Part shown: in pieces, positions 1-64,000 of the stretch
How positions within the stretch are numbered: position 1 is the stretch's first letter
Layout: each line of letters starts with the position of its first letter
Assembly: GCA_020724585.1 (NCBI GenBank)
Contig: DYGS01000001.1
Location: 559,027 to 623,026 of the forward strand
Direction of reading: 5' to 3'
Length of the DNA: 64,000 bases
From: Candidatus Microgenomatus sp.
GTDB taxonomy: Bacteria; Patescibacteriota; Microgenomatia; UBA8517
Made by a program: the position numbers and the translations under genes
The notes under the pieces: model-generated
Told to the model about the DNA's origin: nothing
Database searches by the model: none
What the model saw: only the letters and a program-made list of their open reading frames with translations

Positions 1-430
1 TTTCGTGTAAAAACGAAGATATCGCATTAATCAAACCAAGACCTGGAGAAATCAAATATCCCGCAGCAATTGATACTCCATCAATGAAATTGTGAATGGT
101 ATCCCCGATCACTACAAAAATAGAAGATGATTTTTTAATTCTATGCCCAGTCTGCTGATCATGGTGGTGCAATCCAAAAAACACTTTCTCAAATATAAAA
201 ATTAAAACAAAAGAGATTGCGGCAATCAAAAATGCAGTTTCTCCCAACTCCTCAAAAGATTCAGGCATCAAGCCAAAAATAGAAACCGTAATTAAAACTC
301 CCGATGCAAATGAAACAGAATATTTTTGCAAAAGATGTGAAAGCTTTTGATTATATAAAAATAAGACGCCTCCTATTAAGCCAAGTGCACCTCCCAGTAA
401 TGACAATAAAATCAGATTGACTGAATCCAT
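1..430 (-). CDS. ZIP-family divalent metal transporter (ZupT-like); partial, C-terminus lies beyond window start
   Basis: Manual minus-strand translation from ATG at 430..428: MDSVNLILLSLLGGALGLIGG...FGLHHHDQQTGH...GDTIHNFIDGVSIAAGYLISPGLG. His-rich loop and HNFxDG motif are typical of ZIP/ZupT. Open to position 1; absent from ORF track because it runs off the edge. Confidence 0.55.
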   Translation of the reverse strand, partial: MDSVNLILLSLLGGALGLIGGVLFLYNQKLSHLLQKYSVSFASGVLITVSIFGLMPESFEELGETAFLIAAISFVLIFIFEKVFFGLHHHDQQTGHRIKKSSSIFVVIGDTIHNFIDGVSIAAGYLISPGLGLINAISSFLHE

Positions 431-440
431 AAAAAAGTAA

Positions 441-1517
441 TTATAGCGCCAAAACAAGAGAAATCAAGATTAGAACAGCTCCAATCCCTGCCCCAAAAAG
501 TGTTGGTATATTAACTCCAGTTTCAGGAACAGGAAAGGAAGTCGCCGAAGCTGTCGCAGAGGGCTTCACTGTTGGGGTTTTTGTTGATGAGCTTCCAGTT
601 GATGTTGATGTCGAGGTCGCCGTCTGAGTTGGAGTTTTAGTTGATTGTCCTGTTGAGGTAGCCGTGCTAGTTGCTGTGGCGGTTGGAGATTGGGAAGAAC
701 TTGAGCTCCCAAATGTAAAGTTTGCAACTTGTGAACCTGAATCACAACCTTCACGACTCCAAGTTACTACTCTCCAATAATATTTTGTGCCCGCAACAAG
801 CCCTGTTAACTCGTATTCACCAACACCTTCCTGCATTGTCTGATCGTCAACAAGACAGTTAGCTGCTCCGCCCGCAGAGCAATTACCCGTCGGATCCTGA
901 TTTTTACTCACCCAAAGCCTTGAGACGCCACCAGTCCCTGGCGTCCACTTAAGTTTTGCGGTTGTTGAAGATGTCTCTTCAACAGTTAAGCCTGTGGGGC
1001 CTGTGATATTACAGGTACAAGCAGACATATCTGTCGTCCAGGATCCGCCTGCTCTTGGGCAGCAATATTCTCGAATATTACTGCCAAGGCCACAAATCTC
1101 GACTCTGCCCGCTACATTACAAAGACTAATCTGAGCGTTATTGTTTTCATCGGGAGGGTTACAAGACACAAGTGCACCATCAGACCTTGGACACTGGACA
1201 ATTGTTTCAGGATTTTCACAATTGCCTTCGGCTCTTTCTCTGACATCTTGCTGTTGACGAACCAAGAAAATCCCAGCAATTACACCAATAGCCAAAACCA
1301 CAATTCCAATAATGGCACTAATTATTTTCCAATCAGGTTTTTTACCCTTGGAAGACGAAAGCCCAACAACCTTAATGTCAGCATCAGCCATATTATCTAA
1401 TAATGTCATAGTTTGGCCATTGAAATCAATAGTAAATTTGGGTGTAATAGTCTTCATGACAAAATACAAGGAATATTTTGACAGGATGATAAATGACAAC
1501 AAAGAGATTTTTGACAA
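441..1517 (-). CDS. membrane-anchored surface protein: N-terminal TM, Cys-rich module, FN3-like module, Ser/Thr-rich linker, C-terminal VPETG plus hydrophobic tail (sortase-like sorting signal)
   Basis: 358-aa ORF. TM ISAIIGIVVLAIGVIAGIFLV. Cys-rich NCENPETIVQCPRSDGALVSCNPP...EICGLG...EYCCP. KLKWTPGTGG FN3-like. TATATSTATSTGQST low complexity. C-term PVPETGVNIPTLFGAGIGAVLILISLVLAL. Alternative ATG start at 1457 (MKTIT). Confidence 0.5.
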   Translation of the reverse strand: MSKISLLSFIILSKYSLYFVMKTITPKFTIDFNGQTMTLLDNMADADIKVVGLSSSKGKKPDWKIISAIIGIVVLAIGVIAGIFLVRQQQDVRERAEGNCENPETIVQCPRSDGALVSCNPPDENNNAQISLCNVAGRVEICGLGSNIREYCCPRAGGSWTTDMSACTCNITGPTGLTVEETSSTTAKLKWTPGTGGVSRLWVSKNQDPTGNCSAGGAANCLVDDQTMQEGVGEYELTGLVAGTKYYWRVVTWSREGCDSGSQVANFTFGSSSSSQSPTATATSTATSTGQSTKTPTQTATSTSTSTGSSSTKTPTVKPSATASATSFPVPETGVNIPTLFGAGIGAVLILISLVLAL

Positions 1518-1794
1518 TTTTTTACAGCTCCACCAAAGTTATTCTATAAACCAGGAAGATCTGCAAGAGAGATTTAACCAGGAAGGCGGAGAGGTTTTAA
1601 AAATTATCAAAGAATGGGAAAATAAACTATGTAGTCAAAGCGAAAAAGCTGGCTATGGCAGTTTTACATCAAACTTATCTGAAAAATTTTGGGCAGAAGT
1701 TAGGAAAATGCTCCCACTAATAGACTACATTGGGATTATAGCTAAAAAGGAGCCACAGTTTAGTATTAAAAAAATAAATCTTTCAAAGGTTTAG
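1456..1794 (+). CDS. hypothetical protein (112 aa from internal Met of ORF 1312..1794)
   Basis: Upstream part of the track ORF overlaps the minus-strand surface-protein gene. Taking the internal ATG at 1456 avoids the overlap. Convergent with cysS; no recognisable motif. Confidence 0.3.
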   Translation: MTKYKEYFDRMINDNKEIFDNFLQLHQSYSINQEDLQERFNQEGGEVLKIIKEWENKLCSQSEKAGYGSFTSNLSEKFWAEVRKMLPLIDYIGIIAKKEPQFSIKKINLSKV

Positions 1795-3024
1795 TCCTAA
1801 AACTTCATCAAAAGATTTTACCGAATCATATTTATCCTCGCTTGGAATATTGCTTTTTAATACCTCAAATAAAGTAGCTAATGCCTTACTAGTGTTTAAA
1901 TCGTCATTAATTGCACCCATAAACTTTGTTCTAAATTCTTCAATTTTATTTTCCTTGTCTTCAGATAAAATTGTTCTACCTTTCCCATTTTTTAAAATCT
2001 CGACCTGCTGTTTAAGACGCATAAGTCCTTTAGCTGAAGCATCAAGTGATTCCCAAGTAAAATTCATGGGTTTTTTATAGTGAGTATTTAAATAAAGATA
2101 CCTCAAAGCCATTGGGTCGTATTCTTTATCAATAACATCCTGCAAAGTAAAATAGTTACCCAAAGATTTACTCATTTTAGTTCCATTAACTATTAAAAAT
2201 GCGTGGTGCACCCAAAACTTACTGAATGGAATTTTGCCTGTTGCGCCTTCGCTTTGTGCAATTTCATTAGGATGGTGAATTGACAAATGATCTTCCCCGC
2301 CTGTATGTATATCAATTTGCTCACCTAAATACTTCATACTCATCGAGGAGCATTCAATGTGCCACCCCGGAAAACCATCGCCCCAAGGACTGTCCCAATG
2401 CATAACATGGTCTTTAAAATGGTTTACTCTTTTAAACCAAAGAGCAAAATCTGATGGGTTTCTTTTATTCTTATCTGTTTTCACTCGTTCCCTAACGCCT
2501 ATTCGCTTTTCGCTAATTTGTTGTCCAAATAGACTTCCGTAGCCTTCAAACTTTGAAGTGTCAAAATATACTGCCTCATATGTATCATATGCATAGCCAT
2601 TTTTAAATAACTTTTCTATTAATTCAATTTGTTCTTTTATGTGATCTGTTGCCCTACAAATAACATCAGGTCTTAAAATATTTAAGGCATCCATTGACTC
2701 ATAAAAGTTATTTGTAAAAAATTCTGCAACTTCCCAAACTGTTTTATTTTGTTTTTGTGCACCTTTTTCAAGTTTATCTTGACCGGTATCAGCATCCGAT
2801 ACTAAATGCCCCACATCAGTAACATTTTGGACATGTTTGACTTTGTAGCCATTGTAAATAAGTGTTCTTTTTAAAATATCATCCATTACATATTTTCTAC
2901 CATGCCCTATATGGGCATAGTCATAAACAGTCATACCGCAGGTATATAGCTTTACTTCTTTGGGGCTAATTGGAGTAAAAACTTCCTTTTTCTTTGTTAA
3001 TGAGTTATATAATAAAAAATCCAT
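1783..3024 (-). CDS. cysS: cysteinyl-tRNA synthetase
   Basis: HIGH motif (YAHIGHGR), KMSKS motif (KMSKSLGN), class I aaRS layout and N-terminal similarity to CysS. Confidence 0.9.
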
Positions 3025-3036
3025 ATCTATTTATAA

Positions 3037-3519
3037 TCATATCTTATTTTCAGTACGATTGCTCCAACTATTTATTATCGTTCTCATGTCCTGCTTTATT
3101 CTTAGAAAAGTTTTATCGGTTATTTTTTCATCCCCGACCTGCGACATCACACCACTAAGTAAATTTCCAAGATTTCGCATATTTTTCCTGGCCAATTTAC
3201 CACCGACTTTAAGTATATATTCGTAATCTAGTGTTTCATCAAGAATTTCTTTTCCAATTCGTTCAGATGTAAAAGCTGCACCAACCACACTTGGGATCGG
3301 GGGCAACACTTTGAGATATTTCCAAAAGGGCAACTTTTTGTAATCTATAAACTCACCAGCCCTCTGAATCAAATAATAACCACGTATGTATAATTTCAAT
3401 ACTTCACTTTCTTCTACCGTAAGTTTCACATGTTGCTCAGCGATTTTTGCGCCGAACTTAGAAACAATCTCTGAGTCACTCAAATTACCTCTTATACATA
3501 TATTTTCCAAATATCCCAT
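3037..3519 (-). CDS. hypothetical protein
   Basis: 160-aa ORF, same strand as neighbours, no recognised motif. Confidence 0.4.
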   Translation of the reverse strand: MGYLENICIRGNLSDSEIVSKFGAKIAEQHVKLTVEESEVLKLYIRGYYLIQRAGEFIDYKKLPFWKYLKVLPPIPSVVGAAFTSERIGKEILDETLDYEYILKVGGKLARKNMRNLGNLLSGVMSQVGDEKITDKTFLRIKQDMRTIINSWSNRTENKI

Positions 3520-3561
3520 GTGCTATTGTATCACTTTGGCCATAAACTTAGAATTTATAAC

Positions 3562-4092
3562 TTATCCGCTTGGTGGTACTGGCTTTTCTACTCTTGTGGT
3601 TTGTTTTTGAGCTGACTGCTTCTTGCCAAAAACCATTCTTCTTCCTTGTTTTGCGTTAGGTTCTATAAATCCGATATTTGCCTTTTCGTCGCTTTCTTTT
3701 TTGGCATTTATGTTTTCTAAGTGGGCTTTTAAGACTTCTCTTTGTTCGGCTGATAACTCTTGAAATTCTTCGATAGATACTTCAACCCCCGACTGGATTT
3801 TGGCAAGTAATTCGTTAAATAATTTTTGCCTTCTGATATCTCTAAGTTCTGATTCTAATGCTTCTAGTTTTCTGCCATCTTGCTCTGCAATTTGTTTTTC
3901 ATATTCTTGGTTTTGAGGCTGTTTTTCTGTTTTTGACTCATCACTCTTATCCTCGTATCCTCTTTCCTCATCAGTTATCTGCTTTCTTGCAGTTTTTAAT
4001 ATTTCAAGGGGTTCATTGGCAAACTGCTGGGCCATTTTTTTGATGTTTTGTTTAACTTGTTGTGTGGCAGTATTCATATTTTTTAGTGTCAA
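3562..4092 (-). CDS. hypothetical charged (E/K/Q-rich) probable coiled-coil protein
   Basis: 176-aa ORF. Track start is TTG at 4092; the in-frame ATG at 4077 (MNTATQQ) is more likely. Confidence 0.4.
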   Translation of the reverse strand: MTLKNMNTATQQVKQNIKKMAQQFANEPLEILKTARKQITDEERGYEDKSDESKTEKQPQNQEYEKQIAEQDGRKLEALESELRDIRRQKLFNELLAKIQSGVEVSIEEFQELSAEQREVLKAHLENINAKKESDEKANIGFIEPNAKQGRRMVFGKKQSAQKQTTRVEKPVPPSG

Positions 4093-4113
4093 GTATCAGG
4101 TGTCAAGTGTCAA
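4087..4113 (-). promoter_or_regulatory. three direct copies of TTGACA within 27 nt immediately upstream of the 4077 start codon (possible promoter -35 cluster)
   Basis: Minus-strand read: TTGACAcTTGACAcctgatacTTGACActaaaaaatATG. Second copy + 17-nt spacer + AAAAAT would abut the ATG, so function is unclear. Confidence 0.25.
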
Positions 4114-4129
4114 GTATTACTATCGCAGT

Positions 4130-4272
4130 TTTGTCATTACGAGCAAACAAAATGAGCGTGGCAATCTCTCTTATAGCAAGCATAAAACAAAATGTTGCTT
4201 TTTTGTGCGAGATATATAGTCATTTTGTTTTGATATGACTATAGATTGCTTCATCTCATTCGCAATGACACT
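4130..4272. repeat. MITE-like dispersed repeat, long version, bounded by 10-11 bp terminal inverted repeats GTCATTACGAG...TCGCAATGAC
   Basis: Shares its core (GCTTTTTTGTGYGAGATATATAGYCATTTTGTTTTGA) with 29040-29095, and its right end plus TIR with 62880-62945. Confidence 0.5.
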
Positions 4273-4885
4273 ATAGTGTTCTACGGCCTTCAAGTGCTTG
4301 ATTTAAAGTTTGCTCATCTGCATATTCCAAATCAGCCCCCGTAGGAATCCCCATTCCAAGTCTAGTTATTTTGATTTTTTGATTTTTTGATTCTTTGAGT
4401 TTTTTACTAATATACATAGCAGTCGCTTCCCCCTCCATTGTTGGATTTGTAGCAATTATAATTTCTTCGAGTTTTGGAGTTTTTTCAGTTTTGATTCTTT
4501 CAAGCAGGGCTTGAATATATATCTCGTCCGGTCCAATATTTTCCAATGGGTTAATAACTCCGTGCAAAACATGGTAGAGACCTTTGTATTTCCCGCTTCT
4601 TTCGAAAGCCAAAAGATCAAGAGGTGATTCAACAATTAAACATGTGGTTTGATCGCGAGCTGAGTCAGAACAAATTGCACAAGGGTCAATTTGATCGATG
4701 TTTTTACAAACTGAGCAAAGAACTGTGTCTTTTTTCAAATCGCCCACTGATTTTGCAAAATCGTCAAGTTGATTTTGAGGCACTCGAAGAAGATAATACG
4801 CAAGCCTCTGGGCTGATTTGGGACCTATTCCCGGCAATTTTTCAAAAGACTCAATTAGTGAGGATATTGCCTTGGGGATTTTCAT
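4271..4885 (-). CDS. recR: recombination protein RecR
   Basis: HhH (LPGIGPKSAQRLA), C4 zinc finger (CSVC...CAIC), Toprim-like C-terminal half; downstream of dnaX-ybaB as in the classic operon. Confidence 0.9.
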   Translation of the reverse strand: MKIPKAISSLIESFEKLPGIGPKSAQRLAYYLLRVPQNQLDDFAKSVGDLKKDTVLCSVCKNIDQIDPCAICSDSARDQTTCLIVESPLDLLAFERSGKYKGLYHVLHGVINPLENIGPDEIYIQALLERIKTEKTPKLEEIIIATNPTMEGEATAMYISKKLKESKNQKIKITRLGMGIPTGADLEYADEQTLNQALEGRRTL

Positions 4886-4891
4886 ATAAAA

Positions 4892-5179
4892 CTACTTTCC
4901 TAAATTTCCAAGAAGGCCTGAAAGTCCGCCGCCCATCTCCATCATTTTTTTAGCGGCTTCTTTTTGTACTTTCTTCATAGCTTCGTTGATAAGATCAACC
5001 AAAGCATTAAAATCTTCTCCGTCTTTTTTAATATATCTAATTTTTTGGTCACCCGTCACAGAAACAGTCCAACCATTTTTTTCCAAAGTCTCAACTATCT
5101 TTTCCAGCTCCTTTTGAAGGGCACTGGCTTGCTGACGCATCTTGTTTAATTCACCAAGTTGTTTAAATTTATCCCACAT
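4892..5179 (-). CDS. ybaB: nucleoid-associated protein YbaB/EbfC
   Basis: 95 aa, MMEMGGGLSGLLG C-terminal pattern, between dnaX and recR. Confidence 0.85.
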   Translation of the reverse strand: MWDKFKQLGELNKMRQQASALQKELEKIVETLEKNGWTVSVTGDQKIRYIKKDGEDFNALVDLINEAMKKVQKEAAKKMMEMGGGLSGLLGNLGK

Positions 5180-5188
5180 ATTTTCGTA

Positions 5189-5515
5189 TCAACTAAATAA
5201 TTCCTCCGCAGACTTAAGTATATTATCGTTGCCCACCTCGGTCAATACCGGATTGGAAGCACTATCTGAAGGCGGGTCAATTAAAAGACATTCAAATCTT
5301 ACATTTTTATTAAAGATGTCCGTGGCTGTATTTTCTAAAATTTGCCTATTTCGCGACTCCTCTAGCATATCTTTATGAAATTTATAGCACACTCCAAGCT
5401 TTATTCTCTCACCGTCAAATTCCAGCGGTTTTGACGAAACCAGCAAACTTGATACAGACAAGCTAACAGCTCTGACTCTTTCAATTAATTTAGACCAAGA
5501 AGACTCATCCACCAT
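5189..5515 (-). CDS. hypothetical protein, translationally coupled to dnaX (TAATG overlap); possibly a detached DnaX C-terminal module
   Basis: ATG at 5515..5513 overlaps the dnaX stop TAA at 5517..5515; 108 aa, no motif. Confidence 0.4.
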   Translation of the reverse strand: MVDESSWSKLIERVRAVSLSVSSLLVSSKPLEFDGERIKLGVCYKFHKDMLEESRNRQILENTATDIFNKNVRFECLLIDPPSDSASNPVLTEVGNDNILKSAEELFS

Positions 5516-6513
5516 TAACTTATCTTACACCACTTGATAACTGCCATTTCAAGAGGCAATTCTTCAATTGGGGAAAATTTGCTAAGTTCTTGGGATTTTA
5601 AAAGTAATTCAATCAAATGAATTTCAGATTCACTTTTATTTTCGATTATTCTACTTCGCAGTAAACTAACTAATTTTTGCAAAATATCATTAACGGTGTT
5701 TCCGTTTTTGATTGATTCATTCAAATAAACTAAAGATTTTTCAACATTTTTTTTGAGTATCAAATCCAATAGTAATTTTTCATCAAAATCAAGCAAGTTT
5801 TTCAAAACATTTTTATCTATTGAAAATATTTCCAAAATTTTGACAGCGTCTCTAAATGAACCGCCTGCCCTATTTATAATCTGTTTTATCTCTCGATCAC
5901 TAATTACCAATTTCTCCTTTTTAATTATCCTTTCTAGGGATCTTTTTAACTCTTCTTCAGTAGCATTTGTAAAATTAATTATGAATGTTCTGCTTTTTAT
6001 TGTATTGATGATTTTTTCAGGATTAGTGGTTGCCAAGATAAAATAAACATGAGAAGGCGGTTCCTCAAGAGTTTTTAAAAGAGCATTTGAAGCCTCAGTC
6101 GTCAACATGTGTGCCTCATCAATAATATAAACTTTTGCCTTTGCTTTCGAAGGCGCTAATTTTACCGACTCAATAAGTATTCTGATGTCCTCTATACCTC
6201 GGTTGCTGGCGGCATCTATTTCAATTACATCCATATTCGCACCATCTGTAATAGAAATACATGTTTTGCACTGATTACACGGTTCGAATTCTTCCTTTTT
6301 TCTGTCTCCTCGTTTTTCGCAATTAATTGCCTTAGCTACAATTCTTGCCGTAGAGGTTTTTCCTGTGCCTTTTGGGCCCGAAAACAAGAAGGCGTGTGGA
6401 ATATTTTCCGATTGCAAAATATTTTTGAGGCCTAGCCTTACCGATTCAATATCCAAATCTTGGACTGTCTGTGGTCTGTATTTTAAATAAAAAGTCATAT
6501 ACATTGCAATCAC
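5515..6513 (-). CDS. dnaX: DNA polymerase III subunit gamma/tau (short form, domains I-III)
   Basis: Walker A GPKGTGKTS, zinc module CxxC (CEKRG...CNQCKTC), DEAH-like IIDEAHML, sensor motifs. Confidence 0.85.
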   Translation of the reverse strand: MIAMYMTFYLKYRPQTVQDLDIESVRLGLKNILQSENIPHAFLFSGPKGTGKTSTARIVAKAINCEKRGDRKKEEFEPCNQCKTCISITDGANMDVIEIDAASNRGIEDIRILIESVKLAPSKAKAKVYIIDEAHMLTTEASNALLKTLEEPPSHVYFILATTNPEKIINTIKSRTFIINFTNATEEELKRSLERIIKKEKLVISDREIKQIINRAGGSFRDAVKILEIFSIDKNVLKNLLDFDEKLLLDLILKKNVEKSLVYLNESIKNGNTVNDILQKLVSLLRSRIIENKSESEIHLIELLLKSQELSKFSPIEELPLEMAVIKWCKIS

Positions 6514-6830
6514 ACTTGTTTATGATGTTTTCCTATTATATGCTTTGCCGAATGGATTAGTAAATCATATAACTCTTTTTGGGTTTTGATTGCATCCAGA
6601 CATACAACAATTTCTTTTAATTCCTCAAACGAAAAAATGTTATGAAGTTTTTGGTCTTTCTTATAATATTTTTTAGCAATTTCAAGCATTGTTTTTTTGC
6701 CAACAAATGCAACGGAAATATTTAAATTTTTTTTCCCCTCTTTTTGAAAAAAACTTTCTAAAACTCGCTTAACCTTGGGTATATTTATTTTATATCTAGA
6801 ATTTTCCTTAAAAATTTGGATTTTAATCAT
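6510..6830 (-). CDS. ybeY: YbeY-like rRNA maturation endoribonuclease (short)
   Basis: N-terminal region resembles YbeY (ISVAFVGKKTMLEIAKKYYKKDQKLHNIFSF vs ...NLTYRGKDKPTNVLSFP). C-terminal His cluster HSAKHIIGKHH vs HGxLHLxGYDH. Only 106 aa. Confidence 0.45.
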   Translation of the reverse strand: MIKIQIFKENSRYKINIPKVKRVLESFFQKEGKKNLNISVAFVGKKTMLEIAKKYYKKDQKLHNIFSFEELKEIVVCLDAIKTQKELYDLLIHSAKHIIGKHHKQV

Positions 6831-6837
6831 TTAAATT

Positions 6838-7308
6838 CTAACTTCTGGATTCTAATTTCTGTTTTACGATATTTGCAACCAATGTCCCATCCATGCTTGG
6901 TGCTTTTGCTTTAATCACTCCCATTACTTTCCCCATGTCTTTTATGCCGGAAGGATTTACCAAGTTTATTGATTCTTCAACCAACTTGCCAATCTCTTCC
7001 CTAGATAATTCCGGCGGCAAAAACTGTTGCAGTATTTTTAGCTCATCTTTTTCATTTTGCAAATTTTCACTTGCTTGGAGATTTTGAGTTTTTGAATCTT
7101 GGATTTTTGTCAATATTTCTATTGCCTCTCTTCTCTTTTTTATTTCCCTTCTTATAACTCTTTCTTCATCTTTATCTTCAAGATCTTTTTGCAGTCTTAT
7201 TTTTTCGTAATTAAACTCAGACAAAAGCATTCGAAGTGTTGAAAGTAACACCACATCTTTTGCCTTCATGGCCTCCCCAATTTTATTCTGTAGTGTGTTT
7301 GCTATCAT
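6838..7308 (-). CDS. yqeY: GatB/YqeY domain protein
   Basis: AMKAKDVVLLSTLRMLLSEF and overall 150-aa YqeY pattern. Confidence 0.75.
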   Translation of the reverse strand: MIANTLQNKIGEAMKAKDVVLLSTLRMLLSEFNYEKIRLQKDLEDKDEERVIRREIKKRREAIEILTKIQDSKTQNLQASENLQNEKDELKILQQFLPPELSREEIGKLVEESINLVNPSGIKDMGKVMGVIKAKAPSMDGTLVANIVKQKLESRS

Positions 7309-7640
7309 GTTTTCTTTAATATATCATCCTCATCTTCCAGTTTCCCTGCCAACAAATGCCAATGTACATGCATAACTTCTTGATATTTACCCCCATTAAA
7401 TATAAGCTTATAACCATCAACAATCTCAAACTTTTTAATAACTTCTTGAGCAGTTTTCGTAATTGATAATATTTCTGAATCCAATTCCATAAAACTAGCT
7501 ATATGTTTTTTGGGGCAAACTAAATAATGATGTTCTGCAACTGGAGCAATAGTTTTAAAAACTATCACATCCTCATTCTCAAAAATAATATTACTAGGAA
7601 TTTCCTTTTTAACAATTTTACAAAACACACAATCTTCCAT
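7305..7640 (-). CDS. HIT-family (histidine triad) nucleotide hydrolase
   Basis: CVFCKI N-terminus, HxHxH triad HVHWHLL. Confidence 0.8.
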   Translation of the reverse strand: MEDCVFCKIVKKEIPSNIIFENEDVIVFKTIAPVAEHHYLVCPKKHIASFMELDSEILSITKTAQEVIKKFEIVDGYKLIFNGGKYQEVMHVHWHLLAGKLEDEDDILKKT

Positions 7641-7642
7641 AA

Positions 7643-8836
7643 TTACTTTAAGTTTTTTAATATATCATCAAAGCTTAAGAGTTCGACTTTATCTGAGTTT
7701 CTTTCTTTAAATTCAATTTTGTCTCCAGTTTTGTCTGATACTACAAGTCTTACTGGAATACCAATCAAATCACAATCTTTAAACTTTTCACCCGCACCAA
7801 CATCTCTATCATCAAATAACACATCTAAGTTATTCGCTTTTAGTTTTTCATAGGTTTCCTCACCCTTACCATTTAAACCAACCAAATGTACATCAAATGG
7901 AGTTATTTCTTTACTCCAAATTATTCCTTTATCATCATGTGATACTTCTACCCAAGTACCCATAACACGAGTTGGTCCAATACCGTAACTACCAAACCAT
8001 ACAGGTTTCTTATCTCCATTTTTATCAGTGAAATACATTTTCATTTTCTCCGCATACCAAGTTCCAAGAGGAAAAATATTACCAACTTCAATTGATTTTG
8101 CACTCGTATAATCATTTTTATCTCCCTTAAAAATCTCTTCATTTATAGCTTCGCTATCATCATCTTTCCAATAAATAGTATCTTCCCCAGCTTTACTTAA
8201 AACTTGAAACTCATGGGTAAATTTATCTGTAAACACCCCGCCTGATGCCTTTGCAATCTTAAAGTTAAAACCTAATCTTGTAAATATTTTTGAGTATGCT
8301 CCTTTTACTTTTTCATAATATTCCATCAAATCTTCTTCAGTTGTATGAGCAGAATATAGATCTTTCATCATAAACTCACGGCCCCTCAAAATTCCTGATT
8401 TTGCTCTTAACTCGTTTCTAAATTTAGTTGAAAAATGATAGACAGCTTGAGGCAAATCTTTGTAGCTATTAATAGTCTTACGAAGCAGATCCATTACAAT
8501 TTCTTCATGGGTAAAAGATAGTACATACTCCTTATCGTGGGCATCTTTTAATTTATACATAATCTCATTTGCTTTATCCCATCTACCTGTTTCACCCCAA
8601 ATTGATTTTGGATGCAAAAGTGGCATAAGCATTTCTTGCCCACTAACTGCATTAATTTCTTCTCTGATTATTTGATTAATTTTATTTACCACTTTCCAGC
8701 CCATCGGAAGTAATGTCCAACTGCCTGCCATGAGTTGATCCATAAATCCTGCTCGAACCAAAAGTCTATGATTCACACTTTCAGCATCTTTAGGCACTTC
8801 TTTTTTAGTTTTTGGAAATAATTGACTCTGCAACAT
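7643..8836 (-). CDS. proS: prolyl-tRNA synthetase, minimal form without editing insertion
   Basis: Class II motifs, N-terminal LFPKTKKEVPKDAESVNHRLLVRAGF like ProS, C-terminal anticodon-binding domain. 397 aa vs ~570 typical. Confidence 0.85.
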   Translation of the reverse strand: MLQSQLFPKTKKEVPKDAESVNHRLLVRAGFMDQLMAGSWTLLPMGWKVVNKINQIIREEINAVSGQEMLMPLLHPKSIWGETGRWDKANEIMYKLKDAHDKEYVLSFTHEEIVMDLLRKTINSYKDLPQAVYHFSTKFRNELRAKSGILRGREFMMKDLYSAHTTEEDLMEYYEKVKGAYSKIFTRLGFNFKIAKASGGVFTDKFTHEFQVLSKAGEDTIYWKDDDSEAINEEIFKGDKNDYTSAKSIEVGNIFPLGTWYAEKMKMYFTDKNGDKKPVWFGSYGIGPTRVMGTWVEVSHDDKGIIWSKEITPFDVHLVGLNGKGEETYEKLKANNLDVLFDDRDVGAGEKFKDCDLIGIPVRLVVSDKTGDKIEFKERNSDKVELLSFDDILKNLK

Positions 8837-8858
8837 AAAGCTAATCTTATTTATTGTA

Positions 8859-9947
8859 TCATCTATTAAATGAATTTAGGAAATTGGTAATTGAGCCTGC
8901 AGAAATTAAACCTCTTATATCTTTAACAGTGATTGCAAGTATCAAGGCCAGGAGTATAATCATTCCAATAGTATGAATAGCCGCCTCAACTTTAGGTAAA
9001 ACTTTTTTTCCAAAAACCCCTTCAATAAATATAAATAGCAACCTTCCCCCATCAAGTGCGGGGAATGGAATAATATTTAAGATTGCCAAGTTTACTGAGA
9101 TAACCCCAACCAGATTAATAAGCGAAAGTATTCCCGTTTTAGCCGCTTCTGAAGTTACAGCAAAGACCCCAACAGGACCTGAAACATCCTTTGGCGCATC
9201 TCCTTTTGCCAAATCTGTAAAAATAGATGCAAACCCTTTCACAACAGTCCCGCCCCAAAAGAACGCATCCTTAAAACCATAATAAACTCCATAAAATGGC
9301 CTTTGCCAATAAGGAGGATAATAAATTTGAGTCGTAGATATTGAAACACCTAATGGACCCTGTCCTTCGGGTGGTGACATTCTTGGTACGATAGTCACTT
9401 TCCTGTCATCAATTTCCAATGTAATTTTTTTGCCCTTCTTGCTCTCCACCTTTGATATAAATTCAGAAACGCTTTTAACTTCCTCTCCGTCAACTTTTCT
9501 AATAACATCTCCAACCAAAATATTGGCAGTTAAGGCGGGAGAATCAGGCGCAACAGCAACAACTTTAACCTCGTCAGTTTGTCTTGGGATGCCCGAAAAC
9601 GAATAAACAACAGCAAAGGCAAATACCGCCAGCAAAAAATTCATAATAACACCCGCAACTATGACTGCGGTCTTTACTCTCTTGCTTTTATAAAAAAATG
9701 ACCTCTCTTTATTTATAATTTGATCTTCCGTCATCTCACCATGAAGTTTCACAAACCCTCCAAAGGGCAAAAGATTTATAGAATATATTGTTTCACCTAT
9801 CTTCTTACCAAAAATTCTTGGGGGCAAGCCAATCCCAAATTCTTCAACCCAAATACCATTTCTTTTTGCAACCCAAAAATGTCCAAATTCATGGACTAAA
9901 ACCAGAATTGAAAGAACTAAAATAAAAACCAGGATTGACCAAAACAT
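8859..9947 (-). CDS. rseP: RseP-type site-2 zinc metalloprotease (M50) with PDZ domain
   Basis: HEFGH near N-terminus, 4 TM segments, central PDZ, LDGG motif. Confidence 0.85.
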   Translation of the reverse strand: MFWSILVFILVLSILVLVHEFGHFWVAKRNGIWVEEFGIGLPPRIFGKKIGETIYSINLLPFGGFVKLHGEMTEDQIINKERSFFYKSKRVKTAVIVAGVIMNFLLAVFAFAVVYSFSGIPRQTDEVKVVAVAPDSPALTANILVGDVIRKVDGEEVKSVSEFISKVESKKGKKITLEIDDRKVTIVPRMSPPEGQGPLGVSISTTQIYYPPYWQRPFYGVYYGFKDAFFWGGTVVKGFASIFTDLAKGDAPKDVSGPVGVFAVTSEAAKTGILSLINLVGVISVNLAILNIIPFPALDGGRLLFIFIEGVFGKKVLPKVEAAIHTIGMIILLALILAITVKDIRGLISAGSITNFLNSFNR

Positions 9948-9970
9948 ATACTTTAGAGTATATTTAAAAT

Positions 9971-10267
9971 ATGTTAACCAAACAAGATCTAAATGCTATC
10001 GGAAATTTAATTGAATTAAAATTTGAATCGAAATTAGAAGAAAAGTTAGAATCGAAATTAGAAGAAAAGTTAGAATCGAAATTAGAGCTAAAACTTTTAC
10101 CCATTCGAAACGATATTAAAAATCTACAAAAAGATGTAAAAAAGTTGAGAAAAGATTTAACCACAACAATCAATTTTTTTGATAATAATAACCTGAAATT
10201 ACAAAACCAAATAGATCAAACTAGAAAGCATGTTGGGCTTGAAGAAGTGAATTTCGGATATGCTTAA
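9971..10267 (+). CDS. small repeat-containing coiled-coil protein (KLESKLEE repeats)
   Basis: 98-aa ORF spanning a 24-nt tandem DNA repeat. Sits on the opposite strand between two minus-strand genes, so uncertain. Confidence 0.3.
   Translation: MLTKQDLNAIGNLIELKFESKLEEKLESKLEEKLESKLELKLLPIRNDIKNLQKDVKKLRKDLTTTINFFDNNNLKLQNQIDQTRKHVGLEEVNFGYA
10025..10092. repeat. tandem 24-nt repeat (gaatcgaaattagaagaaaagtta) x ~2.8
   Basis: Direct reading of sequence. Confidence 0.8.
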
Positions 10268-10268
10268 T

Positions 10269-10823
10269 TTAAATCTTCATTAAATCCTGCTTCTTTTTTT
10301 CTCCCGCCTCTTCGATTTTTGCAATAAAGCCATCTGTTAATTCCTGTATTTTCTTTTCCTGCTCGGCTCTCTCGTCTTCAGTGATTTCTTTTGCTTCAAA
10401 TTTCTTTTTTATATTATGCATCTCCTCACCTCTAATTTGTCTAATCATCACTCTACCGCTTTCAATTTTTTGAGACAGTATTTTGACATATTTTTCTCTA
10501 TCTTCAGTCGTCAATGGAGGGAATGAAATTCTTAAAACCTCCCCATCTATTGATGGATTCATACCAAGGTTGGCTTCTAAAATTCCCTTTTTAATGTCTC
10601 CAATTATTGATTTGTCCCAAGGAGAAATAACTAAAGTATAAGGATCAGGGGCCGTAATCGAAGCAAGTTCTAAAATGCGCAAGTTTTGAGTCCCGCCATA
10701 TGCAGGACAAACTATATTTTCAACCAAGGAAGGTGCAACACGGCCGGTTCTGACAGAAGCTATATCAGAGACAACAACATCAAGAACTTTTTGAAATTTT
10801 GAAGAAATTGAGTTTATATCCAT
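10269..10823 (-). CDS. frr: ribosome recycling factor
   Basis: Full-length similarity pattern (QKVLDVVVSDIASVRTGRVAPSLVENI...). Confidence 0.9.
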   Translation of the reverse strand: MDINSISSKFQKVLDVVVSDIASVRTGRVAPSLVENIVCPAYGGTQNLRILELASITAPDPYTLVISPWDKSIIGDIKKGILEANLGMNPSIDGEVLRISFPPLTTEDREKYVKILSQKIESGRVMIRQIRGEEMHNIKKKFEAKEITEDERAEQEKKIQELTDGFIAKIEEAGEKKKQDLMKI

Positions 10824-10946
10824 TTCCTTAAATTCGAAATCTAAAATTCGAAACTTGTGACAATATCAAAATAATAATAACACAAAAATTAAAAAATTAA
10901 ATATTTGAATTTGTTTAGGATTTCGAAATTCGTATTTCGTGCTTAT

Positions 10947-11396
10947 TTATTTACCGAGCTCCACGCGAAGTACTCGACCAAGTCTGATATTCTCACCAGT
11001 TTTTGCAATAACCTCTTTAATTAAATCAACTATTTTTTTACTTGGGTCTTTAATAAAATCTTGATCTTCTATTGCCTCTGTTCCCATAGAAGCAACTTGA
11101 AGTGCAATATTCTTCCCCAATTCTTCAAAAAGCTCGTTTCGGGAAACAAAATCTGTTTCACTAAAAAGTTCAACAACAGATGCTACTTTTCCAGTGTGAT
11201 GATTATATGTGAATATTCTCCCCTGTTCTGTTTCTCTTTCCGACCTTTTAGCAACTTTTTCAAAGCCTTCTTTTTTTAAAATTTCTAATGCTTTTTTTTC
11301 GTCTCCACCCACTTCGTCCAACACCTGCTTAACTCTCATGACACCAGCACCTGTTTCTTCTCTTAATTTTTTAATAAGTGTAGCATCAATTTTCAT
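10947..11396 (-). CDS. tsf: elongation factor Ts (short form)
   Basis: N-terminal UBA-like LIKKLREETGAGVMRVKQVL; downstream of rpsB with 4-nt overlap. Confidence 0.8.
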   Translation of the reverse strand: MKIDATLIKKLREETGAGVMRVKQVLDEVGGDEKKALEILKKEGFEKVAKRSERETEQGRIFTYNHHTGKVASVVELFSETDFVSRNELFEELGKNIALQVASMGTEAIEDQDFIKDPSKKIVDLIKEVIAKTGENIRLGRVLRVELGK

Positions 11397-12121
11397 TGTT
11401 TTTTTGTTTTTGACTTAGCATTTAGATTTTTAGCATTTGAATTTTTGCCTTCAAGAATGGCTTGTTTGATATAATCCAAAACCAAATGAAGTGCTTTTGT
11501 AGCATCGTCGTTCATGGGGATTGGATAATCAATTAAAGTCGGATCAGAATTGCTGTCAACGATCCCAATAACAGCCACTCCTTTTCTTCTTGCCTCTCTT
11601 ATTGCCGTTGCTTCTTTTTTAATATCAACAACAATTAAAATGTCGGGAACTTTAGTGAGAGAAACTATGCCTCCAAAAAATCTTTCAAGTCTTTCAATCT
11701 CTCTTTCTATTAAGATTCTCTCTTTTTTTGTATATTTAGCATAAAAACCTGATGCTAATTTCTCTTTAAGATCGGATAATTTATCAATTGATTTTTTAAT
11801 CTGAGAAAAATTTGTGATTGCCCCGCCCAACCATCTTTCGGTAACAGTAGCTATTCCGGTTTCTTTATGTATTTCAAGTGCTTTATCTTTGGCCTGCTTT
11901 TTGCATGCAACCAAAAGTACGGTTTTCCCGTCCTTAACTGATTGTGTTAAAAAATTAAGAGCTTCTTCAATTGCAGCTTTTGTTTTTGGAAGATCAAAAA
12001 TATGCACGCCATCTTGAGCGCCATATATAAAATCTTTAATTTTTGGGTTCCACCTTTTGGATTGATGGCCAAAATGAGCACCGCTTGCCAATAATTCTTC
12101 TAAATCAATATTAACTGCCAT
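11393..12121 (-). CDS. rpsB: 30S ribosomal protein S2
   Basis: LLASGAHFGHQSKRWNPK and full S2 pattern. C-terminal tail carries the in-frame repeat NSNAKNLNAKSK. Confidence 0.9.
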   Translation of the reverse strand: MAVNIDLEELLASGAHFGHQSKRWNPKIKDFIYGAQDGVHIFDLPKTKAAIEEALNFLTQSVKDGKTVLLVACKKQAKDKALEIHKETGIATVTERWLGGAITNFSQIKKSIDKLSDLKEKLASGFYAKYTKKERILIEREIERLERFFGGIVSLTKVPDILIVVDIKKEATAIREARRKGVAVIGIVDSNSDPTLIDYPIPMNDDATKALHLVLDYIKQAILEGKNSNAKNLNAKSKTKKQ

Positions 12122-12219
12122 ATTTGATAATTCTCTCTTGACCTTCCATATACTTAAAGTAAGCTTCAGAGAGTTAAAGTATATGTGATTTGTATGTATT
12201 TTAGACTAGTTTCTAATTT

Positions 12220-13011
12220 CTAGCAACTAGCAACTAAATTTTCAGCCAAACAGGAAATTGTAACTGGTCCAACCCCACCTGGGACAGGGGTAATAAAAGA
12301 TGCTTTATTCTCGCATCTTGGATCAATATCTCCAAATGGACTACCTACATCGATTAAGATAGCATCGTTTTTAACCATATCATCACTAATCAAATTAGCA
12401 ACACCTACTGCTGATATTAAAACCTGACCTTTAAAGGTTACACCCTTAAAGGGTGTTGTTTTGTCATATTGATTTACTACATATCTCATTTTTTGAAGTT
12501 TTTTAACCAGTGGCTTTCCAACCATACCAGAAGCACCAACTACATCAATTTCCTTTACTAACTTCTTTGTTTCAAAAAGTGCAAGCTTTAAAATTTCAAG
12601 GATTGCTTTAACAGTAGGTGGAATAAACTTACTATCTTCCCTCATTCCATCAACATCTTTAGTCAGTGCAATTGAATTTATAATTTGTAATTTGTAATTT
12701 GTAATTTTCGCCGGAAACGGAAGTTGGATCATTATTCCATTTACTGTTTTATCCTCGTTTAAAGATTTAATAAGACTTAAAACTTCACTTTTTTCTACAT
12801 TTTCAGGTAATCGATATATATCAAGTTCTGCTCCTATTTCTTCGATGTATTTTTTCTTCAAATTTACATACAAAATACTAGCAGTATCATTTCCAACTAA
12901 AATAGTTGCCATTTTAGGATACTTTCCTTTTTCTTTTAAGAGTTTTACATCACTAGTAAGTAATGTTTTCTTTTTAAGTGAATACGATCTACCGTCAAAA
13001 ACCACAGCCAT
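12220..13011 (-). CDS. folD: bifunctional methylenetetrahydrofolate dehydrogenase/cyclohydrolase
   Basis: MAVVFDGRSYS start (track ORF extends to 13056), IMIQLPFPAKI, KDVDG, PVPGGVGPVT. Carries the in-frame repeat KITNYKLQIINS. Confidence 0.85.
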   Translation of the reverse strand: MAVVFDGRSYSLKKKTLLTSDVKLLKEKGKYPKMATILVGNDTASILYVNLKKKYIEEIGAELDIYRLPENVEKSEVLSLIKSLNEDKTVNGIMIQLPFPAKITNYKLQIINSIALTKDVDGMREDSKFIPPTVKAILEILKLALFETKKLVKEIDVVGASGMVGKPLVKKLQKMRYVVNQYDKTTPFKGVTFKGQVLISAVGVANLISDDMVKNDAILIDVGSPFGDIDPRCENKASFITPVPGGVGPVTISCLAENLVASC

Positions 13012-13056
13012 ATTAGTGTATAATATCAAAACTCTGCCAAGAAAACTAACATACAT

Positions 13057-14217
13057 ATGTCGGGGGTTGAAACTTTTCGAAAACGGATTATTGAAACTTG
13101 TTTACCTGATCAACTTGAAAGATATCGGATTATACAACGTCAAATTCAAATGGCAACCGCGGCGTTTATGGAACCGAATCCATATGGAAAAAGAGATGCT
13201 ACAAGTGGACTCGGTAGTTGGTTTGTATGGCAATCACATCAACCATCATCGGTTGCAAATAAAATTGATCCGAATGATCCATTTGCTAAAACTGCAATGT
13301 TAATCGGGGCTATCAGTTTGAGAGCGTGGATTTATAAAAGCGACATTGATGGTTGGCACAACATTAGCACTTCAGATGTCTGGAAACGTACTCCACTTCA
13401 TGATTTAGCATCTAAATGTGACGAAATTGTTGCGGAAATTGTACCAGAGACAAAAGGTCGATTTGTTGGTATCAACCTGAAAGAGATGGCGGATAGACAT
13501 AAAGAGGGAATCCATAATAATGCAAATGAACACATAGTCGTTACAGGCCTAAATGCAGTTGGAAAAACAACAGTCTTAAATATTTTTTCAAGTTATTTAG
13601 CCAACTGCAACATCGGAGCAAAAGTTATAAAAATGCCAAGACCTGATGGACCGGTTTCAAAAGTAATTCTTCCAGCGCTAAACGGTGAACTAGGAATAGC
13701 CAAAGACGCACTTCAAATGGTCTTCTTAGCAGATGCACTAGATTTTGAACCTGAACCCGAAACATTAATCGTGTTTGATAGACATCCAATTGCTTCCGAA
13801 GCTTTTGTATATGGACCGGAAGAAATTGCAAGAACAGTGTTATCTACCCAAGAAATCAGAAATCAAATATTTCAAACTTTTATACTTGACCAACACCCTA
13901 TGTCATGCGCAAGGAGGGTTGCGGAAAGATCAACAGCCCCAAGGATTTTTGAAAACGATGTCGAAAAAATGACAGAACAACTAATAAGATTTGCGCGGCT
14001 AACAATGCTACCAGGAACTCACTGGATAAATAACGATATTCCTAATACTGGTGATTACTCTAATTACAAGCCCGAATTAATTGCAGCTGAAAGATTTATT
14101 GGTTCAGTATTTCATAGCGGAGTATTACAACGCAGACTCTTAAAGCAAGGAAGATTTACAAATTATTCAGAGGCATCTTCATTCCTTTATAATAAGGCTC
14201 ACACTTATATGAATTAA
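13057..14217 (+). CDS. thymidylate-kinase-like P-loop nucleotide kinase domain with a ~150-aa N-terminal extension of unknown function
   Basis: Walker A VVTGLNAVGKTT. TMK/dNK-type DRH motif LIVFDRHPIASEAFVYG (cf. TMK LCDRYxDSSLAYQG). ATG start verified. Locally higher GC than neighbours. Confidence 0.6.
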   Translation: MSGVETFRKRIIETCLPDQLERYRIIQRQIQMATAAFMEPNPYGKRDATSGLGSWFVWQSHQPSSVANKIDPNDPFAKTAMLIGAISLRAWIYKSDIDGWHNISTSDVWKRTPLHDLASKCDEIVAEIVPETKGRFVGINLKEMADRHKEGIHNNANEHIVVTGLNAVGKTTVLNIFSSYLANCNIGAKVIKMPRPDGPVSKVILPALNGELGIAKDALQMVFLADALDFEPEPETLIVFDRHPIASEAFVYGPEEIARTVLSTQEIRNQIFQTFILDQHPMSCARRVAERSTAPRIFENDVEKMTEQLIRFARLTMLPGTHWINNDIPNTGDYSNYKPELIAAERFIGSVFHSGVLQRRLLKQGRFTNYSEASSFLYNKAHTYMN

Positions 14218-14244
14218 TATCAAAAAAAACTTGCAGGAAGAAAA

Positions 14245-14331
14245 TTACTTTATTTTGTAAAAAAATTCACGACCAACTACAAACAAAACAGAAATACTTA
14301 CTATTAGTGCCAGTATTGCTAATAAATTCAT
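14245..14331 (-). CDS. small single-TM peptide, 28 aa (MNLLAILALIVSISVLFVVGREFFYKIK)
   Basis: Manual translation; ATGA overlap with preceding peptide; stop TAA at 14247..14245. Confidence 0.25.
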   Translation of the reverse strand: MNLLAILALIVSISVLFVVGREFFYKIK

Positions 14332-14444
14332 TTTCTTTTTTTTATTCTTCTTCCTTTGATAAAGTAGTAAAAAAATCCAAGAGCAAAAAGGCCGCTTACA
14401 ACTACCGCAAAATAATATGTATTTTCAAAAGTCCAGTATTTCAT
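14328..14444 (-). CDS. small single-TM peptide, 38 aa (MKYWTFENTYYFAVVVSGLFALGFFYYFIKGRRIKKRK)
   Basis: Manual translation. TAATG coupling to upstream ORF and ATGA coupling to downstream ORF; basic C-terminus. Confidence 0.3.
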   Translation of the reverse strand: MKYWTFENTYYFAVVVSGLFALGFFYYFIKGRRIKKRK

Positions 14445-14644
14445 TATTCTTCAATCAATAATAACAAAGATAAAGCCAAAAACACAAATGTCATAAAAAT
14501 TCCATACATAAAAAATGATAAGCCAATAAAATTTGAGCTTGAAGACACGAAAAATGGAGATATAACACTAGCTGTGAACCAAGCAACTGCCAACGTGTTA
14601 AAGAATAAGGACAATGAATCTATTTGTTTGGAATTTAATCTCAT
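14444..14644 (-). CDS. small two-TM membrane protein (66 aa from ATG; track ORF starts at TTG 14668)
   Basis: Hydrophobic helices. Stop TAA overlaps the next small ORF's ATG (TAATG). Confidence 0.35.
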   Translation of the reverse strand: MRLNSKQIDSLSLFFNTLAVAWFTASVISPFFVSSSSNFIGLSFFMYGIFMTFVFLALSLLLLIEE

Positions 14645-14686
14645 TACTAAAATTGTATCACTTTTCAAAAACTTGCAAGAAGAAAA

Positions 14687-15595
14687 TTATTCTTGAATCA
14701 ATCCCATTTTCCTTACTTTTTCAACCATCTCTTGAATTTCCCTTTTATTCGTTAATCCTGCATTTTTTGCTCTTTGTTCAATTTCTTCGGAAGAAAAATG
14801 CACATTTCTTGCAAGTAACATGTCTCTAAGTGTAGTAATTTCAAATTCGTTAATTTTAACAGCATTTAATTGATATTCTTCAAATGCTTGCCAGGTAATT
14901 GGAACTGAATCTTTGACAATATTGGCCATCGCCTCTGCATGTACCCTAATTTCATACTGTGCATGTTTGTCCATTCTTAAATTAAGTAAATGAAGAATAT
15001 TATGTAAATCGCACTTCCAATACCATTCCGTATAAACTGCGACAGGTAATGGTAACCGAGCAATCTCTCTTGCCAACCCAGCTCCAATATCTTCATCCAA
15101 AAGCCATAAATATAAATCATGTGAATTTCTGAAATGTGTTCTTAATTTATCTTGCACCTCTTGTGCTAAACTAGGATCTACTTCTGGACCACGTCCCTGC
15201 TTATTATCTGAAGACTGTACAGAAATAACGCCTGCTTCAGGTATATAGAACTCATCTCTTACAACTGAATATCTAGCAGAATATTCATTTAAGCTTGCGG
15301 TTCTATGTCGAACCCATTGCCTTGCTACAAATAACGGCATTTTTTGATGGAACTTGAATTCAACCATTTCGAATGGAGAAGTGTGTTCATGTCTTAATAA
15401 GTATCTAACTAAACCTTTTGTTTCATTAATCTTCCTTGTTTCTTGGCCATACGAAATCCTTGCCGCACGTTCTATATCAACATCGCCACCCATATAATCA
15501 AGCAAATTAACAAAGCCATGGTCTAATACTGGCACCGTGACATCAATCCATTTCTCTGCTCCTTCATTAATTGGTCGTCTTGTTAAATATTCCAT
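14687..15595 (-). CDS. thyX: flavin-dependent thymidylate synthase
   Basis: ThyX signature RHRTASLNEYSARY (RHRxxSxxxxSxRY). Confidence 0.9.
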   Translation of the reverse strand: MEYLTRRPINEGAEKWIDVTVPVLDHGFVNLLDYMGGDVDIERAARISYGQETRKINETKGLVRYLLRHEHTSPFEMVEFKFHQKMPLFVARQWVRHRTASLNEYSARYSVVRDEFYIPEAGVISVQSSDNKQGRGPEVDPSLAQEVQDKLRTHFRNSHDLYLWLLDEDIGAGLAREIARLPLPVAVYTEWYWKCDLHNILHLLNLRMDKHAQYEIRVHAEAMANIVKDSVPITWQAFEEYQLNAVKINEFEITTLRDMLLARNVHFSSEEIEQRAKNAGLTNKREIQEMVEKVRKMGLIQE

Positions 15596-15970
15596 TTATC
15601 TATTATCCCCACTACCATGTAATTTGTCTCTTTGCTTCCTTGATGAAAGTTTTTCAAAATTAATTTTAATTACATCTGAAAACCTCACTTCAAATTCAGT
15701 TGCAAGTTGTGAGATATACCAAACTACGTCGCCAAGCTCTTTTACTATTTCAACTTTTTTCTCGTCTGTTAATTTACCCTTATCATCACGGAACATTTTC
15801 TTAATCTTTTCTGACACCTCGCCAACTTCTCCTTGAAGTCCTATTAAAGGATAAACGAAACTTTTACCTATCTTTGGATAAACTGCAGTACTTTTACAAA
15901 ACTTTTGATATACATCAAAGTCTTTACCACTGAAAATGGCCAAGCTCTGCTTATAATTATTTTTTGACAT
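15596..15970 (-). CDS. MazG-like all-alpha nucleoside triphosphate pyrophosphohydrolase
   Basis: EVGEVSEKIKK ... ELGDVVWYISQLA metal-binding E-x-x-E helices typical of MazG/HisE-like NTP-PPases. Confidence 0.7.
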   Translation of the reverse strand: MSKNNYKQSLAIFSGKDFDVYQKFCKSTAVYPKIGKSFVYPLIGLQGEVGEVSEKIKKMFRDDKGKLTDEKKVEIVKELGDVVWYISQLATEFEVRFSDVIKINFEKLSSRKQRDKLHGSGDNR

Positions 15971-16403
15971 ATTTTTTTAGAAACTTATTTAAAATACTTT
16001 CAATTGTGTTTTCATCATAGAAACTAAACATGAATTTTTTGTAGTCAGTTCCATCTAAAAATGCTGAATATTTTTGTCCCTCTAAACTTTTGTGTCTTAA
16101 CATTAAAATAGGTTTATCCTGACTTTCTGCATATGCATGTTCATAGCCAACTCCGTGTGAATATTGTGAAACTTCAGAAACAATATAGTCAGACTCTCTA
16201 ATCCATCTTTTATCCCTTTTAACGATACCTCTTCTGGTTTTAAGTGTTGAAGAATTTGTATATTTTTTTGCTGTATTTACAGTTGTTGCTTTAGTCATTA
16301 CCCTATGACCATTTTTTTCAACTGCCTTTGCAATTGCATTAATTCCATTTTCAAAATCACGACCACCTGCTATTGATCCACAAAGGTAACATTTCAACTT
16401 CAT
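15957..16403 (-). CDS. DNPH1/Rcl-like 2'-deoxynucleoside 5'-phosphate N-hydrolase or nucleoside 2-deoxyribosyltransferase family protein
   Basis: YLCGSIAGGRDFENG vs Rcl YFCGSIRGGREDR; DYIVSEVSQYSHGVGYEHAYA vs DVVVAEVTQPSLGVGYELGRA. Confidence 0.7.
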   Translation of the reverse strand: MKLKCYLCGSIAGGRDFENGINAIAKAVEKNGHRVMTKATTVNTAKKYTNSSTLKTRRGIVKRDKRWIRESDYIVSEVSQYSHGVGYEHAYAESQDKPILMLRHKSLEGQKYSAFLDGTDYKKFMFSFYDENTIESILNKFLKKYVKK

Positions 16404-16456
16404 TAAAAATCATTTTACCTATTTAATTTTTAAAATCTAGATGGTAAAAATACATA

Positions 16457-17485
16457 ATGATAATTGGTATTACTGGTACATCTGGCGCGGGCAAAGGAAC
16501 TGTAGTTGAGTATTTAACGCAAAAAGGTTTTAAACATTATTCCGTAAGTGACTATTTAAGAGAATATCTTCAAAAGCAGAAAAGAGAGATAAATAGAATA
16601 AATCTTCAAGACGTTGGGAATGAACTTCGTAAAAAACATGGACCTGAGTACGTAGTTAAGAAACTTTATTTAAGAGCAAAAAAAGAAAGTATAAAAAGTA
16701 TAAATAGCATTATTGAGAGCATTAGAAATCCAAAAGAAGCTGAATTTTTAAAACAAAACGGAGCTATTTTAATTGCAGTTGAAGCAAAACTTGAAACAAG
16801 ATATAAAAGAATTAAAAAAAGAGCTTCAGACAAAGATTTTGTAACATTGAGGGAATTCAAAGCCCAAGAACAAAGAGAATTTCAAAATAGTGATAAAAAT
16901 TCTCAAAATATTCCAGAATGTATTAAACTTTCTGATTTTAAAGTGAACAATAACGAAAGTGTAAAAAAACTACAAATTCAAATAGGTAAAATAATAAACA
17001 CAAAAAAAGATAAATATGTTCGCCCTTCTTGGGATGAATATTTCGTTGACATTATGGTTGCCGCCTCAAAACGTGCAACATGCGATAGAGGCAGAGCTTC
17101 ATGTGTGTTTGTTAAAGATAAACAAATATTAGTAACAGGGTATGTTGGTTCCCCTGTTGGTTTTCCACATTGCGATGAAGTAGGACATCTTATGAAAAAG
17201 GTAATTCATGAAGATGGACACATAACTGAACATTGTATGAGGACAGTGCATGCTGAACAAAACGCAATATGCCAAGCTGCAAAACGAGGTGTTAGTCTTG
17301 ACGGTTCAACTTGTTATGTAAACATGACACCCTGTAGAACTTGTGCAATGCTTCTTATCAACTCAGGTATTAAAAGAGTCTATGCAGTAAACAAATATCA
17401 TGCAGGCGCTGAATCTGAAGAAATGTTTAAAAAAGCAAAAGTAAAATTAATTTTTAAAAATACTGAGGTTGTTAAATATAAATAA
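16457..17485 (+). CDS. fusion protein: N-terminal P-loop (deoxy)nucleoside/nucleotide kinase domain + C-terminal dCMP deaminase
   Basis: Walker A IIGITGTSGAGKGT. Deaminase motifs HAEQNAI and PCRTCAMLL (H-A-E...PCxxC zinc ligands). ATG verified. Confidence 0.8.
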   Translation: MIIGITGTSGAGKGTVVEYLTQKGFKHYSVSDYLREYLQKQKREINRINLQDVGNELRKKHGPEYVVKKLYLRAKKESIKSINSIIESIRNPKEAEFLKQNGAILIAVEAKLETRYKRIKKRASDKDFVTLREFKAQEQREFQNSDKNSQNIPECIKLSDFKVNNNESVKKLQIQIGKIINTKKDKYVRPSWDEYFVDIMVAASKRATCDRGRASCVFVKDKQILVTGYVGSPVGFPHCDEVGHLMKKVIHEDGHITEHCMRTVHAEQNAICQAAKRGVSLDGSTCYVNMTPCRTCAMLLINSGIKRVYAVNKYHAGAESEEMFKKAKVKLIFKNTEVVKYK

Positions 17486-17521
17486 TTTTGTTTTTAACAT
17501 TATGATTTGTCAAAATTTTCT

Positions 17522-18211
17522 TTAAAATCCGTTTGTTTGATACTCCATCTCTTTGAAGGTGATGTTTTTATCATCTACTATCTCAAAAATGTCCTTAATC
17601 TCATTAACTGGTTTTTTAAGATAGTCCCAGACTTTGTCTTTTTTAACCCATTTATATTTTCCCTCAGGGTTGTTAGTTAATTTACCTTTAGGGTTTATAA
17701 ACTTGCACGCAAAAAATATTTTATCCTCCAATAAATGATTTTTAAAATCCTTAATTTTATAATGTCTTATCGCAAATAGTTTAGGTAAACCATTTAAACT
17801 TGTCTCCTCTAAAAGTTCGCGTCTTGCTGCATCAAGTATATTTTCTCCTCGCTTTACTTTGCCAGTTGGGAATCCTTGGTAGCCATAGAAAGGTGATTTA
17901 AGTCTAGTATAAAGGAGATAATAATCATCATCTTTTCGTTTATCAATACAGACTATTAATACAGAAACTTTAGCTTGTACTTTTATCCTTTCATCACCAA
18001 TATCCATTCTATTGGCAACTTCTTTTCCAAGTAGTGTTAGCTCATATACTGATCCTGACTTACTTACATAGTTAAGACCAATTAGTTTGTCTAAGTGAAA
18101 CGCAAACTGGCCGCTCTCAATACCCTTTGGTTTAATTTGAGAATACTTAAGGCCACGCGAGTAAAGTAACTTTTGGAGAATGTTAATCTGCAAACTATGT
18201 AGGTCTTTCAT
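17522..18211 (-). CDS. Nudix hydrolase with N-terminal winged-HTH domain
   Basis: Nudix box GKVKRGENILDAARRELLEETSL (Gx5Ex7REUxEExGU). Confidence 0.7.
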   Translation of the reverse strand: MKDLHSLQINILQKLLYSRGLKYSQIKPKGIESGQFAFHLDKLIGLNYVSKSGSVYELTLLGKEVANRMDIGDERIKVQAKVSVLIVCIDKRKDDDYYLLYTRLKSPFYGYQGFPTGKVKRGENILDAARRELLEETSLNGLPKLFAIRHYKIKDFKNHLLEDKIFFACKFINPKGKLTNNPEGKYKWVKKDKVWDYLKKPVNEIKDIFEIVDDKNITFKEMEYQTNGF

Positions 18212-18897
18212 GATGTTTTAATAAACTTAATATTCAGCCTATAGGGTTTATTTTGAAATGGCAGATAACTTGGGTATTTTATCACAAATGAATCTGGGAC
18301 ACCTGTTTCCAAAATGGTACTTACTTTAAAACCATGTTTAGTAAATGTATTTATGTAAGTCTGTAAAGTTCTTGCTTTAAAAACAACGCTCAAGTTATCG
18401 TCTTTTGCTATTTTGCCTGTGACTAAATTCTCATTTAAATATGAGTTTTTATCTAACCATTTCATTGGGTGAGTAACAGAAATAACCAATATTCCATTTT
18501 TATTCAAAACTTTGTAGGACTCTTTAGCAATGTTTTCAATATCCCTAAGATACATTAAAACCAATTTACAAGTAACTAGATTAAAATTTGTATTTAATGC
18601 GGGAAATTCTTTTTCTAAATCAAATTGAAGGAATTTTGTATTTTTGCAAACTTTTTTCGCCTGCATTAACATTTTGTATGAAAGGTCTACCCCAACAACA
18701 CGTTGATATCTAGTTTCAAGTTCTTTAGTAAACCTTCCATCACCACAACCTAAGTCAAGTGCATTTCCAAAATTGTCACACAAACTTAGAATAGACAATG
18801 AATTTACTAATCTCTCATATGCAAAATCAGCATTTATATCATTTAAAACGCTTTTTTTATATTTTGGAAATAAACTGTCCCACAAAAATTTACTCAT
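18208..18897 (-). CDS. class I SAM-dependent methyltransferase
   Basis: Motif I LDLGCGDGRFT; 4-nt overlap with the upstream Nudix gene. Confidence 0.7.
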   Translation of the reverse strand: MSKFLWDSLFPKYKKSVLNDINADFAYERLVNSLSILSLCDNFGNALDLGCGDGRFTKELETRYQRVVGVDLSYKMLMQAKKVCKNTKFLQFDLEKEFPALNTNFNLVTCKLVLMYLRDIENIAKESYKVLNKNGILVISVTHPMKWLDKNSYLNENLVTGKIAKDDNLSVVFKARTLQTYINTFTKHGFKVSTILETGVPDSFVIKYPSYLPFQNKPYRLNIKFIKTS

Positions 18898-18969
18898 AGA
18901 TTATGGACAGTAGCAGAAGTATATTAAGTAAGATTTGAATAATCTAGTAAAGTAGAGTTTACAAAAAAG

Positions 18970-20943
18970 TTACTTTTCTTCTTTCTTGGGTAGTTTCCAT
19001 GTAGCATATTTACATTTTGGATAGTTACTGCATCCGTAAAACTTGCCTCTTTTTGATTTTTTAACTATTAATTCTCCAGTTTTGCACTCAGGACAATTAA
19101 ATCCAGTTTTTTCAACAAATTTTTCAATATATTTACAATCTGGGAACTTATCACAACTGATAAACTTACCAAACCTCCCAACCCTAATAACTAACTCTCC
19201 CTCTTTGCAGTCTGGACATTTTCTACCAATCTTCTCTGTCTCAATTTTTACTCTGTTTGCATTTTTTTCAACAATCTCAATTTTTTTTGAAAATGGCCCC
19301 CAAAACTTTTTCATTTCATCTTGCCACTTTATTTCACCTTTTGATATTCTATCCAAATCATCTTCCATTTCTGCGGTAAATTTATAATCAAGTTCCTCTG
19401 GAAAGTTTTTAACTAAAAATTCAGTTACTGCAAAACCAACTGTTGTTGGAACAAAGGCTTTTTCTTGTTTTTCTACATAACCTCTTGCCTGAATTGTTGA
19501 AATGATTGGTGCATATGTTGAAGGTCTACCAATTCCCAACTTCTCAAGTGTTTTAATTAAAGAAGCTTCATTATACCTTGCAGGAGGTAATGTAAACTTT
19601 TGTTCTCCCCAAACTTTTTCTTTTGCAAGACTTTCATTTTCTTTTAACTGAGGCAATATAATAACTTCTTTGTCAATTGAGAATAGTTTCCTCCAACCAT
19701 CAAAAATCATTATTTGTCCGCCTGATCTAAGTAGATGTTTTTTGCTGTTTTCTGTTTCGCTTTCAACATCAATTATTGTTTCACTATAAATTGCCGGTTT
19801 CATCTGACAGGCAACAAATCTTTTCCAAATCAGCTCATATAATTTTTGTTGTGCTTGTTCTAATTTAGCATTTAGCATTTGTAATTTAGCATTGACGGCC
19901 GTAGGCCGTATCGCCTCATGTGCTTCCTGCACATTTTTACTTTGCTTTTTAAAGTAGTTTGGTTTTTCAGGAAGATAATTTTCCCCATATTCTTTCTCTA
20001 TAAAATCCCTGACATTATTAATTGCTTGTATGGATATATTTACTGAGTCAGTTCTGTGATATGTGATAAGTCCCTCTTCATATAATTTTTGTGCAACACT
20101 CATTGTTCTTTTTGCACTCCAGCCAAAAAGTCTTGCTCCAGTTTGTGTTAATGTAGAAGTTGTAAATGGTGGATATGCACTCTTTTTAACTTCTTTTTTA
20201 CTAATTCTTAAAACTTTAAATTTTGAATTTTCCAAATCAGATATTACACTATCTGCGTCCTTTTTATTATTAATACTTTCTTTGATTAAAGTGGTAGTAA
20301 TTATCTTGTTTTTGTCTTCACTTGAATAAAGTTTTGCAAATATTTCCCAGTACTCTTCTGGTTTAAATTTTTTAATTTCATCTTCTCTTTCAACTATTAA
20401 ACGAACTGCAACAGATTGGACACGCCCTGCAGATAAACCTCTTCTAACTTTTTTCCAAAGAAGTGGCGACAATTTATATCCCACCAACCTATCCAATACC
20501 CTTCTAGCAATCTGCGCATCAACTAAATTTTGATTAACAACAGTAGGGTGACTTATTGCTTCTTCAACAGCCTTTTGTGTTATCTCATGGAAGCTTATGC
20601 GTTTCAATTTATCATTTGTAATTTGTAATTTGGCATTTGCAAGCATGTCTCTAACATGCGAAGCGATGGCTTCTCCCTCGCGGTCCGGATCGGTCGCAAT
20701 AAAAACTTGCTCGGCTTTCTTAGATTTAGACTGTAAATTTTTCACTATAGCTTTTTGTTTTTCAATAATTTGATAGTCTGGTTTAAAATTATTCTCAATA
20801 TCAATTGAAAGCCGGCTTTTAGGAAGGTCCATAATGTGCCCACGAGTGGAATCAACTAAATACTCGCTACCTAAAAATTTAGATAGTGTCTTGGCCTTTG
20901 TCGGACTTTCTACAATTATTAAATTCATAATTACTTGCCTCAA
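18970..20943 (-). CDS. topA: DNA topoisomerase I
   Basis: Toprim IVESPTKAKT, active-site region, C-terminal Zn ribbons (CPDCKEGELV..., CPECKTGELI...). Carries two in-frame repeat insertions (ANAKLQITNDKLKR; AVNAKLQMLNAKLEQ). Confidence 0.9.
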   Translation of the reverse strand: MRQVIMNLIIVESPTKAKTLSKFLGSEYLVDSTRGHIMDLPKSRLSIDIENNFKPDYQIIEKQKAIVKNLQSKSKKAEQVFIATDPDREGEAIASHVRDMLANAKLQITNDKLKRISFHEITQKAVEEAISHPTVVNQNLVDAQIARRVLDRLVGYKLSPLLWKKVRRGLSAGRVQSVAVRLIVEREDEIKKFKPEEYWEIFAKLYSSEDKNKIITTTLIKESINNKKDADSVISDLENSKFKVLRISKKEVKKSAYPPFTTSTLTQTGARLFGWSAKRTMSVAQKLYEEGLITYHRTDSVNISIQAINNVRDFIEKEYGENYLPEKPNYFKKQSKNVQEAHEAIRPTAVNAKLQMLNAKLEQAQQKLYELIWKRFVACQMKPAIYSETIIDVESETENSKKHLLRSGGQIMIFDGWRKLFSIDKEVIILPQLKENESLAKEKVWGEQKFTLPPARYNEASLIKTLEKLGIGRPSTYAPIISTIQARGYVEKQEKAFVPTTVGFAVTEFLVKNFPEELDYKFTAEMEDDLDRISKGEIKWQDEMKKFWGPFSKKIEIVEKNANRVKIETEKIGRKCPDCKEGELVIRVGRFGKFISCDKFPDCKYIEKFVEKTGFNCPECKTGELIVKKSKRGKFYGCSNYPKCKYATWKLPKKEEK

Positions 20944-20970
20944 TAACGAGCGTGAGCGCGGCGATTATGA

Positions 20971-21549
20971 CTACATTAGGTTAATCAGATCAATTGGCGA
21001 AATTACTGAAACTGCGCCCTCTCCTATCAACCAGTCAGTTGCTTCACTCCCTGGAACAGCATAAACATCTACCCCTTCATTTGCTGCGTGATTGGCGGTT
21101 GAAATTGTACCACTTCTCTTTAAGCCTTCAATAACAAGAACTGCTTTTGATAGCTTCACAATTAATTGATTACGAGCAAGAAAATTTTTTCCAATCGGCT
21201 TGGTTCCATTTGGAAATCCTGATACTACTGCACCATTTTTAATAATACTATAGTATAGTTCTTTATTTTCATACGGGTAAATGACATCAATACCCGACCC
21301 CAAAACCGCAATTGTCCTTCCGCCGCTATCAATTGCAGTTTTATGAGCAATCGTATCAATACCCCTTGCCATGCCAGAAATTATTGTAAATCCATTTTTA
21401 ACCAATTCTTGAACAAACTCTTCCGTTAGTTTTTTACCGCGAGTGCTTGGCATTCTTGTTCCAACAACAGCAATAGCCTTTTTATCTTCTTCTTTTAACT
21501 TTCCTAAAATATAGAGATCAGTGTTTGTTTTCAATTTAGCATTTAGCAT
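20971..21549 (-). CDS. dprA: DNA processing protein DprA/Smf (Rossmann core only)
   Basis: IAVVGTRMPS...GMARGIDTIAHKTA motif; N-terminus MLNAKL derived from the repeat. Confidence 0.8.
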   Translation of the reverse strand: MLNAKLKTNTDLYILGKLKEEDKKAIAVVGTRMPSTRGKKLTEEFVQELVKNGFTIISGMARGIDTIAHKTAIDSGGRTIAVLGSGIDVIYPYENKELYYSIIKNGAVVSGFPNGTKPIGKNFLARNQLIVKLSKAVLVIEGLKRSGTISTANHAANEGVDVYAVPGSEATDWLIGEGAVSVISPIDLINLM

Positions 21550-21552
21550 TTG

Positions 21553-23058
21553 TCATTTAGCATTTCCAAAGTATTCATCCATTATTTTTCTTGCAATTGG
21601 ACCTGCAACCTTACTTCCTTCACCTGATTTTTCAACCATTACGGTCAAAAACATCAGCTCATTGCTCGGCTTCTTCTCATCTTCGATATTATATGCAACA
21701 AACCATGCATGCGTTTTATTATCTTCATTTGTCTCAGCAGTCCCAGTTTTACAAGCAATATCAATATCCGCTGTTTTCTCTTTAAAGTCAAAAAATGTAT
21801 ATCCAGTTCCCCCAGGCAGACATGTCTTTTTCATACCATCTTCTACAAGTTTTATATTTTCATTTTTAAATCCCAAATCAATACATTTGGTCTGACCCAC
21901 TATTTTTAAGTTGCAAAGTTTACCTCCATTTGCAATCATCAAATCCGCCCTGTGTAAAGAAATTGGAGTTAATGCCAAGTCACCCTGACCGATTGAAAAA
22001 TGGTAAGTATTACCCAAAAACCATCTTTCACCCTTAACCCTTTCTTTCCAGTCCGGTGATGGAATTAAATTTAGAACTTCACCTTTTATATCGATCTCTG
22101 TCGTCTTAGTTAACCCAAATTTTTTCAATCCATCTATCAATTTATTTATTCCTACCAATTCTCCAACTTTGTAAAAAAATGTATCTGTTGATCTGGCGAT
22201 GGCCCTTGTCAAGTCAATTTCCGCTTCAACTCCGCCATATTGTGTGTAATACCAATTTGTGTATGAATAATTGCCATAGGGGCTCTCAATTGTAATTACA
22301 CCCGTATCATTAAATATAAAATCTTTATCAATTTTGCCCTCTTCCAAGGCAATCAAAGCAACCACGGGCTTAAAAACTGATCCTGGATGATAAAGTCCCC
22401 CTATAGCCCTATTTAAAAGTGGCAGATTTTCGTCATTTAACGCAGGCAATATATTATTCGCATCGTAGGATGGAGAAGAAAAAAGAACTAAAATTCGCCC
22501 CGCTTTGTCAGTTATAATTACAGTGCCCGTTTTATCCTTCATTTCCTCAGCCGCTTTTTTTTGCAGATTGTAATCAATATTGGTTTTTATATCCTGTCCT
22601 GCAATTGGTTCTCTTCTACCAATTATTCTTATTTTTTCTTGTCTGCTATTAACCTCAATTAACTCTTCCCCGTCGATTCCTGACAAAATGCAATTGTACT
22701 CTTCCTGCAGCCCTCCGCGGCCAACTATTTGACCAAGTCTGTAGGCACCCTTTTCAATACACTTAGGATCAACCTTTCCAACCTCTTTTTCGTTAACTTC
22801 TGCAAGATAACCTGTTATGTGAGAAAAATCAGACCCTGATAAAATCTCACCGCCTCGGGCATAAATATTTCCTCTTCTGGCAGGAATTTTAACTCTTTCA
22901 ATCCGATTGCCTTCAGATAAACCCCTGTAATAATCTCCTTTTATTATTTGAAGTTCAAAAAGTCTTGATATCAAAACCAAAAAACCCAACAACAAAATAC
23001 CTCTTAAAAACCACAAAAACCAAGATTCATTATTTTCTATCCCCGCAAGACTTTGCAT
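21553..23058 (-). CDS. mrdA: penicillin-binding protein 2 (elongasome transpeptidase)
   Basis: SVFKP (SxxK), SYTN-like, KTGTAE; immediately downstream of mreB. Confidence 0.8.
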   Translation of the reverse strand: MQSLAGIENNESWFLWFLRGILLLGFLVLISRLFELQIIKGDYYRGLSEGNRIERVKIPARRGNIYARGGEILSGSDFSHITGYLAEVNEKEVGKVDPKCIEKGAYRLGQIVGRGGLQEEYNCILSGIDGEELIEVNSRQEKIRIIGRREPIAGQDIKTNIDYNLQKKAAEEMKDKTGTVIITDKAGRILVLFSSPSYDANNILPALNDENLPLLNRAIGGLYHPGSVFKPVVALIALEEGKIDKDFIFNDTGVITIESPYGNYSYTNWYYTQYGGVEAEIDLTRAIARSTDTFFYKVGELVGINKLIDGLKKFGLTKTTEIDIKGEVLNLIPSPDWKERVKGERWFLGNTYHFSIGQGDLALTPISLHRADLMIANGGKLCNLKIVGQTKCIDLGFKNENIKLVEDGMKKTCLPGGTGYTFFDFKEKTADIDIACKTGTAETNEDNKTHAWFVAYNIEDEKKPSNELMFLTVMVEKSGEGSKVAGPIARKIMDEYFGNAK

Positions 23059-23070
23059 CAGTTAATAATA

Positions 23071-24144
23071 CTACATTCCCTTTGTAACTCTAATCTGGGA
23101 TAACAAAGTTGGGGTTTCTAGAAGCTTGCCGCAGCCCCTCACAACACAAGTTAAAGGATCTTCTGCAACAAAAACGGGCATTTTTGTTGCACTAGAAATT
23201 GCTTTATCTATGCCATAAATTAAAGAGCCGCCGCCCGCCAAATAAATTCCTCTTTCCATAATATCTGAGATAAGCTCTGGAGGAGTTTCCTCCAGTGTAT
23301 CTGAAATTGCAGAGATTATCTCTTGAATTATTGGACCCAACGCCTCCCTTATTTCGACATCAGTTAATTTAATAGATCTGGGTAAACCAGTTTCCAAATC
23401 CCTTCCTCTAACAACCTGACTTTTAGCTTTTTCCATATCTACTGCCGAGCCTATATTTATTTTTACAGATTCGGCAGTTGGCTGGCCTAATAAAAGGGAG
23501 TACTTCAGCTTAACAAAGTTAATAATCGCCTCATCCATTTCATCGCCAGCCGTTTTTAACGACTTTCCCAAAACAATTCCCCCCAGTGAAATTACTGCAA
23601 TTTCAGAAGTTCCCCCGCCTATGTCAACTACAAAATTGCCCTCGGGAGACGAGACGCCAAGTCCTGTCCCAATTGCGGCAGCCATCGGTTCTTCGATCAA
23701 ATCGACTCGTCTCGCTCCTGAATCAATGGCCGCATCTGCAACAGCCCTTCTTTCGACCTCAGTGACACCAGATGGAATCCCCACAACAACATGGGGCCTT
23801 GGAATTTTTGGAGTGTTACCGCCCGTGTCATGAACTTTTTTGATGTAATATGAAAGAATTGAGGCCGCTGCATCAAAATCAGCAATAACCCCGTCGCGAA
23901 GCGGCCTTATTACCTCAATTGATGAAGGGGCGCGGCCTAACATTTTTTTAGCCGAGGCGCCAATTGCCAATATTTCTTTAGTTTTTTTATGTCTTGCAAC
24001 AGCAGACGGCTCTCTGATTGCAATACCCTTGTTTTTAATATAAACCAATGTATTTGCCGTTCCTAAATCAATCCCCAGGTCAGTCGAAAACAAGCCGAGA
24101 ACGAAATTAACAGGATTTGGTATACTCTTTAATAAGGGAATCAT
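23071..24144 (-). CDS. mreB: rod-shape-determining actin homolog MreB
   Basis: DLGIDLGTANTLVY phosphate-1 motif. Track ORF extends to 24228; canonical start is the internal Met at 24144. Confidence 0.9.
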   Translation of the reverse strand: MIPLLKSIPNPVNFVLGLFSTDLGIDLGTANTLVYIKNKGIAIREPSAVARHKKTKEILAIGASAKKMLGRAPSSIEVIRPLRDGVIADFDAAASILSYYIKKVHDTGGNTPKIPRPHVVVGIPSGVTEVERRAVADAAIDSGARRVDLIEEPMAAAIGTGLGVSSPEGNFVVDIGGGTSEIAVISLGGIVLGKSLKTAGDEMDEAIINFVKLKYSLLLGQPTAESVKINIGSAVDMEKAKSQVVRGRDLETGLPRSIKLTDVEIREALGPIIQEIISAISDTLEETPPELISDIMERGIYLAGGGSLIYGIDKAISSATKMPVFVAEDPLTCVVRGCGKLLETPTLLSQIRVTKGM

Positions 24145-26098
24145 GATTGCTCTACTTTTTAACACATTATTTGCATTTATTCCACTTATATTTTTTAAAA
24201 ACACATCCGAGCTATTCGAATTTAACAAAATTGTAGTTATCTATATCTTTACAATTTTAATAACAGCCGCTTGGATTATTAAAAGCATATTGGCCAAAAA
24301 AATTATATTTCGTCGCACAATATTGGATATTCCCCTAGCTCTTTATCTTTTTATTTTATTGCTTAGTTTGTTGTTTTCAATCGACTCAAGAACATCCTGG
24401 CTTGGTTATTACTCAAGGTTTAATGGCGGTTTGGTTTCCCAAATTTGTTATGCCCTATTATATTGGGCATTTGTCTCCAACATGACTGCGAAGCAGTCGC
24501 TATTCGCTATTCGCTATTCGCTATTCGCTGCCACAATAGCTTCGCTATTGGCGGTCTTAGAGCATTTTGGAATTTTTACTACCTGCAAACTATTAGGATT
24601 TAATCTATATGAATCCTGCTGGGTACAAGATGTACAAAATAGAGTTTTTTCAACACTTGGCCAACCCAACTGGCTAGCTGCACTTATAGTCGCGTTGCTC
24701 CCAATGACATGGTTATTAATGCTAACTGTTAAAAAAATAGATGCTAAATATTTATCATTTACATTTTTGTCATTTATTTTTTTTATAACGCTTTTATTTA
24801 CAAAATCCAGATCGGGTCTACTAGCTTTTGGGGTCGAGGCAATAATCTTTTGGGGACTCGTTTTTTGGCAAACTAAACTCAAATACTCAAAGAAATTTTT
24901 AACAATATTTTTTTCTTCTCTGATCTTATTTATCTTTTTTAACTCACCGCTTACAACTCTCGACTCGACTCAAAAAATTTCAACCGGTACAACTCTTGAA
25001 ACGGGCGGGACAGAATCTGGCGTCATTAGAAAATATGTCTGGATCGGAGCTATAAATGTGTTTAAAAATTACCCAATTTTGGGTAGTGGACCAGAAACTT
25101 TTGCCTATGTCTTCCCTAAATTTAAACCAATCGAACATAATTTAACATCGGAGTGGGACTACATCTACAACAAAGCACACAATGAATATTTGAATTATTT
25201 GGCGAATACAGGGCTTTTAGGCTTATTATCTTACCTCTTTATAATTGGATCTATACTTAAATTATTTATTCAAAAACTTTCAATTACAAATTACAAATTA
25301 CAAATTACAAATAATTTAGAATTTAGAATTTATAATTTAGCATTGATGTCTGGCTTTGCCAGCATACTTATTACTAACTTTTTTGGCTTTTCAGTAGTTA
25401 CTACATCCCTCCTATTTTTCCTATTTCCAGCGCTGGCAGTAGTAAGCAGTACACAGAATGTAGAATGGCAAAAAACTAATAGATTAACGATTTATCAAAT
25501 TTTAGCAACCATTGTAGTTTTACTTACTACTTACTACTTACTACATACTACATACTACTACTGGAGGGCGGATATTCATTATAACAAGGCTAAAAATAAT
25601 GGCGGTGAACAAGAAATAAATGAAGCTCTTAAAATTTCCCCAAATGAACCACTTTATATTGCAGAGCTTGCCTTCATAAATCAAGATGCTAACTTGGCGG
25701 CAAAGGCTCTTGACCTAAATCCATACGATCAAAATATTAGAAATATATTAATAAGTACCTTAATCAAAAACGCCTCTGCAGAAGCTAACTATCTTTTAAT
25801 AGCTGAGAAAATTGCAGAGGAAGGAACACTTGTAGCTCCTCAAAATCCAAAGATTTTTTACCAATTAGCACTTCTCAATTTAAAGAATAACAAAATTCAA
25901 GAAAGTTTAAAGAATTTTGACAGAGCAATCAAACTTAAACCTAATTATAAAGAAGCCTATTTTGCCAAAGGATTAACTTTAATTGACTTAAAAAGGTATG
26001 GCGAAGCCATCACTGCATTACAATACATTTTAGATAAAATTGATCCAAACGACGACTTAACTAAAAAATATCTTCAAGAAGCTGTATCGATGTTTTAA
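24143..26098 (+). CDS. O-antigen ligase-like (Wzy_C) polytopic membrane protein with C-terminal TPR repeats
   Basis: Motifs GQPNWLAALIV, FTKSRSGLLAF, NKAHNEYLNYLANTGLLG; TPR-like C-terminus. Contains a 7-nt tandem repeat (24498-24529) and the in-frame repeat SITNYKLQITNN (25281-25345). Confidence 0.7.
   Translation: MIALLFNTLFAFIPLIFFKNTSELFEFNKIVVIYIFTILITAAWIIKSILAKKIIFRRTILDIPLALYLFILLLSLLFSIDSRTSWLGYYSRFNGGLVSQICYALLYWAFVSNMTAKQSLFAIRYSLFAATIASLLAVLEHFGIFTTCKLLGFNLYESCWVQDVQNRVFSTLGQPNWLAALIVALLPMTWLLMLTVKKIDAKYLSFTFLSFIFFITLLFTKSRSGLLAFGVEAIIFWGLVFWQTKLKYSKKFLTIFFSSLILFIFFNSPLTTLDSTQKISTGTTLETGGTESGVIRKYVWIGAINVFKNYPILGSGPETFAYVFPKFKPIEHNLTSEWDYIYNKAHNEYLNYLANTGLLGLLSYLFIIGSILKLFIQKLSITNYKLQITNNLEFRIYNLALMSGFASILITNFFGFSVVTTSLLFFLFPALAVVSSTQNVEWQKTNRLTIYQILATIVVLLTTYYLLHTTYYYWRADIHYNKAKNNGGEQEINEALKISPNEPLYIAELAFINQDANLAAKALDLNPYDQNIRNILISTLIKNASAEANYLLIAEKIAEEGTLVAPQNPKIFYQLALLNLKNNKIQESLKNFDRAIKLKPNYKEAYFAKGLTLIDLKRYGEAITALQYILDKIDPNDDLTKKYLQEAVSMF
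24498..24529. repeat. heptanucleotide tandem repeat (CGCTATT)x4 inside the O-antigen ligase-like gene
   Basis: Direct reading; encodes SLFAIRYSLFA. Confidence 0.8.
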
Positions 26099-26124
26099 TA
26101 CATCGATACAAAACCAACTAAAAT

Positions 26125-26153
26125 TTGACATTTCCTCTCTCTCTCTGTAGACT
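26125..26153 (+). promoter_or_regulatory. sigma70-like promoter: TTGACA - 17 nt (CT-rich) - TAGACT
   Basis: Consensus -35, exact 17-nt spacer, 4/6 -10; ~45 nt upstream of a small ORF with strong SD. Confidence 0.4.
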
Positions 26154-26197
26154 TCAACCCATAGTAATCTATCCAATCCTAAAGAAAGGAGGATGAC

Positions 26198-26329
26198 ATG
26201 ATCGCATCATTTTGTCTTGGTGTGGCGGCAGGAATGTTAATCATTGCGATTCGCAGAGACATGCCGATGTGGTTCCCTATGCTTTTCGGAACGCTTGTCG
26301 GACTCGGTGTCTTAGCATTAACATTCTAA
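26198..26329 (+). CDS. 43-aa hydrophobic two-helix peptide (MIASFCLGVAAGMLIIAIRRDMPMWFPMLFGTLVGLGVLALTF); candidate membrane toxin-like small protein
   Basis: Manual translation. Strong SD AAGGAGGA 7 nt upstream of ATG; GC-rich relative to surroundings; followed by an intrinsic terminator; not in ORF track (<60 aa). Confidence 0.4.
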   Translation: MIASFCLGVAAGMLIIAIRRDMPMWFPMLFGTLVGLGVLALTF

Positions 26330-26340
26330 CCCCCAACCAA

Positions 26341-26380
26341 CCCCTTCAGAACAATAACCAAAATCTGAAGGGGATTTTTA
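26341..26380 (+). terminator. rho-independent terminator (CCCCTTCAGA...TCTGAAGGGG + T-run)
   Basis: 10-bp GC-rich stem, 13-nt loop, ATTTTTAT tail. Confidence 0.5.
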
Positions 26381-26387
26381 TGTCCAA

Positions 26388-26450
26388 ATGATATGACATC
26401 CTCCCCGCTCTTACGAGCGGGGTATCCCATAAAAGAGGATGACATATCAG
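26388..26450. repeat. nested palindromes: outer GATATGACATCCTC / GAGGATGACATATC around inner hairpin CCCCGCTCTTACGAGCGGGG; outer arms repeat the SD-start sequence of the small ORF
   Basis: GAGGATGACAT occurs at 26189 (SD/start), 26393 (inverted) and 26435 (direct). Confidence 0.6.
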
Positions 26451-26502
26451 AAAGAATAACCAATTTTTTAATTCATCCCACGGGCTAACGCCCGGGGTTT
26501 TC

Positions 26503-27063
26503 TTGGGTTCTGCTATAATAGCTAGTATGGTTCAAAAAATAATCCAGTCGGGTGATCCGATTTTACGAAAGGTAAGTAAACCCGTAATTAAACTTGATAA
26601 AAAAGTTTTAAACTTAATTAAAGATTTAAAAGACACACTAAATGTACAAAAAAATCCAGAGGGTGTTGGTCTTGCCGCTCCACAAATTGGAGTTAATTTG
26701 CGAGTTTTTGTAGCTAAATACAAAAACCTTGATCTAGTTGCAATTAATCCTGAAATAATTAAAAAAACTCAAAAAATCCAAAAATCAAAAACTCAAAGAA
26801 AAGCAAGAACAGAAGTTCTGGAAGGGTGTCTTTCACTTCCCCATTATTACGGCCCACTCAAAAGGGATGGAAAAATTACTTTAAAATATATGGATGAAAA
26901 CGGAGACTACAAAACGGCTGAATATAGCGGTTTTAATGCCCAAATAATTATGCATGAAATTGATCATCTGGATGGAATTTTATTTGTAGATAGACTTTTG
27001 GAGCAAAAAAAGAAACTTTATAAACTTAATGCAAAAGATGAATGGGAGGAGGTAGAAATATAG
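26503..27063 (+). CDS. def: peptide deformylase
   Basis: GVGLAAPQIG, EGCLSLP, HEIDHLDG motifs; likely true start at Met 26527 (MVQKIIQSGDPILRK). Confidence 0.9.
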   Translation: MGSAIIASMVQKIIQSGDPILRKVSKPVIKLDKKVLNLIKDLKDTLNVQKNPEGVGLAAPQIGVNLRVFVAKYKNLDLVAINPEIIKKTQKIQKSKTQRKARTEVLEGCLSLPHYYGPLKRDGKITLKYMDENGDYKTAEYSGFNAQIIMHEIDHLDGILFVDRLLEQKKKLYKLNAKDEWEEVEI

Positions 27064-27064
27064 C

Positions 27065-27877
27065 ATGCGCATTGTTTTCTTTGGTACACCAGATTATGTC
27101 CTACCAATCGTTAATGAATTAAATAAATATCATGATGTTGTTGGAGTTGTTACACAACCGCCAAAACCTGTGGGCAGAAATCAGAAAACGACTTATTCGG
27201 AAGTAGATCACTGGGCTCATAAACGCAATATTGAAAAATATTTTAACTTTGAAAATTTACCCCAAGCTGACTTGGGGGTTTGCGCTGCGTTTGGTAAAAT
27301 CATACCTTCATCTGTAATTAATCATTTTAAATTCGGAATTCTTAACATCCACCCATCACTACTTCCTAAATACAGAGGGTCTTCCCCAATCCAGACAGCT
27401 ATTGCAAACGGGGATACTGAAACGGGAATAACAATAATCAAAATGGATGACAAAATGGACCACGGCCCGATTGTGTCTCAATTTAAAGAAGAAATATTGC
27501 CGGATGACACTTTTTCTTCACTTAGAGAAAGATTATTTAAAAAAAGTGCCCAGTTCTTGATTGACCTAATCCCCAACTACACTAAAGGTAAAATAAACTT
27601 AAAAATACAAGACGAATCACTTGCTACATTTACCAAGATGGTTAAAAAGGAAGATGGATATGTAGACCTTTCCGATGACCCACAATTAATCGACAGAAAA
27701 TTGAGAGCCTATTCACCATGGCCAGGAATTTGGACACAAATTACATTAAAACAAACTGGACAAAATAAAAGATTGAAAATACTGGAATACAAAAATGAAC
27801 CAGTCACAGTCCAACTTGAAGGTAAAAACCCCGTATCCTGGCAACAATTCAAAAATGCCTATAACTTAAATTTTTAA
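27065..27877 (+). CDS. fmt: methionyl-tRNA formyltransferase
   Basis: MRIVFFGTPDY N-terminus, NIHPSLLPKYRG (HxSLLPxxRG) motif; def-fmt operon. Confidence 0.9.
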   Translation: MRIVFFGTPDYVLPIVNELNKYHDVVGVVTQPPKPVGRNQKTTYSEVDHWAHKRNIEKYFNFENLPQADLGVCAAFGKIIPSSVINHFKFGILNIHPSLLPKYRGSSPIQTAIANGDTETGITIIKMDDKMDHGPIVSQFKEEILPDDTFSSLRERLFKKSAQFLIDLIPNYTKGKINLKIQDESLATFTKMVKKEDGYVDLSDDPQLIDRKLRAYSPWPGIWTQITLKQTGQNKRLKILEYKNEPVTVQLEGKNPVSWQQFKNAYNLNF

Positions 27878-27905
27878 TTTTTATAATTTGATTTGTAAAA
27901 TCGAA

Positions 27906-28100
27906 TTATTTTTTAACTTTTAATTTTTTGATACAGCTGGCACAAAGTTTCATTCCATGCCACATTTGAATATTTGGAGCAAATGTTCTTTTTGTTTCCT
28001 GTGCCCTTTTCTTCCATCTTTTACCAGCAACACCACGCCCATGCCTTTGGCTCGAGCCAAAAACAGTTTTCTTTCCACAATTACTACATGCAAATGCCAT
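27906..28100 (-). CDS. rpmB: 50S ribosomal protein L28
   Basis: CSNCGKKTVFGSSQRHGRGVAGKRWKKR...FAPNIQ pattern (CxxTGKxxxxGNxxSHAxNxTKRxFxPNLQ) with Cys Zn-ribbon variant. Confidence 0.7.
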   Translation of the reverse strand: MAFACSNCGKKTVFGSSQRHGRGVAGKRWKKRAQETKRTFAPNIQMWHGMKLCASCIKKLKVKK

Positions 28101-28182
28101 AATATTAAGTCCTAAATTTTAAAAAATACTAACACTTTTAAATTTAAACAAAGCTTTGATATTATATATTTTATAGATATAC

Positions 28183-28800
28183 ATGACAATACTTATTTGG
28201 ATACTCGCTTTCGTGGTTGCAATTACTATTCATGAGGCAGCTCATGCTTGGATGGCAGACAAACTTGGTGACCCAACCGCAAGACTTATGGGAAGGCTTT
28301 CCCTAAATCCCCTCGTACATTATGACCCAGTTGGCACAACTATGCTTTTAATCTTAGCTGTCATGCGCGCACTTGGGGCACCAGTCATCCCCTTTGGTTG
28401 GGCAAAACCAGTTGAGTTTGATCCCTATAATCTTAAAAACCCAAGAAAAGACTCTGCACTAATTTCACTTGCAGGGCCCGCATCAAACTTATTAATTGCT
28501 GTCATATTCGGAATAATTGGAAAACTTTTCCCCTTCTTAGCTTTTATTTCTGTTCCTTTTATTATTTTAAATGTTTCGCTCGCAATATTTAATTTAATAC
28601 CCGTTCACCCATTAGATGGCGGCAAAATCTTAGTTGGAATTTTACCTAAAAAAGAAGCGTATTTGACTGAAGCATTTTTAAGTAGATTTGGGTTTATACT
28701 GCTTCTTTTTTTAATATTGCCATCTTTTGGCGGTTCATCTCTAGCATCTATCTTGATTTCTCCATTTATTAATTTCTTCATAAACCTTTTAGTACCCTAA
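28183..28800 (+). CDS. M50-family (site-2 protease-like) zinc metalloprotease, small membrane form
   Basis: HEAAHAWMA (HExxH) in first TM; multiple TM; NLIPVHPLDGGKIL motif. Confidence 0.75.
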   Translation: MTILIWILAFVVAITIHEAAHAWMADKLGDPTARLMGRLSLNPLVHYDPVGTTMLLILAVMRALGAPVIPFGWAKPVEFDPYNLKNPRKDSALISLAGPASNLLIAVIFGIIGKLFPFLAFISVPFIILNVSLAIFNLIPVHPLDGGKILVGILPKKEAYLTEAFLSRFGFILLLFLILPSFGGSSLASILISPFINFFINLLVP

Positions 28801-28984
28801 ATTGCCTCTGGTTTAGTATTGACTTAAGTTGATACAATATATATGGCTCTGGTTGACAATATCGGTGTTTTAGATGACGATTTTCCTGACTAAATCGTAT
28901 TAAAAGGGAGAGCGCGTCTTGTTACAAGCCTTTGTGCTTTGATGAGTAGCTCACCCACCTGGTATTTTCCAGGAAATTCAACTA

Positions 28985-29095
28985 TTACGCCCTTTGTTAA
29001 CTAGGGCTATTTTTTTGCTAAAACAAGCGCAAAACAGGATTTCGCTTTTTTTGTGTGAGATATATAGCCATTTTGTTTTGAAAATGCTATATAAT
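28985..29095 (+). repeat. partial copy of the MITE-like repeat (core GCTTTTTTTGTGTGAGATATATAGCCATTTTGTTTTGA); here it forms the upstream region of the tRNA genes
   Basis: Aligned by eye to 4190-4240. Confidence 0.5.
29086..29095 (+). promoter_or_regulatory. extended -10 promoter element TGcTATATAAT for the tRNA-Thr/tRNA-Tyr transcript
   Basis: TGn + TATATA/TATAAT ending ~10 nt before the tRNA 5' end (29106). Confidence 0.35.
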
Positions 29096-29105
29096 ATGTA
29101 AACTC

Positions 29106-29178
29106 GCCGGGGTAGCTCAGTGGTAGAGCAATGCTTTTGTAAAGCATGGGTCGAAGGTTCAAATCCTTTCCTCGGCTC
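29106..29178 (+). tRNA. tRNA-Thr (anticodon UGU)
   Basis: Cloverleaf folded by hand: acceptor GCCGGGG/CCTCGGC, D arm GCTC..GAGC, anticodon stem ATGCT/AGCAT with loop TTTGTAA, T arm GAAGG TTCAAAT CCTTT. Confidence 0.8.
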
Positions 29179-29204
29179 AAAAATACGGCATTTTTTACAC
29201 ATTA

Positions 29205-29287
29205 GCCAAGGTGGCGGAGTGGTCAATCGCACCTGTCTGTAGAACAGGCGACGCAAGTCTACCTAGGTTCGAATCCTAGCCTTGGCA
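29205..29287 (+). tRNA. tRNA-Tyr (anticodon GUA), class II with long variable arm
   Basis: Acceptor GCCAAGG/CCTTGGC, anticodon stem CCTGT/ACAGG with loop CTGTAGA, long variable arm, T arm TAGGT TCGAATC CTAGC. Confidence 0.8.
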
Positions 29288-29350
29288 CTCGCCTTGCTCG
29301 TGCTCGCGACTATGATTCGATGATGCACGGGAATTTCATACTATGCATGG

Positions 29351-29365
29351 CGAATCCTAGCCTTG
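29351..29365 (+). repeat. 15-nt duplicate of the tRNA-Tyr 3' end (CGAATCCTAGCCTTG) 64 nt downstream of the tRNA
   Basis: Identical to 29270-29284; abuts GC-rich repeat copy A. Confidence 0.7.
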
Positions 29366-29366
29366 T

Positions 29367-29517
29367 CAGTGCTGTGGTACGAAAAAATTCGAAATCAATA
29401 TGCGAAAGCGTATTGATTGTTATTTTCCGATATTTCAAATCGTTTTAGCTCGTCCCGCCAAGCGGGACTCGCTTCCCGCTCCGGCTCGGCCTATTGGCCT
29501 CGCCTTCGCAAAGTGCT
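29367..29517 (+). repeat. GC-rich palindromic dispersed repeat, copy A (~150 nt; contains hairpin GTCCCGC-caa-GCGGGAC)
   Basis: Near-identical inverted copy at 32431-32574; shorter copies at 41848-41935 and 45648-45729. Confidence 0.8.
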
Positions 29518-29670
29518 GGCTCGAATCCTTTTTATGTTTTTAAAATGCAAAAATTTTTCGATTTTGGGAAACCAAAATCGTCGCGTTATATTTTTAGCTT
29601 ATTCCGTGAAGTAATAAGTTCAAGTAGAAAAATATTTCACTTAAACTAAAAGTGATAAAATACCTGCATA

Positions 29671-30174
29671 ATGATTAAAATAATTACCAATACGGTCTTG
29701 GTTTTAGGAAAAAAGCTTATATCAAAAGGGGTTCGTGGCAGTTTAATTTTTAACTTCTCTGTCTTAGCCATAATCTTTTTGTTACTACATTTACTTTTAC
29801 CACCAAATTTAATTAATGACCTTTCGGATAATTTTAATAAAGTTGCGATTGGTATTGCAGCTTTGATAACTGCTTATTTCGGTAGTTCGTATTTTAGGGA
29901 GGAATTGTCGCGTAAGAAAAATATTGAACACTACCGAGCAAAATATCCGCCCAATGTTCATGGAACAAAGTATAGAATTATCGAAAGTGTAAACCAGCCT
30001 GGAGCGATTTATTTACACGACTTGGAAACCCTACACAAACACCACATTTGGAATATGAAGACTGTTTATGATTTAGGGTGGCAAGCATTCGAAAGGGTTA
30101 AACTACCAAGCCAAGACTTCGATTCAATTTTAATTGGTGATCCGATAAGAACTCGTGGAGAACTTGGAGAGTAA
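29671..30174 (+). CDS. hypothetical membrane protein
   Basis: 167-aa ORF with N-terminal TM helices; inside the inverted-repeat-flanked cassette. Confidence 0.4.
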   Translation: MIKIITNTVLVLGKKLISKGVRGSLIFNFSVLAIIFLLLHLLLPPNLINDLSDNFNKVAIGIAALITAYFGSSYFREELSRKKNIEHYRAKYPPNVHGTKYRIIESVNQPGAIYLHDLETLHKHHIWNMKTVYDLGWQAFERVKLPSQDFDSILIGDPIRTRGELGE

Positions 30175-30198
30175 TAAAATTGGAGAAACAGTAAGCCA

Positions 30199-30705
30199 TT
30201 AACCCAATTTTTCTTGTTGAGGAAGTGAATAAAATCTTGGTGTATAAACTTTGACTTCAGCTACATCATTAACTCTAATTATTCCTGATCTATACACTAC
30301 TCCAACTAGACCTCTTAAACCCATTGCATGTTTGTAAAAATCCCCTGGTCTTACATGTTCGTATACTTTTTGAATTTCTTTTCCTGGTCCTGAACAAGGT
30401 TTATTTTCTTCTTCAACCAATAAAATTGCATCGTCTGGGAATCTTAATATTGTCCCTCTAGGTAAACTTGTAAAATTCGAGATACCTTCAAAGTTTATAT
30501 TTGCTCCTAAAAGATCAGCTGTTATTGATCCTGTTTCTAAATTAACTGCAATTTTATCTAATTCTTCCTGTGATACTGCAGTCCATTGCCTCCAATTTCT
30601 AACCTCAATCTTTTTTGGAAATTCCTTATCATTTAACCATTCACGATCTCTAACATCAGAGAGCTTACCTTGACCTGAATATTTATTTCCAACAATACCA
30701 CTCAA
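30199..30705 (-). CDS. MOSC-domain protein (YiiM-like)
   Basis: GANINFEGIS...GTILRFPDDAILLVEEENKPCSGPG matches the MOSC pattern GENL..G......G..LRIG.A.LEVT.PR.PC. Confidence 0.55.
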   Translation of the reverse strand: MSGIVGNKYSGQGKLSDVRDREWLNDKEFPKKIEVRNWRQWTAVSQEELDKIAVNLETGSITADLLGANINFEGISNFTSLPRGTILRFPDDAILLVEEENKPCSGPGKEIQKVYEHVRPGDFYKHAMGLRGLVGVVYRSGIIRVNDVAEVKVYTPRFYSLPQQEKLG

Positions 30706-30824
30706 ATCAACAACTAGTTCTGCAACTGGTATTGTTACTGAAGATTAATATCACCTGTGTTATAAAGTCCTGTAACTTTTCCATTTAGTTCTGCGCTCAT
30801 AATGGGGATATTCTACCAATTTAG

Positions 30825-31355
30825 TTATAGGATTGCAAAAGCACGAATTGGAGATCCATCACCATCTTTAATTTTAAGCGGGACACCATAAAACATAAAC
30901 TCTTTGTTTTCAGGTAGCTTGTCCATGTTTATTAAATCCGTAATTGTTAGTATTCCAGATTGTAATAATTTTCTTTCTAGCTCAACATCAAGTTCTGCAG
31001 TATTACCCACAACTACAAATAATGGATTAGCTTCTTTTAATTTTTCAAATAAACTTAAATCCAATTTTCCTTCTTTAAACGCAAGGCCAATATTTTTTGG
31101 AAATTCTGAGTTGATGTCCACCAAAACTGTTTTGCCAATATATTTTTCAAGAGGAATATTATCAATTGTTTCACCCTTTTCATCCATGTGAGCAAAGGCA
31201 TCTGCATGAGTTCCAATATGTGTAGACATTTGTAAATATCTTAATCTCCAACCCTCTTTGTCTAAATCGTGAATTTGCTTAATGTGGACTTCAGGATCAC
31301 CCGGGTATACTGGCATCCCATCAAAAAGTGGTTGGGACAAATCAATTACTTGCAT
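30825..31355 (-). CDS. cyclase-family protein (kynurenine formamidase-like)
   Basis: HxGTHxDxPxH motif STHIGTHADAFAH. Confidence 0.75.
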   Translation of the reverse strand: MQVIDLSQPLFDGMPVYPGDPEVHIKQIHDLDKEGWRLRYLQMSTHIGTHADAFAHMDEKGETIDNIPLEKYIGKTVLVDINSEFPKNIGLAFKEGKLDLSLFEKLKEANPLFVVVGNTAELDVELERKLLQSGILTITDLINMDKLPENKEFMFYGVPLKIKDGDGSPIRAFAIL

Positions 31356-31436
31356 AAGGTTATTTTAACATAAAAATACTTAAGAACTCTCCACATTATT
31401 GCTTTTTGTGGAGAGTTCTCACAACGACGGGTTTGG

Positions 31437-31850
31437 TTACAGGAACATGCCGAGGATGATTCCAAGCGCAACTTGCTTGAAGATGTAATATTGGCTGAGG
31501 CCAATAAATTCATAATCATCCAAACGATAGTTCACATCATGCTGACTGAAGTAGAAACCTACCGCGTATCCAAGACCTGTGACAAGCCACTTCACCGGAT
31601 CGATGAGGCTTTGCAGGTATGCATGCGCGAGCAAGAAACTGACGACAGTTGCAAGAACGCTGAACCATGTCCATAAACCAACCTTGACTGTCCAATCATC
31701 GTCGCGTGCAAACTTGTATTTGCGGAAGATGATTTTGTATGGACCTACCAAGAGGTATTTCCACACAATGAAGATGGGCCACAAAAATGCTTCAACCCAA
31801 TCTTCACGACTATTGCCTTTCTTAACTTGTGTTGTCATTTGATCCTCCAA
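31437..31850 (-). CDS. hypothetical membrane protein in a locally GC-rich (~45%) segment
   Basis: 137-aa ORF, 3 predicted TM helices, Trp-rich; composition differs sharply from flanks. Confidence 0.45.
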   Translation of the reverse strand: MEDQMTTQVKKGNSREDWVEAFLWPIFIVWKYLLVGPYKIIFRKYKFARDDDWTVKVGLWTWFSVLATVVSFLLAHAYLQSLIDPVKWLVTGLGYAVGFYFSQHDVNYRLDDYEFIGLSQYYIFKQVALGIILGMFL

Positions 31851-32400
31851 TTGATCTTGACAGGTGTGCTAATAAGCCAGACGCTTACTATGGGAGGTAG
31901 TATATCAGTCTGTTAGATAGTAACGCAACTTTTGGAGTGTTACTCTTTCTGCCCATTCACATGGCGTAAGCCACCACCCTTGTAGCTTTGGGGTGTTTTG
32001 TGTTGGGCAGGATTCCCTGTTAAGGGAATATTTCAGGAGCAATAGTTTTGTCTGTTCTGCCTTCTAACCAAGTGCTGTGCCGAAGGCACTTTGGAGTTGT
32101 TTTATAGCACTTGGGTAGTTGCCCTCTAGGGCAAATTGCGACTGAAATTGTAATTGCGGTACCGCAACCGCAATCCGTTAGCCGTAATGCGGCTACCTGG
32201 CCGTATCTACGGCCAGTTTACGGACTGCGTGAGGTACTTGACGGTTACCCGTCAAACCCCGTTATGGGTATTTACTGTGTTTGTGTTATGGCTATATTCA
32301 AGATCGTTTGAATTTATTCAAATGTGAATTGAACATAGACATATGATTTTTAGGATAAAAATCATATAATATCACTGCAAAGCAGTGAAATTTGGCTCGC
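31851..32400. other. ~550-nt GC-enriched non-coding region packed with short perfect hairpins; possible structured RNA or replication/recombination site
   Basis: No ORF >65 aa. Hairpins include TTGCGGTACCGCAA, GGCCGTATCTACGGCC, GACGGTTACCCGTC, TCCCTGTTAAGGGA, GTGCCGAAGGCAC. Confidence 0.3.
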
Positions 32401-32430
32401 AAGCCAAATTTAAAATCGCGTCTTTGAAAC

Positions 32431-32574
32431 AAGCGGAGGCGAGGCCAAAGGCCGAGCCGGAGCGAGAAGCGAGTCCCGCTTGGCGGGACGAGCTAATACG
32501 ATTTGAAATATCGGAAAATAACAATCAATACGCTCTCGCATATTGATTTCGAATTTTTTCGTACCACAGCACTG
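32431..32574 (-). repeat. GC-rich palindromic dispersed repeat, copy B (inverted relative to copy A)
   Basis: Reverse complement matches 29367-29517 with a handful of mismatches. Confidence 0.8.
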
Positions 32575-32605
32575 AGTAGGACATTGGCAAAAATTAGATA
32601 GCTCA

Positions 32606-33172
32606 TTACCTAATAATTGTTTCGAGTAATTCAGGAAATTTTTCTGTTTTCATTTCTTCATAAATAAAATGTCCTTTATCTTTAAACTTGTGGACCTCAA
32701 TATCTGGCAACACTTTTAATATTAAATCAACTGATTTATATATATCTTCATCATCGTCTTCTGATACAAATAAATGTATTTCTTTTATTCTGTTTTTTAA
32801 TTCTGAATCGATTTCAAATTCAAAAAAGTCTGTTGTTTTAACTCTGTCAGGATCAAGCCATGGAGCAACTAATATTAGTTTATCAATTTGTTTTTTGTTT
32901 TCTGTTAACCATCTAAGCAGAAATCCACCACCACAACTATAACCAACTAAAATAGATTCTTCGTTGATGTCAAATCTTTCAAATTCCTTTTTCCATTTTT
33001 TATAATCAGGTTTATATGCATCTGGCATTTCAGGAGTTTGTGTAAAAGTACCTTTAATTAATAATTGTTTTTGAAGCCAAGGAAACCAGTGGCTGTTAGA
33101 AAGTGACGGATACAAATCACTAAAATATTCTTCTTCCTCACAACTTCCATGAATAAGTATTGCTGTTTTCAT
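32606..33172 (-). CDS. RBBP9/YdeN-like alpha/beta serine hydrolase
   Basis: ILIHGS start, HWFPWL, nucleophile elbow GYSCGG, LVAPW. Confidence 0.65.
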   Translation of the reverse strand: MKTAILIHGSCEEEEYFSDLYPSLSNSHWFPWLQKQLLIKGTFTQTPEMPDAYKPDYKKWKKEFERFDINEESILVGYSCGGGFLLRWLTENKKQIDKLILVAPWLDPDRVKTTDFFEFEIDSELKNRIKEIHLFVSEDDDEDIYKSVDLILKVLPDIEVHKFKDKGHFIYEEMKTEKFPELLETIIR

Positions 33173-33233
33173 ATCAGTCTCTATTTTATCATCTTTTAAA
33201 ACAATTAATTCTATAATGATTTAAAATATAGAT

Positions 33234-34115
33234 ATGATAAAAAGTATTGCATATTCACAAAACTTATTAGTTGATGACGAATTGATCGAAAAACTTGTTT
33301 CACTTTCGAATATTGACCAAAACGATACTGTTTTAGAAATTGGAGCAGGTAAAGGAATAATAACTAAAGAACTTTTAAAAAAGGCAGGTTGTGTTGTGGT
33401 TTTTGAAATTGATGAGGAATTTGTCAGTATTCTTAAATCAATTTCTGATAATAAACTTGTAGTTAAAAACGGAAACTTCTTAGATTTTGATTTGCCAAAA
33501 GACAAGTATAAAGTTTTTGCAAACATACCATTTAATAAAACTTCTGAAATTATAAAAAGATTATTGTTTTCTAATAATCCTCCAACTAATACATATTTAG
33601 TTATTCAAAAAGAAGCAGTTGGGAGGTTTGCTGGAAAACCATTTGATAGCAAAAACGGTTTGCTTTCAGTTCTTTTTAATCCATGGTTTGAATTTGAAGT
33701 TACATATAAATTTAACAGAACAGATTTTAAACCAATACCGAATGTTGATACAGTTTTGTTAAATATTAAATTAAGAAGTACCCCAAAAGTTTTAGATCAA
33801 GACAAAGAAGCATATAGAGATTTTGTAGTTTTTGGATTTAACCAAATGGCTCCAAACATACTTGAAGGGTTATCAAAAGTTATTAATAAAAATCATATTA
33901 TAAAATTATTCAACAAACTAAACATTTCAACTGACTTAAAACCAACTGAATTAGATAAAGATATTTGGATTGAAATTTTTGAATTACTTAAATATCAAAA
34001 ACAAAACAAAAGAAACTTAATCAAAAACTCATATATTAAATGGGTTAAACAACAAGAAAATATGGAAAAAATAAATAGGACTAGGGTTGATACAGATTGG
34101 AAAAAGTTTAAATAA
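33234..34115 (+). CDS. Erm/KsgA-family rRNA adenine N6-methyltransferase (Erm-like)
   Basis: YSQNLLVDDELIEKLV, LEIGAGKGIITKEL (motif I), NIPFNKTSEII (NIPY motif). Resembles ErmC along the full length including the C-terminal domain. Confidence 0.7.
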   Translation: MIKSIAYSQNLLVDDELIEKLVSLSNIDQNDTVLEIGAGKGIITKELLKKAGCVVVFEIDEEFVSILKSISDNKLVVKNGNFLDFDLPKDKYKVFANIPFNKTSEIIKRLLFSNNPPTNTYLVIQKEAVGRFAGKPFDSKNGLLSVLFNPWFEFEVTYKFNRTDFKPIPNVDTVLLNIKLRSTPKVLDQDKEAYRDFVVFGFNQMAPNILEGLSKVINKNHIIKLFNKLNISTDLKPTELDKDIWIEIFELLKYQKQNKRNLIKNSYIKWVKQQENMEKINRTRVDTDWKKFK

Positions 34116-34182
34116 TCCCCATTCCAAGTGCTGTGCGTTAGCATATTGTACTAATTCTAAAAAAAAGATTATACTAAAGTAA

Positions 34183-34932
34183 GTGAATAAACTTGTTCTT
34201 ACAGTAGTTTTGATTCTGGGGATATTGATAGGTGGATATTTTTTGATAATACGCCTAAAAGATAGTAGTAAACCCAATCCGCCTATTAAGATTTTACAAC
34301 CATCACAGAAAGTTAGTTTTGAAACACCTAAAAAGGCCGCTCATTATGAAAGCAGTACTCCGTCTCATGGTGCAGTTTTAGCTATACCGCCTATTAATAT
34401 TGCAATTAATTTTAATTTTGATCTTGCTGATGCTTCAACTATTTCTATTACCGCAAACAAAAAGGAGTATGGAATTGACAAAACTACTGTCGATGATAAT
34501 AAACTCACATTAAGACGAAGTTTTGACCCGACAGCACCTGACGGAATTTATACAGTTTTATATAACGCCTGTTGGCCGAATGGAAGTTGCCATGACGGTA
34601 AATTCCAATTTGCAATAGATAGATCTAAGCTAAACGATGCTGTCGATATGCGAAACCAAAAAGTTGTGAATATTGATCTGTCTGGATCAACATTTATACC
34701 TAAAGATATTAGAATTAGCCAAGGAACACAAGTGATTTGGACAAATAGTGACAATGTCATTCACTATGTCAACACCGATTCACATCCTGCTCACTCGTAC
34801 TTTAAAGATCAGAATTCAAAAGCACTTAAAAAGAATGATGTCTATTCTTTAACATTTAATAACGAAGGTACATACCCCTATCATTGCAGTGCACATGCAG
34901 ATAATATGGTGGGTACTATAATTGTCGAATGA
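34183..34932 (+). CDS. membrane-anchored copper-binding protein: CopC-like domain fused to a type-1 cupredoxin domain
   Basis: N-terminal TM. H-x-G CopC-like start (HGAVLAIPP). C-terminal blue-copper ligand pattern HYVNTDSHPAH...YPYHCSAHADNMVGTIIV (H, C, H, M). Confidence 0.55.
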   Translation: MNKLVLTVVLILGILIGGYFLIIRLKDSSKPNPPIKILQPSQKVSFETPKKAAHYESSTPSHGAVLAIPPINIAINFNFDLADASTISITANKKEYGIDKTTVDDNKLTLRRSFDPTAPDGIYTVLYNACWPNGSCHDGKFQFAIDRSKLNDAVDMRNQKVVNIDLSGSTFIPKDIRISQGTQVIWTNSDNVIHYVNTDSHPAHSYFKDQNSKALKKNDVYSLTFNNEGTYPYHCSAHADNMVGTIIVE

Positions 34933-34935
34933 TAT

Positions 34936-35370
34936 TCACTCCCTTACTTTTCCGATAGACAACAATTTTTGTTTAATTTCTTTAATATCATAGTTGGCAA
35001 AGTTAACTCCATTTTTCTTGCACTCAACAAGTGCCAAAATATATCTTCGAGCTTTTCTTGCATCATCAATTTTTAAATGATTTATTGGGTTTGGCTTCTC
35101 AACTCCAAAAGTTTCAATTGAAAGTGAGGCAAAAAATATCCCCCTTGTAACATGGGCTGTATTAATAAATTCAATTGGGATCGGTCTTTCGTCTTTTGAA
35201 AATGGATTTGAGTAGATAATCGTTATTCTGTTTGTTGAAATTGTAATTTTATCGGGATAAAGCTCGAAGGGGAAAACACTCTTGGCCTCAAACAAAACCT
35301 CTTTGGAAAGTTTTGCCAGGGCTTCTAATTTATCCTCACCCGAATATACCGTTTTAGCAGTACTAGGCAT
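34936..35370 (-). CDS. hypothetical protein
   Basis: 144-aa ORF, no motif recognised. Confidence 0.4.
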   Translation of the reverse strand: MPSTAKTVYSGEDKLEALAKLSKEVLFEAKSVFPFELYPDKITISTNRITIIYSNPFSKDERPIPIEFINTAHVTRGIFFASLSIETFGVEKPNPINHLKIDDARKARRYILALVECKKNGVNFANYDIKEIKQKLLSIGKVRE

Positions 35371-35383
35371 TTAATTTCTAAAT

Positions 35384-36256
35384 TTATTGTATCATGGGTT
35401 GTCCAATTTTTGGCGTATAAGTATTAAATTCCTCTCTATTTACGATATTTTTTCCATCAAATGTAAATTTAACAAGAAGCCCCTTTTTTGTTTCCTCGCT
35501 CCACGATTGATCAAATATAAAATTCCCAAGCGAATAATATATCGGCCTGCTCATATATTCTTCATAATTTTGCACCCAATGAGGATGATGCCCAACAATT
35601 AAATCTGCGCCTAATTCAACCATTACTTTTGCTGTTTCAGTTTGAAACTTATTAGCCATATTTTTATATTCATCTCCCCAATGAGGACTAACAATTAAAA
35701 CATCAACCTTATTGTTACTTTCAGCTATTAGTTTCAAATCCTCTTCACTTAAGTTTCTATAAACTAAATTAAAACCCAAAAAACCAAAATTTGTGCCAGC
35801 TTTCTCAATTATTTCCAAATTAGTACCATCTACCCATTTAATCCCTAAATTATTTAAGTGTCTTTTTGTTTCATCTAATCCTTCTATACCAAAATTACCA
35901 CTGTGATTATTGGCAAGCGAAACTATATCAACACCCGATTCCCAAAGTCCTTTTGCAATTTCTGGTGTTGTACAAAATGAAAAACTGCCTTTATATTGCC
36001 TCGGACAGTTTTCAATAACCGCATTTTCAAGGTTTACAAAGGTTATGTCTGCATTTGATAAAAATGTTTTTACTTTTTCAAAAGGATATAAATAATTATT
36101 TCCATCAATCGCCTCCCCCATTACAGACCTTCCTAGCATTACATCGCCTGCAAACAAGATAGTTGCTTGGTTATTGGCTTCATTATTGACAATCACTTGA
36201 CGGGTAGAAATAAATGACAACAAAAAGGCAAAAACTGAAGAAATAAAATCACCCAT
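35384..36256 (-). CDS. capA: CapA/PgsA-family capsule (poly-gamma-glutamate) biosynthesis metallophosphatase
   Basis: ILFAGDVMLGRSV motif, GNHS..., HWGDEY, GHHPHW metallophosphatase signature. Confidence 0.75.
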   Translation of the reverse strand: MGDFISSVFAFLLSFISTRQVIVNNEANNQATILFAGDVMLGRSVMGEAIDGNNYLYPFEKVKTFLSNADITFVNLENAVIENCPRQYKGSFSFCTTPEIAKGLWESGVDIVSLANNHSGNFGIEGLDETKRHLNNLGIKWVDGTNLEIIEKAGTNFGFLGFNLVYRNLSEEDLKLIAESNNKVDVLIVSPHWGDEYKNMANKFQTETAKVMVELGADLIVGHHPHWVQNYEEYMSRPIYYSLGNFIFDQSWSEETKKGLLVKFTFDGKNIVNREEFNTYTPKIGQPMIQ

Positions 36257-36279
36257 ATTGTATAATCAAGTCTAGCACA

Positions 36280-36352
36280 AAAATATATTGCCTAGATAGC
36301 TCAGTTGGTAGAGCATTCCCATGGTAAGGGAAAGGTCTCGAGTTCAAATCTC
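36280..36352 (+). tRNA. tRNA-Thr (anticodon GGU)
   Basis: Acceptor GCCTAGA/TCTAGGC, D arm GCTC..GAGC, anticodon stem TTCCC/GGGAA with loop ATGGTAA, T arm TCGAG TTCAAAT CTCGA. Confidence 0.8.
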
Positions 36353-36375
36353 GATCTAGGCTCAAACTAATTTTC

Positions 36376-37572
36376 TTAAAATTCTTTTTTAAAATTGTTC
36401 AAAATCGCCTCCGCTAGTGCACTCGACAAAACGGTTGGAACAGCGTTTCCAACCTGTAGATTTCTATCCTGTCTTGATCCATAAAACTTATATGAATCTG
36501 GAAAACACTGTATTCTTGCTCCCTCTCTTGTAGTTAACGGTCTTGGTGCTTTAGGATGAATACACCTAGACGATGATGGTGTTCCTAAATTTCTGGTAAT
36601 CGTGGTTGAAGGTCTATTCCACCAAAGACGGCAATAGGTATTTTTAAAACCTGAGGATGGGCGTAAATCTTCAGGCAAATCCTTAGGTGTCCCACCGTCT
36701 GGCAATAACTCCATGATTTTTACAAGCTTTGGATTATTTCTAGGTGCATTATGGTCCATTAATTTTATCGGGGCGTTTATTCTCATTTTTCTTTGAAATT
36801 CATTTTTAGGCCCTGAAGCATATTCAAAACTCTCTTCGCCCGATTTTATAAAGGGAAGGTCACTAATAGCATCCTCAAGTGTCAAATAAGGTTTTAGCAA
36901 CCCATCAAATAATAATTGTGTATTCGATGGGTCATAATGTGTAGGCTCAGGATATTTGAAGTCACGATTAAGTTTCGACCCAATAATTACCACCCGCTCC
37001 CTTATTTGAGGTGCGCCAAAATCAGCCGCGTTAAGAACTTTATACCACACCTTGTAGCCTAATGACCGAAAAAGTGTGAGTATCGTCATTAGTAGTTCTC
37101 CGCGTTGCATTGAAAGCAATCCTTTTACATTTTCAAATAGAAAAACTCTTGGATTAAACTCACGCAGAACTCTGTAATATTCCTGGAATAGCTTACCTCT
37201 CGGATCATCTATTAGTCTTTTACCAACAGTTGAGTAAGCTTGGCATGGCGGACCACCAATCACAATATCTACCTCATTATCATAAACTCCCAAATCTTTC
37301 TTTATTTTATCAAAGTTAAAGTATTTAATATCTTCCGTATAGACTCTTACTGTTGGGTGATTTAATGAATAGGCTTTTGCCATGTTAGGCAATATTTCAT
37401 TAGCGGCAATTATTTCAAACTGTTCACAATTCGAAAAACCATAACTCAATCCGCCTACCCCACAAAATAGATCTATAACTTTAAGTTTTTTAGCCATAGT
37501 TCTAATCAAATTCAATTTCTTTATATTTAATTGGTGGTTCTGTAATTTTCCAAACAAAATAGTTTTGGTCAA
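36376..37572 (-). CDS. dcm: DNA (cytosine-5)-methyltransferase (type II R-M methylase)
   Basis: Motif I DLFCGVGG, motif IV GGPPCQAYS, motif VI ENV, motif VIII QRR. Likely true start at internal Met (MAKKLKVIDLF, ~37497), which gives a small overlap with the upstream gene. Confidence 0.85.
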   Translation of the reverse strand: MTKTILFGKLQNHQLNIKKLNLIRTMAKKLKVIDLFCGVGGLSYGFSNCEQFEIIAANEILPNMAKAYSLNHPTVRVYTEDIKYFNFDKIKKDLGVYDNEVDIVIGGPPCQAYSTVGKRLIDDPRGKLFQEYYRVLREFNPRVFLFENVKGLLSMQRGELLMTILTLFRSLGYKVWYKVLNAADFGAPQIRERVVIIGSKLNRDFKYPEPTHYDPSNTQLLFDGLLKPYLTLEDAISDLPFIKSGEESFEYASGPKNEFQRKMRINAPIKLMDHNAPRNNPKLVKIMELLPDGGTPKDLPEDLRPSSGFKNTYCRLWWNRPSTTITRNLGTPSSSRCIHPKAPRPLTTREGARIQCFPDSYKFYGSRQDRNLQVGNAVPTVLSSALAEAILNNFKKEF

Positions 37573-38278
37573 TATTAAAAACTGTCTGACCCTCCATTTG
37601 CTGCCTTGTTATCCAATTAATATTATTTTCAGATATTTGATTTAATTTTAAGAAGGCTGTCTGCCCATTATATAAATCTATATGAATTAAAATTGTCTCG
37701 ATACCCTCTAGTTCAAAAGCCTTTTTTGCTTCCAATACTTTGTGTTGTTTAATATCGTTTATTCCGCTAAAACCAGACTGCATTTCCACCTTTACTCTTT
37801 TATTATTTTCAAATTTTATTTCTAAATCAGCCTTTGGAGTTTTTTTGAACGAATTTATTTTCCTTAAGTCATCACTCCCTACTGGTTTAATTTTAGTTTT
37901 ATCAACCTCAAATATTAAACTTAGTGCTTTTGTGAAGTAATTTGAAATTACAAATCCTCTCATCCACGAAAAATAAACCTGTTCTGGTCGTCTTCCCAGA
38001 TTATTTAATCTGGGCAATATATTATTCTTTTTTATGATATCAAACGGTTCATCAATATACTTTCGACCAAACGAATTTAGATTATCGACTTTAATTTGGT
38101 CTGCAACGACAAAACTGAGATTCTTGATAATTTGGTAAAGGCGTTCATTGAGTAATTTGATATAATCAAAATCAATAGCAGGAACAACATCTTTAGCACT
38201 CAAAAAATTTTTAAAATTAGTTTGACTACTAAAGCCAAATTTTTGACGGTATTGTTTAAAATCTTCAGCGGCAAACAT
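37502..38278 (-). CDS. putative cognate type II restriction endonuclease
   Basis: 258-aa ORF immediately upstream of and overlapping the C5-methyltransferase in the same orientation. No family assignment is possible from sequence alone. Confidence 0.45.
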   Translation of the reverse strand: MFAAEDFKQYRQKFGFSSQTNFKNFLSAKDVVPAIDFDYIKLLNERLYQIIKNLSFVVADQIKVDNLNSFGRKYIDEPFDIIKKNNILPRLNNLGRRPEQVYFSWMRGFVISNYFTKALSLIFEVDKTKIKPVGSDDLRKINSFKKTPKADLEIKFENNKRVKVEMQSGFSGINDIKQHKVLEAKKAFELEGIETILIHIDLYNGQTAFLKLNQISENNINWITRQQMEGQTVFNIDQNYFVWKITEPPIKYKEIEFD

Positions 38279-38342
38279 AGTTCTTATGCATCCTATTCAC
38301 TTACCATTGTACTTTAAATTCCAAATTTTTGGAAAGCTAATG

Positions 38343-39629
38343 TCAAATCAATTTTTTAATTTTTTTCCATGTGGCTTCGTAAGAAAAATGTTTCTGGCCC
38401 AACATAAAGTTTTTTTCAACAAGGCTTTTGATTTTATGAGTATTATTTAGATAACTTAATACTCTATTTACATCTTTTTTTGCCACACTGGGAGTTATTT
38501 CAATTGCTCCAAAACCCAAAGGCTTAATGTCTTTTTTATAAACCTCATAAGGAGTTATGATTACCGGTTTTTTAAAATAAACACTTTCAATAAATTGGTT
38601 GCCAAATCCTTCAAGTTCAGTTGGATAAGTTATAAAATCTGCATTTTTAAATGCATCCCAAAGTGTATAAACCCTTCTTCCAGTTCCTGGAATTATCCTC
38701 CTTCTAGAATTAACAAAATCACCAATAAACAAAACCCTCGACCCGTATTCTTTAGTTAATTGGTGTAATTTATTCTCATACTCATGGCCCTCGTCGCCGG
38801 AATGTCCTGCTATCACAAGCACAATATTTGGATTATTAAGTTTTTTGATAAGGTCAATTGAAACTTCAATTCTTTTTCTGGGCACAATTCTTGTAGGTTG
38901 AAGGAAAACAATGTCGTGAGGGGTTATCCCAAAATCTTTTCTAAAATTCTTGGAAAAACCGTCGTGTCTACTTAATTTTTTAGATGAGAAATCAAAGCAG
39001 TCGGTAATTATATCCGATCCTAAGTTAAATCTCTTTTTTAATTCCTTTTGAGAAATAGAATTTATAACAACATCTCTAATTTCGGGTAAATCGGGCGGAA
39101 ACCATTTTTTAAAAAATGGAAACATCGAAGATTTTAAATATCTTTTTCTTTCCCACCAAAAATCATGATGTCTCGCAATTGTTGGGATTTTATATTCTTC
39201 GATAATTCTTTTTAAAGAAATTGAAAGTGGAAAATGCATTGGCAGTGAAAAAACATTGGCAACGACTAAAAGATCCGGTTTTTTGCCATTTAAAGCATCT
39301 CGTAGTGCCCCTTCAATTTTCCCCGCGATCTTAAAAATTTCAGCTTGAACCGATTTATAATTATTATTTCCATAAACTATCTTTTGATGAAGTTCATAAA
39401 CTTCCGGGGAATTAAAATGAAGCTCGGGTATGACAATTCCCCTCCTATCAAGATCACCGGCCACATATTTAACTTTAAATTCATGCCTTTTAAATATGTT
39501 TCCCCATCTAACAGCCTCAAGTGAAACGCCATCATTTCCCGCGATGCGAAAGGATAATATCCAAACCAATTTTTTGGTTTTCATGACCTTATCAATATTT
39601 AATACTTTTAACAAAAATAAATCAATCAT
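38343..39629 (-). CDS. GT4-like (GT-B fold) glycosyltransferase
   Basis: N-terminal ISFRIAGNDGVSLEAVRW; E-x7-E motif EGFGNQFIE. Confidence 0.55.
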   Translation of the reverse strand: MIDLFLLKVLNIDKVMKTKKLVWILSFRIAGNDGVSLEAVRWGNIFKRHEFKVKYVAGDLDRRGIVIPELHFNSPEVYELHQKIVYGNNNYKSVQAEIFKIAGKIEGALRDALNGKKPDLLVVANVFSLPMHFPLSISLKRIIEEYKIPTIARHHDFWWERKRYLKSSMFPFFKKWFPPDLPEIRDVVINSISQKELKKRFNLGSDIITDCFDFSSKKLSRHDGFSKNFRKDFGITPHDIVFLQPTRIVPRKRIEVSIDLIKKLNNPNIVLVIAGHSGDEGHEYENKLHQLTKEYGSRVLFIGDFVNSRRRIIPGTGRRVYTLWDAFKNADFITYPTELEGFGNQFIESVYFKKPVIITPYEVYKKDIKPLGFGAIEITPSVAKKDVNRVLSYLNNTHKIKSLVEKNFMLGQKHFSYEATWKKIKKLI

Positions 39630-39667
39630 TGAGAATTGGTAAAATTTAATTTAAAATAGCTATTTGT

Positions 39668-39853
39668 ATGGCGAAAAAAGGTGCAAGAGAAATTGTTGGC
39701 ATGATTTGTAAAGATTGCAAGTCACAGAATTATGTCACCGAAAGAAATAAGGTTAATATGGATGTTAAAGGCAGGGGCAAACTTGAACTTAAAAAATACT
39801 GTCAAACCTGCAAAAAACAAACTCTTCACAAAGAAACCTCAAAACTTAAATAG
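39668..39853 (+). CDS. rpmG: 50S ribosomal protein L33
   Basis: CKDCKSQNY...CQTCKKQTLHKETSKLK zinc ribbon pattern of L33. Confidence 0.8.
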   Translation: MAKKGAREIVGMICKDCKSQNYVTERNKVNMDVKGRGKLELKKYCQTCKKQTLHKETSKLK

Positions 39854-40020
39854 TGTGTCACTGATTTTTATTCCACCAAATTTCAACCCTTGGACAATTC
39901 TCCAGATCTTATACTTTTTAGGGTGTCTTTTTTTCATGACTACCTCGTCTATATTCCAATTAACTAGCATTAGTTAAATATAAAGCTTTTTGGTACAATA
40001 ATCTAGATTTTAAATAAAAA

Positions 40021-40111
40021 GGGTGTCGTTCAATGGTAAGCAGAGCTTGGCCATTGAACTAGTTAGATGTTCAATGGTAAACAGAGCTTGGCCATTGAAC
40101 TAGTTAGATGA
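40021..40111 (+). repeat. tandem duplication of the tRNA-Trp 5' segment: [GGGTGTC][GTTCAATGGTAA(G/A)CAGAGCTTGGCCATTGAACTAGTTAGAT] x2; each unit forms an 8-bp-stem hairpin TTCAATGG...CCATTGAA
   Basis: 40021-40038 identical to tRNA positions 40114-40131; unit repeated at 40028 and 40069. Confidence 0.8.
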
Positions 40112-40182
40112 AAGGGTGTCGTTCAATGGTAGGACATCGGTCTCCAAAACCGATAATGATAGTTCGATTCTATCCACCCTTG
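40112..40182 (+). tRNA. tRNA-Trp (anticodon CCA)
   Basis: Acceptor AAGGGTG/CACCCTT, D arm GTTC..GGAC, anticodon stem TCGGT/ACCGA with loop CTCCAAA, T arm GATAG TTCGATT CTATC, discriminator G. Confidence 0.75.
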
Positions 40183-40433
40183 CAAGAAAAGAAACACGCT
40201 CGGACAGGGTCGCCCCTGCCGGCGGGCGACCAAACAAAAAGAGCGAATTGAAGCCATTTTTGAGTACTGGTTTGAGGTGGCGGTTCTCCAAAAAGAAGTT
40301 CGATCCGGCGTTTTTTGCATGATTGGCTAAATCATGCAAATTATTTTTTGCGCGCGCGATTTTTGCCCCTGTTTTCGCGATTTTGATAAGTTCTAAAAGA
40401 GGTTCGAGTCTCCTTCCACCATTTTGATTAAAT

Positions 40434-41747
40434 TTAGACTTTTGGAGAGCAAATCTTTTGTTTTTCTTCAAAAATTTCATTCTTCTTTTTCTTGTAAACT
40501 TCAGGCTCAACAATATGCTCCAAATATCCATCAAGTAAGGTTTCCTCTTGATCCTCAAGATTTGAAATTTTTGATTGCAATTCTATTAATCTTTGAGAAG
40601 CAGATTGCTCTTCAATCAGTTTGTCTTTCTCATATAGATCCATGAATATTTTATATTCCTCGTCATCTATAGAGCATTTTAAGACCATGTTTCTAATCTG
40701 CTTCTCAAGTTCTACATCTGTTATGTATTTCTGTCTACAGTTCCCTAAACTTTTTGTGCATCTATAATAATTAAAAACAACTTTCCTGTTGGTTCTTTTG
40801 TAATATCTAGGATGGGTTTCAGCTGTAATAGCCGAACCACACTCAGCACACTTTATAAAACCGGTAAAAGGAAAGTTGTGTCCTTTAAGTCTCGGTCTTG
40901 CTAGTCTCTCCATTTGCTTTTGGACTTTGTTGAAAAGGTCTTTTGAAATGAAAGTTTTATGTGATCCTTTATACAAAACTCCGTTGTACAAAAACGTACC
41001 AACGTAAAATTTATTAGATAGCATATTTTTGACAGTATCAACTTTTAATTCCCTTTCACCTTTTCTATATATTCCACACTTAAATAACATTCTGGCAATT
41101 TCAGAATATGAAGTACCACCTTCTGCAAATTTTTCAAAAGCCTTTTTAACATATTTGGATTTTTCATCATCTACTTCAATTGATTTAATTTTCAAATCGT
41201 TGAAATATCCAATAGGAGCAAGTTTTGGCCAAACACCACGCCTTAGTTTTTCACGCAATCCTCGCTTTACATTTTCGCTTAAATTGTCAACATAATACTT
41301 GCTCTGTCCAAATGCGATTGAAAGCATAAACTTACCCTGTGGAGTATTATCAAACCAAAAAGTTGGGAACTTCAAGTCTAAAAGTTTGCCGGTATCTAAT
41401 AAATAAACAATTCTTCCGCCATCTATTGAATTTCTGGCAAGTCTATCTGGATGCCAAGAAAGAATTGCATTAGCTTCTCCTTTTTCAATTCTTTTTAAGA
41501 CCTCGGCAAACTTTTCTCTTCCAGGTTCTTTTGCGGTTTTACTTTCAGTTACAAAATCAATGACTTGAAGTTTTTCCCTTGAAGCAAACTCTTTTAATTC
41601 AGATAACTGTCCGTCAATAGACAACACCTGTCTATCTTTTTCATCAGTTGATTTTCGGCAATAACAAATGTATTTAATCATGTGGACAGAGTTCTCCTGT
41701 TTTCTAAAATTTTCGAGTTTTGTTTTTCTTCTTTTTTGTTTTGGCAA
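40434..41747 (-). CDS. large serine recombinase (phage-integrase/transposase type)
   Basis: N-terminal resolvase domain with catalytic Ser in YCRKSTDEK. Central recombinase domain. Zn-ribbon CAECGSAI...YYRCTKSLGNC. C-terminal coiled coil. Confidence 0.85.
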   Translation of the reverse strand: MPKQKRRKTKLENFRKQENSVHMIKYICYCRKSTDEKDRQVLSIDGQLSELKEFASREKLQVIDFVTESKTAKEPGREKFAEVLKRIEKGEANAILSWHPDRLARNSIDGGRIVYLLDTGKLLDLKFPTFWFDNTPQGKFMLSIAFGQSKYYVDNLSENVKRGLREKLRRGVWPKLAPIGYFNDLKIKSIEVDDEKSKYVKKAFEKFAEGGTSYSEIARMLFKCGIYRKGERELKVDTVKNMLSNKFYVGTFLYNGVLYKGSHKTFISKDLFNKVQKQMERLARPRLKGHNFPFTGFIKCAECGSAITAETHPRYYKRTNRKVVFNYYRCTKSLGNCRQKYITDVELEKQIRNMVLKCSIDDEEYKIFMDLYEKDKLIEEQSASQRLIELQSKISNLEDQEETLLDGYLEHIVEPEVYKKKKNEIFEEKQKICSPKV

Positions 41748-41847
41748 CTAAAACCAGAGTTAAAATTGCCCTTCAATCTGGTCTTTTCTGCAAGTGGCCG
41801 AATTCGGGCGGCCACGAAGCGAGAACGAATTTCCCTGTGGGCAGACT

Positions 41848-41935
41848 TGTACCGAAAAACTCGTACCGCTCTATTGTCGTAGCTCCGGCTCGTCACTTCG
41901 TTCCTCGCCTCCGCAAACGCCGGATCGAATTGTCC
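41848..41935 (+). repeat. GC-rich dispersed repeat, shortened copy D
   Basis: ...GTACCGAAAAACTCG...CCGGCTCG...CTCGCCTCCGCAAA...GGATCGAAT aligned to copy A. Confidence 0.5.
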
Positions 41936-42037
41936 TCTTGTTTTTAAAAACAAAACGAGAAAATTTTCGACAGCGACAAGCTGTCGCGCGCTATATTTTT
42001 ACTTTACTCTGTGAAGAAATTTATTCAAGCTTTAGAG

Positions 42038-42328
42038 TTATCTATCACCACATTGAGGGTGATATGAAGTTCTGATCGTAGACTCTATCCCTAGGCGCAT
42101 TTGCTCACCTGTCACTCTCAAAATATATAGATGTATATTGCCAGTTTTGCACGCTTCCCATTGTGACTGTCTTGGATGATTGGGGAATCTGTTGTTCAAA
42201 TCCTCTGTTTGTCCGACATCAAGCAGCCTCGGTTCAGCATCAATTATCGTATATACTGCCGCAATGGTATTGGTAAAACCCCTATAAGGATCGTACGGAC
42301 CTTCAAAGTTGTAACCTGATATATTCAT
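42038..42328 (-). CDS. small GIY-YIG nuclease-family protein
   Basis: AVYTIIDAEPRLLDVGQTEDLNNRFPNH = GIY...YIG...R...H pattern. Confidence 0.5.
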   Translation of the reverse strand: MNISGYNFEGPYDPYRGFTNTIAAVYTIIDAEPRLLDVGQTEDLNNRFPNHPRQSQWEACKTGNIHLYILRVTGEQMRLGIESTIRTSYHPQCGDR

Positions 42329-42347
42329 ACTTTCTTTGTTTTAGGGA

Positions 42348-42773
42348 TTGACAATCATAAAACATTGTAATAATATTACAACAGAGATGACAAAAAGTCA
42401 AGAGTTTTCTGCCCAAAACTTTGGTAGTTTCTTCAGAGATAAAAGGATTTCCCTGGGATTAAGTTTACGCAGTTTCTGTGAAAGATATGGCTACGATCCA
42501 GGAAACATAAGCAGACTCGAAAGAAACATACTTTCCCCAAGCATAGATGATGAGAAATTGGCAGGATATGCATCAGCTTTAAAAATACAAAGGGATAGCG
42601 AAGAGTGGGTACTTTTCCATGATTTAGCCCATGCCGCAAAGGGCAAAATTCCATCAGATATTAAAAATGACGAGGAAGTAATAAACATGCTTCCTGCATT
42701 TTTCCGAACAATGAGGAATAAGAAAATAGACAAGCAAAAATTGGAAAAGCTAATTCAACTACTTAAAAAATGA
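42348..42773 (+). CDS. XRE-family HTH transcriptional regulator
   Basis: FGSFFRDKRISLGLSLRSFCERYGYDPGNISRLERN helix-turn-helix. Confidence 0.75.
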   Translation: MTIIKHCNNITTEMTKSQEFSAQNFGSFFRDKRISLGLSLRSFCERYGYDPGNISRLERNILSPSIDDEKLAGYASALKIQRDSEEWVLFHDLAHAAKGKIPSDIKNDEEVINMLPAFFRTMRNKKIDKQKLEKLIQLLKK

Positions 42774-43394
42774 ATGAAAGATCCCACCTCCATATCCCTC
42801 ACCGAAGTCATAAATGCGGCTCGCGAATTCTCCAAAAAATATAACTCTGACTTAACCATTCCAACACCCATTGAAGATATTGTAGAAATACAACTTGGTA
42901 TAAAATTAATTCTTATTCAAGGATTAATACGTAACTTTAGTGTCAATGCTTTTATTACCCAAGATTTTTCTACGATTGTGGTTGATGAATACATGTTCTC
43001 GAAACAACCCGACAGAATTAGATTTACAATCGCGGAAGAAGTAGGTCATTTATTTCTACATAAAGACTGGTATTCTCTAAATGGCCCTAAATCGATTGAA
43101 GACTACTTAAAGTTTCAAGAAACAATTGACGGGAATCTTTACAGCTTTATAGAGAGACAGGCAAAAACTTTTGCGGGAATGATTTTAATTCCATCACCAG
43201 TGATCGAGCAAAAGTGGGCCGAGTTTGCTCAGAAAAATAACTTAAAAACACCATGCTTATTCTATGATTTACCTGACACCTTTCCAGACTTTGCTCGTTT
43301 ATTTCAAGTTAACCAGGTAAGTTTATTAATAAGACTCAAGGGCTTAAAATGTGTGGAGCTTCCGGACGGGTTTTGGAAAAAACTCAAAAAATAA
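42774..43394 (+). CDS. ImmA/IrrE-family metallopeptidase (COG2856-like)
   Basis: HExxH-like IAEEVGHLFLH; adjacent to and co-oriented with the XRE regulator, as in ImmR/ImmA modules of mobile elements. Confidence 0.6.
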   Translation: MKDPTSISLTEVINAAREFSKKYNSDLTIPTPIEDIVEIQLGIKLILIQGLIRNFSVNAFITQDFSTIVVDEYMFSKQPDRIRFTIAEEVGHLFLHKDWYSLNGPKSIEDYLKFQETIDGNLYSFIERQAKTFAGMILIPSPVIEQKWAEFAQKNNLKTPCLFYDLPDTFPDFARLFQVNQVSLLIRLKGLKCVELPDGFWKKLKK

Positions 43395-43404
43395 TACTAC
43401 TATT

Positions 43405-43794
43405 TCAATTCCTGCTTTCCAAAATTTTTTTCAGTTTTTCTAATATGTCTATTGTAAAAGGATCTGAAAGTTCTCCTTCATAAACCCATTCATAATATTC
43501 CATTTCACAAGAGTTGTTATCTAGTGGAGTAAATGTATATCTGACACGATAAGTTGAATTCTTTTGAGCAAAGGTAAATGTTTTGTCTTTTTCAAATTCT
43601 GTAACTTCATATTCGCTCCATACTCCTTCTTTATTTACATTTCTATATATACTTACAACTTTAACTGGCCATTCATTTGTTTCTTCTTTAACAATTGAAT
43701 TAACCCAAAGAGGTGTATTTTTCGGATCAGTAGTAAAGTTAAAAACTTCAGAAACTGGTTTATTTATCTTTATTGTTAGTTTTAAGTCTTTCAT
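43405..43794 (-). CDS. SRPBCC (START/Bet v1/AHSA1-like) domain protein
   Basis: 129 aa; beta-rich pattern [13 protein letters not shown]...[14 protein letters not shown] typical of polyketide-cyclase/AHSA1 family. Confidence 0.5.
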
Positions 43795-43813
43795 TTGATT
43801 AATAAGTATAACT

Positions 43814-45058
43814 TTACTCTGTAGATACTTCTGGTACGCGTAACTCTTCTTCCTTTTCTTTTGCTAAACTTATTTTCGCGTCTTTTTTCTTTAGAGAAAG
43901 ATAAATAGTAATAGCAATTGCAATAAGTATGGACCAAGCTACTAGAAAGTACTCAAGTTTATTTTGCGAATTCAAACTACCTATAATTGGAGCTAGTGCA
44001 ACATATGGTAAAGTACGCAAAAATGAACCAACAGAAAGTACGGTTGCACGCTGGCTTTCGTCTGTGCGGTAGTTTAATACTTCACTCATAAAAGGAACTA
44101 GTACATGTTCTCCAGCATATAAAGTTAGAATTACGATGTAACCCCACCATCCAATGTTCGCAATTGATAGCAGTAAGCTTGTGGCAGCTAAACCAGCTAT
44201 TAAAGTTAAAACTCTCTTTTCACTTAAATTATCTGCGTTTTTATGCATATATCCTAAAATACCAACGGTTATCAAACTACACGAGGCAATAACTATTGAC
44301 CCAACAAATGGACTAAAATGAAATCTATCTATTAAAACTAGACGAAGTAGCCCCCACCCAGCTGCATAGAATAAACCTTGTACTGTAATGATTATTGGGA
44401 CATAAAGAGCCAGTTTTTGTTTACTAAATTCAGTAAAGCCATTTTTTATACCTAAGAGATGCTCACGAAGTTCAAAGAAAGCTTTCTTTTTGTCTGCTTT
44501 TACTCTTTTGTCTTTAACAGACCAAACAATGGCGACAGAGCTTATCAATGAAAATCCTGTCAGTATCCATGGAATCCTAGGGTCAATATTGTGAAGCCAA
44601 CCTCCGAAAATTGTCGCAAACATACCCCCAATTAAGGCTATTTGAGAACCTCTGGTTATAAGTTTCCTCCAATCAGGAGAAGATTCCTTAAATTTCAAGT
44701 TGTCAAAAAATAATGCCTCGTCTGCGCCAGACACAAAAGATACACCAATCATCATTGTCGCCTGTCCAAATATAAATTGTCCGAGACTACTACCAAACGC
44801 TTGTATTACCAAACCAGAGCCAGCCAAAAACTGACCAAGTCTAACCATCTTGTCTCTTCCAAATTTGTCTGCCATTACGCCAGATGGTACCTCTGCCATT
44901 AGACCGATAGCAAATGCAACGCTATCTAAAATTCCAACTTGGCTGTCAGTTATATAAATTCTATAAAAATATAACCAAACAGCACCTAAAAACCAAAGAT
45001 TGGTAAGAAGCTTATAGATAAGAAACCTGGTGGAAAGCCACTTTTGACTTTTTGTCAT
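43814..45058 (-). CDS. MFS transporter
   Basis: 12 predicted TM helices; MFS motif A-like [16 protein letters not shown]. Confidence 0.8.
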
Positions 45059-45126
45059 TCTTCGACAATTATATCTCTAGGGAGTTCCTTTTTCACTACA
45101 AATAAATTATTGATATAATTCTAAAA

Positions 45127-45549
45127 ATGAAACTCCCCTGGTATGTTGTTCCAAAAACTGCCTTATTTGACTGGATTCCCTTGCTCGGAAAGTCTACTGC
45201 AAATAGTATTGGGCCATTTATCTTTATACCAACTAAAATATATATAGACTTAAAATCAGAAAATCCTAATCCCAAACACATTGCACTTCTAATTCATGAA
45301 GAAACTCACAGAAAAAGGCAAAAACAAATAGGATTTTTAAAGTTTGGAATGAAATACTTGTTTAATTCAAACTTTCGCTTTCAAGAAGAATTGATAGCCG
45401 TAAAAGAAGCTATGAAATATTTAAAGAAAAATAAAATAAAATTTGATTTTGACAAAAACTCAAAATTTCTTTCAAGTTATGTATATCTTTGGCCAGTCTC
45501 TAAAAAATATGCTGAAAAGGAACTAAAAAGAGTTTGGAATGAATTGTAG
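45127..45549 (+). CDS. HExxH-motif putative zinc metallohydrolase (DUF45/YgjP-like)
   Basis: ALLIHEETHRKRQKQ; family assignment weak. Confidence 0.35.
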   Translation: MKLPWYVVPKTALFDWIPLLGKSTANSIGPFIFIPTKIYIDLKSENPNPKHIALLIHEETHRKRQKQIGFLKFGMKYLFNSNFRFQEELIAVKEAMKYLKKNKIKFDFDKNSKFLSSYVYLWPVSKKYAEKELKRVWNEL

Positions 45550-45647
45550 CAGGGAGTTCATTAATTTCTACAAATACATTGTTCGCGCTGGGCTGGTTGG
45601 GGCAAGAACAATGTCAGGCGTTAGCCTGACCAAATCGCGCGCAAAAA

Positions 45648-45729
45648 AGCGGAGGCGAGGCCAAAGGCCGAGCCGGAGCGGAAGGTTCGGGTTATTCGAA
45701 TTGAGTTCGAATTTTTCGATACAACATTG
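45648..45729 (-). repeat. GC-rich dispersed repeat, internally deleted copy C
   Basis: AGCGGAGGCGAGGCCAAAGGCCGAGCCGGAGCG identical to copy B; flanking palindrome GTCAGGCTAACGCCTGAC. Confidence 0.6.
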
Positions 45730-45760
45730 CAAAGAAGGGAAAACAATATCATCAAAAGTC

Positions 45761-46885
45761 TCATTTTAATTTCCAATATGTAGTTGAATTTGTAATCACT
45801 TTTTGTCCCTCTCCATTTATATATGAATTGTGAACCGATTCGATAGGATCACTATTACCATCAACATGCGGAATAAATCCAAATTCACCACCTGAAACTG
45901 TCATAATAAATTCATCTCTTTTGAATAAATCCTGTGTCATGTAATGAAGCCCCTGAAAGTGAAGTGGAACACTGTCAGTTATATCGTCCTGTTCATAATA
46001 CTCTGAAAAAGCAAAAACCACATCTTTTCCTCTAAATACATTAGACAGGGCTCTGAGCGTATCAATTGCAAGATGTCTTTCTTCATGCAGGATATAACCA
46101 ATATGGACAATCAATCTACCATCTCCCACCCTCTTGGCAATTTCTTCCAAACCTTTTTCATCTTTCATGTCCAAAACACTAATTTCATATCTTTCCTCTT
46201 CAATTCCAGCATTTTGCAAATTCTCTCCCGCTGTCTCAAAAACCGCAGGATTTATATCAGTAACTAATGCTCGCACATCCGGATATGCTAATAAAAATTT
46301 TTTTGAAAAATTTCCTGATCCCGATCCTAATTCTAGAAGAATTTGTCTGTCAGGAAATTTATCACGCAAATCTCTAACAATACTATTAGATGCAGGTGAC
46401 ATCAAGGCGTCTGATGCTAGATGGTTTATGACAGGATTTCTGTATACATTCCCACCAAATCCATACGAGATTTCCCCCCTCACTATTTTGGCAAAGTTTT
46501 CAAGTAAACTCTTTTCATAACCGGAAATCAAGAGGGCAAAGGAAGCGCTATGTAATAATGGGGCCTCATATTGGCCACCAAACTCTCTCAAAAACCTCTT
46601 TTTATCCCAACCAGCAACTATTGCATAAAGTTGAAGATTTGCAAGCTCATGAGTTAGTTTTTTAAAATGTATCAGCTCTTGCGGTGAAGGTATTACCCCT
46701 CCATTTACCATCTTGAACTGTTCCAAAAATTTTAAAGCGCCAGTATAAACCTTTCCTTCTTTATCAAATTCTTGATCTTTAAGCTCATCAAGTCCAGAAA
46801 GTAAATAGTGGGCAATAGCTCCAGACAAAACTAGCTGAGGACTTAATTTTTCTCTCATTTCTGCTCTTTTGGCTATTTCTTGCAT
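45761..46885 (-). CDS. class I SAM-dependent (O-)methyltransferase with N-terminal dimerisation-like domain
   Basis: Motif I LELGSGSGNF; acidic motif II VLDMKDE; COMT-like architecture. Confidence 0.65.
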   Translation of the reverse strand: MQEIAKRAEMREKLSPQLVLSGAIAHYLLSGLDELKDQEFDKEGKVYTGALKFLEQFKMVNGGVIPSPQELIHFKKLTHELANLQLYAIVAGWDKKRFLREFGGQYEAPLLHSASFALLISGYEKSLLENFAKIVRGEISYGFGGNVYRNPVINHLASDALMSPASNSIVRDLRDKFPDRQILLELGSGSGNFSKKFLLAYPDVRALVTDINPAVFETAGENLQNAGIEEERYEISVLDMKDEKGLEEIAKRVGDGRLIVHIGYILHEERHLAIDTLRALSNVFRGKDVVFAFSEYYEQDDITDSVPLHFQGLHYMTQDLFKRDEFIMTVSGGEFGFIPHVDGNSDPIESVHNSYINGEGQKVITNSTTYWKLK

Positions 46886-47021
46886 ATAGATTTTTAAAAA
46901 TTTTTCAATTCTAGCACAATTTAAAAAAATTTGTTATAATTCCCCAAATCCTATAGTAAACACAAGTGTGCTATTTGTGTGATAGAATAATTCTCTGACT
47001 TGGTGCATAAAATTTAACAAT

Positions 47022-47339
47022 ATGACGGAACAAATGGGACCATTACATTTTCCCAGAAGCGGCTTTGTCTCCCCACCTGATGGAACATTGATTTGGGAAA
47101 CACTTTCAAATGGAACTTTTTATACAATAACTTTTCGAATTAATGAAAAAGAACTTACACACTTAGATGCTGGAAAGGTGCCTTCTGTAAATAACATTGC
47201 CGAATTACTACAAAGTACACTTAAAGATGAAATTACCAGTAATATTGGTGGAAGAACTCCTAATTTCATCAGTGATGTTTTACGAATGATAAGAACACTC
47301 CCATCTGACAGTCCGTCACACTTTAGTGAATATAACTAA
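47022..47339 (+). CDS. hypothetical protein
   Basis: 105-aa ORF, no motif. Confidence 0.3.
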   Translation: MTEQMGPLHFPRSGFVSPPDGTLIWETLSNGTFYTITFRINEKELTHLDAGKVPSVNNIAELLQSTLKDEITSNIGGRTPNFISDVLRMIRTLPSDSPSHFSEYN

Positions 47340-47353
47340 AAATGGAGCCATCC

Positions 47354-48355
47354 CTATTTCAACCTTGCAATGTTGGCATTAACCATCATTTTAACCAACT
47401 CTTTAAATGTCGTTTTAGAAGTCCAATTCAAAACTTTTTTTGCCTTCTGAGGGTTTCCAACTAATGGCCCTGTTTCAGTTGGTCTTATAAATCTTTTATC
47501 AACCACCACATATTTCTCCCAATCCAAACCAACCGTCGAAAATGCTTCTTCACAAAGTTCTTTAATAGTATGCGTCTCACCTGTTGCTATTACAAAATCA
47601 TCCGGAGTATCTATTTGCAACATTTTCCACATAGCTTCAACAAAATCGCCGGCATACCCCCAATCTCTTTTGGCTTCCAGGTTGCCAAGTGCTACTTTCC
47701 CATTTTTTACAATCGGCTCTCCCTCTTCATTTAAATAATCTGAAGTTTTTATTCCCAATTTTGCACAAGCCGCCGCATATGTTACTTTTTGGGTTACAAA
47801 ACCTAAGTGACGGCGGGGTGATTCATGATTAAAAAGAATTCCGCAGGCTGCGAAAAAATTATAACTTTTTCTATAGATTTTAGCGATTGTATGTGCATAA
47901 AGTTTGGCAGAAGCATATGGGTTGGCAGGATTAAAGGGAGTATCTTCGTCTTGCGGGACTTTTTTAATCCAGCCAAACATTTCAGACGAACTTGCCTGAT
48001 AAAACTTTGCCTTAGGATTGACATCCAAAGTAGCATCCAAAACTCTATGCGCCCCTAAACCTGTAATTTCTGCAGTATGTATAGGTTGTTTAAAACTTTC
48101 CGAAGGATGGCTTTGCGAAGCTAAATTATAAACCTCATCGGGGTTAACTTTTTGAATAATTTCCCGCAGGGCCACTGGGTCTAATAAATCCCCTTGATAT
48201 AATTTTAAATTATCTTGGATATGGCCGATGTTGGCATATGCCTCATGGGAGGTTTTCCTGACAATACCGGATACCTCATACCCCTTTTTAAGCAAGAATT
48301 CTGCCAAATAACTTCCATCCTGCCCTGTTATACCTGTAATTAATGCTTTTTTCAT
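47354..48355 (-). CDS. gmd: GDP-mannose 4,6-dehydratase
   Basis: ALITGITGQDGSYLAEFLL Rossmann start, catalytic YxxxK (YASAKLY), full-length SDR-extended pattern. Confidence 0.9.
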   Translation of the reverse strand: MKKALITGITGQDGSYLAEFLLKKGYEVSGIVRKTSHEAYANIGHIQDNLKLYQGDLLDPVALREIIQKVNPDEVYNLASQSHPSESFKQPIHTAEITGLGAHRVLDATLDVNPKAKFYQASSSEMFGWIKKVPQDEDTPFNPANPYASAKLYAHTIAKIYRKSYNFFAACGILFNHESPRRHLGFVTQKVTYAAACAKLGIKTSDYLNEEGEPIVKNGKVALGNLEAKRDWGYAGDFVEAMWKMLQIDTPDDFVIATGETHTIKELCEEAFSTVGLDWEKYVVVDKRFIRPTETGPLVGNPQKAKKVLNWTSKTTFKELVKMMVNANIARLK

Positions 48356-48402
48356 CCAGTTGACATGATATTAACATAGTTTCATACTAATGTTAAAGTG
48401 CG

Positions 48403-49035
48403 ATGATTAAAAATTCCATTCCAATAGCAATCAAGGCTAAAGTTGCCTTGGGTCTATTTTTGGCGATCACAATTGCCCTTCCACTTTTCGTATGGACTGC
48501 AATAAATGTGAACTTCAATGTCAACAAAAGAGCGCAGGGTGAGCCAAACTTCTGCGGCGGAACATGTGGTAGCAATTTTAATTGTCAACCCAATTTTTTT
48601 TGTTATATAGAAAATGGACAAACATCGGGTTATTGTAGAAATCCCATTTGTGCCCAAGATACTGACTGTATATGTAATACCCCAACAGCAACCGCTTTAT
48701 CAACTGCGGTATCTACTAAAACGGCGGCAGCAAAAACAGCGTCTCCATCCATATCGCCAACTTTAGAACCAAAAGGTGGTAGTCTAAACACAACGAGCCC
48801 TACTAAGCCTACATCATCTCCTGATTTTAATGTCATTAAAGACAATTTAAGCGATGATCTTGATAGAGACGATGGAGAAAATGGAGTTGAAAATAAGTGG
48901 CTTTCAAATTTTGCCAAGTATACAATCTTTTTTGCAATTGCTCTTGGTTTAATAATTGCAATTGTCATAATTTCAAAAGTTGTGAGATCCAAAAAAGACA
49001 ATATTCCACACATTGTCCCCCCGCAAAATATTTGA
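48403..49035 (+). CDS. secreted/membrane-tethered Cys-rich protein with Thr/Ser/Pro-rich linker and C-terminal TM anchor
   Basis: Signal/TM at N-terminus; 10 Cys in CGGTCGSNFNCQPNFFCYIENGQTSGYCRNPICAQDTDCIC; TSPTKPTSSP linker; C-terminal TM IFFAIALGLIIAIVIIS. Confidence 0.5.
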   Translation: MIKNSIPIAIKAKVALGLFLAITIALPLFVWTAINVNFNVNKRAQGEPNFCGGTCGSNFNCQPNFFCYIENGQTSGYCRNPICAQDTDCICNTPTATALSTAVSTKTAAAKTASPSISPTLEPKGGSLNTTSPTKPTSSPDFNVIKDNLSDDLDRDDGENGVENKWLSNFAKYTIFFAIALGLIIAIVIISKVVRSKKDNIPHIVPPQNI

Positions 49036-49095
49036 TATAATCAGACTATTGTGAGAGGAGGCGATTTTTAAATTAAATGTCAAAGAAAATAAATT

Positions 49096-49308
49096 TTGGC
49101 ATATTCAAAAGCTATGTTTATAGTCACCAAGAAAAAGGGAGAATCAGAGGATGCACTTTTGGCCCGCTTTCGAAAGAAAGTGGTATTATCGGGTCTTCTT
49201 CCCGAACTTCGGGAAAGGGAAAGATTTAAAAAACCATCCCAAAAACGAAAAGAGAAAAAATACAGAATTGAATTTCAGAAATATCTTGAAAAGAAAAGAA
49301 ATTATTAA
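49096..49308 (+). CDS. rpsU: 30S ribosomal protein S21
   Basis: ESEDALLARFRKKVVLSGLLPELRERERFKKPSQKRKEKK vs S21 [40 protein letters not shown]. Confidence 0.65.
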   Translation: MAYSKAMFIVTKKKGESEDALLARFRKKVVLSGLLPELRERERFKKPSQKRKEKKYRIEFQKYLEKKRNY

Positions 49309-49493
49309 TGAATAAGATTGTTGGTTTTTTAAAAGAAGTCAAATTAGAGCTTGAAAAAGTCTCTTGGCCAAAACGCGAAGAAGTGATAAACTACCTTGTT
49401 TTGGTCGTAATTATAAGCGTCATCGTCTCGGGATTTGTAGGTTTGGTAGATTTCAGTCTAACCAAATCACTTGAAAAATTGCTTATTAAATAA
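49308..49493 (+). CDS. secE: preprotein translocase subunit SecE
   Basis: 61 aa, ELEKVSWPKREEV then single TM; position directly upstream of nusG. Confidence 0.75.
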   Translation: MNKIVGFLKEVKLELEKVSWPKREEVINYLVLVVIISVIVSGFVGLVDFSLTKSLEKLLIK

Positions 49494-50104
49494 TGAATAA
49501 TACCGATATCCAAATTTCAGAAAAAGGAACGGGGAACAAAAAAATCCCCGGACATATGGTTTTATCTAAAACCGATGATCCAAGAGCCAAATGGTATGTA
49601 GTCCATACAGCCTCAGGTCATGAAGTAAGGGTTATGGAGACTCTCCGCCAAAGAGTTGAAACAATGAATTTGGGTAATTATGTTTTTGAAATGCTCGTCC
49701 CGACTCAGGATAAGATTGTAATAAGAAGCGGCAAGAAAGCTCAAGTTAAAGAGAAAATTTTCCCTGGTTATTTGATGGTCAAAATGATTTTGGATGATTC
49801 TACATGGTTATCTGTCAGGACAACTCCGGGAATTACTGGTTTTGTAGGCACTGGAAATAAACCAACTCCGCTTTCAGAAACAGAAGTTGTCAATATCCAA
49901 AAATTTATAAGCTCCCCTGCTCCAAGATTTAAAACTAAGTTTTCCGTTGGAGAAGCAGTCAAAATTACAGACGGGCCATTCAGTGATTTTTTGGGATCAA
50001 TCCATGAATTGGATGAAGAGAAAGGGAAAGTAAAAGTCTTGGTTTCAATCTTTGGGAGAGAAACTCCAGTTGAATTGGACTTTTTGCAAATCCAAAAAAT
50101 TTAA
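49493..50104 (+). CDS. nusG: transcription termination/antitermination factor NusG
   Basis: NGN domain KWYVVHTASGHE; KOW motif GEAVKITDGPFSDFLGSI. Confidence 0.9.
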   Translation: MNNTDIQISEKGTGNKKIPGHMVLSKTDDPRAKWYVVHTASGHEVRVMETLRQRVETMNLGNYVFEMLVPTQDKIVIRSGKKAQVKEKIFPGYLMVKMILDDSTWLSVRTTPGITGFVGTGNKPTPLSETEVVNIQKFISSPAPRFKTKFSVGEAVKITDGPFSDFLGSIHELDEEKGKVKVLVSIFGRETPVELDFLQIQKI

Positions 50105-50118
50105 GATAACAATTTTAA

Positions 50119-50322
50119 TCAATCACCTTTATTTTCTTTCTCTGAGTTGGATAACAAGCTATTAATTACTTTTTCTTCACCATCAACAGTTAAAGAAAAG
50201 CCCTCATTTGTATGTCCCAATTGAACCCTTTTTCCTTCCGAATCTGTTTCTTCTCTTACTACCATTATCACTTTTTTTACCGGCTTTTCATTATCTTCTG
50301 CCATATTGAATAGATTATACAA
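50119..50322 (-). CDS. hypothetical small acidic protein
   Basis: 67-aa ORF, opposite strand within the r-protein cluster; uncertain. Confidence 0.25.
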   Translation of the reverse strand: MYNLFNMAEDNEKPVKKVIMVVREETDSEGKRVQLGHTNEGFSLTVDGEEKVINSLLSNSEKENKGD

Positions 50323-50434
50323 TAATGCTACAATAATGCTACCTCGAAGTTCTGTTTGAGGGAGACTAAACAGGTCGAAACTTCTAATTTGTTTCTTCTT
50401 GTTTGTCTTCTAAGTACTATGTACTAAAATATAT

Positions 50435-50857
50435 ATGGCAAAAAAAGTAAAAACAATCGTAAAAATTAATTTGAAAGGCGGAGAAGCAACTCCCGCGCCT
50501 CCTGTTGGAACCGCTCTTGGACAGCACGGCATTGCCCTGATGGATTTTGTTAAAGCCTACAACGATAAAACAAAGGACATGAGGGGGGAAGTTGTCCCTG
50601 CAGTTATTACAATTTATGAAGACAGAAGCTTTGATTTTATAATTAAAAAGGCTCCAGTTGCCGACATGATTAAGAAAAAATTAGGACTTGAGAAAGGATC
50701 AGGCACAGCGGGACGCGGTGTTCATGCAGTTTTGACGAAAACGCTGGCTAATGAAATTGCCAAAGATAAAATGGATGATTTTAATACTAAAGATTTAGAT
50801 GCGGCAGTAAAAATTGTTGAAGGCACAGCAAGATCAATGGGTATAAAGATAGAATAA
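50435..50857 (+). CDS. rplK: 50S ribosomal protein L11
   Basis: PAPPVGTALGQHGI, full-length L11 pattern. Confidence 0.9.
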   Translation: MAKKVKTIVKINLKGGEATPAPPVGTALGQHGIALMDFVKAYNDKTKDMRGEVVPAVITIYEDRSFDFIIKKAPVADMIKKKLGLEKGSGTAGRGVHAVLTKTLANEIAKDKMDDFNTKDLDAAVKIVEGTARSMGIKIE

Positions 50858-50913
50858 AGCTATATGCTCTAAGCTATGTGGCAAACAACATAAAACATAA
50901 AGCAAACTAAAAC

Positions 50914-51645
50914 ATGGGAAAAATTAGAACAAAAATAATAGAAGGTTTGGGTGAGGAAGATAAAAAGTCTTCGGCGGAAGAATATGCCCAAAAAAAGGCT
51001 AAAAAATTAAGCAATTTAGAAAAAACTGCCGAGGAGAAAACTGATAAACCCAAAACTGTAAAACAAAGAGGCAAAAAATATTTGTCCTCGAAAGCAAAAG
51101 TAAATTCAGGAAATTTATACAAACTAGAAGAAGCTGTTTCATTGATTAAAGAATTTAGTAGTGCCAAATTTGATGAAACTATGGAACTACATCTTGTAGT
51201 TAGAAAGAGCGGTTATTCAGTAAATGTTACACTTCCCCATCAATTTGGCAAGCAAAAGAAAGTAGAAATAGCAAATAATGAAACTTTAAAAAAACTTGAA
51301 ATGGGCAAAATTGATTTTGATGTGCTTTTGGCAACACCTGAAATGATGCCAAAATTAGCTCCCCATGCAAGATTTTTAGGTCCCAAAGGCCTAATGCCAA
51401 ATCCTAAAAATGGAACAATTATAAAAACAGAAAAAGATGCCGCCAAATTTAACAGCAATAGCTTAAATCTAAAAACTGAGAAAGGCGCACCTTTAATTCA
51501 CACAAGTTTTGGTAAACTATCACAGGATACAAAAGAACTTGTAACAAATGCTACAGCCATAATTGATGCAATTGGTGGATCAAAACAAATAATAAAAGCC
51601 TTCATGAAGTCAACCATGTCCCCAAGTATTAAAGTCCAAATTTAA
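50914..51645 (+). CDS. rplA: 50S ribosomal protein L1 (with ~45-aa Lys/Glu-rich N-terminal extension, or a later non-ATG start)
   Basis: KYLSSKAKVNSGNLYKLEEAVSLIKE..FDETMELHLVV matches the L1 N-terminal region; conserved core throughout. Confidence 0.85.
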   Translation: MGKIRTKIIEGLGEEDKKSSAEEYAQKKAKKLSNLEKTAEEKTDKPKTVKQRGKKYLSSKAKVNSGNLYKLEEAVSLIKEFSSAKFDETMELHLVVRKSGYSVNVTLPHQFGKQKKVEIANNETLKKLEMGKIDFDVLLATPEMMPKLAPHARFLGPKGLMPNPKNGTIIKTEKDAAKFNSNSLNLKTEKGAPLIHTSFGKLSQDTKELVTNATAIIDAIGGSKQIIKAFMKSTMSPSIKVQI

Positions 51646-51651
51646 AATTAT

Positions 51652-51903
51652 CTAACCATTTTTAGTAACCATTTGTCCAGGTCTTTCGTGGTTATTTTTT
51701 CCACCTTTTAAATGAGTATTGTTATGTCTTTTTAAAACGTCCATCAATTTTCTAGAAGGTTTTCCAGAAATAACTTTATATATCTCATCATTATCTTTAT
51801 CACTAATTGGTTTAAGACGAATTATAGTAACAGGCCTTCCGTCCTCTCTAGACACATCAGTACCCTCGATACTAACTAGGTGACTTTTGAATTCAGGTAT
51901 CAT
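51652..51903 (-). CDS. hypothetical protein
   Basis: 83-aa ORF in the rplA-rplJ spacer, opposite strand. Confidence 0.25.
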   Translation of the reverse strand: MIPEFKSHLVSIEGTDVSREDGRPVTIIRLKPISDKDNDEIYKVISGKPSRKLMDVLKRHNNTHLKGGKNNHERPGQMVTKNG

Positions 51904-52019
51904 AATCGATATTATTCATCACTTCGAAGCAATTATCTTGAGTTTTTCTTGAAGACTATTTAAATATATTACCTTTAAAACAAACTCTAAAAACTTGTTT
52001 TGATAACTATCAAGTATTG

Positions 52020-52226
52020 TTAATTTCCCCATATTAAAAACTTCAAATAATTTCGGGATTCTGGATCAATTCTAGGACTTAAGTCAGACCAATACTTAAT
52101 TACTTCTTTTTTATTTAACTTTTCACCATCAAGACCATAATTTATTAGTTGAGTAATTCTCCAAAGTTTATACTTCTTAGGGTTTGATTTCTTCATCTTT
52201 TTTTCATCAACTGTCCAGTTAATCAT
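52020..52226 (-). CDS. hypothetical protein
   Basis: 68-aa ORF, Trp-containing, opposite strand. Confidence 0.25.
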   Translation of the reverse strand: MINWTVDEKKMKKSNPKKYKLWRITQLINYGLDGEKLNKKEVIKYWSDLSPRIDPESRNYLKFLIWGN

Positions 52227-52305
52227 ATTCTATTATACCATGAAGTCTAGTCCCCAGGCACAAAGATTGGGCCTTGATTTTTAGGCGTAATAGACTTACA
52301 TTGTA

Positions 52306-52536
52306 TTGTATCGTATGAGTGATATTCCACCAAATCCAGACTTAACATCCAAAGAGAAAATATTTTGGAAAAAAGCAAGGCAAAAGATACAATTTTTTGA
52401 TAAAAACCGCACACAACCGTTGCGTACTGTTAGAACTACTTCTGGCCCTTACGGAATACTTGATGACCTAAGGAGAGAAGAAAAAACAACTCCGGTTGTT
52501 CCGCCTCCACCAACTGACAACCAAAACAACGCTTGA
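52306..52536 (+). CDS. hypothetical Pro-rich protein
   Basis: 76-aa ORF in the rplJ leader region; may be spurious. Confidence 0.2.
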   Translation: MYRMSDIPPNPDLTSKEKIFWKKARQKIQFFDKNRTQPLRTVRTTSGPYGILDDLRREEKTTPVVPPPPTDNQNNA

Positions 52537-52585
52537 TATATAAATCAAGACAGGTTAAAATAACATGTCCGTAGAAATTGTGTAT

Positions 52586-52617
52586 ACGCGTAAGCAGAGC
52601 TTGGCACCGCTTCGCGT
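52586..52617 (+). promoter_or_regulatory. palindromic leader element upstream of rplJ (ACGCG-TAAGCAGAGCTTGGCACCGCTT-CGCGT); candidate L10(L12)4 autoregulatory site
   Basis: Lies 20 nt upstream of the rplJ start. Shares the 16-mer GTAAGCAGAGCTTGGC with the tandem hairpins at 40028-40109. Confidence 0.3.
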
Positions 52618-52637
52618 TGTAAATCACACCGAGGAAT

Positions 52638-53171
52638 ATGAATACTGTATCAGACAAAAAACAAAAGAAAATTGAGTTGGTTGAAAAACTTTCTCCAACC
52701 TTAAAAAAAGCAACAGGAGTTGTATTGGTTAATTATACAGGTTTATCCGTAGCTCTCCAGCAAGACTTAAAAGCAAAACTCAAAGAAGTTAATAGCGATA
52801 TTGTTGTTGTTAAAAATACATTGATTAAAAGAGCGATGGATTCAGCAAACCTTAAAAATGAAGCCATTAATGAAGATGTACTTTCAGGACAAACTGCACT
52901 TGTTGTCTCAAATGGTGACAGTATTAGTGCAATTCAAGTATTAGGAAAATTTGCAAAAGATAATAATATTCCACAATTTAAAGTAGGCTTTGTTGATGGT
53001 AATTTTTATCAAAAAGAAGGATTAACCAAAATATCAACATTACCAAGTAAAGAAACATTATATGCTCAAGTTGTAGGTAGTCTCATGTCCCCTATGTATG
53101 GATTAGTCGGAACTCTAAATGGAAATTTACAAAAGTTGGTATATATTTTGGATCAAAAATCCAAATCATAA
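52638..53171 (+). CDS. rplJ: 50S ribosomal protein L10
   Basis: SD GAGGAA upstream; L10 pattern KKQKKIELVEKL...GVVLVNYTGLSVA. Confidence 0.9.
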   Translation: MNTVSDKKQKKIELVEKLSPTLKKATGVVLVNYTGLSVALQQDLKAKLKEVNSDIVVVKNTLIKRAMDSANLKNEAINEDVLSGQTALVVSNGDSISAIQVLGKFAKDNNIPQFKVGFVDGNFYQKEGLTKISTLPSKETLYAQVVGSLMSPMYGLVGTLNGNLQKLVYILDQKSKS

Positions 53172-53193
53172 TTTGAAATGGGGTGATTAATTT

Positions 53194-53583
53194 ATGACAG
53201 ACAAAGTTGAAAAATTAGTAGAAGAAATATCAAAACTTACAGTTCTAGATCTATCTGAACTTGTTAGCGAACTTCAAGAAAAACTTGGAGTATCTGCAAT
53301 GCCCGTAGCCGCAGCCCCGTCGACAGGCTCAGGGCAAGCAGCAGCTGAAGCACCAGCAGCAGAAGGAGAAGGGGGTGGAACCGTAGTAATGACAGCATCA
53401 GGCGACAATAAAATTGCAGTTATTAAAGCCTTAAGAGAAATTAATCAAAGCTTGGGGCTACAAGAAGCAAAAGCAGCGACTGAAAACTTACCATTTACAG
53501 TAATTGAAAACGGTAAATCAGAAGATGCTAAAGCCGCAGCAGATAAACTGAAAGCAGCTGGCGCTACGGTCGAATTAAAATAA
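53194..53583 (+). CDS. rplL: 50S ribosomal protein L7/L12
   Basis: N-terminal dimerisation helix, Ala/Pro hinge, C-terminal domain IAVIKALREI...EAKAATENLP. Confidence 0.9.
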   Translation: MTDKVEKLVEEISKLTVLDLSELVSELQEKLGVSAMPVAAAPSTGSGQAAAEAPAAEGEGGGTVVMTASGDNKIAVIKALREINQSLGLQEAKAATENLPFTVIENGKSEDAKAAADKLKAAGATVELK

Positions 53584-53603
53584 CTGAATAGACATTATGA
53601 GAA

Positions 53604-53632
53604 ATCACAGGGTTGCACCCTGTGATTTTTTG
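53604..53632 (+). terminator. rho-independent terminator after rplL (ATCACAGGG-ttgca-CCCTGTGAT + TTTTT); also overlaps the stop of the convergent GNAT gene
   Basis: Perfect 9-bp stem, 5-nt loop, T5 tail. Confidence 0.7.
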
Positions 53633-54108
53633 TGGAGTTCCATTAAATAGGCATTGTAGTAATTTTCCCCTACCTTAAATTCTTTTTTCATCTCGCCTAC
53701 AATTTCAAAGCCACAAGATTTATATAGATTAATTGCATTTGTTTGACTTGTGTTTACAATTAATTTTAATTTAACAACTTTTGGATTTGAAAAGGCTTCT
53801 TCAATCCTTTTTTCAAACAACATTCTGCCCAACCCCTGACCTCTGTACTCTTTTTTAACATATATTCCGCTTAAACGGGCAATATGAGAAAATTTTTTTG
53901 CCTTAGCATATTTGATAGAGCCAATTCCAACAAGTTCACCACCCATATATGCTCCATACCAAACTTGATATCTTTTGTTCAATTTTTCTTTTTTTAATTC
54001 ATTTAATGAGGTTCCAAAAGCCTGAGGTTCATTTTGCAGTGCCTCTAATCTAATCTTTTTAAATTCGTCTAAATTGTTAAGATTTAGTTTTTGTAAATTT
54101 TTCTGCAT
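53605..54108 (-). CDS. GNAT-family N-acetyltransferase
   Basis: Acetyl-CoA binding motif A RGQGLGRMLFEKRIEEA; 167 aa; 32-nt overlap with the upstream ATP-grasp gene. Confidence 0.75.
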   Translation of the reverse strand: MQKNLQKLNLNNLDEFKKIRLEALQNEPQAFGTSLNELKKEKLNKRYQVWYGAYMGGELVGIGSIKYAKAKKFSHIARLSGIYVKKEYRGQGLGRMLFEKRIEEAFSNPKVVKLKLIVNTSQTNAINLYKSCGFEIVGEMKKEFKVGENYYNAYLMELHKKSQGATL

Positions 54109-56422
54109 TTATTTTTATCTCTTCATTAATATTAATGATTTCTAAGTTAGTAATACCTTCTGGTAAATAGCTTTGATATTTCTTGGCATCTTCTACATTT
54201 TTTGTATACACAAAAAGTGTATCTATATTTTCATCTCTCATTTTACTTCCAAAGAATAAAATATCATTTTTAATATTTTCATCTTTTTTAATATAAGTTG
54301 ATAGCCAATATGATTTATTGGCTATTTTTGGAGTAAAACCTAGTTTTGATTTATATAGAATTAAACCACTACTTAAATCAGTTCCGTAAAAATTAGTATC
54401 TTGTCCAAATGAAATTTCCTCATAATTTTTACTTAATGCATATTCTATAAATTTATAATCCATCAAAAGCATATTTTCACCCCATGCATATCCAATTCCT
54501 AAAATTTTATTTGTCTCAAAAAACAATTCTCCACCGACCAATTTTCCATCTTGGTATGTAAATACCCCACTAATTTTCTTACCTTTTTTATTTTTTGCTT
54601 CTAACCAACTTAAGGTAATTTTAGATTCAGTTTTAAACTTATTTTTTAAGTAATTTTTATATCCTTCAAACCATTCGCTATATAAATTACTATCTATTTC
54701 CTTAATAATCTTTACATCTAGTCCTAGTTTTAAATCATGTTTAATATGATCCCTTGTTTTGCTGGATTTAATATGTTCCAGTGCACTTTTACTTTTATCT
54801 AATTTCTTTCGCCATGCAATTTTATATGGCCTTCTTATTCCTTGTCCTTGATCTATATAAGTATTAACCAGATCTGCTGTTTCCAAATCTATTGACTTTT
54901 TGGCATTTTTAATTCTTTTAACATATAAATTATTTAACCCTCCTTCCTTTTTAAGCCCCATCTCAATTTCAACAAGTCCCAGCATTTTATAAACAAACTC
55001 TATAGCTTTAGCATTTTGTGGTAAAACATTTCCATTTTTATCTACCATCTGACCTCTTAGGATAAACCTGAGCATTCGCTCATGTGGATCATAAACATTT
55101 CCAGATCTTTTATTTACATCCTCCGTTATTAAAAATTCACCATTCTGCTCCAGATGCCAACTTGCATAACCTTCTCGTAAAAATTCTAGCTTGTCATCAG
55201 CTAGCTTATACACACCCGCTTTAATAACTTTTGTATCAACTGAAGAACTATTTACATTGTTGTACATTACAAGTTGACTAGCGTTATACTTTTGTTTGTA
55301 TGTTTTATCTATCTCTTCAAAATTAATTTCATACGGAATATCTAAATGTTCCAAATTATGAAAAACTTGAAATGGTATAGTACCTTTTTCCATTTGCAAC
55401 ATAAGTATTAATGGAAATGCGTCTGTTTCTCTTGGATTACATTCAACTGGCCAAACCTCACCGTCTTTATCAACAATTAAATCAATTCCAAAAATACCTT
55501 TGTAGCCTTGACTATAAATATAATCACCAAACTTTTTAGCAATATGATCTGCCTGTTTTTGGCTTTTTTCACTAAATTCATTAACTACCCAATCATGACC
55601 TGAATAAACACCACTTCTATTATTAAGTTTTGCGTTAACTTCAGGCACATCAACAAGTTGTGTTTGGATAGAACCAACAAAAGTGCCATATTTAGTTGCA
55701 CAGCAAGGAACACTTGAGGAAATACCAGTTATAAAAGGTGCCACATTTACGGATCTAATTTCTTTTTCTGTATCTTTTAGTTTATCAAATAATTCAAGTG
55801 TTCTTGTTTCATATTTTTTATAATCTTCTTCATTTTCAATAAAAAATGTTCCTGTTCCACCACCCCAAGTTGCTTCCGCAATTTGTAAAACTATCTTTTC
55901 TACATTATATTTTTGTTTATACTCCTCAATTATTTTGTAATTTAAATCTTTAATTTCGTAATTTTCCCCTGGTATAGTTTTAACTCCTAATTCACGGAGA
56001 AGTTCTTTAAAATATTTTTTGTTCTCATATTTATCTCTAACATTTCTTTTATTTCCTACAAAATCCCAACCATTTTTTTCTAAGGTTTCCTCAAACTTTC
56101 CCATTGATTTGTAAACAACAAATTTGAAAGGTTCTTTAATTTCACTTAAAAACTTTTTGGCTAAATCTGTTGAGATAATATTTCCTGGCGTAATCGGAGA
56201 AATTTGAACATATTTATCAATTTGCTTTTGTGAATAGACACTAAAACCATCTTGCCTTATATACTCATTGTCTTGGCAATCATTAGCAACTAAATTTTTA
56301 AACTTTGGAAAATAAAAATCATTAATTATTCTCGGCCAAGCAGAAGGCCCCAATCCCACCAGAAGTGGAGCTTTACTAATTGCATTTTCAATTGATTTGG
56401 GAAGTTTTGCAATTTTAAACAT
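54077..56422 (-). CDS. fusion protein: N-terminal ATP-grasp amide ligase domain + C-terminal FemAB/GNAT-like (aminoacyl-transfer) domain
   Basis: ATP-grasp C-terminal signature GIFGIDLIVDKDGEVWPVECNPRETD. C-terminal ~300 aa with Fem-like pattern (GVFTYQDGKLVGGELFFETNKILGIGYAWGEN...KSKLGF). Confidence 0.55.
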   Translation of the reverse strand: MFKIAKLPKSIENAISKAPLLVGLGPSAWPRIINDFYFPKFKNLVANDCQDNEYIRQDGFSVYSQKQIDKYVQISPITPGNIISTDLAKKFLSEIKEPFKFVVYKSMGKFEETLEKNGWDFVGNKRNVRDKYENKKYFKELLRELGVKTIPGENYEIKDLNYKIIEEYKQKYNVEKIVLQIAEATWGGGTGTFFIENEEDYKKYETRTLELFDKLKDTEKEIRSVNVAPFITGISSSVPCCATKYGTFVGSIQTQLVDVPEVNAKLNNRSGVYSGHDWVVNEFSEKSQKQADHIAKKFGDYIYSQGYKGIFGIDLIVDKDGEVWPVECNPRETDAFPLILMLQMEKGTIPFQVFHNLEHLDIPYEINFEEIDKTYKQKYNASQLVMYNNVNSSSVDTKVIKAGVYKLADDKLEFLREGYASWHLEQNGEFLITEDVNKRSGNVYDPHERMLRFILRGQMVDKNGNVLPQNAKAIEFVYKMLGLVEIEMGLKKEGGLNNLYVKRIKNAKKSIDLETADLVNTYIDQGQGIRRPYKIAWRKKLDKSKSALEHIKSSKTRDHIKHDLKLGLDVKIIKEIDSNLYSEWFEGYKNYLKNKFKTESKITLSWLEAKNKKGKKISGVFTYQDGKLVGGELFFETNKILGIGYAWGENMLLMDYKFIEYALSKNYEEISFGQDTNFYGTDLSSGLILYKSKLGFTPKIANKSYWLSTYIKKDENIKNDILFFGSKMRDENIDTLFVYTKNVEDAKKYQSYLPEGITNLEIININEEIKINAEKFTKTKS

Positions 56423-56425
56423 AAT

Positions 56426-57763
56426 CTATGCCCATTTAACTTTAACTAATTTATCTTTTTCAATTTCAGGGCTAACTAAAAAACCCTGCAGATCAGTTCT
56501 TCCTATCAATATACTGTAACGAAGTAATTTTCTATCTGCAACCGTAACTTTTGTTTGCATCTTTTTACCAGCAAGTTTTAAAATTACCTCCAAAACGGGT
56601 CTTTCTTCCTCTCCAAGCGATGATAATTTTTTTCTTGTTGTAATTATCTTATTTTTCTTTAATAGACCAAGTTTTTTAGCTACCCCTACATCGATAGCAG
56701 ATGACCATGCACCGGTATCAATCTTCGCTAAAAACTTTTTCCACTTTCCAAATTGATCCTTAATAAATACATCTTCAACTGCCTTTACTACTGGAGTCTC
56801 CTCTCTAAATTTAACCCTATCGGAAAATTTACCGGCAAAAAGAGCTTTAGAAATTTTTATCCCGTGAGAAACATTTATAACTGCCAAATCATCTATCCTC
56901 TCAAGCCTTTTTTTTAATCCTTCATTATTAGCAAGTTGGATAGATAGACCGGGCTGGGCATTTAACTCAATTACCATGGGGCCTTTTTCAGGATGAAGCA
57001 CAATATCAATACCTGCATATCCTAAACCTGATGCCATTTGAGCCTTGACAGCCGTTTCCAAAATCAAATTCCATTGAGGTATTTTTATGCCGTTTAATTT
57101 GCGCAAAGTTCCAGGTTTGAACACAATTTGTCTGTTGTGTTGGATAGCATTTGTGGTTATTCCATAAGCCAAATCAATCCCCAACCCCAATGCTCCCTGA
57201 TGAAGATTGGCCCTTCCCCCTGATTCTTTAGTTGGAAGCCTAAGCATTGCCATTACAGGAATTTTATTAAAGACAATTATTCTAATATCCGGTGTTCCCC
57301 TGTATGCATATTTCCTAAAAACTTTATGTCTGCCTACATATTCTTGGATAAAAGCAACATCAGGTTCATTTCCTATTGAATAAGCCCCCTCTAAGATATC
57401 CAAACAATGCAATTTCAAATCCTCTGCATTAATTTTAATTTTTGAAGATGTCATCCAATTTATCATTTGTAATTTATCATTTGTAATTTTAAGTCGTTTC
57501 TTAACGACGATGATTCCTTCTCCGCCCAAACCTCTTGAAGGTTTGACTGCAAATGAACTGGGCAAACTCTCCCAATTAAAATTATCAACATCGGAATATT
57601 TTTTGAATTTTGCTAAAACTTTTGGATGTGCAATTTTATTTTTCTTCAAAACTTTATATGTCTGTAATTTAGAATTGGCGATCTTTTTTGCCTCACGAGA
57701 GTTATACTTTGCTGTATAAAGCGTATTTCTGGCATTTAAACCCAAAATTGAAGAAATTTTCAT
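56426..57763 (-). CDS. fusion protein: RimK-related alpha-L-glutamate-ligase-like ATP-grasp + C-terminal retropepsin-like aspartyl peptidase (DUF785-like)
   Basis: N-terminal ILGLNARNTLY typical of RimK-related ligases. ATP-grasp core. C-terminal D-T-G-A aspartyl protease motif KIDTGAWSSAIDVG. Carries in-frame repeat LKITNDKLQMINW. Confidence 0.6.
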   Translation of the reverse strand: MKISSILGLNARNTLYTAKYNSREAKKIANSKLQTYKVLKKNKIAHPKVLAKFKKYSDVDNFNWESLPSSFAVKPSRGLGGEGIIVVKKRLKITNDKLQMINWMTSSKIKINAEDLKLHCLDILEGAYSIGNEPDVAFIQEYVGRHKVFRKYAYRGTPDIRIIVFNKIPVMAMLRLPTKESGGRANLHQGALGLGIDLAYGITTNAIQHNRQIVFKPGTLRKLNGIKIPQWNLILETAVKAQMASGLGYAGIDIVLHPEKGPMVIELNAQPGLSIQLANNEGLKKRLERIDDLAVINVSHGIKISKALFAGKFSDRVKFREETPVVKAVEDVFIKDQFGKWKKFLAKIDTGAWSSAIDVGVAKKLGLLKKNKIITTRKKLSSLGEEERPVLEVILKLAGKKMQTKVTVADRKLLRYSILIGRTDLQGFLVSPEIEKDKLVKVKWA

Positions 57764-57769
57764 GTAACT

Positions 57770-58387
57770 TTAACTTTTAATAAACTTGCGAAACCTTAAG
57801 TATTCAGTAAATCTTAAGCCAACAAACCTACCCAAAATTATATTTATCAAAAATACTCCTGCTAGAGAAACTTCAGGATTTAATAAAACAAATTCCTGCA
57901 GAGGTTTATAGGTTAATACGGCGTATGACACAAGTGCCAAAATTAAAGTTTGAAATGTTAAGTTTATAGCCGTTTTAATCGATTTGCCAATTTGAATTCT
58001 AGTAAAATCCTCTGTCAGTAAAATTAATATAAAAACAGGAAAAATTGAGACATTTTGAGGATATATAAATAGTACGCCCAAAATTGAAATTGACACAAAC
58101 CATAGAATGATTGCCATTTTAGGGAGGTATTGAAGTTTAAGTTTAAGTTTTCTGGAAATTACACGAACAGTAGTTGAAACCAAGGCAATTAAAATAAAAA
58201 GTAAAATTCCAAGAATTGGGCCTATCGCCAAAAAGGACATGGCAAGGGCCGCAGGCAAAAAAATTCCAAAACCCCGAATGCCTACGATTTGCCTGACGGC
58301 GGCTATAACTGTTGCAATAACAGGAAGAAGCAAAAGCATTATTATCGAATTTTGGGAAACGCCGGCGCCAATAAGCAAATCTGTCAT
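57770..58387 (-). CDS. polytopic (6-7 TM) membrane protein, the '7TM' partner of the RimK-like/retropepsin system
   Basis: 205 aa, almost entirely hydrophobic helices; 7 nt upstream of the ATP-grasp/peptidase gene. Confidence 0.55.
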   Translation of the reverse strand: MTDLLIGAGVSQNSIIMLLLLPVIATVIAAVRQIVGIRGFGIFLPAALAMSFLAIGPILGILLFILIALVSTTVRVISRKLKLKLQYLPKMAIILWFVSISILGVLFIYPQNVSIFPVFILILLTEDFTRIQIGKSIKTAINLTFQTLILALVSYAVLTYKPLQEFVLLNPEVSLAGVFLINIILGRFVGLRFTEYLRFRKFIKS

Positions 58388-58413
58388 GGGAATATAAAAA
58401 GTATTATACCAAA

Positions 58414-59214
58414 TCAGACATATTTAATACTAGATTTTAAAAGATTATAAAAATTGTCACAAAACTGCCTTACAAACACTTGATCAGCAAAAAAGTTGCT
58501 TAAATCAAAATACAAATCGTCAGGTTTTACTTTCTTTGCCTTAGCTAAAATATTCTTTACCAATTCTCTTGTAATTAATTTACCATCAAGGCCTAACTTT
58601 ATACCATCGTTAACCATCCAATAAACATCAAACGCATCCCTACCTTTGAAATTTACCTTTTGAATATTGCCGCGTTTATATATACGATTTAAATAAGCGT
58701 CAACTTTATTTACAAATAGCGTATTCAAATCATAACATCTTGCAAAAAAAGTAAATCCATTAGAAGTGAAGGGTTTAATGACTGTTTTGCCTTTGTCACT
58801 TTGAGCAAAGTCAATTTTTAAATACAAGACCTCTGATTCGTTTGGCCCTGCAAAACCTATTTCCCTTAATATTGGAAATTTGATCAAAACTGTTTTATGA
58901 CTAAATTTTAAGCTAAATTTATCAAATTTGAGTTTTTTAATAAAATAATCTGACAAATCTTTTTGGAACTTTTCAAAATTAAAATCTGATTCTTCAAAGT
59001 TAAAATCCAAATCTTCAGAAATTCTTGGCAAATCATAAAATTTACGGAGACAAGTTTCGCCTGTAAATATTAAATCTTTATATTTTGATGTATAAATAAA
59101 ATTTAAAACATAAACTTGCAATCTTTCTTTCAAAAGGTTTCTTCTAAATTCAGGGTTGGGATTGTTTTTATTATCCTCAACCACCTTTTTTAGCTCATCA
59201 ATTATTATTGCCAT
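58414..59214 (-). CDS. abiEii: AbiEii-family nucleotidyltransferase toxin (type IV TA / abortive infection)
   Basis: IFTGETCLRKFYDLPRISEDLDFNFE matches the AbiEii motif (GGTAL..hyg..R.SeDlDF). Confidence 0.7.
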   Translation of the reverse strand: MAIIIDELKKVVEDNKNNPNPEFRRNLLKERLQVYVLNFIYTSKYKDLIFTGETCLRKFYDLPRISEDLDFNFEESDFNFEKFQKDLSDYFIKKLKFDKFSLKFSHKTVLIKFPILREIGFAGPNESEVLYLKIDFAQSDKGKTVIKPFTSNGFTFFARCYDLNTLFVNKVDAYLNRIYKRGNIQKVNFKGRDAFDVYWMVNDGIKLGLDGKLITRELVKNILAKAKKVKPDDLYFDLSNFFADQVFVRQFCDNFYNLLKSSIKYV

Positions 59215-59831
59215 TTTAGTATCTTAACTACCCTTCTCATTTTAACAGAATTGCTTAAATCAACATATTTTTTAAACTCATCGATATCATCGTTTGTAAA
59301 ATCATTTAAATTAAGTCTTAATCCTTCTGTTAATTCATACTCGAGACTAGAATTTCCAAAACTTCTTAAATAAATTGTATCAAAAAGTGCTTTTGCCTTT
59401 GTTGCTAGTCTTACAGGGTTGTTTTTATAATCAAACTCTTTGTAACCTAAAAATAAACTCTGTTTTATGTTTTGATATCTAAAATTTCCCAACTTATTAA
59501 TAAAAAGCCTTGATGATTTAGTAGTTATTGAGGTTGTAACATAAACGCCCTCGGGTATTATGCCGTATATGCTAAGCATGTATTCAAGTGAAATATATGA
59601 AGGATATCTCAAAACATTTGCAATAAATTGAATATATTTTTCGTAAATTCCTGCAGTTTCTTCAATTCTAGCTAAATATAAGCGAGATACAAATAATCCC
59701 TTTTTTAAGGCAATAATTTCTCCACTCTTTAGCCTTGTTTTAATCCAGTAATCAAGATTTGAACCAGATTTGCCCAAGGCCGTACCCAAAGTAACCTTGT
59801 TAAAATATGGTAACCTATCAATATATTCCAT
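59205..59831 (-). CDS. abiEi: AbiEi-family antitoxin / transcriptional regulator
   Basis: 208-aa ORF overlapping the AbiEii gene by 10 nt; N-terminal winged-helix-like region; size and position fit AbiEi. Confidence 0.6.
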   Translation of the reverse strand: MEYIDRLPYFNKVTLGTALGKSGSNLDYWIKTRLKSGEIIALKKGLFVSRLYLARIEETAGIYEKYIQFIANVLRYPSYISLEYMLSIYGIIPEGVYVTTSITTKSSRLFINKLGNFRYQNIKQSLFLGYKEFDYKNNPVRLATKAKALFDTIYLRSFGNSSLEYELTEGLRLNLNDFTNDDIDEFKKYVDLSNSVKMRRVVKILKWQ

Positions 59832-59926
59832 AATTAGTTAAAATTTTAACTAATTTTAGAATAAAAGTCAAGTTTAATCTGAAGCTCTACTTAAAATTCA
59901 AAAAACTTGGCCACACTTTTCAAAAT

Positions 59927-60433
59927 TTAGTATCCGCTTGGGGTTGAGGTCGGTGAAAACGAAGCATTTGGGGAAGCAGAGTCCTTGGGTGTTGCTGTTG
60001 GCTTTGGAGTTGCACTGGGACTGGCAGTATTCACTAATTCGGTCTCCTCTTGTAAACGGATGATCTCCTGATCCAGATTAATTGTAGCAACATCAATTAT
60101 TCTTTTCTCCGAAGGTCTATATAAAATTGCTTTTTTGTTAGCAACATAAATTAGAAACTTATCCCCCTGTTTTGCTCTTTCAAAAAAAATATTTTCTTTA
60201 AGTTTATCTAAGTCATCAACAGTGGCAATTATCGGCTTTTCATCTGTAGGTAGAGCTATCAATCTAGATACCTCCATAATCACTCTATCGTTTTCTGCAC
60301 TAGACAAGCCAATAGTTGTCCTAATTCCCAAGATTTCAGGCTTTAATTTCACTATGCCAAACACAATGCCTCCGCCTATCGTAAGTGACATCAAAATTAC
60401 AAGAAAGATTTTAAGAAAATTTAAAAATCCCAT
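59927..60433 (-). CDS. N-terminally membrane-anchored protein with Pro/Thr/Ser-rich C-terminus
   Basis: TM ILMSLTIGGGIVFGIV; C-term SPSATPKPTATPKDSASPNASFSPTSTPSGY. Confidence 0.4.
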   Translation of the reverse strand: MGFLNFLKIFLVILMSLTIGGGIVFGIVKLKPEILGIRTTIGLSSAENDRVIMEVSRLIALPTDEKPIIATVDDLDKLKENIFFERAKQGDKFLIYVANKKAILYRPSEKRIIDVATINLDQEIIRLQEETELVNTASPSATPKPTATPKDSASPNASFSPTSTPSGY

Positions 60434-60567
60434 ACTTTAAAGGTAACGACTTATTTATAACACTCTCTTGTAAGGTTTTACAATCCCCAAAATTCCTTTA
60501 AAGTAAGTATCATAGGCACAAAAAGGCACTTGCAAAGTAAATCCTAACAAGCTATGGTTAATAGAGT

Positions 60568-61269
60568 ATGCCTGCCTATACATATTATAAGGTAACAAAC
60601 AAAAGTAAAACCGGTGAACAAATTTTTAAAACAGACAATGATTTTAGTGTATTCTTGGGTTTTTTATCTGAATATTTAAATCCCCCACAGGATCCTTCCA
60701 AATACAAAAAAACATTTTCGGTTGGAGGCAGAGTCTTTCAGGGAATCCCCCATCTCCCCAAAAATTATTTTGGTAAATTAAGCTTGGTTACTTATTCACT
60801 ACAAAATGATGAATTTAACTTACTGCTAAAAGAAATTGTGGCGGGATCGATTACAAGTTTTGTCAAATCTCTTCTAACGCGCTATTCAATCTACTATAAT
60901 AAAAAATATCATCACAACGGATCTGTTTTTAAAGGTCCATGCAAGACAATCAAAATCGTCAATAGAGAGGATATAAATTCAACTATTTATGAATTAGACA
61001 ATAAGAGCAGACACACCCCGAAAGGTGCGTACCCAGATACTAGTGAAGTTTCTAAGGATCAGATTCAGAATGTATCAAAGTATTTATATCTACATCAAAG
61101 AGTACCAGAACTGGTCATTGCATGTTTGATCTTTGTACTTCTCGTAGCAATAGGGGTTCGCCAGACATTTATTTCAAAAAACATCGAGGGAGAAGTCGCC
61201 GGAATATCCACGGAAAAAACTGACCAAAAAGAAATAAATTTTAGATTGCCGGAGGGACTTAAAAAATGA
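60568..61269 (+). CDS. IS200/RAYT-like (Y1 transposase fold) domain protein with degenerate catalytic motifs and a C-terminal TM helix; likely inactive/domesticated
   Basis: YYKVTNKSKTGEQIFKTDNDFSVFLGFL and RYSIYYNKKYHHNGSVFKGPCKTIKIV resemble the transposase_17 core. The HuH position reads NDEF and the catalytic Tyr is replaced. Confidence 0.5.
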   Translation: MPAYTYYKVTNKSKTGEQIFKTDNDFSVFLGFLSEYLNPPQDPSKYKKTFSVGGRVFQGIPHLPKNYFGKLSLVTYSLQNDEFNLLLKEIVAGSITSFVKSLLTRYSIYYNKKYHHNGSVFKGPCKTIKIVNREDINSTIYELDNKSRHTPKGAYPDTSEVSKDQIQNVSKYLYLHQRVPELVIACLIFVLLVAIGVRQTFISKNIEGEVAGISTEKTDQKEINFRLPEGLKK

Positions 61270-61413
61270 ATAAAACTCTAACTTATGCCGGTTTTGCAGC
61301 AGCTTGCCTTTTTGTAATATTGCTTTTTGTAACAGCCAAATCATATACACAACTTGGCCTTGCAATTGTTATATATCCTTTAGTTGCCTATTTCGCATTA
61401 AAAATATTTCCTC

Positions 61414-61905
61414 GTGAACAGCGTGTACAGACTGTTCCTCAAGTTCATCATCAAACCCAGAATTACTCCCTGCCCACAACAGGGATTCCTTGGAACAGCT
61501 GAAAAAGTTGATGTTGTTGATGTTGACAAAAGAACTTTTTTAAAGTTAATAGGCGCAACTGGGCTGTCATTCTTTTTATTCTCGCTTTTAGGGCGCAGAA
61601 CCGAAACATTGCTTTTTGGAGAAAGTATCGACTCAAGGCTTTCGGTGATAGAAAACTCTTTGACCGGAAATACATACGGTACGACTCAAAATCAAGGATA
61701 TAGAATATCAGAAGTTGCCAATGACGAGGCCGCCACCCACTATGGATTTTTGAATGACAAGGGAGAGTGGTTTATAATGAGGGAGGATATTGAAACCGGA
61801 TCGTTTAGATACGCCCGAGGTGCTAGCCATTTTCCTGAAAGTTGGAGCCGACGCAAAAATTTAGCATACGATTATTATCACAATATTTTCAAGCAATCAA
61901 ATTAA
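61414..61905 (+). CDS. hypothetical protein with N-terminal signal/TM; possibly one gene with the overlapping 61266..61502 ORF via a frameshift
   Basis: Two overlapping same-strand ORFs in different frames; KRTFLKLIGATGLSFFLF signal-like segment. Confidence 0.35.
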   Translation: MNSVYRLFLKFIIKPRITPCPQQGFLGTAEKVDVVDVDKRTFLKLIGATGLSFFLFSLLGRRTETLLFGESIDSRLSVIENSLTGNTYGTTQNQGYRISEVANDEAATHYGFLNDKGEWFIMREDIETGSFRYARGASHFPESWSRRKNLAYDYYHNIFKQSN

Positions 61906-62909
61906 TAGGCGTTCTTAGTCTTCATTAGGAAACTTACATAAGCTACCATTCCAAAAATTATCAATACAAAAACTGCCAACTGTCGCATATAAATTGGGGC
62001 AACTATCATTTTTAATTCCTCAACTGGAGAACCAACCATCAGTTCCCAAGTTAGACCTCCAACACTAATTTTTTCTTTCTGGACTAAAACAAGATTTAAT
62101 TGGTCATTTTCAGAGCCGTATAAAACTTTCCCGTTGGCATCTTTTAGAATGGTCGTCGTTAAACTGGAGACCTCCATTTTGCCTAAAAAGTTTTGTACAA
62201 GATTTTCTAAATCAATTGAGGCAGCAATTAAGCCAACAAAAAGACCGTCTTTAAAAACAGGTGAAGCAACGGGAACAATTACCCTCCCCTTAGTTGCGCC
62301 CAAACGACTTACAACGGGAGTCCCAACAAAATACTCCCCTATTTCTGCCTGATTTTTCGCCCACTTAAAATAATCCCTATCAGAAACATCACCACCAACA
62401 TCAGCAACACCACTTACATTAGAATTATAAACAACATTGCCGCTTTTATTCACAAATATTAGTCCTCCAATCAACCCGCTATCTTTCCATTGGTTGACAA
62501 AAGCACTTAAAATTTGCTCTGCTTCTTTTTTTCCTGATTCAACACTTGGGGATTGAGATATGACTGTAAGCTCCCCACCAAAAATCTCAAAAAAAGAGGA
62601 AAGGTTTGCCGCTTGAGCTTTTGTGATTACTTGAAGCTTTCTGCCAATTCTTTCTTCTATTTCCTCTTTTGTGTCTTTAGTTAGTAATAAATAAAACGCA
62701 GCTGCCAAAACCACTATCAAAGCTAAATTTAAAACCCAAATTTTTTTCAAGATGTCTCTTAACAGCATATCTCTTCTCAGCAAACCAACGGCTACAATAA
62801 TTAAACGCAATTTATATTTATCTGTCAATATACATTGAGACACAAATTTCGCAGTTGATAATAGTTTGAGGTCTATGTCATTGCGAGGAAGCTTAAGGCG
62901 ACGCGGCAA
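61902..62909 (-). CDS. membrane protein with periplasmic Cache-like sensor domain between two TM helices
   Basis: TM1 VLNLALIVVLAAAFYLLL, ~250-aa extracytoplasmic domain, TM2 LAVFVLIIFGMVAYVSFL. Probable start at an internal Met (~62770). Confidence 0.5.
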   Translation of the reverse strand: MPRRLKLPRNDIDLKLLSTAKFVSQCILTDKYKLRLIIVAVGLLRRDMLLRDILKKIWVLNLALIVVLAAAFYLLLTKDTKEEIEERIGRKLQVITKAQAANLSSFFEIFGGELTVISQSPSVESGKKEAEQILSAFVNQWKDSGLIGGLIFVNKSGNVVYNSNVSGVADVGGDVSDRDYFKWAKNQAEIGEYFVGTPVVSRLGATKGRVIVPVASPVFKDGLFVGLIAASIDLENLVQNFLGKMEVSSLTTTILKDANGKVLYGSENDQLNLVLVQKEKISVGGLTWELMVGSPVEELKMIVAPIYMRQLAVFVLIIFGMVAYVSFLMKTKNAY

Positions 62910-62945
62910 TCTGGGCTTGAGATTGCTTCACTATGTTCGCAATGA
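62880..62945. repeat. MITE-like repeat, short version, with perfect 10-bp TIRs GTCATTGCGA...TCGCAATGAC
   Basis: Right half GAGATTGCTTCACTATGTTCGCAATGACACTTAGT matches 4241-4275. Confidence 0.55.
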
Positions 62946-63026
62946 CACTTAGTACGAAACTTGCGTGAGAATGACTTTTTGTTCTGTACTCGTTATACTT
63001 AAAGAAACTCGAATTTGCATTAGCAA

Positions 63027-63842
63027 ATGAGAAATTTCGAGTATATAATCAAAAAAATTATGCTCTCGGCAATTATTCCTGCGTACAAAGACCCTTTTGT
63101 TGTACCAACGATCAAATCGCTTTTAGAAAACGCCTTGGGCGAGATTGAAGTAGTTGTAGTTTTAGACGGTTTTGAGCCAGATTTTGAGATACCAAATGAT
63201 GAAAGAGTAAAAATTGTAAAACTGGGCACAAATCGTGGCATGAGAGGAGCTATAAACGCTGGTGTAAGTGTAGCTAAGGGTGAATTTTTGCTTCGATCTG
63301 ATCAACACTGCATGTTTGCCAAAGGTTATGACAAAGTATTGACTGAAACTTGCGAACCAAACTGGATAGTAACTGCAACAAGATATTTTTTGGATCCTAT
63401 TAAATGGAAAGTTATGAATATTCCCCCAGTTAATTATGAGAAATTAGTGATTCAAGGTGGGGTTAAATTTTCAGGCAAACCATGGAGGGAAAGAGATGAA
63501 CAAAGGAAAGATATAGCAATTGATGAAACCATGGCAATGCAAGGATCAATGTGGATGATGCCAAAATCTTGGTGGGAAAAGACGATTGGGCAACTTCAAA
63601 CTGAAGGTTACGGCCAAATGTATCAAGACTCACATGAGATGATCTTTAAAACTTGGAAAAATGGTGGCAAAATGATGCTTAACAAAAAAACTTGGTTTGC
63701 ACATAAACACAGAAGCTTTACAAAGGGTCGGCATGAAGGAACAAAGGAAAACTCTTCCCTCAGGGGTGAATCAGGCCTCTACGCCCTAAAAGTCTGGGGT
63801 GAATATTATGAAAAAGAAATCAGGCCTAAATGGGGAATTTAA
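63027..63842 (+). CDS. family 2 glycosyltransferase
   Basis: LSAIIPAYKD...VVVVLDG...DQHCMF (DxD-like/GT-A signatures); likely start at Met 63060. Confidence 0.7.
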   Translation: MRNFEYIIKKIMLSAIIPAYKDPFVVPTIKSLLENALGEIEVVVVLDGFEPDFEIPNDERVKIVKLGTNRGMRGAINAGVSVAKGEFLLRSDQHCMFAKGYDKVLTETCEPNWIVTATRYFLDPIKWKVMNIPPVNYEKLVIQGGVKFSGKPWRERDEQRKDIAIDETMAMQGSMWMMPKSWWEKTIGQLQTEGYGQMYQDSHEMIFKTWKNGGKMMLNKKTWFAHKHRSFTKGRHEGTKENSSLRGESGLYALKVWGEYYEKEIRPKWGI

Positions 63843-63846
63843 TAAA

Positions 63847-64000
63847 TGTGCGGATTTTTAGTTTACAAAAAAAACAATCAGGGAAATAATTTTTATATTC
63901 AAAAAAGAGGTCAGGATTTGACGACTGAAACAAAAATCTATGGTTTTACTTTTGTTCACAACCTACTTTCAATTACTGGCAAATTCTCCCCCCAACCCTA
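63847..64000 (+). CDS. class II glutamine amidotransferase / asparagine synthase-like protein, N-terminal fragment (continues beyond window)
   Basis: Starts MCGFLVYKK (Met-Cys2 nucleophile of Ntn amidotransferases), KRGQD; open to the end of the window. Confidence 0.45.

Follow-up and report, generated by a model that had tools for sequence, protein, structure and literature searches.

Why do proteins as different as TopA, FolD, an ATP-grasp ligase and a Wzy-like ligase carry versions of the same peptide, NAKLQITNDKL, in a single genome? The host is a groundwater member of the Woesebacteria, within the CPR, and has an ultra-small genome of 0.74 Mb that is ~86% coding; we analyzed a 64,000-nt stretch of it, here called the window. 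The original prediction was that a family of short heptamer-based DNA repeats lies in frame within at least seven unrelated genes. The peptides at the array sites are indeed as it quoted them, and the identity of the host genes was confirmed by Pfam and by homologues.

RESULTS

Tandem repetition in the window is enriched at period 7 alone

Searching the window for (AAATKVY)x3 with at most 1 mismatch returned 21 overlapping matches, which merge into 7 arrays at 6 loci; shuffles give a chance expectation of 0.04 matches. Two arrays lie in topA and one each in folD, in the ATP-grasp ligase gene and at the junction between the pbp2 stop and the dprA start, while the Wzy-like ligase gene has a forward and an inverted array (Table 1). 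To this extent the prediction of in-frame repeats in unrelated genes stands. Its instance in the rpsB tail and its weaker copies do not: TRF assigns a period of 15 to the rpsB segment, a lysine-rich tail of variable length, and the segments at 16975-16998, 10195-10225 and 62795-62830 give no period-7 signal and are noise. All 7 AAATKVY arrays comprise exactly 5 units (35 nt), which contradicts the idea that the repeat always keeps frame as 3 x 7 = 21 nt. The frame is kept because an array either replaces an equal length of the gene or makes a net addition that is a multiple of 3 nt.

The periodicity does not depend on this unit family. Within the window, AAAT recurs 19 times at period 7 versus 0 to 2 times at periods 5, 6, 8, 9 and 10, and a motif-free tandem scan found 11 arrays at period 7 and 0 to 3 at each other period from 4 to 12; the same scan of codon-block shuffles yields ~0.2 period-7 arrays. 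Period 7 is thus the sole enriched tandem period. TRF and the motif-free scan together place head-to-tail 7-nt units, in 4.4 to 5.6 copies, at 10 loci, including arrays of the unrelated units TCGCTAT, TACTTAC and ACTTGAC that are equally strong and of the same 31- to 38-nt size. That period 7 is generic across unrelated units agrees with the earlier suggestion that the repeats are generated by slippage. Coding sequence holds 10 of 12 arrays, near the ~86% coding fraction, so the arrays are not predominantly intergenic. AAATKVY accounts for 1.8% of coding 7-mers, yet for at least 6 of the 12 arrays (binomial P of ~3e-8, a value that is overstated, since the pattern was derived from these very arrays). 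Array positions relative to gene starts are not fixed, and no terminal repeats, target-site duplications or stable hairpin were found at the arrays.

Table 1. Positions, units and products of the heptamer arrays in the window, with the degenerate rpsB segment
Feature	Position	Strand	Units	Encoded peptide
folD	12673..12707	-	AAATTAC x3, AAATTAT, AAATTCA	KITNYKLQIINS, aa 102-113
topA site 1	20604..20638	-	AAATGCC, AAATTAC, AAATTAC, AAATGAT, AAATTGA	ANAKLQITNDKLK, aa 97-109
topA site 2	19860..19894	-	CAATGCT, AAATTAC, AAATGCT, AAATGCT, AAATTAG	VNAKLQMLNAKLE, aa 345-357
pbp2/dprA junction	21531..21565	-	AAATGCT, AAATGAC, AAATGCT, AAATGCT, AAATTGA	
Wzy-like (O-antigen-ligase/TPR), forward	25281..25315	+	CAATTAC, AAATTAC x3, AAATAAT	SITNYKLQITNN, aa 380-391
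Wzy-like, inverted, abutting the forward array	25311..25345	-	CAATGCT, AAATTAT, AAATTCT, AAATTCT, AAATTAT (- strand)	NLEFRIYNLA (+ strand)
ATP-grasp (ATPgrasp_ST + Zn_protease)	57455..57489	-	AAATTAC, AAATGAT, AAATTAC, AAATGAT, AAATTGG	KITNDKLQMINW, aa 92-103
Wzy-like, TCGCTAT	24497..24529	+	TCGCTAT x4.7, 100% pure	SLFAIRYSLFA, aa 119-129
Wzy-like, TACTTAC	25521..25558	+	TACTTAC x5.6	LLTTYYLLHTTYY, aa 460-473
ACTTGAC, the only intergenic array	4085..4115	-	ACTTGAC x4.4, three TTGACA boxes	
rpsB C-terminal tail (weak/degenerate, not a period-7 array)	11412..11446	-	two AAATGCT units, 15 nt apart	

The shared peptide follows from reading phase

Successive units of a heptamer array are read in different phases, and the cycle of three is complete after 21 nt, so that unrelated proteins receive the same cyclic peptide, N-A/D-K-L-Q-I/M-T; NAKLQITNDKL is the three-frame readout of the dominant unit family (AAATTAC, AAATGCT and AAATGAT). 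Stop codons restrict which units can stand where. (AAATTAC)n is open in the sense direction and contains TAA in antisense. AAATGCT, AAATGAT, AAATTCT, AAATTAT and AAATTAG each have a stop in one phase and were found solely in the permitted phases, and phase-0 units are always AAATT[A/G]x. Reading phase fully accounts for the order of the units within the arrays, and no master copy is needed. By the codon usage of this genome, AAATTAC ranks 18 of 1612 stop-free heptamer classes, and the classes above it mostly encode poly-K, poly-F or Trp-containing peptides.

The original prediction also held that the repeat is a feature of the DNA and not a functionally conserved peptide. This was borne out: one array, containing the pbp2 stop TGA and the dprA start ATG, spans a gene junction that is variable, non-periodic and of similar length in relatives, and another occurs in both orientations.

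Array sites in orthologues and other assemblies

Other Woesebacteria, whose TopA is 64-74% identical, have period-7 arrays and similar peptides at the same TopA, FolD and Wzy positions, in many cases built from other units; the units of relatives include CTTAGTA, ACTAATC, AGATTCT, AAATTCG and TCAATAA. Orthologues with the same peptide at the same positions, which the original prediction had regarded as a mark of ancestral sequence, are therefore found in part, namely for these three proteins. Presence among orthologues is patchy. The arrays are sharp in this genome, weaker in genomes L002, L004, L127 and L128 and at background level in L125 and L126, two close relatives that are array-free at every site of the same essential genes. 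Residues that are identical across genomes have identical codons in 78% of cases inside arrays versus 55% outside. Period-7 structure persists at the same positions in genomes whose synonymous sites have diverged heavily, which requires continuing homogenization or selection on the DNA. Length polymorphism between strains was not seen: among four assemblies of the same organism copy number is constant, the three others being 100% identical over 11 to 22 kb, and a metagenome scan with the array flanks found nothing.

In folD, the array lies at the beginning of the helix that follows QLPFP (PDB alignment), leaves the length unchanged relative to six orthologues and retains the conserved Y-K..I-I..I residues. 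The site is also periodic in L002 and in L127, where the unit is AGATTCT. Site 1 of topA is a variable-length loop between helix 83-96 and strand 108-111 (AF2 model and orthologue alignment); in L002, L004 and L127 its period-7 signal attains the 95th background percentile or more, and in L128 it falls just short (0.57). Site 2 is 2 to 3 aa longer than in most orthologues. Orthologous arrays are present there in L002 and L004 with an identical register in the three genomes, and in L004 the units AAATTCG/AAGTTCG replace K-L-Q by K-F-E.

True expansions number only two, both in loops or turns. The ATP-grasp array adds 7 aa (21 nt) to a hairpin turn that has 3 residues in most of 120 orthologues and KNQKLQ-type inserts in other lineages, and the forward array at aa 380 of the Wzy-like protein lies in a loop with 18 aa more than in L126 and L127. 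Folding in the alignments of the other hosts, the arrays in folD and at aa 119 and aa 460 of Wzy are length-neutral and are not insertions.

The Wzy-like gene has four arrays in total, two of them 100% pure. Its TCGCTAT array (aa 119) is specific to this genome, does not change the length relative to four orthologues and retains L..I.Y.L. The 8-mer TCGCTATT of this array recurs ~20 nt downstream, within conserved ASLLA codons. The TACTTAC array (aa 460) also leaves the length unchanged; L002 has a degenerate counterpart that keeps the register, and L127 shows a weak TA....C periodicity. On the + strand, the inverted array reads TAT at the position where a pure AATTTAG array would have an in-frame TAG. 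With the forward array it forms the sole palindromic locus (33+33-nt arms, 76% complementary); the predicted RNA fold of the pair, at -6.5 kcal/mol (z = -0.24), is no better than that of shuffles. The intergenic ACTTGAC array lies just upstream of a hypothetical gene whose ATG is at 4076.

Farther afield, cyanobacteria, Nostoc among them, have AAATKVY arrays, most of which lie outside long ORFs. In-frame units of the AAATKVY type are also seen in further genomes, both CPR and non-CPR, as in the LeuRS of L019 (KFQITNSKLQINSKLQ) and as QITNDKL in an Anaerolineae ORF of 60% GC.

DISCUSSION

The arrays are probably heptanucleotide simple-sequence repeats (SSRs), a form of "cryptic simplicity" that is generated and homogenized in place and filtered by selection. 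Several observations speak for an origin in place, among them that period 7 is enriched whatever the unit, that a number of arrays replace sequence at constant length while conserved residues stay, that the units turn over together at orthologous sites, that units with a stop in one phase avoid that phase, and that AAATTAC ranks high by codon usage. DNA copying or repair that is misaligned by one 7-nt register would create the arrays and keep them locally homogeneous, either by slipped-strand mispairing or by transient out-of-register templating followed by realignment. Because ~86% of the 0.74-Mb genome is coding, slippage events would mostly land inside genes. Selection would then spare arrays without a stop codon in the frame that is read, with the frame kept (length-neutral or a net multiple of 3 nt), at places where the encoded residues are tolerated (loops, turns, helix starts, gene junctions), and of a short length of ~5 units. 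The AAATKVY bias may arise because AT-rich DNA melts readily, because these units consist of the commonest codons or because the peptide is well tolerated. We infer this molecular mechanism from the patterns in the sequences, and likewise why the register is 7 nt, why the arrays have five units and why AAATKVY is favored. Several observations sit less well with the in-place origin. Plain slippage is expected to spread array lengths, but 7 of 7 family arrays have five units; the excess of the family is far above the prediction from seed frequency; perfect length-neutral arrays are not a product of simple replication slippage; the persistence of period 7 at orthologous sites calls for ongoing homogenization or for selection on the DNA; and copy number did not vary in the three other assemblies.

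Cryptic simplicity was reportedly described by Tautz, Trick and Dover in 1986, mainly for eukaryotic genes and frame-preserving unit lengths. As here, local slippage-like turnover makes neighboring short motifs alike, coding regions included; the strict 7-nt register in bacterial housekeeping genes is different. Long heptanucleotide SSRs of prokaryotes were reportedly found by Mrazek, Guo and Shah in 2007 mainly in larger genomes. The present arrays resemble such SSRs, as far as these are summarized in later papers, in having tandem 7-nt units in few copies, an over-represented period 7 and units that vary by locus and species. According to those summaries, heptanucleotide repeats outnumber the other long SSR classes in most prokaryotic genomes, and a slippage origin tied to how much DNA the polymerase spans has been proposed (Mrazek 2007, as cited in PMC4679880 and PMC4692102). 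Over-representation in intergenic regions has been shown for Xanthomonas and Nostoc (PMC4692102). Our arrays differ from these in their coding location, which includes essential genes, in being length-neutral in several cases and in the dominance of one family.

Also similar in form are the TAACTGA repeats of Beggiatoaceae, cyanobacteria and Bacteroidetes (PMC4679880), the cyanobacterial STRR and the GGGAATC repeats of Xanthomonas (PMC4692102), in which 2 to 6 copies of a favored heptamer are dispersed, with occasional inverted pairs. There, too, stop codons dictate the orientation in ORFs: TAACTGA is tolerated only reversed, as LSVISYQ (PMC4679880). Unlike the present arrays, these repeats are overwhelmingly intergenic, have been proposed to be regulatory and consist of other units, and no set of in-frame arrays in essential genes is described for them in these sources. 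STRR are by definition intergenic, highly iterated and from heterocystous cyanobacteria, whereas we are dealing with coding sequence of Woesebacteria.

It is conceivable, though doubtful, that the arrays are something more specific: either a conserved 35-bp five-heptad signal, recognized on DNA or mRNA by a heptad-reading protein, in the coding sequence of Woesebacteria and other lineages, or the trace of a dedicated enzyme by which ~35-nt patches are rewritten in a 7-nt register at unchanged length. A recoding or regulatory signal or a nucleic-acid-binding site, the alternative given in the original prediction, is likewise conceivable.

We regard as unlikely that the arrays are functional cis-elements, that is, 35-bp blocks of five 7-bp heptads read on DNA or mRNA by a heptad-binding protein. 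Candidate readers would be a ribbon-helix-helix protein like the pSM19035 omega repressor or a cold-shock-domain protein (~7 nt per domain), and the elements would be embedded in coding sequence since spacer DNA is almost absent. Omega-type sites have at least two contiguous 7-bp heptads, direct or inverted, and here five direct heptads make up each array and one direct-plus-inverted pair is arranged head to head in Wzy. AATTACA and AATGACA are one position off the omega heptad AATCACA; compared with the consensus WATCACW, AATTACA, AATGCTA and AATGATA match at best at 6 of 7 positions, and the arrays are intragenic. The uniform size, the strong family specificity, the persistence at orthologous sites and the in-frame units in the LeuRS of L019 and the Anaerolineae ORF are consistent with such elements, and CspB binding to heptamer repeats has been discussed (PMC4679880). 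Against them, the heptad-reading protein is a postulate, the TCGCTAT and TACTTAC arrays have unrelated units at equal size within the same gene, orthologous arrays use different units (AAATTCG, AGATTCT and TCAATAA), L125 and L126 are array-free at every site and the position relative to gene starts is variable.

A selfish, mobile or conversion-driven family of ~35 nt, spreading by insertion or short-patch ectopic gene conversion and surviving where it is in frame, is quite improbable. Such a family could account for the same composite sequence in unrelated genes, the strong family excess, the two real insertions and the patchy presence among orthologues, and length-neutral replacement is the expected outcome of a conversion tract. 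However, arrays that are common to orthologous sites across deep divergence are not recent insertions, unit order is explained by reading phase, arrays of unrelated units behave identically, and a 35-nt tract would probably offer too little flanking homology for ordinary recombination. The original prediction had drawn an analogy with the Rickettsia palindromic elements, which are palindromic, ~100 to 150 bp long, conserved in sequence and clear insertions. The likeness lies in DNA-level repeats that are in frame in unrelated, often essential genes at tolerated positions. The arrays studied here are 35-nt tandem heptamers, mostly non-palindromic, which frequently do not represent insertions and which recur at orthologous sites; the analogy is not supported, given the absence of insertions in folD and at aa 119 and aa 460 of Wzy and the lack of termini, target duplications and a stable hairpin.

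Some arrays, namely the pure Wzy ones and the TTGACA array in a promoter region, might be contingency loci for phase variation, in which gain or loss of one unit switches the gene off or retunes the promoter; neuO of E. coli K1 and hmw of H. influenzae are examples of such loci. We think this improbable as well. Wzy is a surface-structure gene with four arrays, the intergenic array provides -35-like boxes upstream of a gene, and neuO is a documented heptanucleotide coding switch, whose (AAGACTC)n VNTR is translated, at copy numbers that preserve the frame, into a repeat of 7 residues (PMC13001214). But neuO has 3 to 53 pure copies (20 commonest) at the 5' end of an accessory phage-borne gene that slippage turns on and off (PMC13001214), whereas the four to five copies seen here are far fewer, mosaic and internal to housekeeping genes; copy number is constant in three other assemblies, and similar arrays are found in topA and folD, two genes in which a shift of frame would be expected to kill the cell.

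[quoted passage not shown]

In summary, the heptanucleotide class was recognized in 2007 as the most frequent of the long simple repeats of bacteria, and the cases described lie, in the accounts cited above, mostly between genes. In an ultra-small CPR genome with arrays inside its essential genes, the encoded proteins serve as a ruler: arrays can arise without a change in length, keep their register over long evolutionary times, measure ~5 units and are shaped by stop-codon avoidance. These features would constrain the mechanism to templating that is out of register by 7 nt, over patches of ~35 nt, and it is now testable with existing metagenome reads and by comparing array-bearing with array-free genomes. 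There is also a warning in these data, as an 11-residue peptide that recurs unchanged in unrelated proteins of the CPR can be an artifact of a DNA repeat and not a motif, and assemblies can break at heptamer arrays. If a dedicated patch-rewriting enzyme were at work, it would represent a new process of templated mutagenesis and could explain why heptamers dominate among the long SSRs of bacteria.

RESULTS

A heptanucleotide repeat family in the window

Judging by its TopA and ATP-grasp homologues, the window belongs to the Woesebacteria (Microgenomates, CPR/Patescibacteria). It has a GC content of ~35%, a GC skew that is negative all along and a coding fraction of ~86% by crude ORF tiling. A search of the window for three tandem copies of the degenerate unit AAATKVY, with ≤1 mismatch, gave 21 overlapping matches, grouped into seven arrays at six loci; shuffling predicts 0.04 matches. 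Because the pattern was derived from the same data, we added tests that assume no motif. The tetramer AAAT recurs 19 times at period 7 in the window, versus 0 to 2 times at periods 5, 6, 8, 9 and 10. A generic self-match scan found 11 arrays at period 7, 0 to 3 at each other period within 4 to 12, and ~0.2 period-7 arrays in codon-block shuffles; this excess is a within-window result, and on viral_contigs the period-7 pattern and the period-8 control both saturate and are uninformative. The family is real and is a feature of the DNA: heptanucleotide repeats lying in frame.

The core of the original prediction, a heptamer family carried in frame by unrelated genes, stands on the seven AAATKVY arrays, and the host genes are those it had named (TopA, FolD, ATPgrasp_ST/Zn_protease, Wzy_C+TPR, DprA, PBP2 transpeptidase and RpsB). 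The rpsB tail that it included drops out: it is rich in lysine, varies in length and has only two AAATGCT units, 15 nt apart. Three "weaker copies" drop out too, no signal having been found there. Equally strong arrays of unrelated units had been overlooked: TCGCTAT x4.7 and TACTTAC x5.6, both in wzy, and ACTTGAC x4.4, which is intergenic. Nine of 12 period-7 arrays lie within 13.4 kb (window 12.2 to 25.6 kb, folD to wzy), four of them in wzy alone; the remaining ~50 kb of the window holds three, and there is no GC-skew switch at the cluster.

Heptamer arrays of the window and period-7 scores (fraction of i = i+7 matches) at the corresponding sites of this genome and six other Woesebacteria (L002, L004, L125 to L128)
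Feature	Window position	Strand	Sequence	This genome	L002	L004	L125	L126	L127	L128
TopA site 1	20604-20638			0.79	0.68	0.68	0.39	0.29	0.64	0.57
TopA site 2	19860-19894			0.68	0.68	0.82	0.46	0.43	0.39	0.61
FolD aa102	12673-12707			0.89	0.79	0.54	0.32	0.46	0.75	0.32
Wzy aa119	24497-24529			0.96	0.43			0.50	0.43	0.39
Wzy aa380	25281-25315 (inverted, 25311-25345)									
Wzy aa460	25521-25558			0.96	0.71			0.46	0.57	0.39
ATP-grasp	57455-57489									
Sole intergenic heptamer array	4085-4115 (gene start, 4076)	-	(ACTTGAC)x4 on gene strand							

Anatomy and reading phase

All AAATKVY arrays consist of exactly five units (35 nt), and the other arrays span 31 to 38 nt. We regard it as unlikely that the arrays are a functional five-heptad signal. 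Codon identity is higher within the arrays (40/51, versus 55%), and because AAA, AAT, TTA and CAA are strongly preferred this figure is not usable for DNA-level selection; the argument from synonymous-site conservation was dropped as confounded.

Per 21 nt, a heptamer array covers all three codon phases and hence encodes the same cyclic peptide whatever the frame. The sense strand of (AAATTAC)n is open (KLQITNY) and its antisense carries TAA, so that the arrays follow the coding strand. The units AAATGCT, AAATGAT, AAATTCT, AAATTAT and AAATTAG each have a stop in one phase and are found in the permitted phases only, and units in phase 0 are always AAATT[A/G]x. The recurring unit order that reads NAKLQITNDKL results from this rule of phase rather than from a master copy. 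Spread of the arrays by conversion seems to us more doubtful still than a signal. DNA uptake sequences, -1 frameshift "slippery heptamers" and CRISPR-like repeats do not match the anatomy (tandem arrays, no X XXY YYZ and no spacers).

The array at the pbp2/dprA junction provides both the pbp2 stop (TGA) and the dprA start (ATG). In wzy, a forward array adjoins an inverted one (arms of 33 and 33 nt, 76% complementary), and the inverted array has TAT in place of the in-frame TAG expected from a pure AATTTAG array. The RNA fold of this palindrome was not better than those of shuffles, and an Rfam search of the window returned four tRNAs and nothing else. A contig from an independent Logan assembly (SRR5011275, L130) stops exactly in the middle of the forward/inverted pair, at window 25311/25312; arrays of this kind can break assemblies.

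Sites in host proteins and in other genomes

The prediction that the arrays are insertions relative to orthologues is borne out at only two sites. In ATP-grasp the array lengthens by 7 aa a hairpin turn that has three residues in most of 120 orthologues, and KNQKLQ-type inserts occur at the same turn in other lineages; in Wzy, the aa380 loop exceeds those of L126 and L127 by 18 aa. The folD array leaves the length unchanged versus every orthologue and retains the conserved Y-K..I-I..I, and the Wzy aa119 and aa460 arrays are likewise length-neutral, with conserved residues retained. In the orthologue alignment, the loops that hold the two TopA arrays are variable; an AF2 model (mean pLDDT, 69.6) predicts a loop at site 1 and a coil with a short helix at site 2.

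We compared the syntenic loci of six other Woesebacteria (TopA 64 to 81% identical), scoring the best 35-nt window per site (background mean, 0.41; 95th percentile, 0.61). Period-7 sites are common to some lineages, and therefore the arrays are old and have been held in register there. The same register holds different units by genome, including AAATTCG and TCAATAA (L004) and AGATTCT (L127), which is concerted turnover. No period-7 array was found in 12.7 kb of L125 or 22 kb of L126, which are without arrays at all sites. Of 120 TopA orthologues, 7 have the family peptide at site 1 and 15 have it at site 2. P0002, the TopA relative closest to this one (81%), looks mosaic, with ~100 N-terminal aa nearly exactly those of the P0006 group and a middle like this genome's protein, which suggests recombination between Woesebacteria lineages.

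In a search for strain polymorphism in this organism, the protein clusters at 90% identity had this sequence as their sole member, and identity was 100% in three other assemblies. A flank-anchored variable-gap pattern had no matches in metagenome_contigs, a collection evidently without this organism.

A scan of genome_contigs for (AAATKVY)3AAAT, with one genome per species, shows presence in many phyla and no frequencies; among the matches listed were Nostoc and other cyanobacteria, Pyrinomonadaceae, Anaerolineae, Bacteroidales and several Patescibacteria. The cyanobacterial arrays listed are mostly outside long ORFs. In other CPR genomes the arrays are again in frame. The family is read in frame in the LeuRS of another Patescibacteria MAG (L019, 2787-2850; KFQITNSKLQINSKLQ / KFQITNSKLQINSKLQIQNSKF), in a 325-aa ORF (L103, 5547-5578; GKITNDKLQMTNF) and in a 746-aa ORF of an Anaerolineae MAG of 60% GC (L059, 535-559; KCQITNDKL).

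Intergenic array and other repeats

The intergenic ACTTGAC array contains three -35-like boxes (TTGACA) spaced by 7 bp; CTAAAAAAT comes next, and then the ATG of a hypothetical gene (170 aa, no Pfam match). A 41-nt unit x2 (97% match, window 40028-40110) ends directly before tRNA-Trp (40112-40183) and may have arisen as an integration scar or as an att-like duplication. The 24-nt unit AAAAGTTAGAATCGAAATTAGAAG occurs x2.9 (95% match, window 10018-10086) between ORFs that end at 9947 and start at 10269, and CTAGCAA x2.4 (12220-12236) overlaps the folD stop codon. The divergent folD (-) and thymidylate-kinase-like gene (+, 13057-14217) are separated by ≤~45 nt (13011-13057), and each promoter must therefore sit within the coding sequence of the other gene.

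DISCUSSION

Why do the arrays favor one family of units? When the 1612 stop-free heptamer classes are ordered by the codon usage of this genome, AAATTAC comes 18th, and the classes above it mostly encode poly-K-, poly-F- or Trp-containing peptides. Composition alone covers part of the bias but not the excess among arrays: AAATKVY makes up 1.8% of coding 7-mers, yet at least 6 of 12 arrays (P about 3e-8, with the family defined from the same arrays). Simple slippage explains neither this excess nor why the arrays have five units and persist so long.

In PMC4679880 and PMC4692102, heptanucleotide repeats are named as the class of long SSR that is most abundant in prokaryotes, and a polymerase-footprint hypothesis is offered for them. 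The heptanucleotide repeat of neuO is translated in frame (PMC13001214). Our literature search turned up nothing on heptamer repeats in CPR/Patescibacteria, nor on heptamer arrays that lie in frame in housekeeping genes.

We hypothesize that the likeliest, and on balance probable, origin of the arrays is a DNA process working in a 7-nt register, by slippage or by templating; it would generate and homogenize arrays in situ, and selection would then screen the products. In the intergenic ACTTGAC array, the gain or loss of one unit would alter the -35/-10 spacing.

Follow-up and report, generated by a model that had tools for sequence, protein, structure and literature searches.

A compact island of exchangeable genes with a probable role in dTTP supply in a Microgenomates-type bacterium

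Five adjacent genes in the 64-kb stretch of DNA analysed here (the window; mean GC 34.5%, 0.345, sd 0.031) raise the question of whether they jointly supply the cell with thymidine nucleotides or serve another purpose, such as defence against phages or the synthesis of a modified DNA base. A first-pass annotation had proposed a self-contained dTTP supply module. All five ORFs and the motifs quoted for them were found where that annotation placed them, and profile and structure searches assigned each gene to the family claimed, with the Thymidylate_kin profile on the TMK-like protein (hereafter P1) remaining slightly under threshold (25.8 bits against a cut-off of 27, covering aa 164-308). We put the probability at roughly 70% that the region is a housekeeping island for the supply of dTMP and then dTTP in a small-genome Patescibacteria/Microgenomates-type bacterium. 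The word self-contained does not hold, as no NDP kinase was found within the 64-kb window, and the extent first given (13057-17485) covers the five genes but falls short of folD, to which the module reaches.

Table 1. Features of the island and its flanks in window coordinates.
Feature	Position	Strand	Details
folD (methylene-THF dehydrogenase/cyclohydrolase)	12220-13011	-	divergent from P1 gene
P1 (TMK-like protein)	13057-14217	+	386 aa
P1 N-terminal domain	13057-13521	+	~155 aa, all-alpha, without known relatives
P1 thymidylate-kinase-fold domain	13522-14217	+
P1 Walker A, GLNAVGKT	13546-13569	+	aa 164-171
P1 KMPRPDGP motif	13630-13653	+
P1 FLADALD motif	13723-13743	+
P1 DRH motif	13777-13785	+	aa 241-243
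P1 LID, ..R..PRIFE	13939-13953	+
AT-rich insert	14225-14689		~440 bp, between convergent P1 and thyX stops
thyX	14687-15595	-	302 aa
MazG-like	15596-15970	-	124 aa
DNPH1-like	15957-16403	-	148 aa
Divergent intergenic region	16404-16456		53 bp, DNPH1-like operon versus fusion gene
Kinase + dCMP-deaminase fusion	16457-17485	+	342 aa
Fusion P-loop kinase domain (dNMP-kinase/UPF0200-like)	16457-17014	+	AAA_18 50.2 bits; GTSGAGKGT at aa 7-15
Fusion Zn-dependent dCMP deaminase domain	17021-17485	+	dCMP_cyt_deam_1 81.6 bits, cut-off 25
Fusion HAE	17249-17257	+	aa 265-267
Fusion PCRTC	17330-17344	+	aa 292-296
NUDIX hydrolase with N-terminal winged-helix domain	17522-18211	-	Pfam
Class I SAM methyltransferase	18208-18897	-	Pfam

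The DNPH1-like, MazG-like and thyX genes form an operon on one strand, with the DNPH1-like gene first and thyX last; the first two overlap by 14 nt, and the next pair is separated by a 0-nt gap. Because same-strand overlap and abutment are combined with recurrence of the cluster in relatives, this order is not a product of chance. The short divergent region presumably holds promoters of both operons; it shows 92% nucleotide identity to its equivalent in locus L024, and it contains a weak -35/-10-like match (16429-16458), a kind of match that is overall not above chance. The thyX product can be assigned as a flavin-dependent thymidylate synthase (dUMP to dTMP) on the strength of TIGR02170 (187.6 bits, cut-off 87.9), Pfam Thy1 (182.7 bits) and the motif RHRTASLNEYSARY at aa 96-109. 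FolD is the partner of thymidylate synthesis in folate one-carbon metabolism. Its gene is recognised by Pfam THF_DHG_CYH (102.9 bits; C-terminal domain 99.8 bits), and its true start is likely the Met at 13011 and not 13056. At 13011 the minus strand reads ATGGCTGTGGTTTTTGACGG, and in L006 the folD call likewise begins at the internal Met. Where related loci reach far enough on that side, FolD, SHMT or FTCD flanks the island. On the other side, L003 and L008 also have the NUDIX hydrolase and the methyltransferase next to the island, whereas L001, L012, L024 and L025 lack them, and their membership of the pathway is uncertain.

The supply of dUMP would fall to the MazG-like protein and the fusion. 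The MazG-like protein scores 38.1 bits with PF03819 (cut-off 22), matches phrog_229 (E 9e-32) and retains both metal-ligand motifs, ExxE (48-51) and ExxD (78-81), in the single-domain layout also seen in the small MazG of cyanophage S-PM2 and in dimeric dUTPases. Matches occur in 533 phage records, many of them cyanophage, at no more than 49.5% identity (actinophage at the top). The characterised phage MazG of S-PM2 hydrolyses dCTP, dGTP, dTTP and dUTP (PMC6850273). In contrast to phage MazG, the window gene is chromosomal, shares its operon with thyX and takes the Dut position of related islands (L009 compared with L008; the window compared with L024 and L025). This small, phage-type enzyme is likely to convert dCTP or dUTP to dCMP or dUMP.

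In the fusion, the kinase domain, whose role is putative, matches the phrog_139 dNMP kinase (E 1.9e-16), PRK08356 (62.9 bits) and PDB 3h0k/3lw7, and the deaminase domain matches the S. mutans dCMP deaminase 2hvv (E 2.8e-25); the latter is predicted to yield dUMP, or dUTP, from dC nucleotides. This architecture, described before for DcdV/AvcD, is not a novelty and is very widespread, with more than 1900 homologues in the ~342-aa subfamily and ~54% identity in Bacteroidales. DcdV (PLK+DCD) deaminates dCTP and dCMP (bioRxiv 10.1101/2021.03.31.437871), and the same chemistry, on dCMP and/or dCTP, would be expected of the window fusion, which shares the domain order and homology across both domains. 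Close relatives encode the two halves as separate ORFs, with an exchangeable kinase half: in L024 and L025 the kinase has an ORF of its own, and the window kinase half is just 26% identical to its L024 counterpart. The L024 standalone deaminase, when compared directly with the fusion half, shows 94.5% identity. Standalone deaminases of 163-169 aa cluster with this half at the 90% identity level.

The DNPH1-like protein is nearer to DNPH1/Rcl than to classical deoxyribosyltransferases. It passes the PF05014 (Nuc_deoxyrib_tr) cut-off (34.8 bits against 28.8), carries the motif YLCGSIAGGRDF at aa 6-17, and all 12 of its 12 PDB sequence matches are Rcl/DNPH1, nearly full length and with a best E of 4e-13. 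It is of the same size as DNPH1, and in the alignment Y6, D64, S82, E88 and S113 fall at the positions of its catalytic Tyr/Asp/Glu triad and two phosphate-binding serines. On the other hand, K37/A38 stand in place of E55/H56, which in human DNPH1 serve hmU recognition and water activation. Because this dyad is missing, the substrate and even the reaction type are left putative. The gene also differs from DNPH1/Rcl in being bacterial and in its operon context; it is kept in L003 (83% identity) and L025, and in one relative (P0216) a DNPH1-like part 49% identical to the window protein is fused to Tmk.

P1 is the only new element of the island, and its family is rare and lineage-specific: 5.8 billion sequences contain 18 clusters of it, and it is carried by 1 of 185,579 GTDB species representatives. 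P1 adopts a TMK fold and keeps G169/K170, R242, R291, R296 and E299. Compared with Tmk (PF02223, TIGR00041; S. aureus 4dwj, E. coli 4tmk), P1 lies below both curated cut-offs (22 against 83 for TIGR00041) and adds a C-terminal helical extension as well as the helical N-terminal domain. The latter is conserved and obligatory across the family, and a profile search with aa 1-155 gave no family matches, in line with the earlier description of it as uncharacterised; it is a previously undescribed domain, probably with a structural or regulatory role. Two substitutions set P1 apart from Tmk. The acidic P-loop residue is replaced by Asn, with acidic D226/E247 nearby, and an Ala aligns with the thymine O4-contacting Arg of the E. 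coli and P. falciparum enzymes (R78 in E. coli); this Ala is invariant across a 17-member alignment, and Arg occurs in 0 of 21 members of another. The locally elevated GC reported for the P1 gene is real (0.381 against 0.345) but weak, since 11.6% of same-size windows are equally or more GC-rich.

The comparison covered about 14 related contigs. In every relative examined, rpsB-tsf-frr/folate genes on one side and topA-dprA on the other enclose a slot with a thymidylate module, conserved in synteny but modular in content: ThyX alternates with ThyA+DHFR, MazG with Dut, kinase+dCMP deaminase (fused or as separate ORFs) with dCTP deaminase (DCD), and P1 with canonical Tmk. The cluster itself recurs in L003/L019 (SHMT FolD, P1, ThyX MazG DNPH1-like, fusion). 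Other P1 loci read P1, DHFR ThyA Dut DCD (L008); P1, Tmk DHFR ThyA MazG DCD dNK (L009); P1, Tmk dNK ThyA (L010); ThyX TK and, further along, P1 (L011); SHMT, P1, DHFR ThyA (L018); P1-DHFR-ThyA, co-directional and overlapping (L021); and FolD, P1, DCD (L001). In L012, L024 and L025, which lack P1, the place between ThyX and the folate genes is taken by a canonical Tmk. Because the slot always holds a thymidylate module with functional equivalents, these data support the dTTP-supply reading put forward earlier. Genes of the route through dCTP deaminase, dUTPase (or DCD-DUT), ThyA/DHFR and Tmk occupy the same slot in L001, L008 and L009; the window would achieve an equal net conversion of dC nucleotides to dUMP, dTMP and dTDP with the non-orthologous kinase-dCMP deaminase, MazG, ThyX and P1.

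We infer the following flow. The fusion and the small MazG would convert dC nucleotides to dUMP, either from dCTP through dCMP or from dCTP through dUTP; ThyX would then form dTMP with methylene-THF from the adjacent FolD, and P1, whose family has moved into the Tmk position, would phosphorylate dTMP to dTDP. The DNPH1-like protein, translationally coupled to MazG and ThyX, would most likely clear unwanted or surplus dNMPs, for pool sanitation or for release of the base and deoxyribose-5-phosphate. In this small-genome Patescibacteria-type bacterium, the genes leading from dC to thymidine nucleotides would sit together in a compact island that is often reshuffled, and its enzymes, P1 apart, are of ordinary types.

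P1 most likely takes the Tmk role here, and dTMP specificity of its kinase, taken alone, is somewhat better than an even bet. Within a thymidylate module, P1 might instead be another deoxypyrimidine-nucleotide kinase (for dCMP, dUMP or modified dUMP) or a regulated variant with a nucleotide- or folate-sensing N-domain. P1 need not be "the" Tmk, because L009 and L010 carry a canonical Tmk right beside it; in L001 the dCTP deaminase is its sole pathway neighbour, as might suit a dCMP kinase feeding dCTP deaminase/MazG, and the sub-threshold scores, the two family-wide changes at dTMP-contact positions and the obligatory N-domain fit this view. However, the L010 Tmk, with Ser for the Walker A Lys, may be inactive, and the base-contact Arg is a weak discriminator because the neighbouring Tmks of L009 and L012 also lack it in the same alignment. 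Moreover, a canonical Tmk fills the slot of the three P1-less relatives and none occurs in P1 loci with at least 10 kb of context, and this complementary distribution therefore points to functional equivalence; the window's 744,514-bp contig does not appear among the 120 listed matches (of 477) to a Microgenomates-type Tmk. These alternatives for P1 are unlikely, though worth serious consideration.

An anti-phage nucleotide-depletion system of DcdV/AvcD type, formed by the fusion with MazG and NUDIX, is very improbable, even though defensive enzymes share the architecture and the fusion is recognised both by the PADLOC dCTPase model (E 6.4e-46, 155 bits, aa 1-314) and by NCBIfam NF041025 "anti-phage dCTP deaminase" (E 4.5e-35). 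The NF041025 score is 121 bits against a cut-off of 400, the protein is 200-230 aa shorter than defensive enzymes (532-576 aa), and the 53 bp upstream leave too little room for an AvcI/DifV-like 174-nt RNA antitoxin locus. The synteny is housekeeping: in many relatives the core-gene slot holds ThyX, folate genes and Tmk, with an ordinary dCTP deaminase replacing the fusion, the homologue in one Bacteroidales genome lies among housekeeping genes, and near-identical standalone dCMP deaminases exist. A defence role found no support. Least probable, and likewise without support, is synthesis of a hypermodified pyrimidine nucleotide for DNA, with ThyX, the deaminase, the DNPH1-like protein and the kinase acting on non-canonical substrates, a function that the first-pass annotation had left open. 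The enzyme families do overlap with phage base-modification pathways, MazG is of phage type, 5-hydroxymethyl-dUMP is the known preferred substrate of DNPH1, and the substrate-contact residues of P1 are atypical. Against this, ThyX keeps its motif and scores 100 bits above the FDTS equivalog cut-off, the classical thymidylate cycle of ThyA+DHFR takes its place in relatives, the island contains no hydroxymethylase, glycosyl-/amino-acyl-transferase or DNA-modifying kinase, and searches of viral collections with P1 and the DNPH1-like protein gave no homologues.

Downstream of P1, a 23-nt direct repeat (14225-14247 and 14667-14689, 442-bp spacing) frames the AT-rich insert, within which 17 nt of the thyX 3' end recur (14443-14459); 0 such matches are expected by chance. 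Its ORFs (129 aa on the plus strand, 74 aa on the minus strand) gave no family matches. L016 and L003 lack the insert, their next gene beginning 18-26 bp past P1, and it is probably a rearrangement scar.

Ultra-small Patescibacteria rely on scavenged nucleotides, and the balancing of their dNTP pools is, to our knowledge, poorly documented. In the window, the whole thymidylate pathway appears to lie at one chromosomal site, where close relatives repeatedly swap each step for a non-orthologous equivalent. The five open reading frames concerned are found where the first-pass annotation placed them, and all the motifs it quoted are present. Kinase-deaminase fusions, like ThyX, MazG and DNPH1-like proteins, are of known kinds, clustering of thymidylate genes is unsurprising, and the cluster represents, for the most part, ordinary nucleotide metabolism.

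The strongest evidence of the analysis comes from comparative genomics. In all related contigs (loci numbered with L), the backbone rseP-frr-tsf-rpsB ... topA-dprA-pbp2-mreB is kept, with backbone proteins 60-79% identical, and the stretch that separates the folate genes from topA (the slot) always holds thymidylate genes, the set of which varies. In three relatives without the TMK-like protein of the window (P1), a canonical Tmk takes the position between ThyX and the folate genes. This variation implies that the occupants of a step are interchangeable: ThyX with ThyA plus DHFR, MazG with Dut, kinase plus dCMP deaminase with dCTP deaminase, and P1 with Tmk. The slot is therefore a clean natural experiment for function assignment, with MazG taking the place of Dut and an AvcD-like kinase-deaminase that of dCTP deaminase. 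Conservation of the cluster, on which the first-pass annotation had staked its reading, is borne out, as thymidylate genes occupy the slot throughout and the full P1-ThyX-MazG-DNPH1-like-fusion set recurs in L003/L019. In L003, L011 and L012, a long ThyX (527-585 aa) with weak or double Thy1 matches was observed. tblastn searches with these three proteins found no similarity in the window, its 302-aa ThyX included, which indicates that two unrelated ThyX types occupy the slot.

Gene content of the slot in the window and related contigs
Locus	P1 identity to window	Genes
Window / L005-7	100%	FolD, P1, ThyX MazG DNPH1-like, kinase-deaminase, NUDIX MTase
L016	83%	FolD, P1, pterin-binding DUF4346 protein
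L008	69%	P1, DHFR ThyA Dut DCD
L001	62%	FolD, P1, DCD
L018	58%	SHMT, P1, DHFR ThyA
L003 / L019	57%	SHMT FolD FTCD_C, P1, long ThyX MazG DNPH1-like, fusion
L021	55%	FTCD, P1-DHFR-ThyA on one strand, ends overlap
L009	46%	P1, Tmk DHFR ThyA MazG DCD dNK
L010	44%	P1, Tmk .. dNK ThyA
L011	32%	long ThyX TK .. P1
L012	no P1	FTCD Tmk ThyX MazG, fusion
L024	no P1	FolD Tmk ThyX Dut, kinase + deaminase as two ORFs
L025	no P1	HAD DNPH1-like Dut ThyX Tmk SHMT FolD; kinase/deaminase split

Coordinates of features in the window and in related loci
Feature	Sequence	Positions	Strand
folD	window	12220-13011	-
folD start and folD-P1 spacer	window	13011-13056	
P1	window	13057-14217	+
-35/-10-like match	window	13156-13129	-
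AT-rich insert	window	14225-14689	
thyX	window	14687-15595	-
mazG	window	15596-15970	-
DNPH1-like	window	15957-16403	-
Kinase-deaminase fusion	window	16457-17485	+
Mosaic segment	window	16404-17485	
Mosaic segment	L024	7389-8504	
NUDIX hydrolase	window	17522-18211	-
Class I SAM methyltransferase	window	18208-18897	
tRNA-Thr	window	36290-36363	
C-5 cytosine DNA methyltransferase	window	36376-38278 (with the 258-aa ORF)	-
Putative mobile element	window	40112-46900	
tRNA-Trp	window	40112-40183	
Large serine recombinase	window	40434-41747	
HTH_3 + M78 peptidase pair	window	42348-43394	
ATP-grasp / 7TM-transglutaminase-associated cluster	window	54077-58387	
AbiEii-type toxin	window	58414-59831 (with the 208-aa ORF)	-
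Long ThyX	L003	9220-10938	
Long ThyX	L011	102-1685	
Long ThyX	L012	4787-6544	
Canonical-looking Tmk	L010	1707-2312	-

The DNPH1-like gene, mazG and thyX form a minus-strand operon in which the first two overlap by 14 nt and the last two abut with no gap; 53 bp separate this operon from the divergent fusion gene. The ThyX assignment holds, with a TIGR02170 score of 187.6 bits against an equivalog cut-off of 87.9 and the motif RHRxxSxxxxSxRY present as RHRTASLNEYSARY (aa 96-109). The MazG-like assignment holds too (PF03819, 38.1 bits vs 22; phrog_229, E 9e-32); the metal-ligand motifs ExxE...ExxD are intact, with E48/E51 and E78/D81 unchanged across four orthologues. This MazG belongs to the group of small phage-type MazG proteins (533 phage records, identity up to 49.5%), a characterised member of which, MazG of cyanophage S-PM2, hydrolyses dGTP and dCTP preferentially, and dTTP and dUTP as well (PMC6850273).

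The 148-aa DNPH1-like protein (PF05014 Nuc_deoxyrib_tr, 34.8 bits vs a gathering score of 28.8) is closer to DNPH1/Rcl, one of the two kinds first proposed, than to classical nucleoside deoxyribosyltransferases: its PDB matches are DNPH1/Rcl chains only (E 4e-13, nearly full length), with no classical deoxyribosyltransferase chain at E<=1. Its Y6, D64 and E88 align with the catalytic triad Y24, D80 and E104 of human DNPH1, and its S82 and S113 with the phosphate-binding serines (S98 and the serine of the helical extension). On the other hand, the helical element E55/H56, which in human DNPH1 recognises hydroxymethyl-uracil and activates water (PMC10603095), is replaced by K37/A38, and by T-K-S in the homologue P0216. 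These features make it a DNPH1-type enzyme, a putative dNMP N-glycosidase. P0216 (368 aa; 49% identity to the window protein) is a natural fusion of a DNPH1-like domain to a Microgenomates-type thymidylate kinase, a Rosetta-stone link that ties the DNPH1-like enzyme to the thymidylate pathway. Given the missing E55/H56 dyad and this Tmk-fused relative, the enzyme might exchange bases on dNMPs instead of performing plain hydrolysis. A search of phage genomes with the DNPH1-like protein gave no match.

P1 is the sole new element: its family consists of TMK-fold kinases with an unprecedented, obligatory N-domain and is confined to a narrow Patescibacteria clade. The earlier description of P1 as a TMK-like kinase is upheld by its fold and its Walker A and DRH motifs but not by curated family cut-offs, for the Thymidylate_kin match covers only aa ~157-308 and is below threshold (Pfam PF02223, 25.8 bits vs a GA of 27), and TIGR00041 gave 22 bits against a cut-off of 83.25. 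The predicted model has the three-dimensional TMK fold (AlphaFold pLDDT 81 and pTM 0.83 for full-length P1; pLDDT 80.8 for the N-domain). The Walker A (GLNAVGKT, 164-171), DRH (241-243) and LID arginines (R291 and R296 in ..R....PRIFE) are invariant or nearly so across 17 to 21 family members, and the Walker A Gly/Lys, a K(M/F)PRPDG motif, the DRH arginine, the LID arginines and PRIFE are kept across the family; this conservation makes catalysis plausible. The N-domain was rightly called uncharacterised, as profile searches gave no family match over aa 1-155. The GC rise over P1 is real (0.381 vs 0.345 +/- 0.031), but it is matched or exceeded in 11.6% of equal-size windows and so says little; as a sign of foreign origin of P1 it was rejected as too weak.

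The family comprises only 18 homologous clusters among 5.8 billion sequences, 17 of 384-402 aa and one truncated entry of 335 aa. A profile of the N-domain alone found 23 proteins among 1.84 billion representatives, and every match without clear truncation (about 320-400 aa) shows the two-part architecture of P1; three short proteins matching the N-domain only (P0019, P0023 and P0030) look like truncated fragments and were rejected as standalone N-domains. Only one of 185,579 GTDB species genomes, a Patescibacteria MAG, holds a homologue; no relatives were found in viral contigs, and a literature search returned no paper describing a TMK-fold kinase with such an N-domain. P1 represents the one truly uncharacterised family, cheaply testable biochemically, and the evidence for a modular slot is a useful by-product.

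From the complementary distribution of P1 and canonical Tmk in the slot, we infer that P1 would convert dTMP and ATP to dTDP. tblastn with three canonical Tmks placed none in the 64-kb window (best E 0.16), and the window's own 744,514-bp contig is absent from the 120 matches listed of 477 to the L012 Tmk, which is suggestive only. This same distribution argues against P1 being a kinase for another deoxypyrimidine or else a regulated variant, a reading we regard as rather unlikely even though a canonical Tmk adjoins P1 in both L009 and L010, and DCD is the sole pathway neighbour of P1 in L001. Moreover, the "canonical" Tmk of L010 has Ser for the Walker A lysine (GSGSTT, not GxGK[ST]T) and may be inactive. 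In the 17-member alignment, Ala227 of P1 aligns with R78 of the E. coli and P. falciparum enzymes, which in E. coli TMK we take to be the thymine-contacting arginine, and no P1 member has Arg there; Asn166, Asn in nearly all members, occupies the position of E. coli E12, presumably the acidic P-loop residue. Since the canonical Tmks of L009 and L012 also lack this arginine in the same alignment, the residue difference is a hint only. It is tentatively conceivable that P1, with its TMK fold and its helical N-domain, founds a new nucleotide kinase family with substrate or regulation unlike Tmk. P1 could then be a dCMP/dUMP kinase or a broad dNMP kinase or, alternatively, a dTMP kinase in which the N-domain gates activity in response to a nucleotide or folate, which would explain why P1 and canonical Tmk coexist in some genomes.

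Rival functions were also weighed for the fusion and for the cluster as a whole. The kinase-dCMP-deaminase fusion reported at first pass is confirmed: an AAA_18 domain (aa 3-125), dNMP-kinase/UPF0200-like, precedes a dCMP_cyt_deam_1 domain (aa 191-310; PF00383, 81.6 bits vs 25) with the zinc site HAE (265-267) and PCRTC (292-296); the S. mutans enzyme 2hvv is a close match to this deaminase domain (E 2.8e-25). As in DcdV/AvcD, an N-terminal P-loop kinase and a C-terminal Zn deaminase are joined in one protein, and the PADLOC dCTPase model matches aa 1-314 (E 6.4e-46). An anti-phage nucleotide-depletion enzyme is nevertheless very unlikely, because the NF041025 score (121.4 bits) is below the cut-off of 400, and the protein has 342 aa, against 532-576 aa for the defensive enzymes, whose substrates are dCTP and dCMP and which need the two domains together. 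In addition, the 53 bp upstream, common to the divergent operon, are too few for the 5' inhibitory small RNA of DcdV/AvcD, and the gene lies in conserved housekeeping synteny rather than in a defence island or mobile context. The ~342-aa subfamily is very large (more than 1900 homologues; about 54% identity in Bacteroidales), and one Bacteroidales member lies between purE and housekeeping genes. The locus points to widespread housekeeping cousins of the defensive AvcD/DcdV enzymes. The base hypermodification pathway raised by the first-pass annotation has no positive evidence and is extremely improbable, as the window's ThyX is a genuine FDTS whose place is taken in relatives by ThyA plus DHFR.

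In the thymidylate pathway that we favour, dC nucleotides would be converted to dUMP by the deaminase aided by MazG. Either MazG would hydrolyse dCTP to dCMP for the deaminase, or the AvcD-like enzyme would deaminate dCTP and MazG would convert dUTP to dUMP; the occurrence of MazG in the position of Dut favours at least the latter MazG activity. ThyX would then turn dUMP into dTMP with methylene-THF supplied via FolD (and SHMT in relatives), P1 would phosphorylate dTMP, and the DNPH1-like enzyme may clear or recycle dNMPs. A conversion of dC to dT nucleotides makes sense in a genome of 34.5% GC. In this scheme, family membership, folds, motifs and synteny are observed; substrates and the sequence of steps are inferred.

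With the standalone deaminase of L024, the deaminase half of the fusion shares 94.5% identity in protein and 88% in DNA, and the 53-bp spacer upstream is 92% identical in nucleotides; the kinase half shows 26% identity to its L024 counterpart, and the backbone proteins of L024 and the window 68-79%. The L024 kinase is a separate ORF overlapping the deaminase, the two are also split in L025, and standalone deaminases from several assemblies cluster with the fusion deaminase half at the 90% identity level. This mosaic points to exchange of the kinase partner as a cassette and to recent recombination. Between the convergent stops of P1 and thyX lies an AT-rich insert (about 440 bp, GC 0.275), missing from L016 and L003. 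A direct repeat of 23 nt flanks it (22/23 identical, with 0 expected by chance), and within it 17 nt of the thyX 3' end, stop codon included, occur as a second copy. The two ORFs of the insert, of 129 aa (plus strand, a gene in public annotations) and 74 aa (minus strand, two-TM-like), have no family matches. The insert looks like a rearrangement or insertion scar; the idea that it is the degenerate C-terminus of a long ThyX was dropped, as the long proteins have no similarity to the window. The mosaic, the insert and the gene replacements together mark the slot as a recombination hot spot.

folD is back-to-back with P1, and its longest ORF begins one base from the P1 ATG. The true start is probably the Met at 13011, where the conserved FolD N-terminus begins, leaving a 45-bp spacer with a TATAAT box inside. 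A strong -35/-10-like match was also seen on the minus strand inside the P1 coding region; matches in the promoter and terminator scan of 12800-17700 were no more frequent than in shuffled sequence. An Rfam scan of the window returned four tRNAs only, with no riboswitch near the cluster.

Next to the fusion, a NUDIX hydrolase that carries a winged-helix domain (DUF7347) at its N-terminus overlaps a class I SAM methyltransferase; the pair is kept beside the island in L003 and L008 only, and the winged-helix protein might act as a regulator that responds to nucleotides. In a region adjoining tRNA-Thr, a C-5 cytosine DNA methyltransferase (Pfam 244 bits) overlaps a 258-aa ORF without family match, and the two may make up a restriction-modification pair; turnover of DNA would supply the dCMP deaminase with 5-methyl-dCMP, which it could turn directly into dTMP. 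A large serine recombinase directly adjoins tRNA-Trp and is followed by an HTH_3 and M78 (IrrE-like) peptidase pair and several ORFs without family matches, and this region is probably an integrated mobile element. Finally, an AbiEii-type nucleotidyltransferase toxin (61 bits), adjoining the ATP-grasp / 7TM-transglutaminase-associated cluster, overlaps an upstream 208-aa ORF that is likely its AbiEi antitoxin.

Follow-up and report, generated by a model that had tools for sequence, protein, structure and literature searches.

Long inverted repeats beside a tRNA-Tyr gene: probable end-modules of a cargo cassette from a family of serine recombinase elements in Microgenomates

Two GC-rich arms, A and B, lie in inverted orientation downstream of a tRNA-Tyr gene in the window, the 64,000-nucleotide stretch of a Candidatus Microgenomatus genome analyzed here. 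The arms enclose four genes and a structured non-coding region, and a partial copy of the tRNA abuts arm A (Table 1). Positions 29361-29492 and 32449-32580 are 96% complementary over 132 nt and are continued by 29494-29509 and 32433-32448; global alignment of the two arms gave 142/152 matches. Homology begins at approximately 29361-29366/32575-32580 and ends exactly after ..TTCGC/..TCCGC (29509/32433), inward of which the sequences diverge. An inverted repeat of this length in 64 kb cannot be attributed to chance. The original prediction of GC-rich inverted repeats was thus correct, with limits (29367-29517 and 32431-32574) that were a few bases off. Both hairpins that it named exist, GTCCCGCCAAGCGGGAC at 29452-29468 and GGCC-loop-GGCC within the core at 29477-29509. 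A sigma-70-like promoter was sought by eye in the unit tip, where the −10-like hexamer was not conserved between subfamilies.

Table 1. Positions of the features at the tRNA-Tyr and tRNA-Trp loci of the window
Feature	Position	Strand	Remarks
tRNA-Tyr(GTA), proposed integration target	29205..29288	+	ARAGORN, Rfam
Spacer, ~62 nt, intact tRNA-Tyr to tRNA fragment	29289..29350	none
tRNA-Tyr 3' duplicate, abutting unit A	29351..29368	+	17/18 vs 29270-29287, 15 exact
Arm A	29361-29509	+	~149 nt, 93-96% identical to arm B
Unit A (type 2, LSR-proximal kind)	29366..29509	+
Unit A, outer attP-type arm	GTGC 29369-29372; TTCGAA 29388-29393
Unit A, extra hairpin	29393-29418		GAAA loop
Unit A, GC hairpin	29452-29468
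Unit A, GC core	29477-29509
Type-2 tail	29510..29563	+	M motif AAAGTGCTGGCTCGAATCC (T-loop-like) and AAAATGCAAAAATTTTT
Cargo: 167-aa predicted membrane protein	29671..30174	+	no Pfam match
Cargo: MOSC-domain protein	30199..30705	−
Cargo: putative cyclase (PF04199)	30825..31355	−
Cargo: 133-aa hydrophobic protein	31437..31838	−	no Pfam match; no homologue in other loci
Conserved structured element, candidate non-coding RNA	31925..32290	− (strand tentative)	77-80% identical to L020, L025, L067
Type-1 tail	32291..32432	−	T-rich run, then perfect hairpins; common to L017, L036, L041
Arm B	32433-32580	−	inverted partner of arm A
Unit B (type 1, distal kind)	32433..32575	−	inverted copy of unit A
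Unit B, core and junction	core 32433-32464; GCAC junction 32569-32572
IRa remnant, 25 nt, directly outside unit B	32573..32597	+	TGAGTAGGACATTGGCAAAAATTAG
tRNA-Trp, proposed target of second element	40112..40183	+
Large serine recombinase (Resolvase, Recombinase, Zn ribbon)	40437..41681	−	88% identical to L025 LSR
Degenerate type-2 unit C with M tail	41838..41932	+	alignment with L025, L040, L043
Type-1 unit D	45649..45728	−	nhmmer E 7e-20; bona fide short unit

The four genes between the arms are as first described. An 89%-identical copy of the putative cyclase gene product is found among the cargo of another locus (L020). No recombinase or transposase was present among the proteins encoded in 29351-32580, which bears out the claim that the cassette contains neither a transposase nor an integrase. 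The predicted structured non-coding region is real: positions 31851-32432 fold far better than shuffled sequences (z −11 and −9), and the consensus of the conserved element within it has 90 pairs in 13 helices, with 96.7% of cells paired and compensatory changes at 6 pairs. Searching the whole window with Rfam 15 at gathering scores returned tRNAs only, and at E<=5 nothing credible was found in 29000-33000, including this element.

The 15-nt duplicate of the tRNA-Tyr 3' end that had been noted before arm A exists. It had been called the classic scar of integration into a tRNA gene; we conclude that it is not a simple attR, because serine recombinases do not generate long duplications, because the copy lies just 63 nt from the intact tRNA, and because it abuts the LSR-proximal unit type, where complete elements (see below) have their recombinase module. 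L049 is arranged likewise, with a type-2 unit joined there to a 3' fragment resembling tRNA-Leu. The spacer between the intact tRNA and the fragment had no similarity by BLAST to any of the fetched loci. Among relatives, the tRNA-Tyr site is empty in L090 and L092, where host genes directly follow the tRNA, and filled by elements with a large serine recombinase (LSR) in L089, L091, and L019; in L041 an LSR-less remnant lies between tRNA-Tyr and the p144 homologue. The 29518-32430 block is thus not syntenic in all relatives, and its absence from L090 and L092 agrees with the proposal that the arms mark the ends of a block inserted at a tRNA gene.

The GC-rich core pattern was found in 65 low-GC contigs from metagenomes as well as in genomes of Woesebacteria and Shapirobacteria; 10 of the 65 contigs contain an exact plus/minus pair of cores. 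Related loci were retrieved by exact core match, so the conservation of the core is partly by construction; L089 and L091, which were found independently, have a different GC segment. Pattern matches in high-GC actinobacteria were rejected as chance matches, and scanning IMG/VR with the core pattern gave no match and hence no evident link to phages. The core is nearly always the inner end of a unit of 80-150 nt. With a profile, convergent unit pairs were detected in 20 loci; they are 80-100% identical within a locus and enclose 720-9345 nt of cargo that is unrelated between these loci. Methyltransferases, NUDIX enzymes, transporters, cyclases, and similar proteins are among the family cargo. 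As had been proposed from the window, this is a dispersed family confined to accessory DNA, and its copies are not spread over the ends of ordinary operons. Among the units, arms A and B belong to the L036/L071/L041 subfamily. The minimal unit was also considered as a structured RNA; this was dropped, the consensus fold of 36 short units being without covarying structure.

About 25 loci have an LSR gene ~150 nt to the outside of the type-2 unit; at 13 of them a tRNA gene (of types including Gly, Tyr, Trp, Ser, Glu, and Leu) follows ~250 nt past the LSR stop codon. The recurrent order is tRNA, LSR with its own inverted repeat (IRa), unit, cargo, and inverted unit. IRa, 54-115 nt long and 84-100% identical between its arms, flanks 17 of 24 LSR copies and, in the loci examined, spans the interval between the tRNA 3' end and the unit tip. 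By eye, its arms are missing the T-loop motif and have a GAGTG-like motif of their own. Two parts of this arrangement recur at the window cassette: the AAAATGCAAAAATTTTT motif of the type-2 tail is also present upstream of LSR genes, and the 25-nt sequence outside unit B has its counterpart, TGACAAGGACA(T/A)TGGCAAAAATTG, adjoining the tRNAs of L036 and L041.

Comparison of individual loci revealed sharp boundaries and rearranged variants. L049 and L076 share cargo and a unit at 99.3% identity in different contexts, and the homology stops exactly after GTGCAC. Relative to L036, the LSR module of L017 and L030 is inverted and one unit is lost, with flanks 99.7-100% identical. Arm A of a sister population has arm-B bases at two positions, which shows that the arms have exchanged sequence. 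In L043 and L066 the LSR is truncated at about amino acid 121 and fused to a unit; this fusion was considered as a recurrent target and rejected, since it represents one inherited event.

A second family member lies in the window at tRNA-Trp. Shorter copies of the repeat had been placed at 41848-41935 and 45648-45729. The latter, unit D, stands as a true unit; it closes a 3.7-kb cargo of HTH, M78 peptidase, SRPBCC, and MFS transporter genes. The former, unit C (~41838-41914, +), is degenerate and recognizable only when aligned with relatives. We read the tRNA-Trp element as a decaying, LSR-bearing member of the family. It had been suggested that its serine recombinase might act on the repeats. 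That link is real family-wide and does not hold for this particular pair: the window LSR is a member of the tRNA-Trp subfamily, as are units C and D, the recombinases of the arm A/B subfamily are only ~55% identical to it, and it is not the cognate enzyme of arms A and B.

The unit tips resemble the target tRNAs in a regular way. At all 13 measurable loci, the distance between the junction and the motif GTTCNA is 18 nt in tRNAs and 22-23 nt in units, so that the motif is set 4-5 bp further out in the unit. The bases at the junction (GCAC, GCTC, CCGC, TTGC) vary in step with the tRNA. In the window, TTCGAA occupies +16 to +21 in unit A vs +12 to +17 in tRNA-Tyr. The motif recognized by the LSR zinc-ribbon domain is at positions 11-19 in attB vs 16-24 in attP, a 5-bp shift (PMC3783163), and the outward shift of the distal motif by ~5 bp in the attP-type unit follows the same rule (PMC3783163).

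We consider it probable, at roughly 0.7, that arms A and B are end-modules of a cargo cassette from a Microgenomates (CPR) family of LSR elements that insert at tRNA 3' ends. This element family is apparently undescribed. We read the window cassette as a mosaic member without an LSR: none is encoded in 29351-32580, and family-wide the gene is present at about 25 loci. The outer ~25 nt of the unit would be an attP-type half-site that imitates the target tRNA at its T-loop and acceptor end, with an identical GTTCGAA motif and identical junction bases, and the T-loop and 3' end of tRNA-Tyr would form the attB-type arm. A complete element would hold its LSR gene between the tRNA and the cassette, enclosed by the near-perfect IRa, and this layout would create three junctions with shared half-sites: tRNA/IRa, IRa'/unit, and unit/flank. 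From the sequence arrangement we infer that the LSR cuts and rejoins at these junctions, at or near the conserved GC dinucleotide; the whole element would integrate and excise, and the LSR module could invert or be lost. The left junction of the window would then be tRNA-Tyr 3' fragment/unit A and the right one unit B/25-nt IRa remnant, and the cassette would be mobile today only with a cognate LSR supplied in trans.

Several features count against the LSR-family reading. The cassette has no recombinase inside or adjoining it, and the sole LSR of the window comes from a different subfamily. A ~25-bp half-site is much shorter than these arms, and the strongly conserved core, 55-115 nt from the junction, has no role in the model. 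The spacer ahead of the tRNA fragment is likewise unaccounted for. At the window junction, CCTTG/TCAGTGC, a 5-nt microhomology fits better than a crossover at GC. Because the IRa arms lack the T-loop motif, attP and attB are not unambiguously assignable.

A tentative extension, which we regard as possible and would not yet favor, is that these elements are a novel type of modular serine recombinase platform in which recombinase gene and cargo are separately bounded by repeats, the half-sites mimic the tRNA T-arm, crossover takes place at the palindromic GC, and the core docks a factor. With crossover at a palindromic GC, one enzyme could not only integrate and excise the element but also invert its own gene and exchange cargo cassettes. 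If true, the platform would be a natural counterpart of recombinase-mediated cassette exchange, and a host or element factor that governs the outcome would dock at the GC core.

The arrangement can also be explained by two separate elements. The LSR with IRa would be a minimal IS-like element of ~1.5 kb that inserts between T-loop-bearing arms (tRNA/unit or unit/unit), and the unit-bounded cassettes would be a distinct non-autonomous element whose attP is a unit/unit palindrome. Junction A of the window would then be an unoccupied landing site and not a deletion product. IRa is always joined to a T-loop-bearing arm, whether tRNA or unit; LSR modules also adjoin the outer side of type-1 units (L032, L038, and L012); and LSR-less junctions of tRNA fragment and unit are seen in both the window and L049. 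A symmetric unit/unit attP would also better satisfy the usual pseudo-dyad symmetry than unit/IRa. However, every LSR module seen adjoins a unit-bounded cassette or its remnant, the unit/unit junction predicted for the circle or attP was not found in the loci, and the attP-type, not attB-type, spacing of the units fits the role of a target arm poorly. We regard this explanation as rather unlikely. Less likely again is a phase-variation switch in which recombination between the arms, site-specific or homologous, flips the 2.9-kb block and thereby changes the genes that are oriented toward promoters outside it. The near-identity of the inverted repeats, the flips of the LSR module in relatives, and the exchange between the arms in the sister population would suit it, and L061, where a type-1 tail lies beside the LSR, is what a cassette flip would be expected to leave. 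However, L061 is the sole exception among about 25 loci with the type-2 tail in that place, and cargo that is unrelated between loci implies no common switched function. Only one orientation of the window cassette was seen; the Logan contigs of sister populations, short-read assemblies that all end 30 nt inside the arms owing to a k-mer effect, are uninformative on this point, since orientation is not readable there.

The original prediction had offered recombination sites, MITEs, or terminators/insulators as identities for the repeats, and of the three, recombination sites fit best. That the units serve as terminators, insulators, or small RNA elements, duplicated on either side of accessory genes and taking no part in DNA recombination, is improbable, and the pure form of this idea is not supported. 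The T-run after the core in type-1 units (B and D), the GNRA and UUCG loops on the inward strand of the long versions, and a fold of the 160-nt arm that exceeds shuffled sequences in stability (z −5.3 and −3.7) would suit it. However, the core, which is conserved as sequence, folds at −13 to −17 kcal/mol, no more stably than shuffles (z −0.9 to −2.1 for the core folded with tails), its mismatched positions are invariant, and the six pairs predicted from 36 units are all invariant with no covariation. A T-run is missing from type-2 units, arm A among them, and the sole call of a terminator scan was the AT-rich hairpin at 29393-29418/32523-32548. Nor would this idea account for the mimicry of the T-loop, for the way the units vary with the tRNA, or for the end of homology at the unit tip. 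Least probable is that the arms are TIRs of a MITE-like or composite transposon whose DDE transposase is encoded elsewhere. A dispersed family with long inverted repeats enclosing passenger genes recalls such elements; however, target-site duplication is absent at 29361-29366/32575-32580, a transposase accompanies 0 of ~65 loci whereas an LSR accompanies ~25, insertions occur at tRNA 3' ends only, and a large, variable cargo is carried.

Accessory-gene acquisition by very small CPR genomes is poorly understood, and the mobile elements known from these bacteria are, to our knowledge, very few. The LSR family probably represents a concrete, recurrent vehicle at tRNA genes of Woesebacteria and Shapirobacteria. 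Its sites are short and readable and exist in several tRNA-specific versions, and the family may therefore yield new serine integrases whose targets can be predicted. The nested near-perfect repeats and flipping recombinase module raise the question of how directionality would be set if the crossover dinucleotide is palindromic. In annotation of these genomes, the units provide a simple marker of island boundaries.

Several known systems share part of this architecture. SCCmec/psiSCC elements of staphylococci and CIMEs (cis-mobilisable elements) are cassettes bounded by recombination-site repeats at one chromosomal site, some with and some without a serine recombinase, that accumulate side by side; cassettes of the present family are likewise bounded by putative site repeats, with or without a recombinase. 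As expected of a non-autonomous cassette, the window arms are units of the autonomous relatives' subfamily, and an LSR lies neither between nor beside them. Direct att repeats, as in psiSCC and CIMEs, are not seen; the arms are inverted and the sole direct repeat is the 15-nt tRNA-Tyr copy. SCC has rlmH and not a tRNA gene as its insertion site, short terminal repeats, and direct flanking att repeats, whereas CIMEs of streptococci use tyrosine integrases; neither is known to have the nested long inverted repeats and T-loop mimicry of this family. An integron cassette was considered and rejected: attC sites occur once per cassette in direct orientation, conserve structure with variable sequence, and are used by the tyrosine recombinase IntI, whereas here paired inverted units with conserved sequence occur with a serine recombinase. 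The Hin/Gin/Cin/Pin systems resemble the family in their inverted sites, adjoining serine recombinase, and flipping module. However, those enzymes are small invertases with 26-bp sites and fixed cargo, whereas here the flipping module in relatives is the recombinase gene and the cargo varies by locus.

Tycheposons of Prochlorococcus are also cargo-carrying elements at tRNA genes of a streamlined genome, with tandem arrays, recombinase-less remnants, and partial tRNAs; 910 of 937 use tyrosine recombinases, direct partial-tRNA repeats flank them, and neither long inverted end-modules nor a repeat-bracketed recombinase gene is mentioned in the text searched (bioRxiv 10.1101/2020.12.28.424599). 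Phage-type LSR systems, such as the Listeria A118/LI integrase, have a recombinase with the same three domains, ~25-bp half-sites, a distal motif displaced ~5 bp between element and host arms, and inverted arms at both ends of the integrated element (PMC3783163). To LSRs of solved structure, the LSR protein of the present family bears only a distant relationship. Unlike phage-type systems, this family targets the tRNA 3' end and has arms of 80-150 nt with a conserved GC core; its recombinase gene lies within a near-perfect inverted repeat that adds a third, internal junction, and its candidate crossover dinucleotide, GC, is palindromic.

The window (G+C ~34%, AT-rich) is a section of a 644-kb metagenome contig (JGI 3300029893 Ga0246236_1000003). 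The original prediction described a cassette of four genes and a structured non-coding region between inverted repeats, beginning at a duplicated tRNA-Tyr 3' end, and each of these parts was borne out. Positions 29361–29492 and 32449–32580 are complementary at 96% over 132 nt, and the repeat runs on into 29494–29509 and 32433–32448; a global comparison of arm A with arm B gave 142/152. The tRNA-Tyr 3' end recurs (17/18, 15 exact) directly abutting arm A. Between the arms lie genes for a 167-aa protein without a Pfam match, a MOSC protein, a cyclase and a 133-aa protein without a Pfam match, together with 580 nt of non-coding sequence that folds far above shuffles (z −11 and −9). The only Rfam family matched over the window was tRNA.

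The JGI/ENA metagenome collection was scanned with the GC-rich core of the arms (CGCTCCGGCTCGGCC-N3-5-GGCCTCGCC). This gave 68 loci, a set biased to carriers of the exact core, whose counts overstate independent events because several loci are one population sampled repeatedly. Sixty-five were in contigs of 32–43% G+C; the other three, in high-GC contigs, were set aside as chance matches. Ten loci had a +/− pair of exact core matches. In the aligned matches the core forms the inner end of an 80–150 nt unit with a sharp outer boundary (GTGCAC.., TGAGCTG.., TGCAATG.. or AGTGCTG..) and an equally sharp inner one (last bases ..TCCGC). Convergent pairs, detected with a unit profile in 20 loci, are 80–100% identical within a locus (median ~97%) and enclose 720–9345 nt. 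Their cargo varies by locus (methyltransferase-, NUDIX- and cytidylyltransferase-like proteins, small Cys-rich proteins and others, judged from ORF translations, not by Pfam). Past the inner boundary the tails differ within a pair, type 2 having AAAAGYYGGMTCGAAY and type 1 a T-rich run and then a hairpin. In the species-representative genome collection, low-GC matches occurred in Candidatus Woesebacteria (three) and Candidatus Shapirobacteria, with one further core match in a contig labeled Gammaproteobacteria; homologues of the window M50 peptidase also carry the names Woesebacteria or Microgenomates. No core match was found in IMG/VR.

About 25 loci have a large serine recombinase (LSR) gene ~150 nt to the outside of the type-2 unit and directed away from it, and in 13 loci a tRNA gene lies ~250 nt past the LSR stop codon. 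The tRNAs beside LSRs are Gly-CCC, Gly-TCC, Tyr, Trp, Ser-GGA, Glu-CTC, Leu-GAG and Leu-TAG. The window LSR protein has Resolvase, Recombinase and Zn-ribbon domains. Among 24 LSR copies examined, 17 are bracketed by a second inverted repeat, IRa/IRa' (54–115 nt, 84–100% identical), just inside which is a perfect inverted pair of 14–17 nt, M/M'. In aligned loci one IRa arm starts precisely at the tRNA 3' end and the opposite arm at the unit tip; therefore, a complete element has three junctions with common half-sites, S1 (tRNA/IRa), S2 (IRa'/unit) and S3 (unit/outside flank), the last flank again being IRa-like in some loci. In LSR-proximal units (29510–29528 and 41915–41932; all canonical loci) a T-loop-like sequence, YGGMTCGAAY, follows the last GC of the core after 8–9 nt; its inverted counterpart, 100% identical, sits between the LSR stop codon and IRa (window 40299–40313). 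This sequence may be a further site, and the LSR 3' flank has the look of a collapsed unit/unit palindrome. In two loci, L043 (877–1343) and L066 (1173–1633), the LSR is cut off past ~codon 121, leaving the catalytic domain only, and is joined to a divergent distal-type unit; both loci have an identical junction, so this was one inherited event.

The LSR-bearing member at tRNA-Trp, element 2, consists of the LSR, a degenerate unit C, 3.7 kb of cargo and unit D, and its IRa pair has decayed. Directly upstream of tRNA-Trp, 40028–40110 is a tandem pair of a 41-nt unit (97% identical), each with a hairpin, GTTCAATGG..CCATTGAAC. Elsewhere, directly after tRNA-Thr(GGT) (36290–36363), 36376–38278 (−) encodes a C5 cytosine methyltransferase and a 258-aa partner without a Pfam match, likely a type II restriction-modification pair; because two relatives, L092 and L090, are without such genes there, this is another tRNA-linked insertion.

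Features of the window, with the comparisons on which they rest (L020, L025 and L067 are tRNA-Trp-type elements)
Feature	Position	Strand	Basis
tRNA-Tyr	29205–29288		3' end copied at 29351–29368
Candidate structured element, ~365 nt	31925–32290	−	77–80% identical to L020 1535–1844, L025 5872–6182, L067 650–982
tRNA-Trp, site of element 2	40112–40183
LSR of element 2	40437–41681		88% identical to L025 LSR

For 12 loci S1 was aligned with reverse-complemented S2; the geometry was measured in 15. The tRNA and the unit have in common the junction bases, GCAC (Leu, Tyr, Glu), GCTC (Gly), CCGC (Ser) or TTGC (Trp), and the T-loop motif GTTCNA, whose distance from the junction is 18 nt for the tRNA and 22–23 nt for the unit (13/13 measurable cases). 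With the centre set at the conserved GC of the junction block, TTCGAAC falls at about +12 to +18 in the tRNA and about +16 to +23 in the unit; in the window, TTCGAA spans +16 to +21 in unit A, counted from its GC at 29371–29372, and +12 to +17 in tRNA-Tyr. The motif bound by the zinc-ribbon domain of serine integrases occupies positions 16–24 of the attP half-site and 11–19 of the attB half-site, a 5-bp shift (PMC3783163). Because the motif offset between tRNA and unit matches this shift, we infer that the unit tip has attP-type arm geometry and that the attB arm is the tRNA T-arm plus acceptor end.

Several comparisons support these boundaries as the places of DNA exchange. L049 and L076 have cargo and a type-1 unit in common (99.3% over 1.95 kb) in different surroundings, and the homology ends exactly past ..CAGTGCAC. 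Compared with L036, from the same lake study, L017 and L030 have the 1535-nt LSR module inverted between flanks 99.7–100% identical, and the type-2 unit is lost between two direct M copies. In L041 and L076 the LSR is missing between two copies of the AAAATGYAAAAATTT motif, which are direct only in the flipped state. A sister population, L002 (Logan SRR5011275), compared with window 29366–32025, has arm-B bases at 29406 and 29448 of arm A and is otherwise identical over 2.6 kb, 2.5 kb of it interior. These bases indicate that sequence passes between the arms, by gene conversion or by reciprocal exchange.

The suggested comparison with relatives used loci retrieved via the M50 peptidase upstream of the tRNA pair. 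The tRNA-Tyr site is empty in L092 and L090, with p144 and PGA_cap genes directly after tRNA-Tyr; it is filled in L089 and L091 by canonical LSR elements of another subfamily, and in L041 by an LSR-less remnant whose type-1 unit adjoins the p144 homologue. Relative to L092, window 29289–34935 is an insertion composed of the cassette and, at 32606–34932, genes for a serine hydrolase, RrnaAD (an Erm/KsgA-like rRNA adenine dimethylase) and a CopC-cupredoxin protein. Since these three are missing from L092, the island reaches ~34935, past arm B. A ~260-aa ORF lies between tRNA-Thr(TGT) and tRNA-Tyr in L089 (10948–11742, with a LAGLIDADG_3 match), L090 (10952–11731) and L091 (10946–11719); the window and L092 lack it, with 26 nt between the two tRNAs.

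The window cassette, element 1, has units A and B, and the LSR module is absent. Its arms were assigned to the AGTGCTGTGGTACG subfamily, with L036, L017, L071 and L041; LSRs of this subfamily are ~55% identical to the window LSR, and a long arm version with two extra hairpins is common to the window and L041 (88–90% identity). At the left junction a tRNA-Tyr fragment meets unit A. In L049 a tRNA-Leu-like fragment meets a unit in the same way, and the junction there, ..CCCTCGGCAC/TGTATATTCG, is the product expected if S1 and S2 crossed over within GCAC. Unlike it, the window junction, ..CCTAGCCTTG/TCAGTGCTG, is consistent with 5 nt of microhomology (CCTTG) shared by the ends of the tRNA and of IRa'; thus, the cassette likely lost an LSR module, though not cleanly. 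The ~62-nt spacer between the intact tRNA-Tyr and the fragment had no match in any of the loci compared. At the right junction unit B meets TGAGTAGGACATTGGCAAAAATTAG, a 25-nt IRa remnant. Sequence comparison shows a mosaic cassette: the cyclase gene matches L020 cargo at 89% identity, the structured region is common to L020, L025 and L067, and both the units and the type-1 tail belong to the L036 type.

In L020, L025 and L067, a subset of the elements, the counterparts of the structured element adjoin the type-1 (distal) unit. The consensus fold comprises 13 helices (90 pairs), some of them long-range; 96.7% of pair cells are paired vs 32–44% with partners slid, and compensatory changes occur at 6 pairs. 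The minus strand is slightly favored because G-U cells (11) exceed A-C cells (6) and UUCG and GUAA loops lie there. The element had no Rfam match, and a leader of one conserved gene was rejected because the following gene differs between loci. On four sequences it is at most a candidate new non-coding RNA.

The arms themselves gave a different result from that expected of a plain terminator, one of the functions originally proposed for them. For 36 short units the predicted consensus fold was limited to a GGCC hairpin of 4 bp and one helix of 2 bp, and no covariation was found across them. Conservation lies in sequence, namely the block GAAAAWTTCGAAC and the 32-nt core, that of the core partly by construction because loci were found through it; L089 and L091, found independently of the core, have another GC-rich segment in its place. 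The core hairpin is broken by two invariant internal loops, and its stability does not exceed that of shuffles (z −0.9 to −2.1). Together these results make a plain terminator unlikely. The arms may have a secondary insulating role, in keeping with the T-run after the core in type-1 units and the GNRA and UUCG loops on the inward strand of long versions. In some type-2 partner units, GGCCGAAGCC in the 3' arm produces a nearly perfect hairpin.

The best-supported reading is that the family LSR recombines at S1, S2 and S3. Recombination of S1 with S3 would integrate the whole element at a tRNA or excise it; S1 and S2, as inverted copies with IRa in common, would flip the LSR module, which would account for the flips observed. 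A crossover at the conserved palindromic GC would abolish site polarity, so that the S1/S2 pair could also delete the module, leaving tRNA joined to unit as in L049. In a rival reading, less probable but in agreement with the same data, the LSR and IRa are a separate IS-like element that lands between two T-loop-bearing arms, with non-autonomous unit-bounded cassettes and a unit/unit palindrome as attP. Both readings make the window arms, as judged from their sequence, recombination-site modules of an LSR system and leave the cassette non-autonomous.

A full-text literature search found no description of such elements in CPR/Patescibacteria. Distinctive in the family are an LSR that appears to target tRNAs through T-arm mimicry, near-identical inverted end-modules of 80–150 nt with a conserved core, a recombinase gene that lies inside its own inverted repeat (84–100% identical) and occurs in either orientation, and a putative crossover that is palindromic. 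Nearest in concept are phage serine-integrase att systems, alike in enzyme class and half-site geometry, along with SCCmec and its psiSCC cassettes that lack a recombinase, CIMEs, and Prochlorococcus tycheposons.
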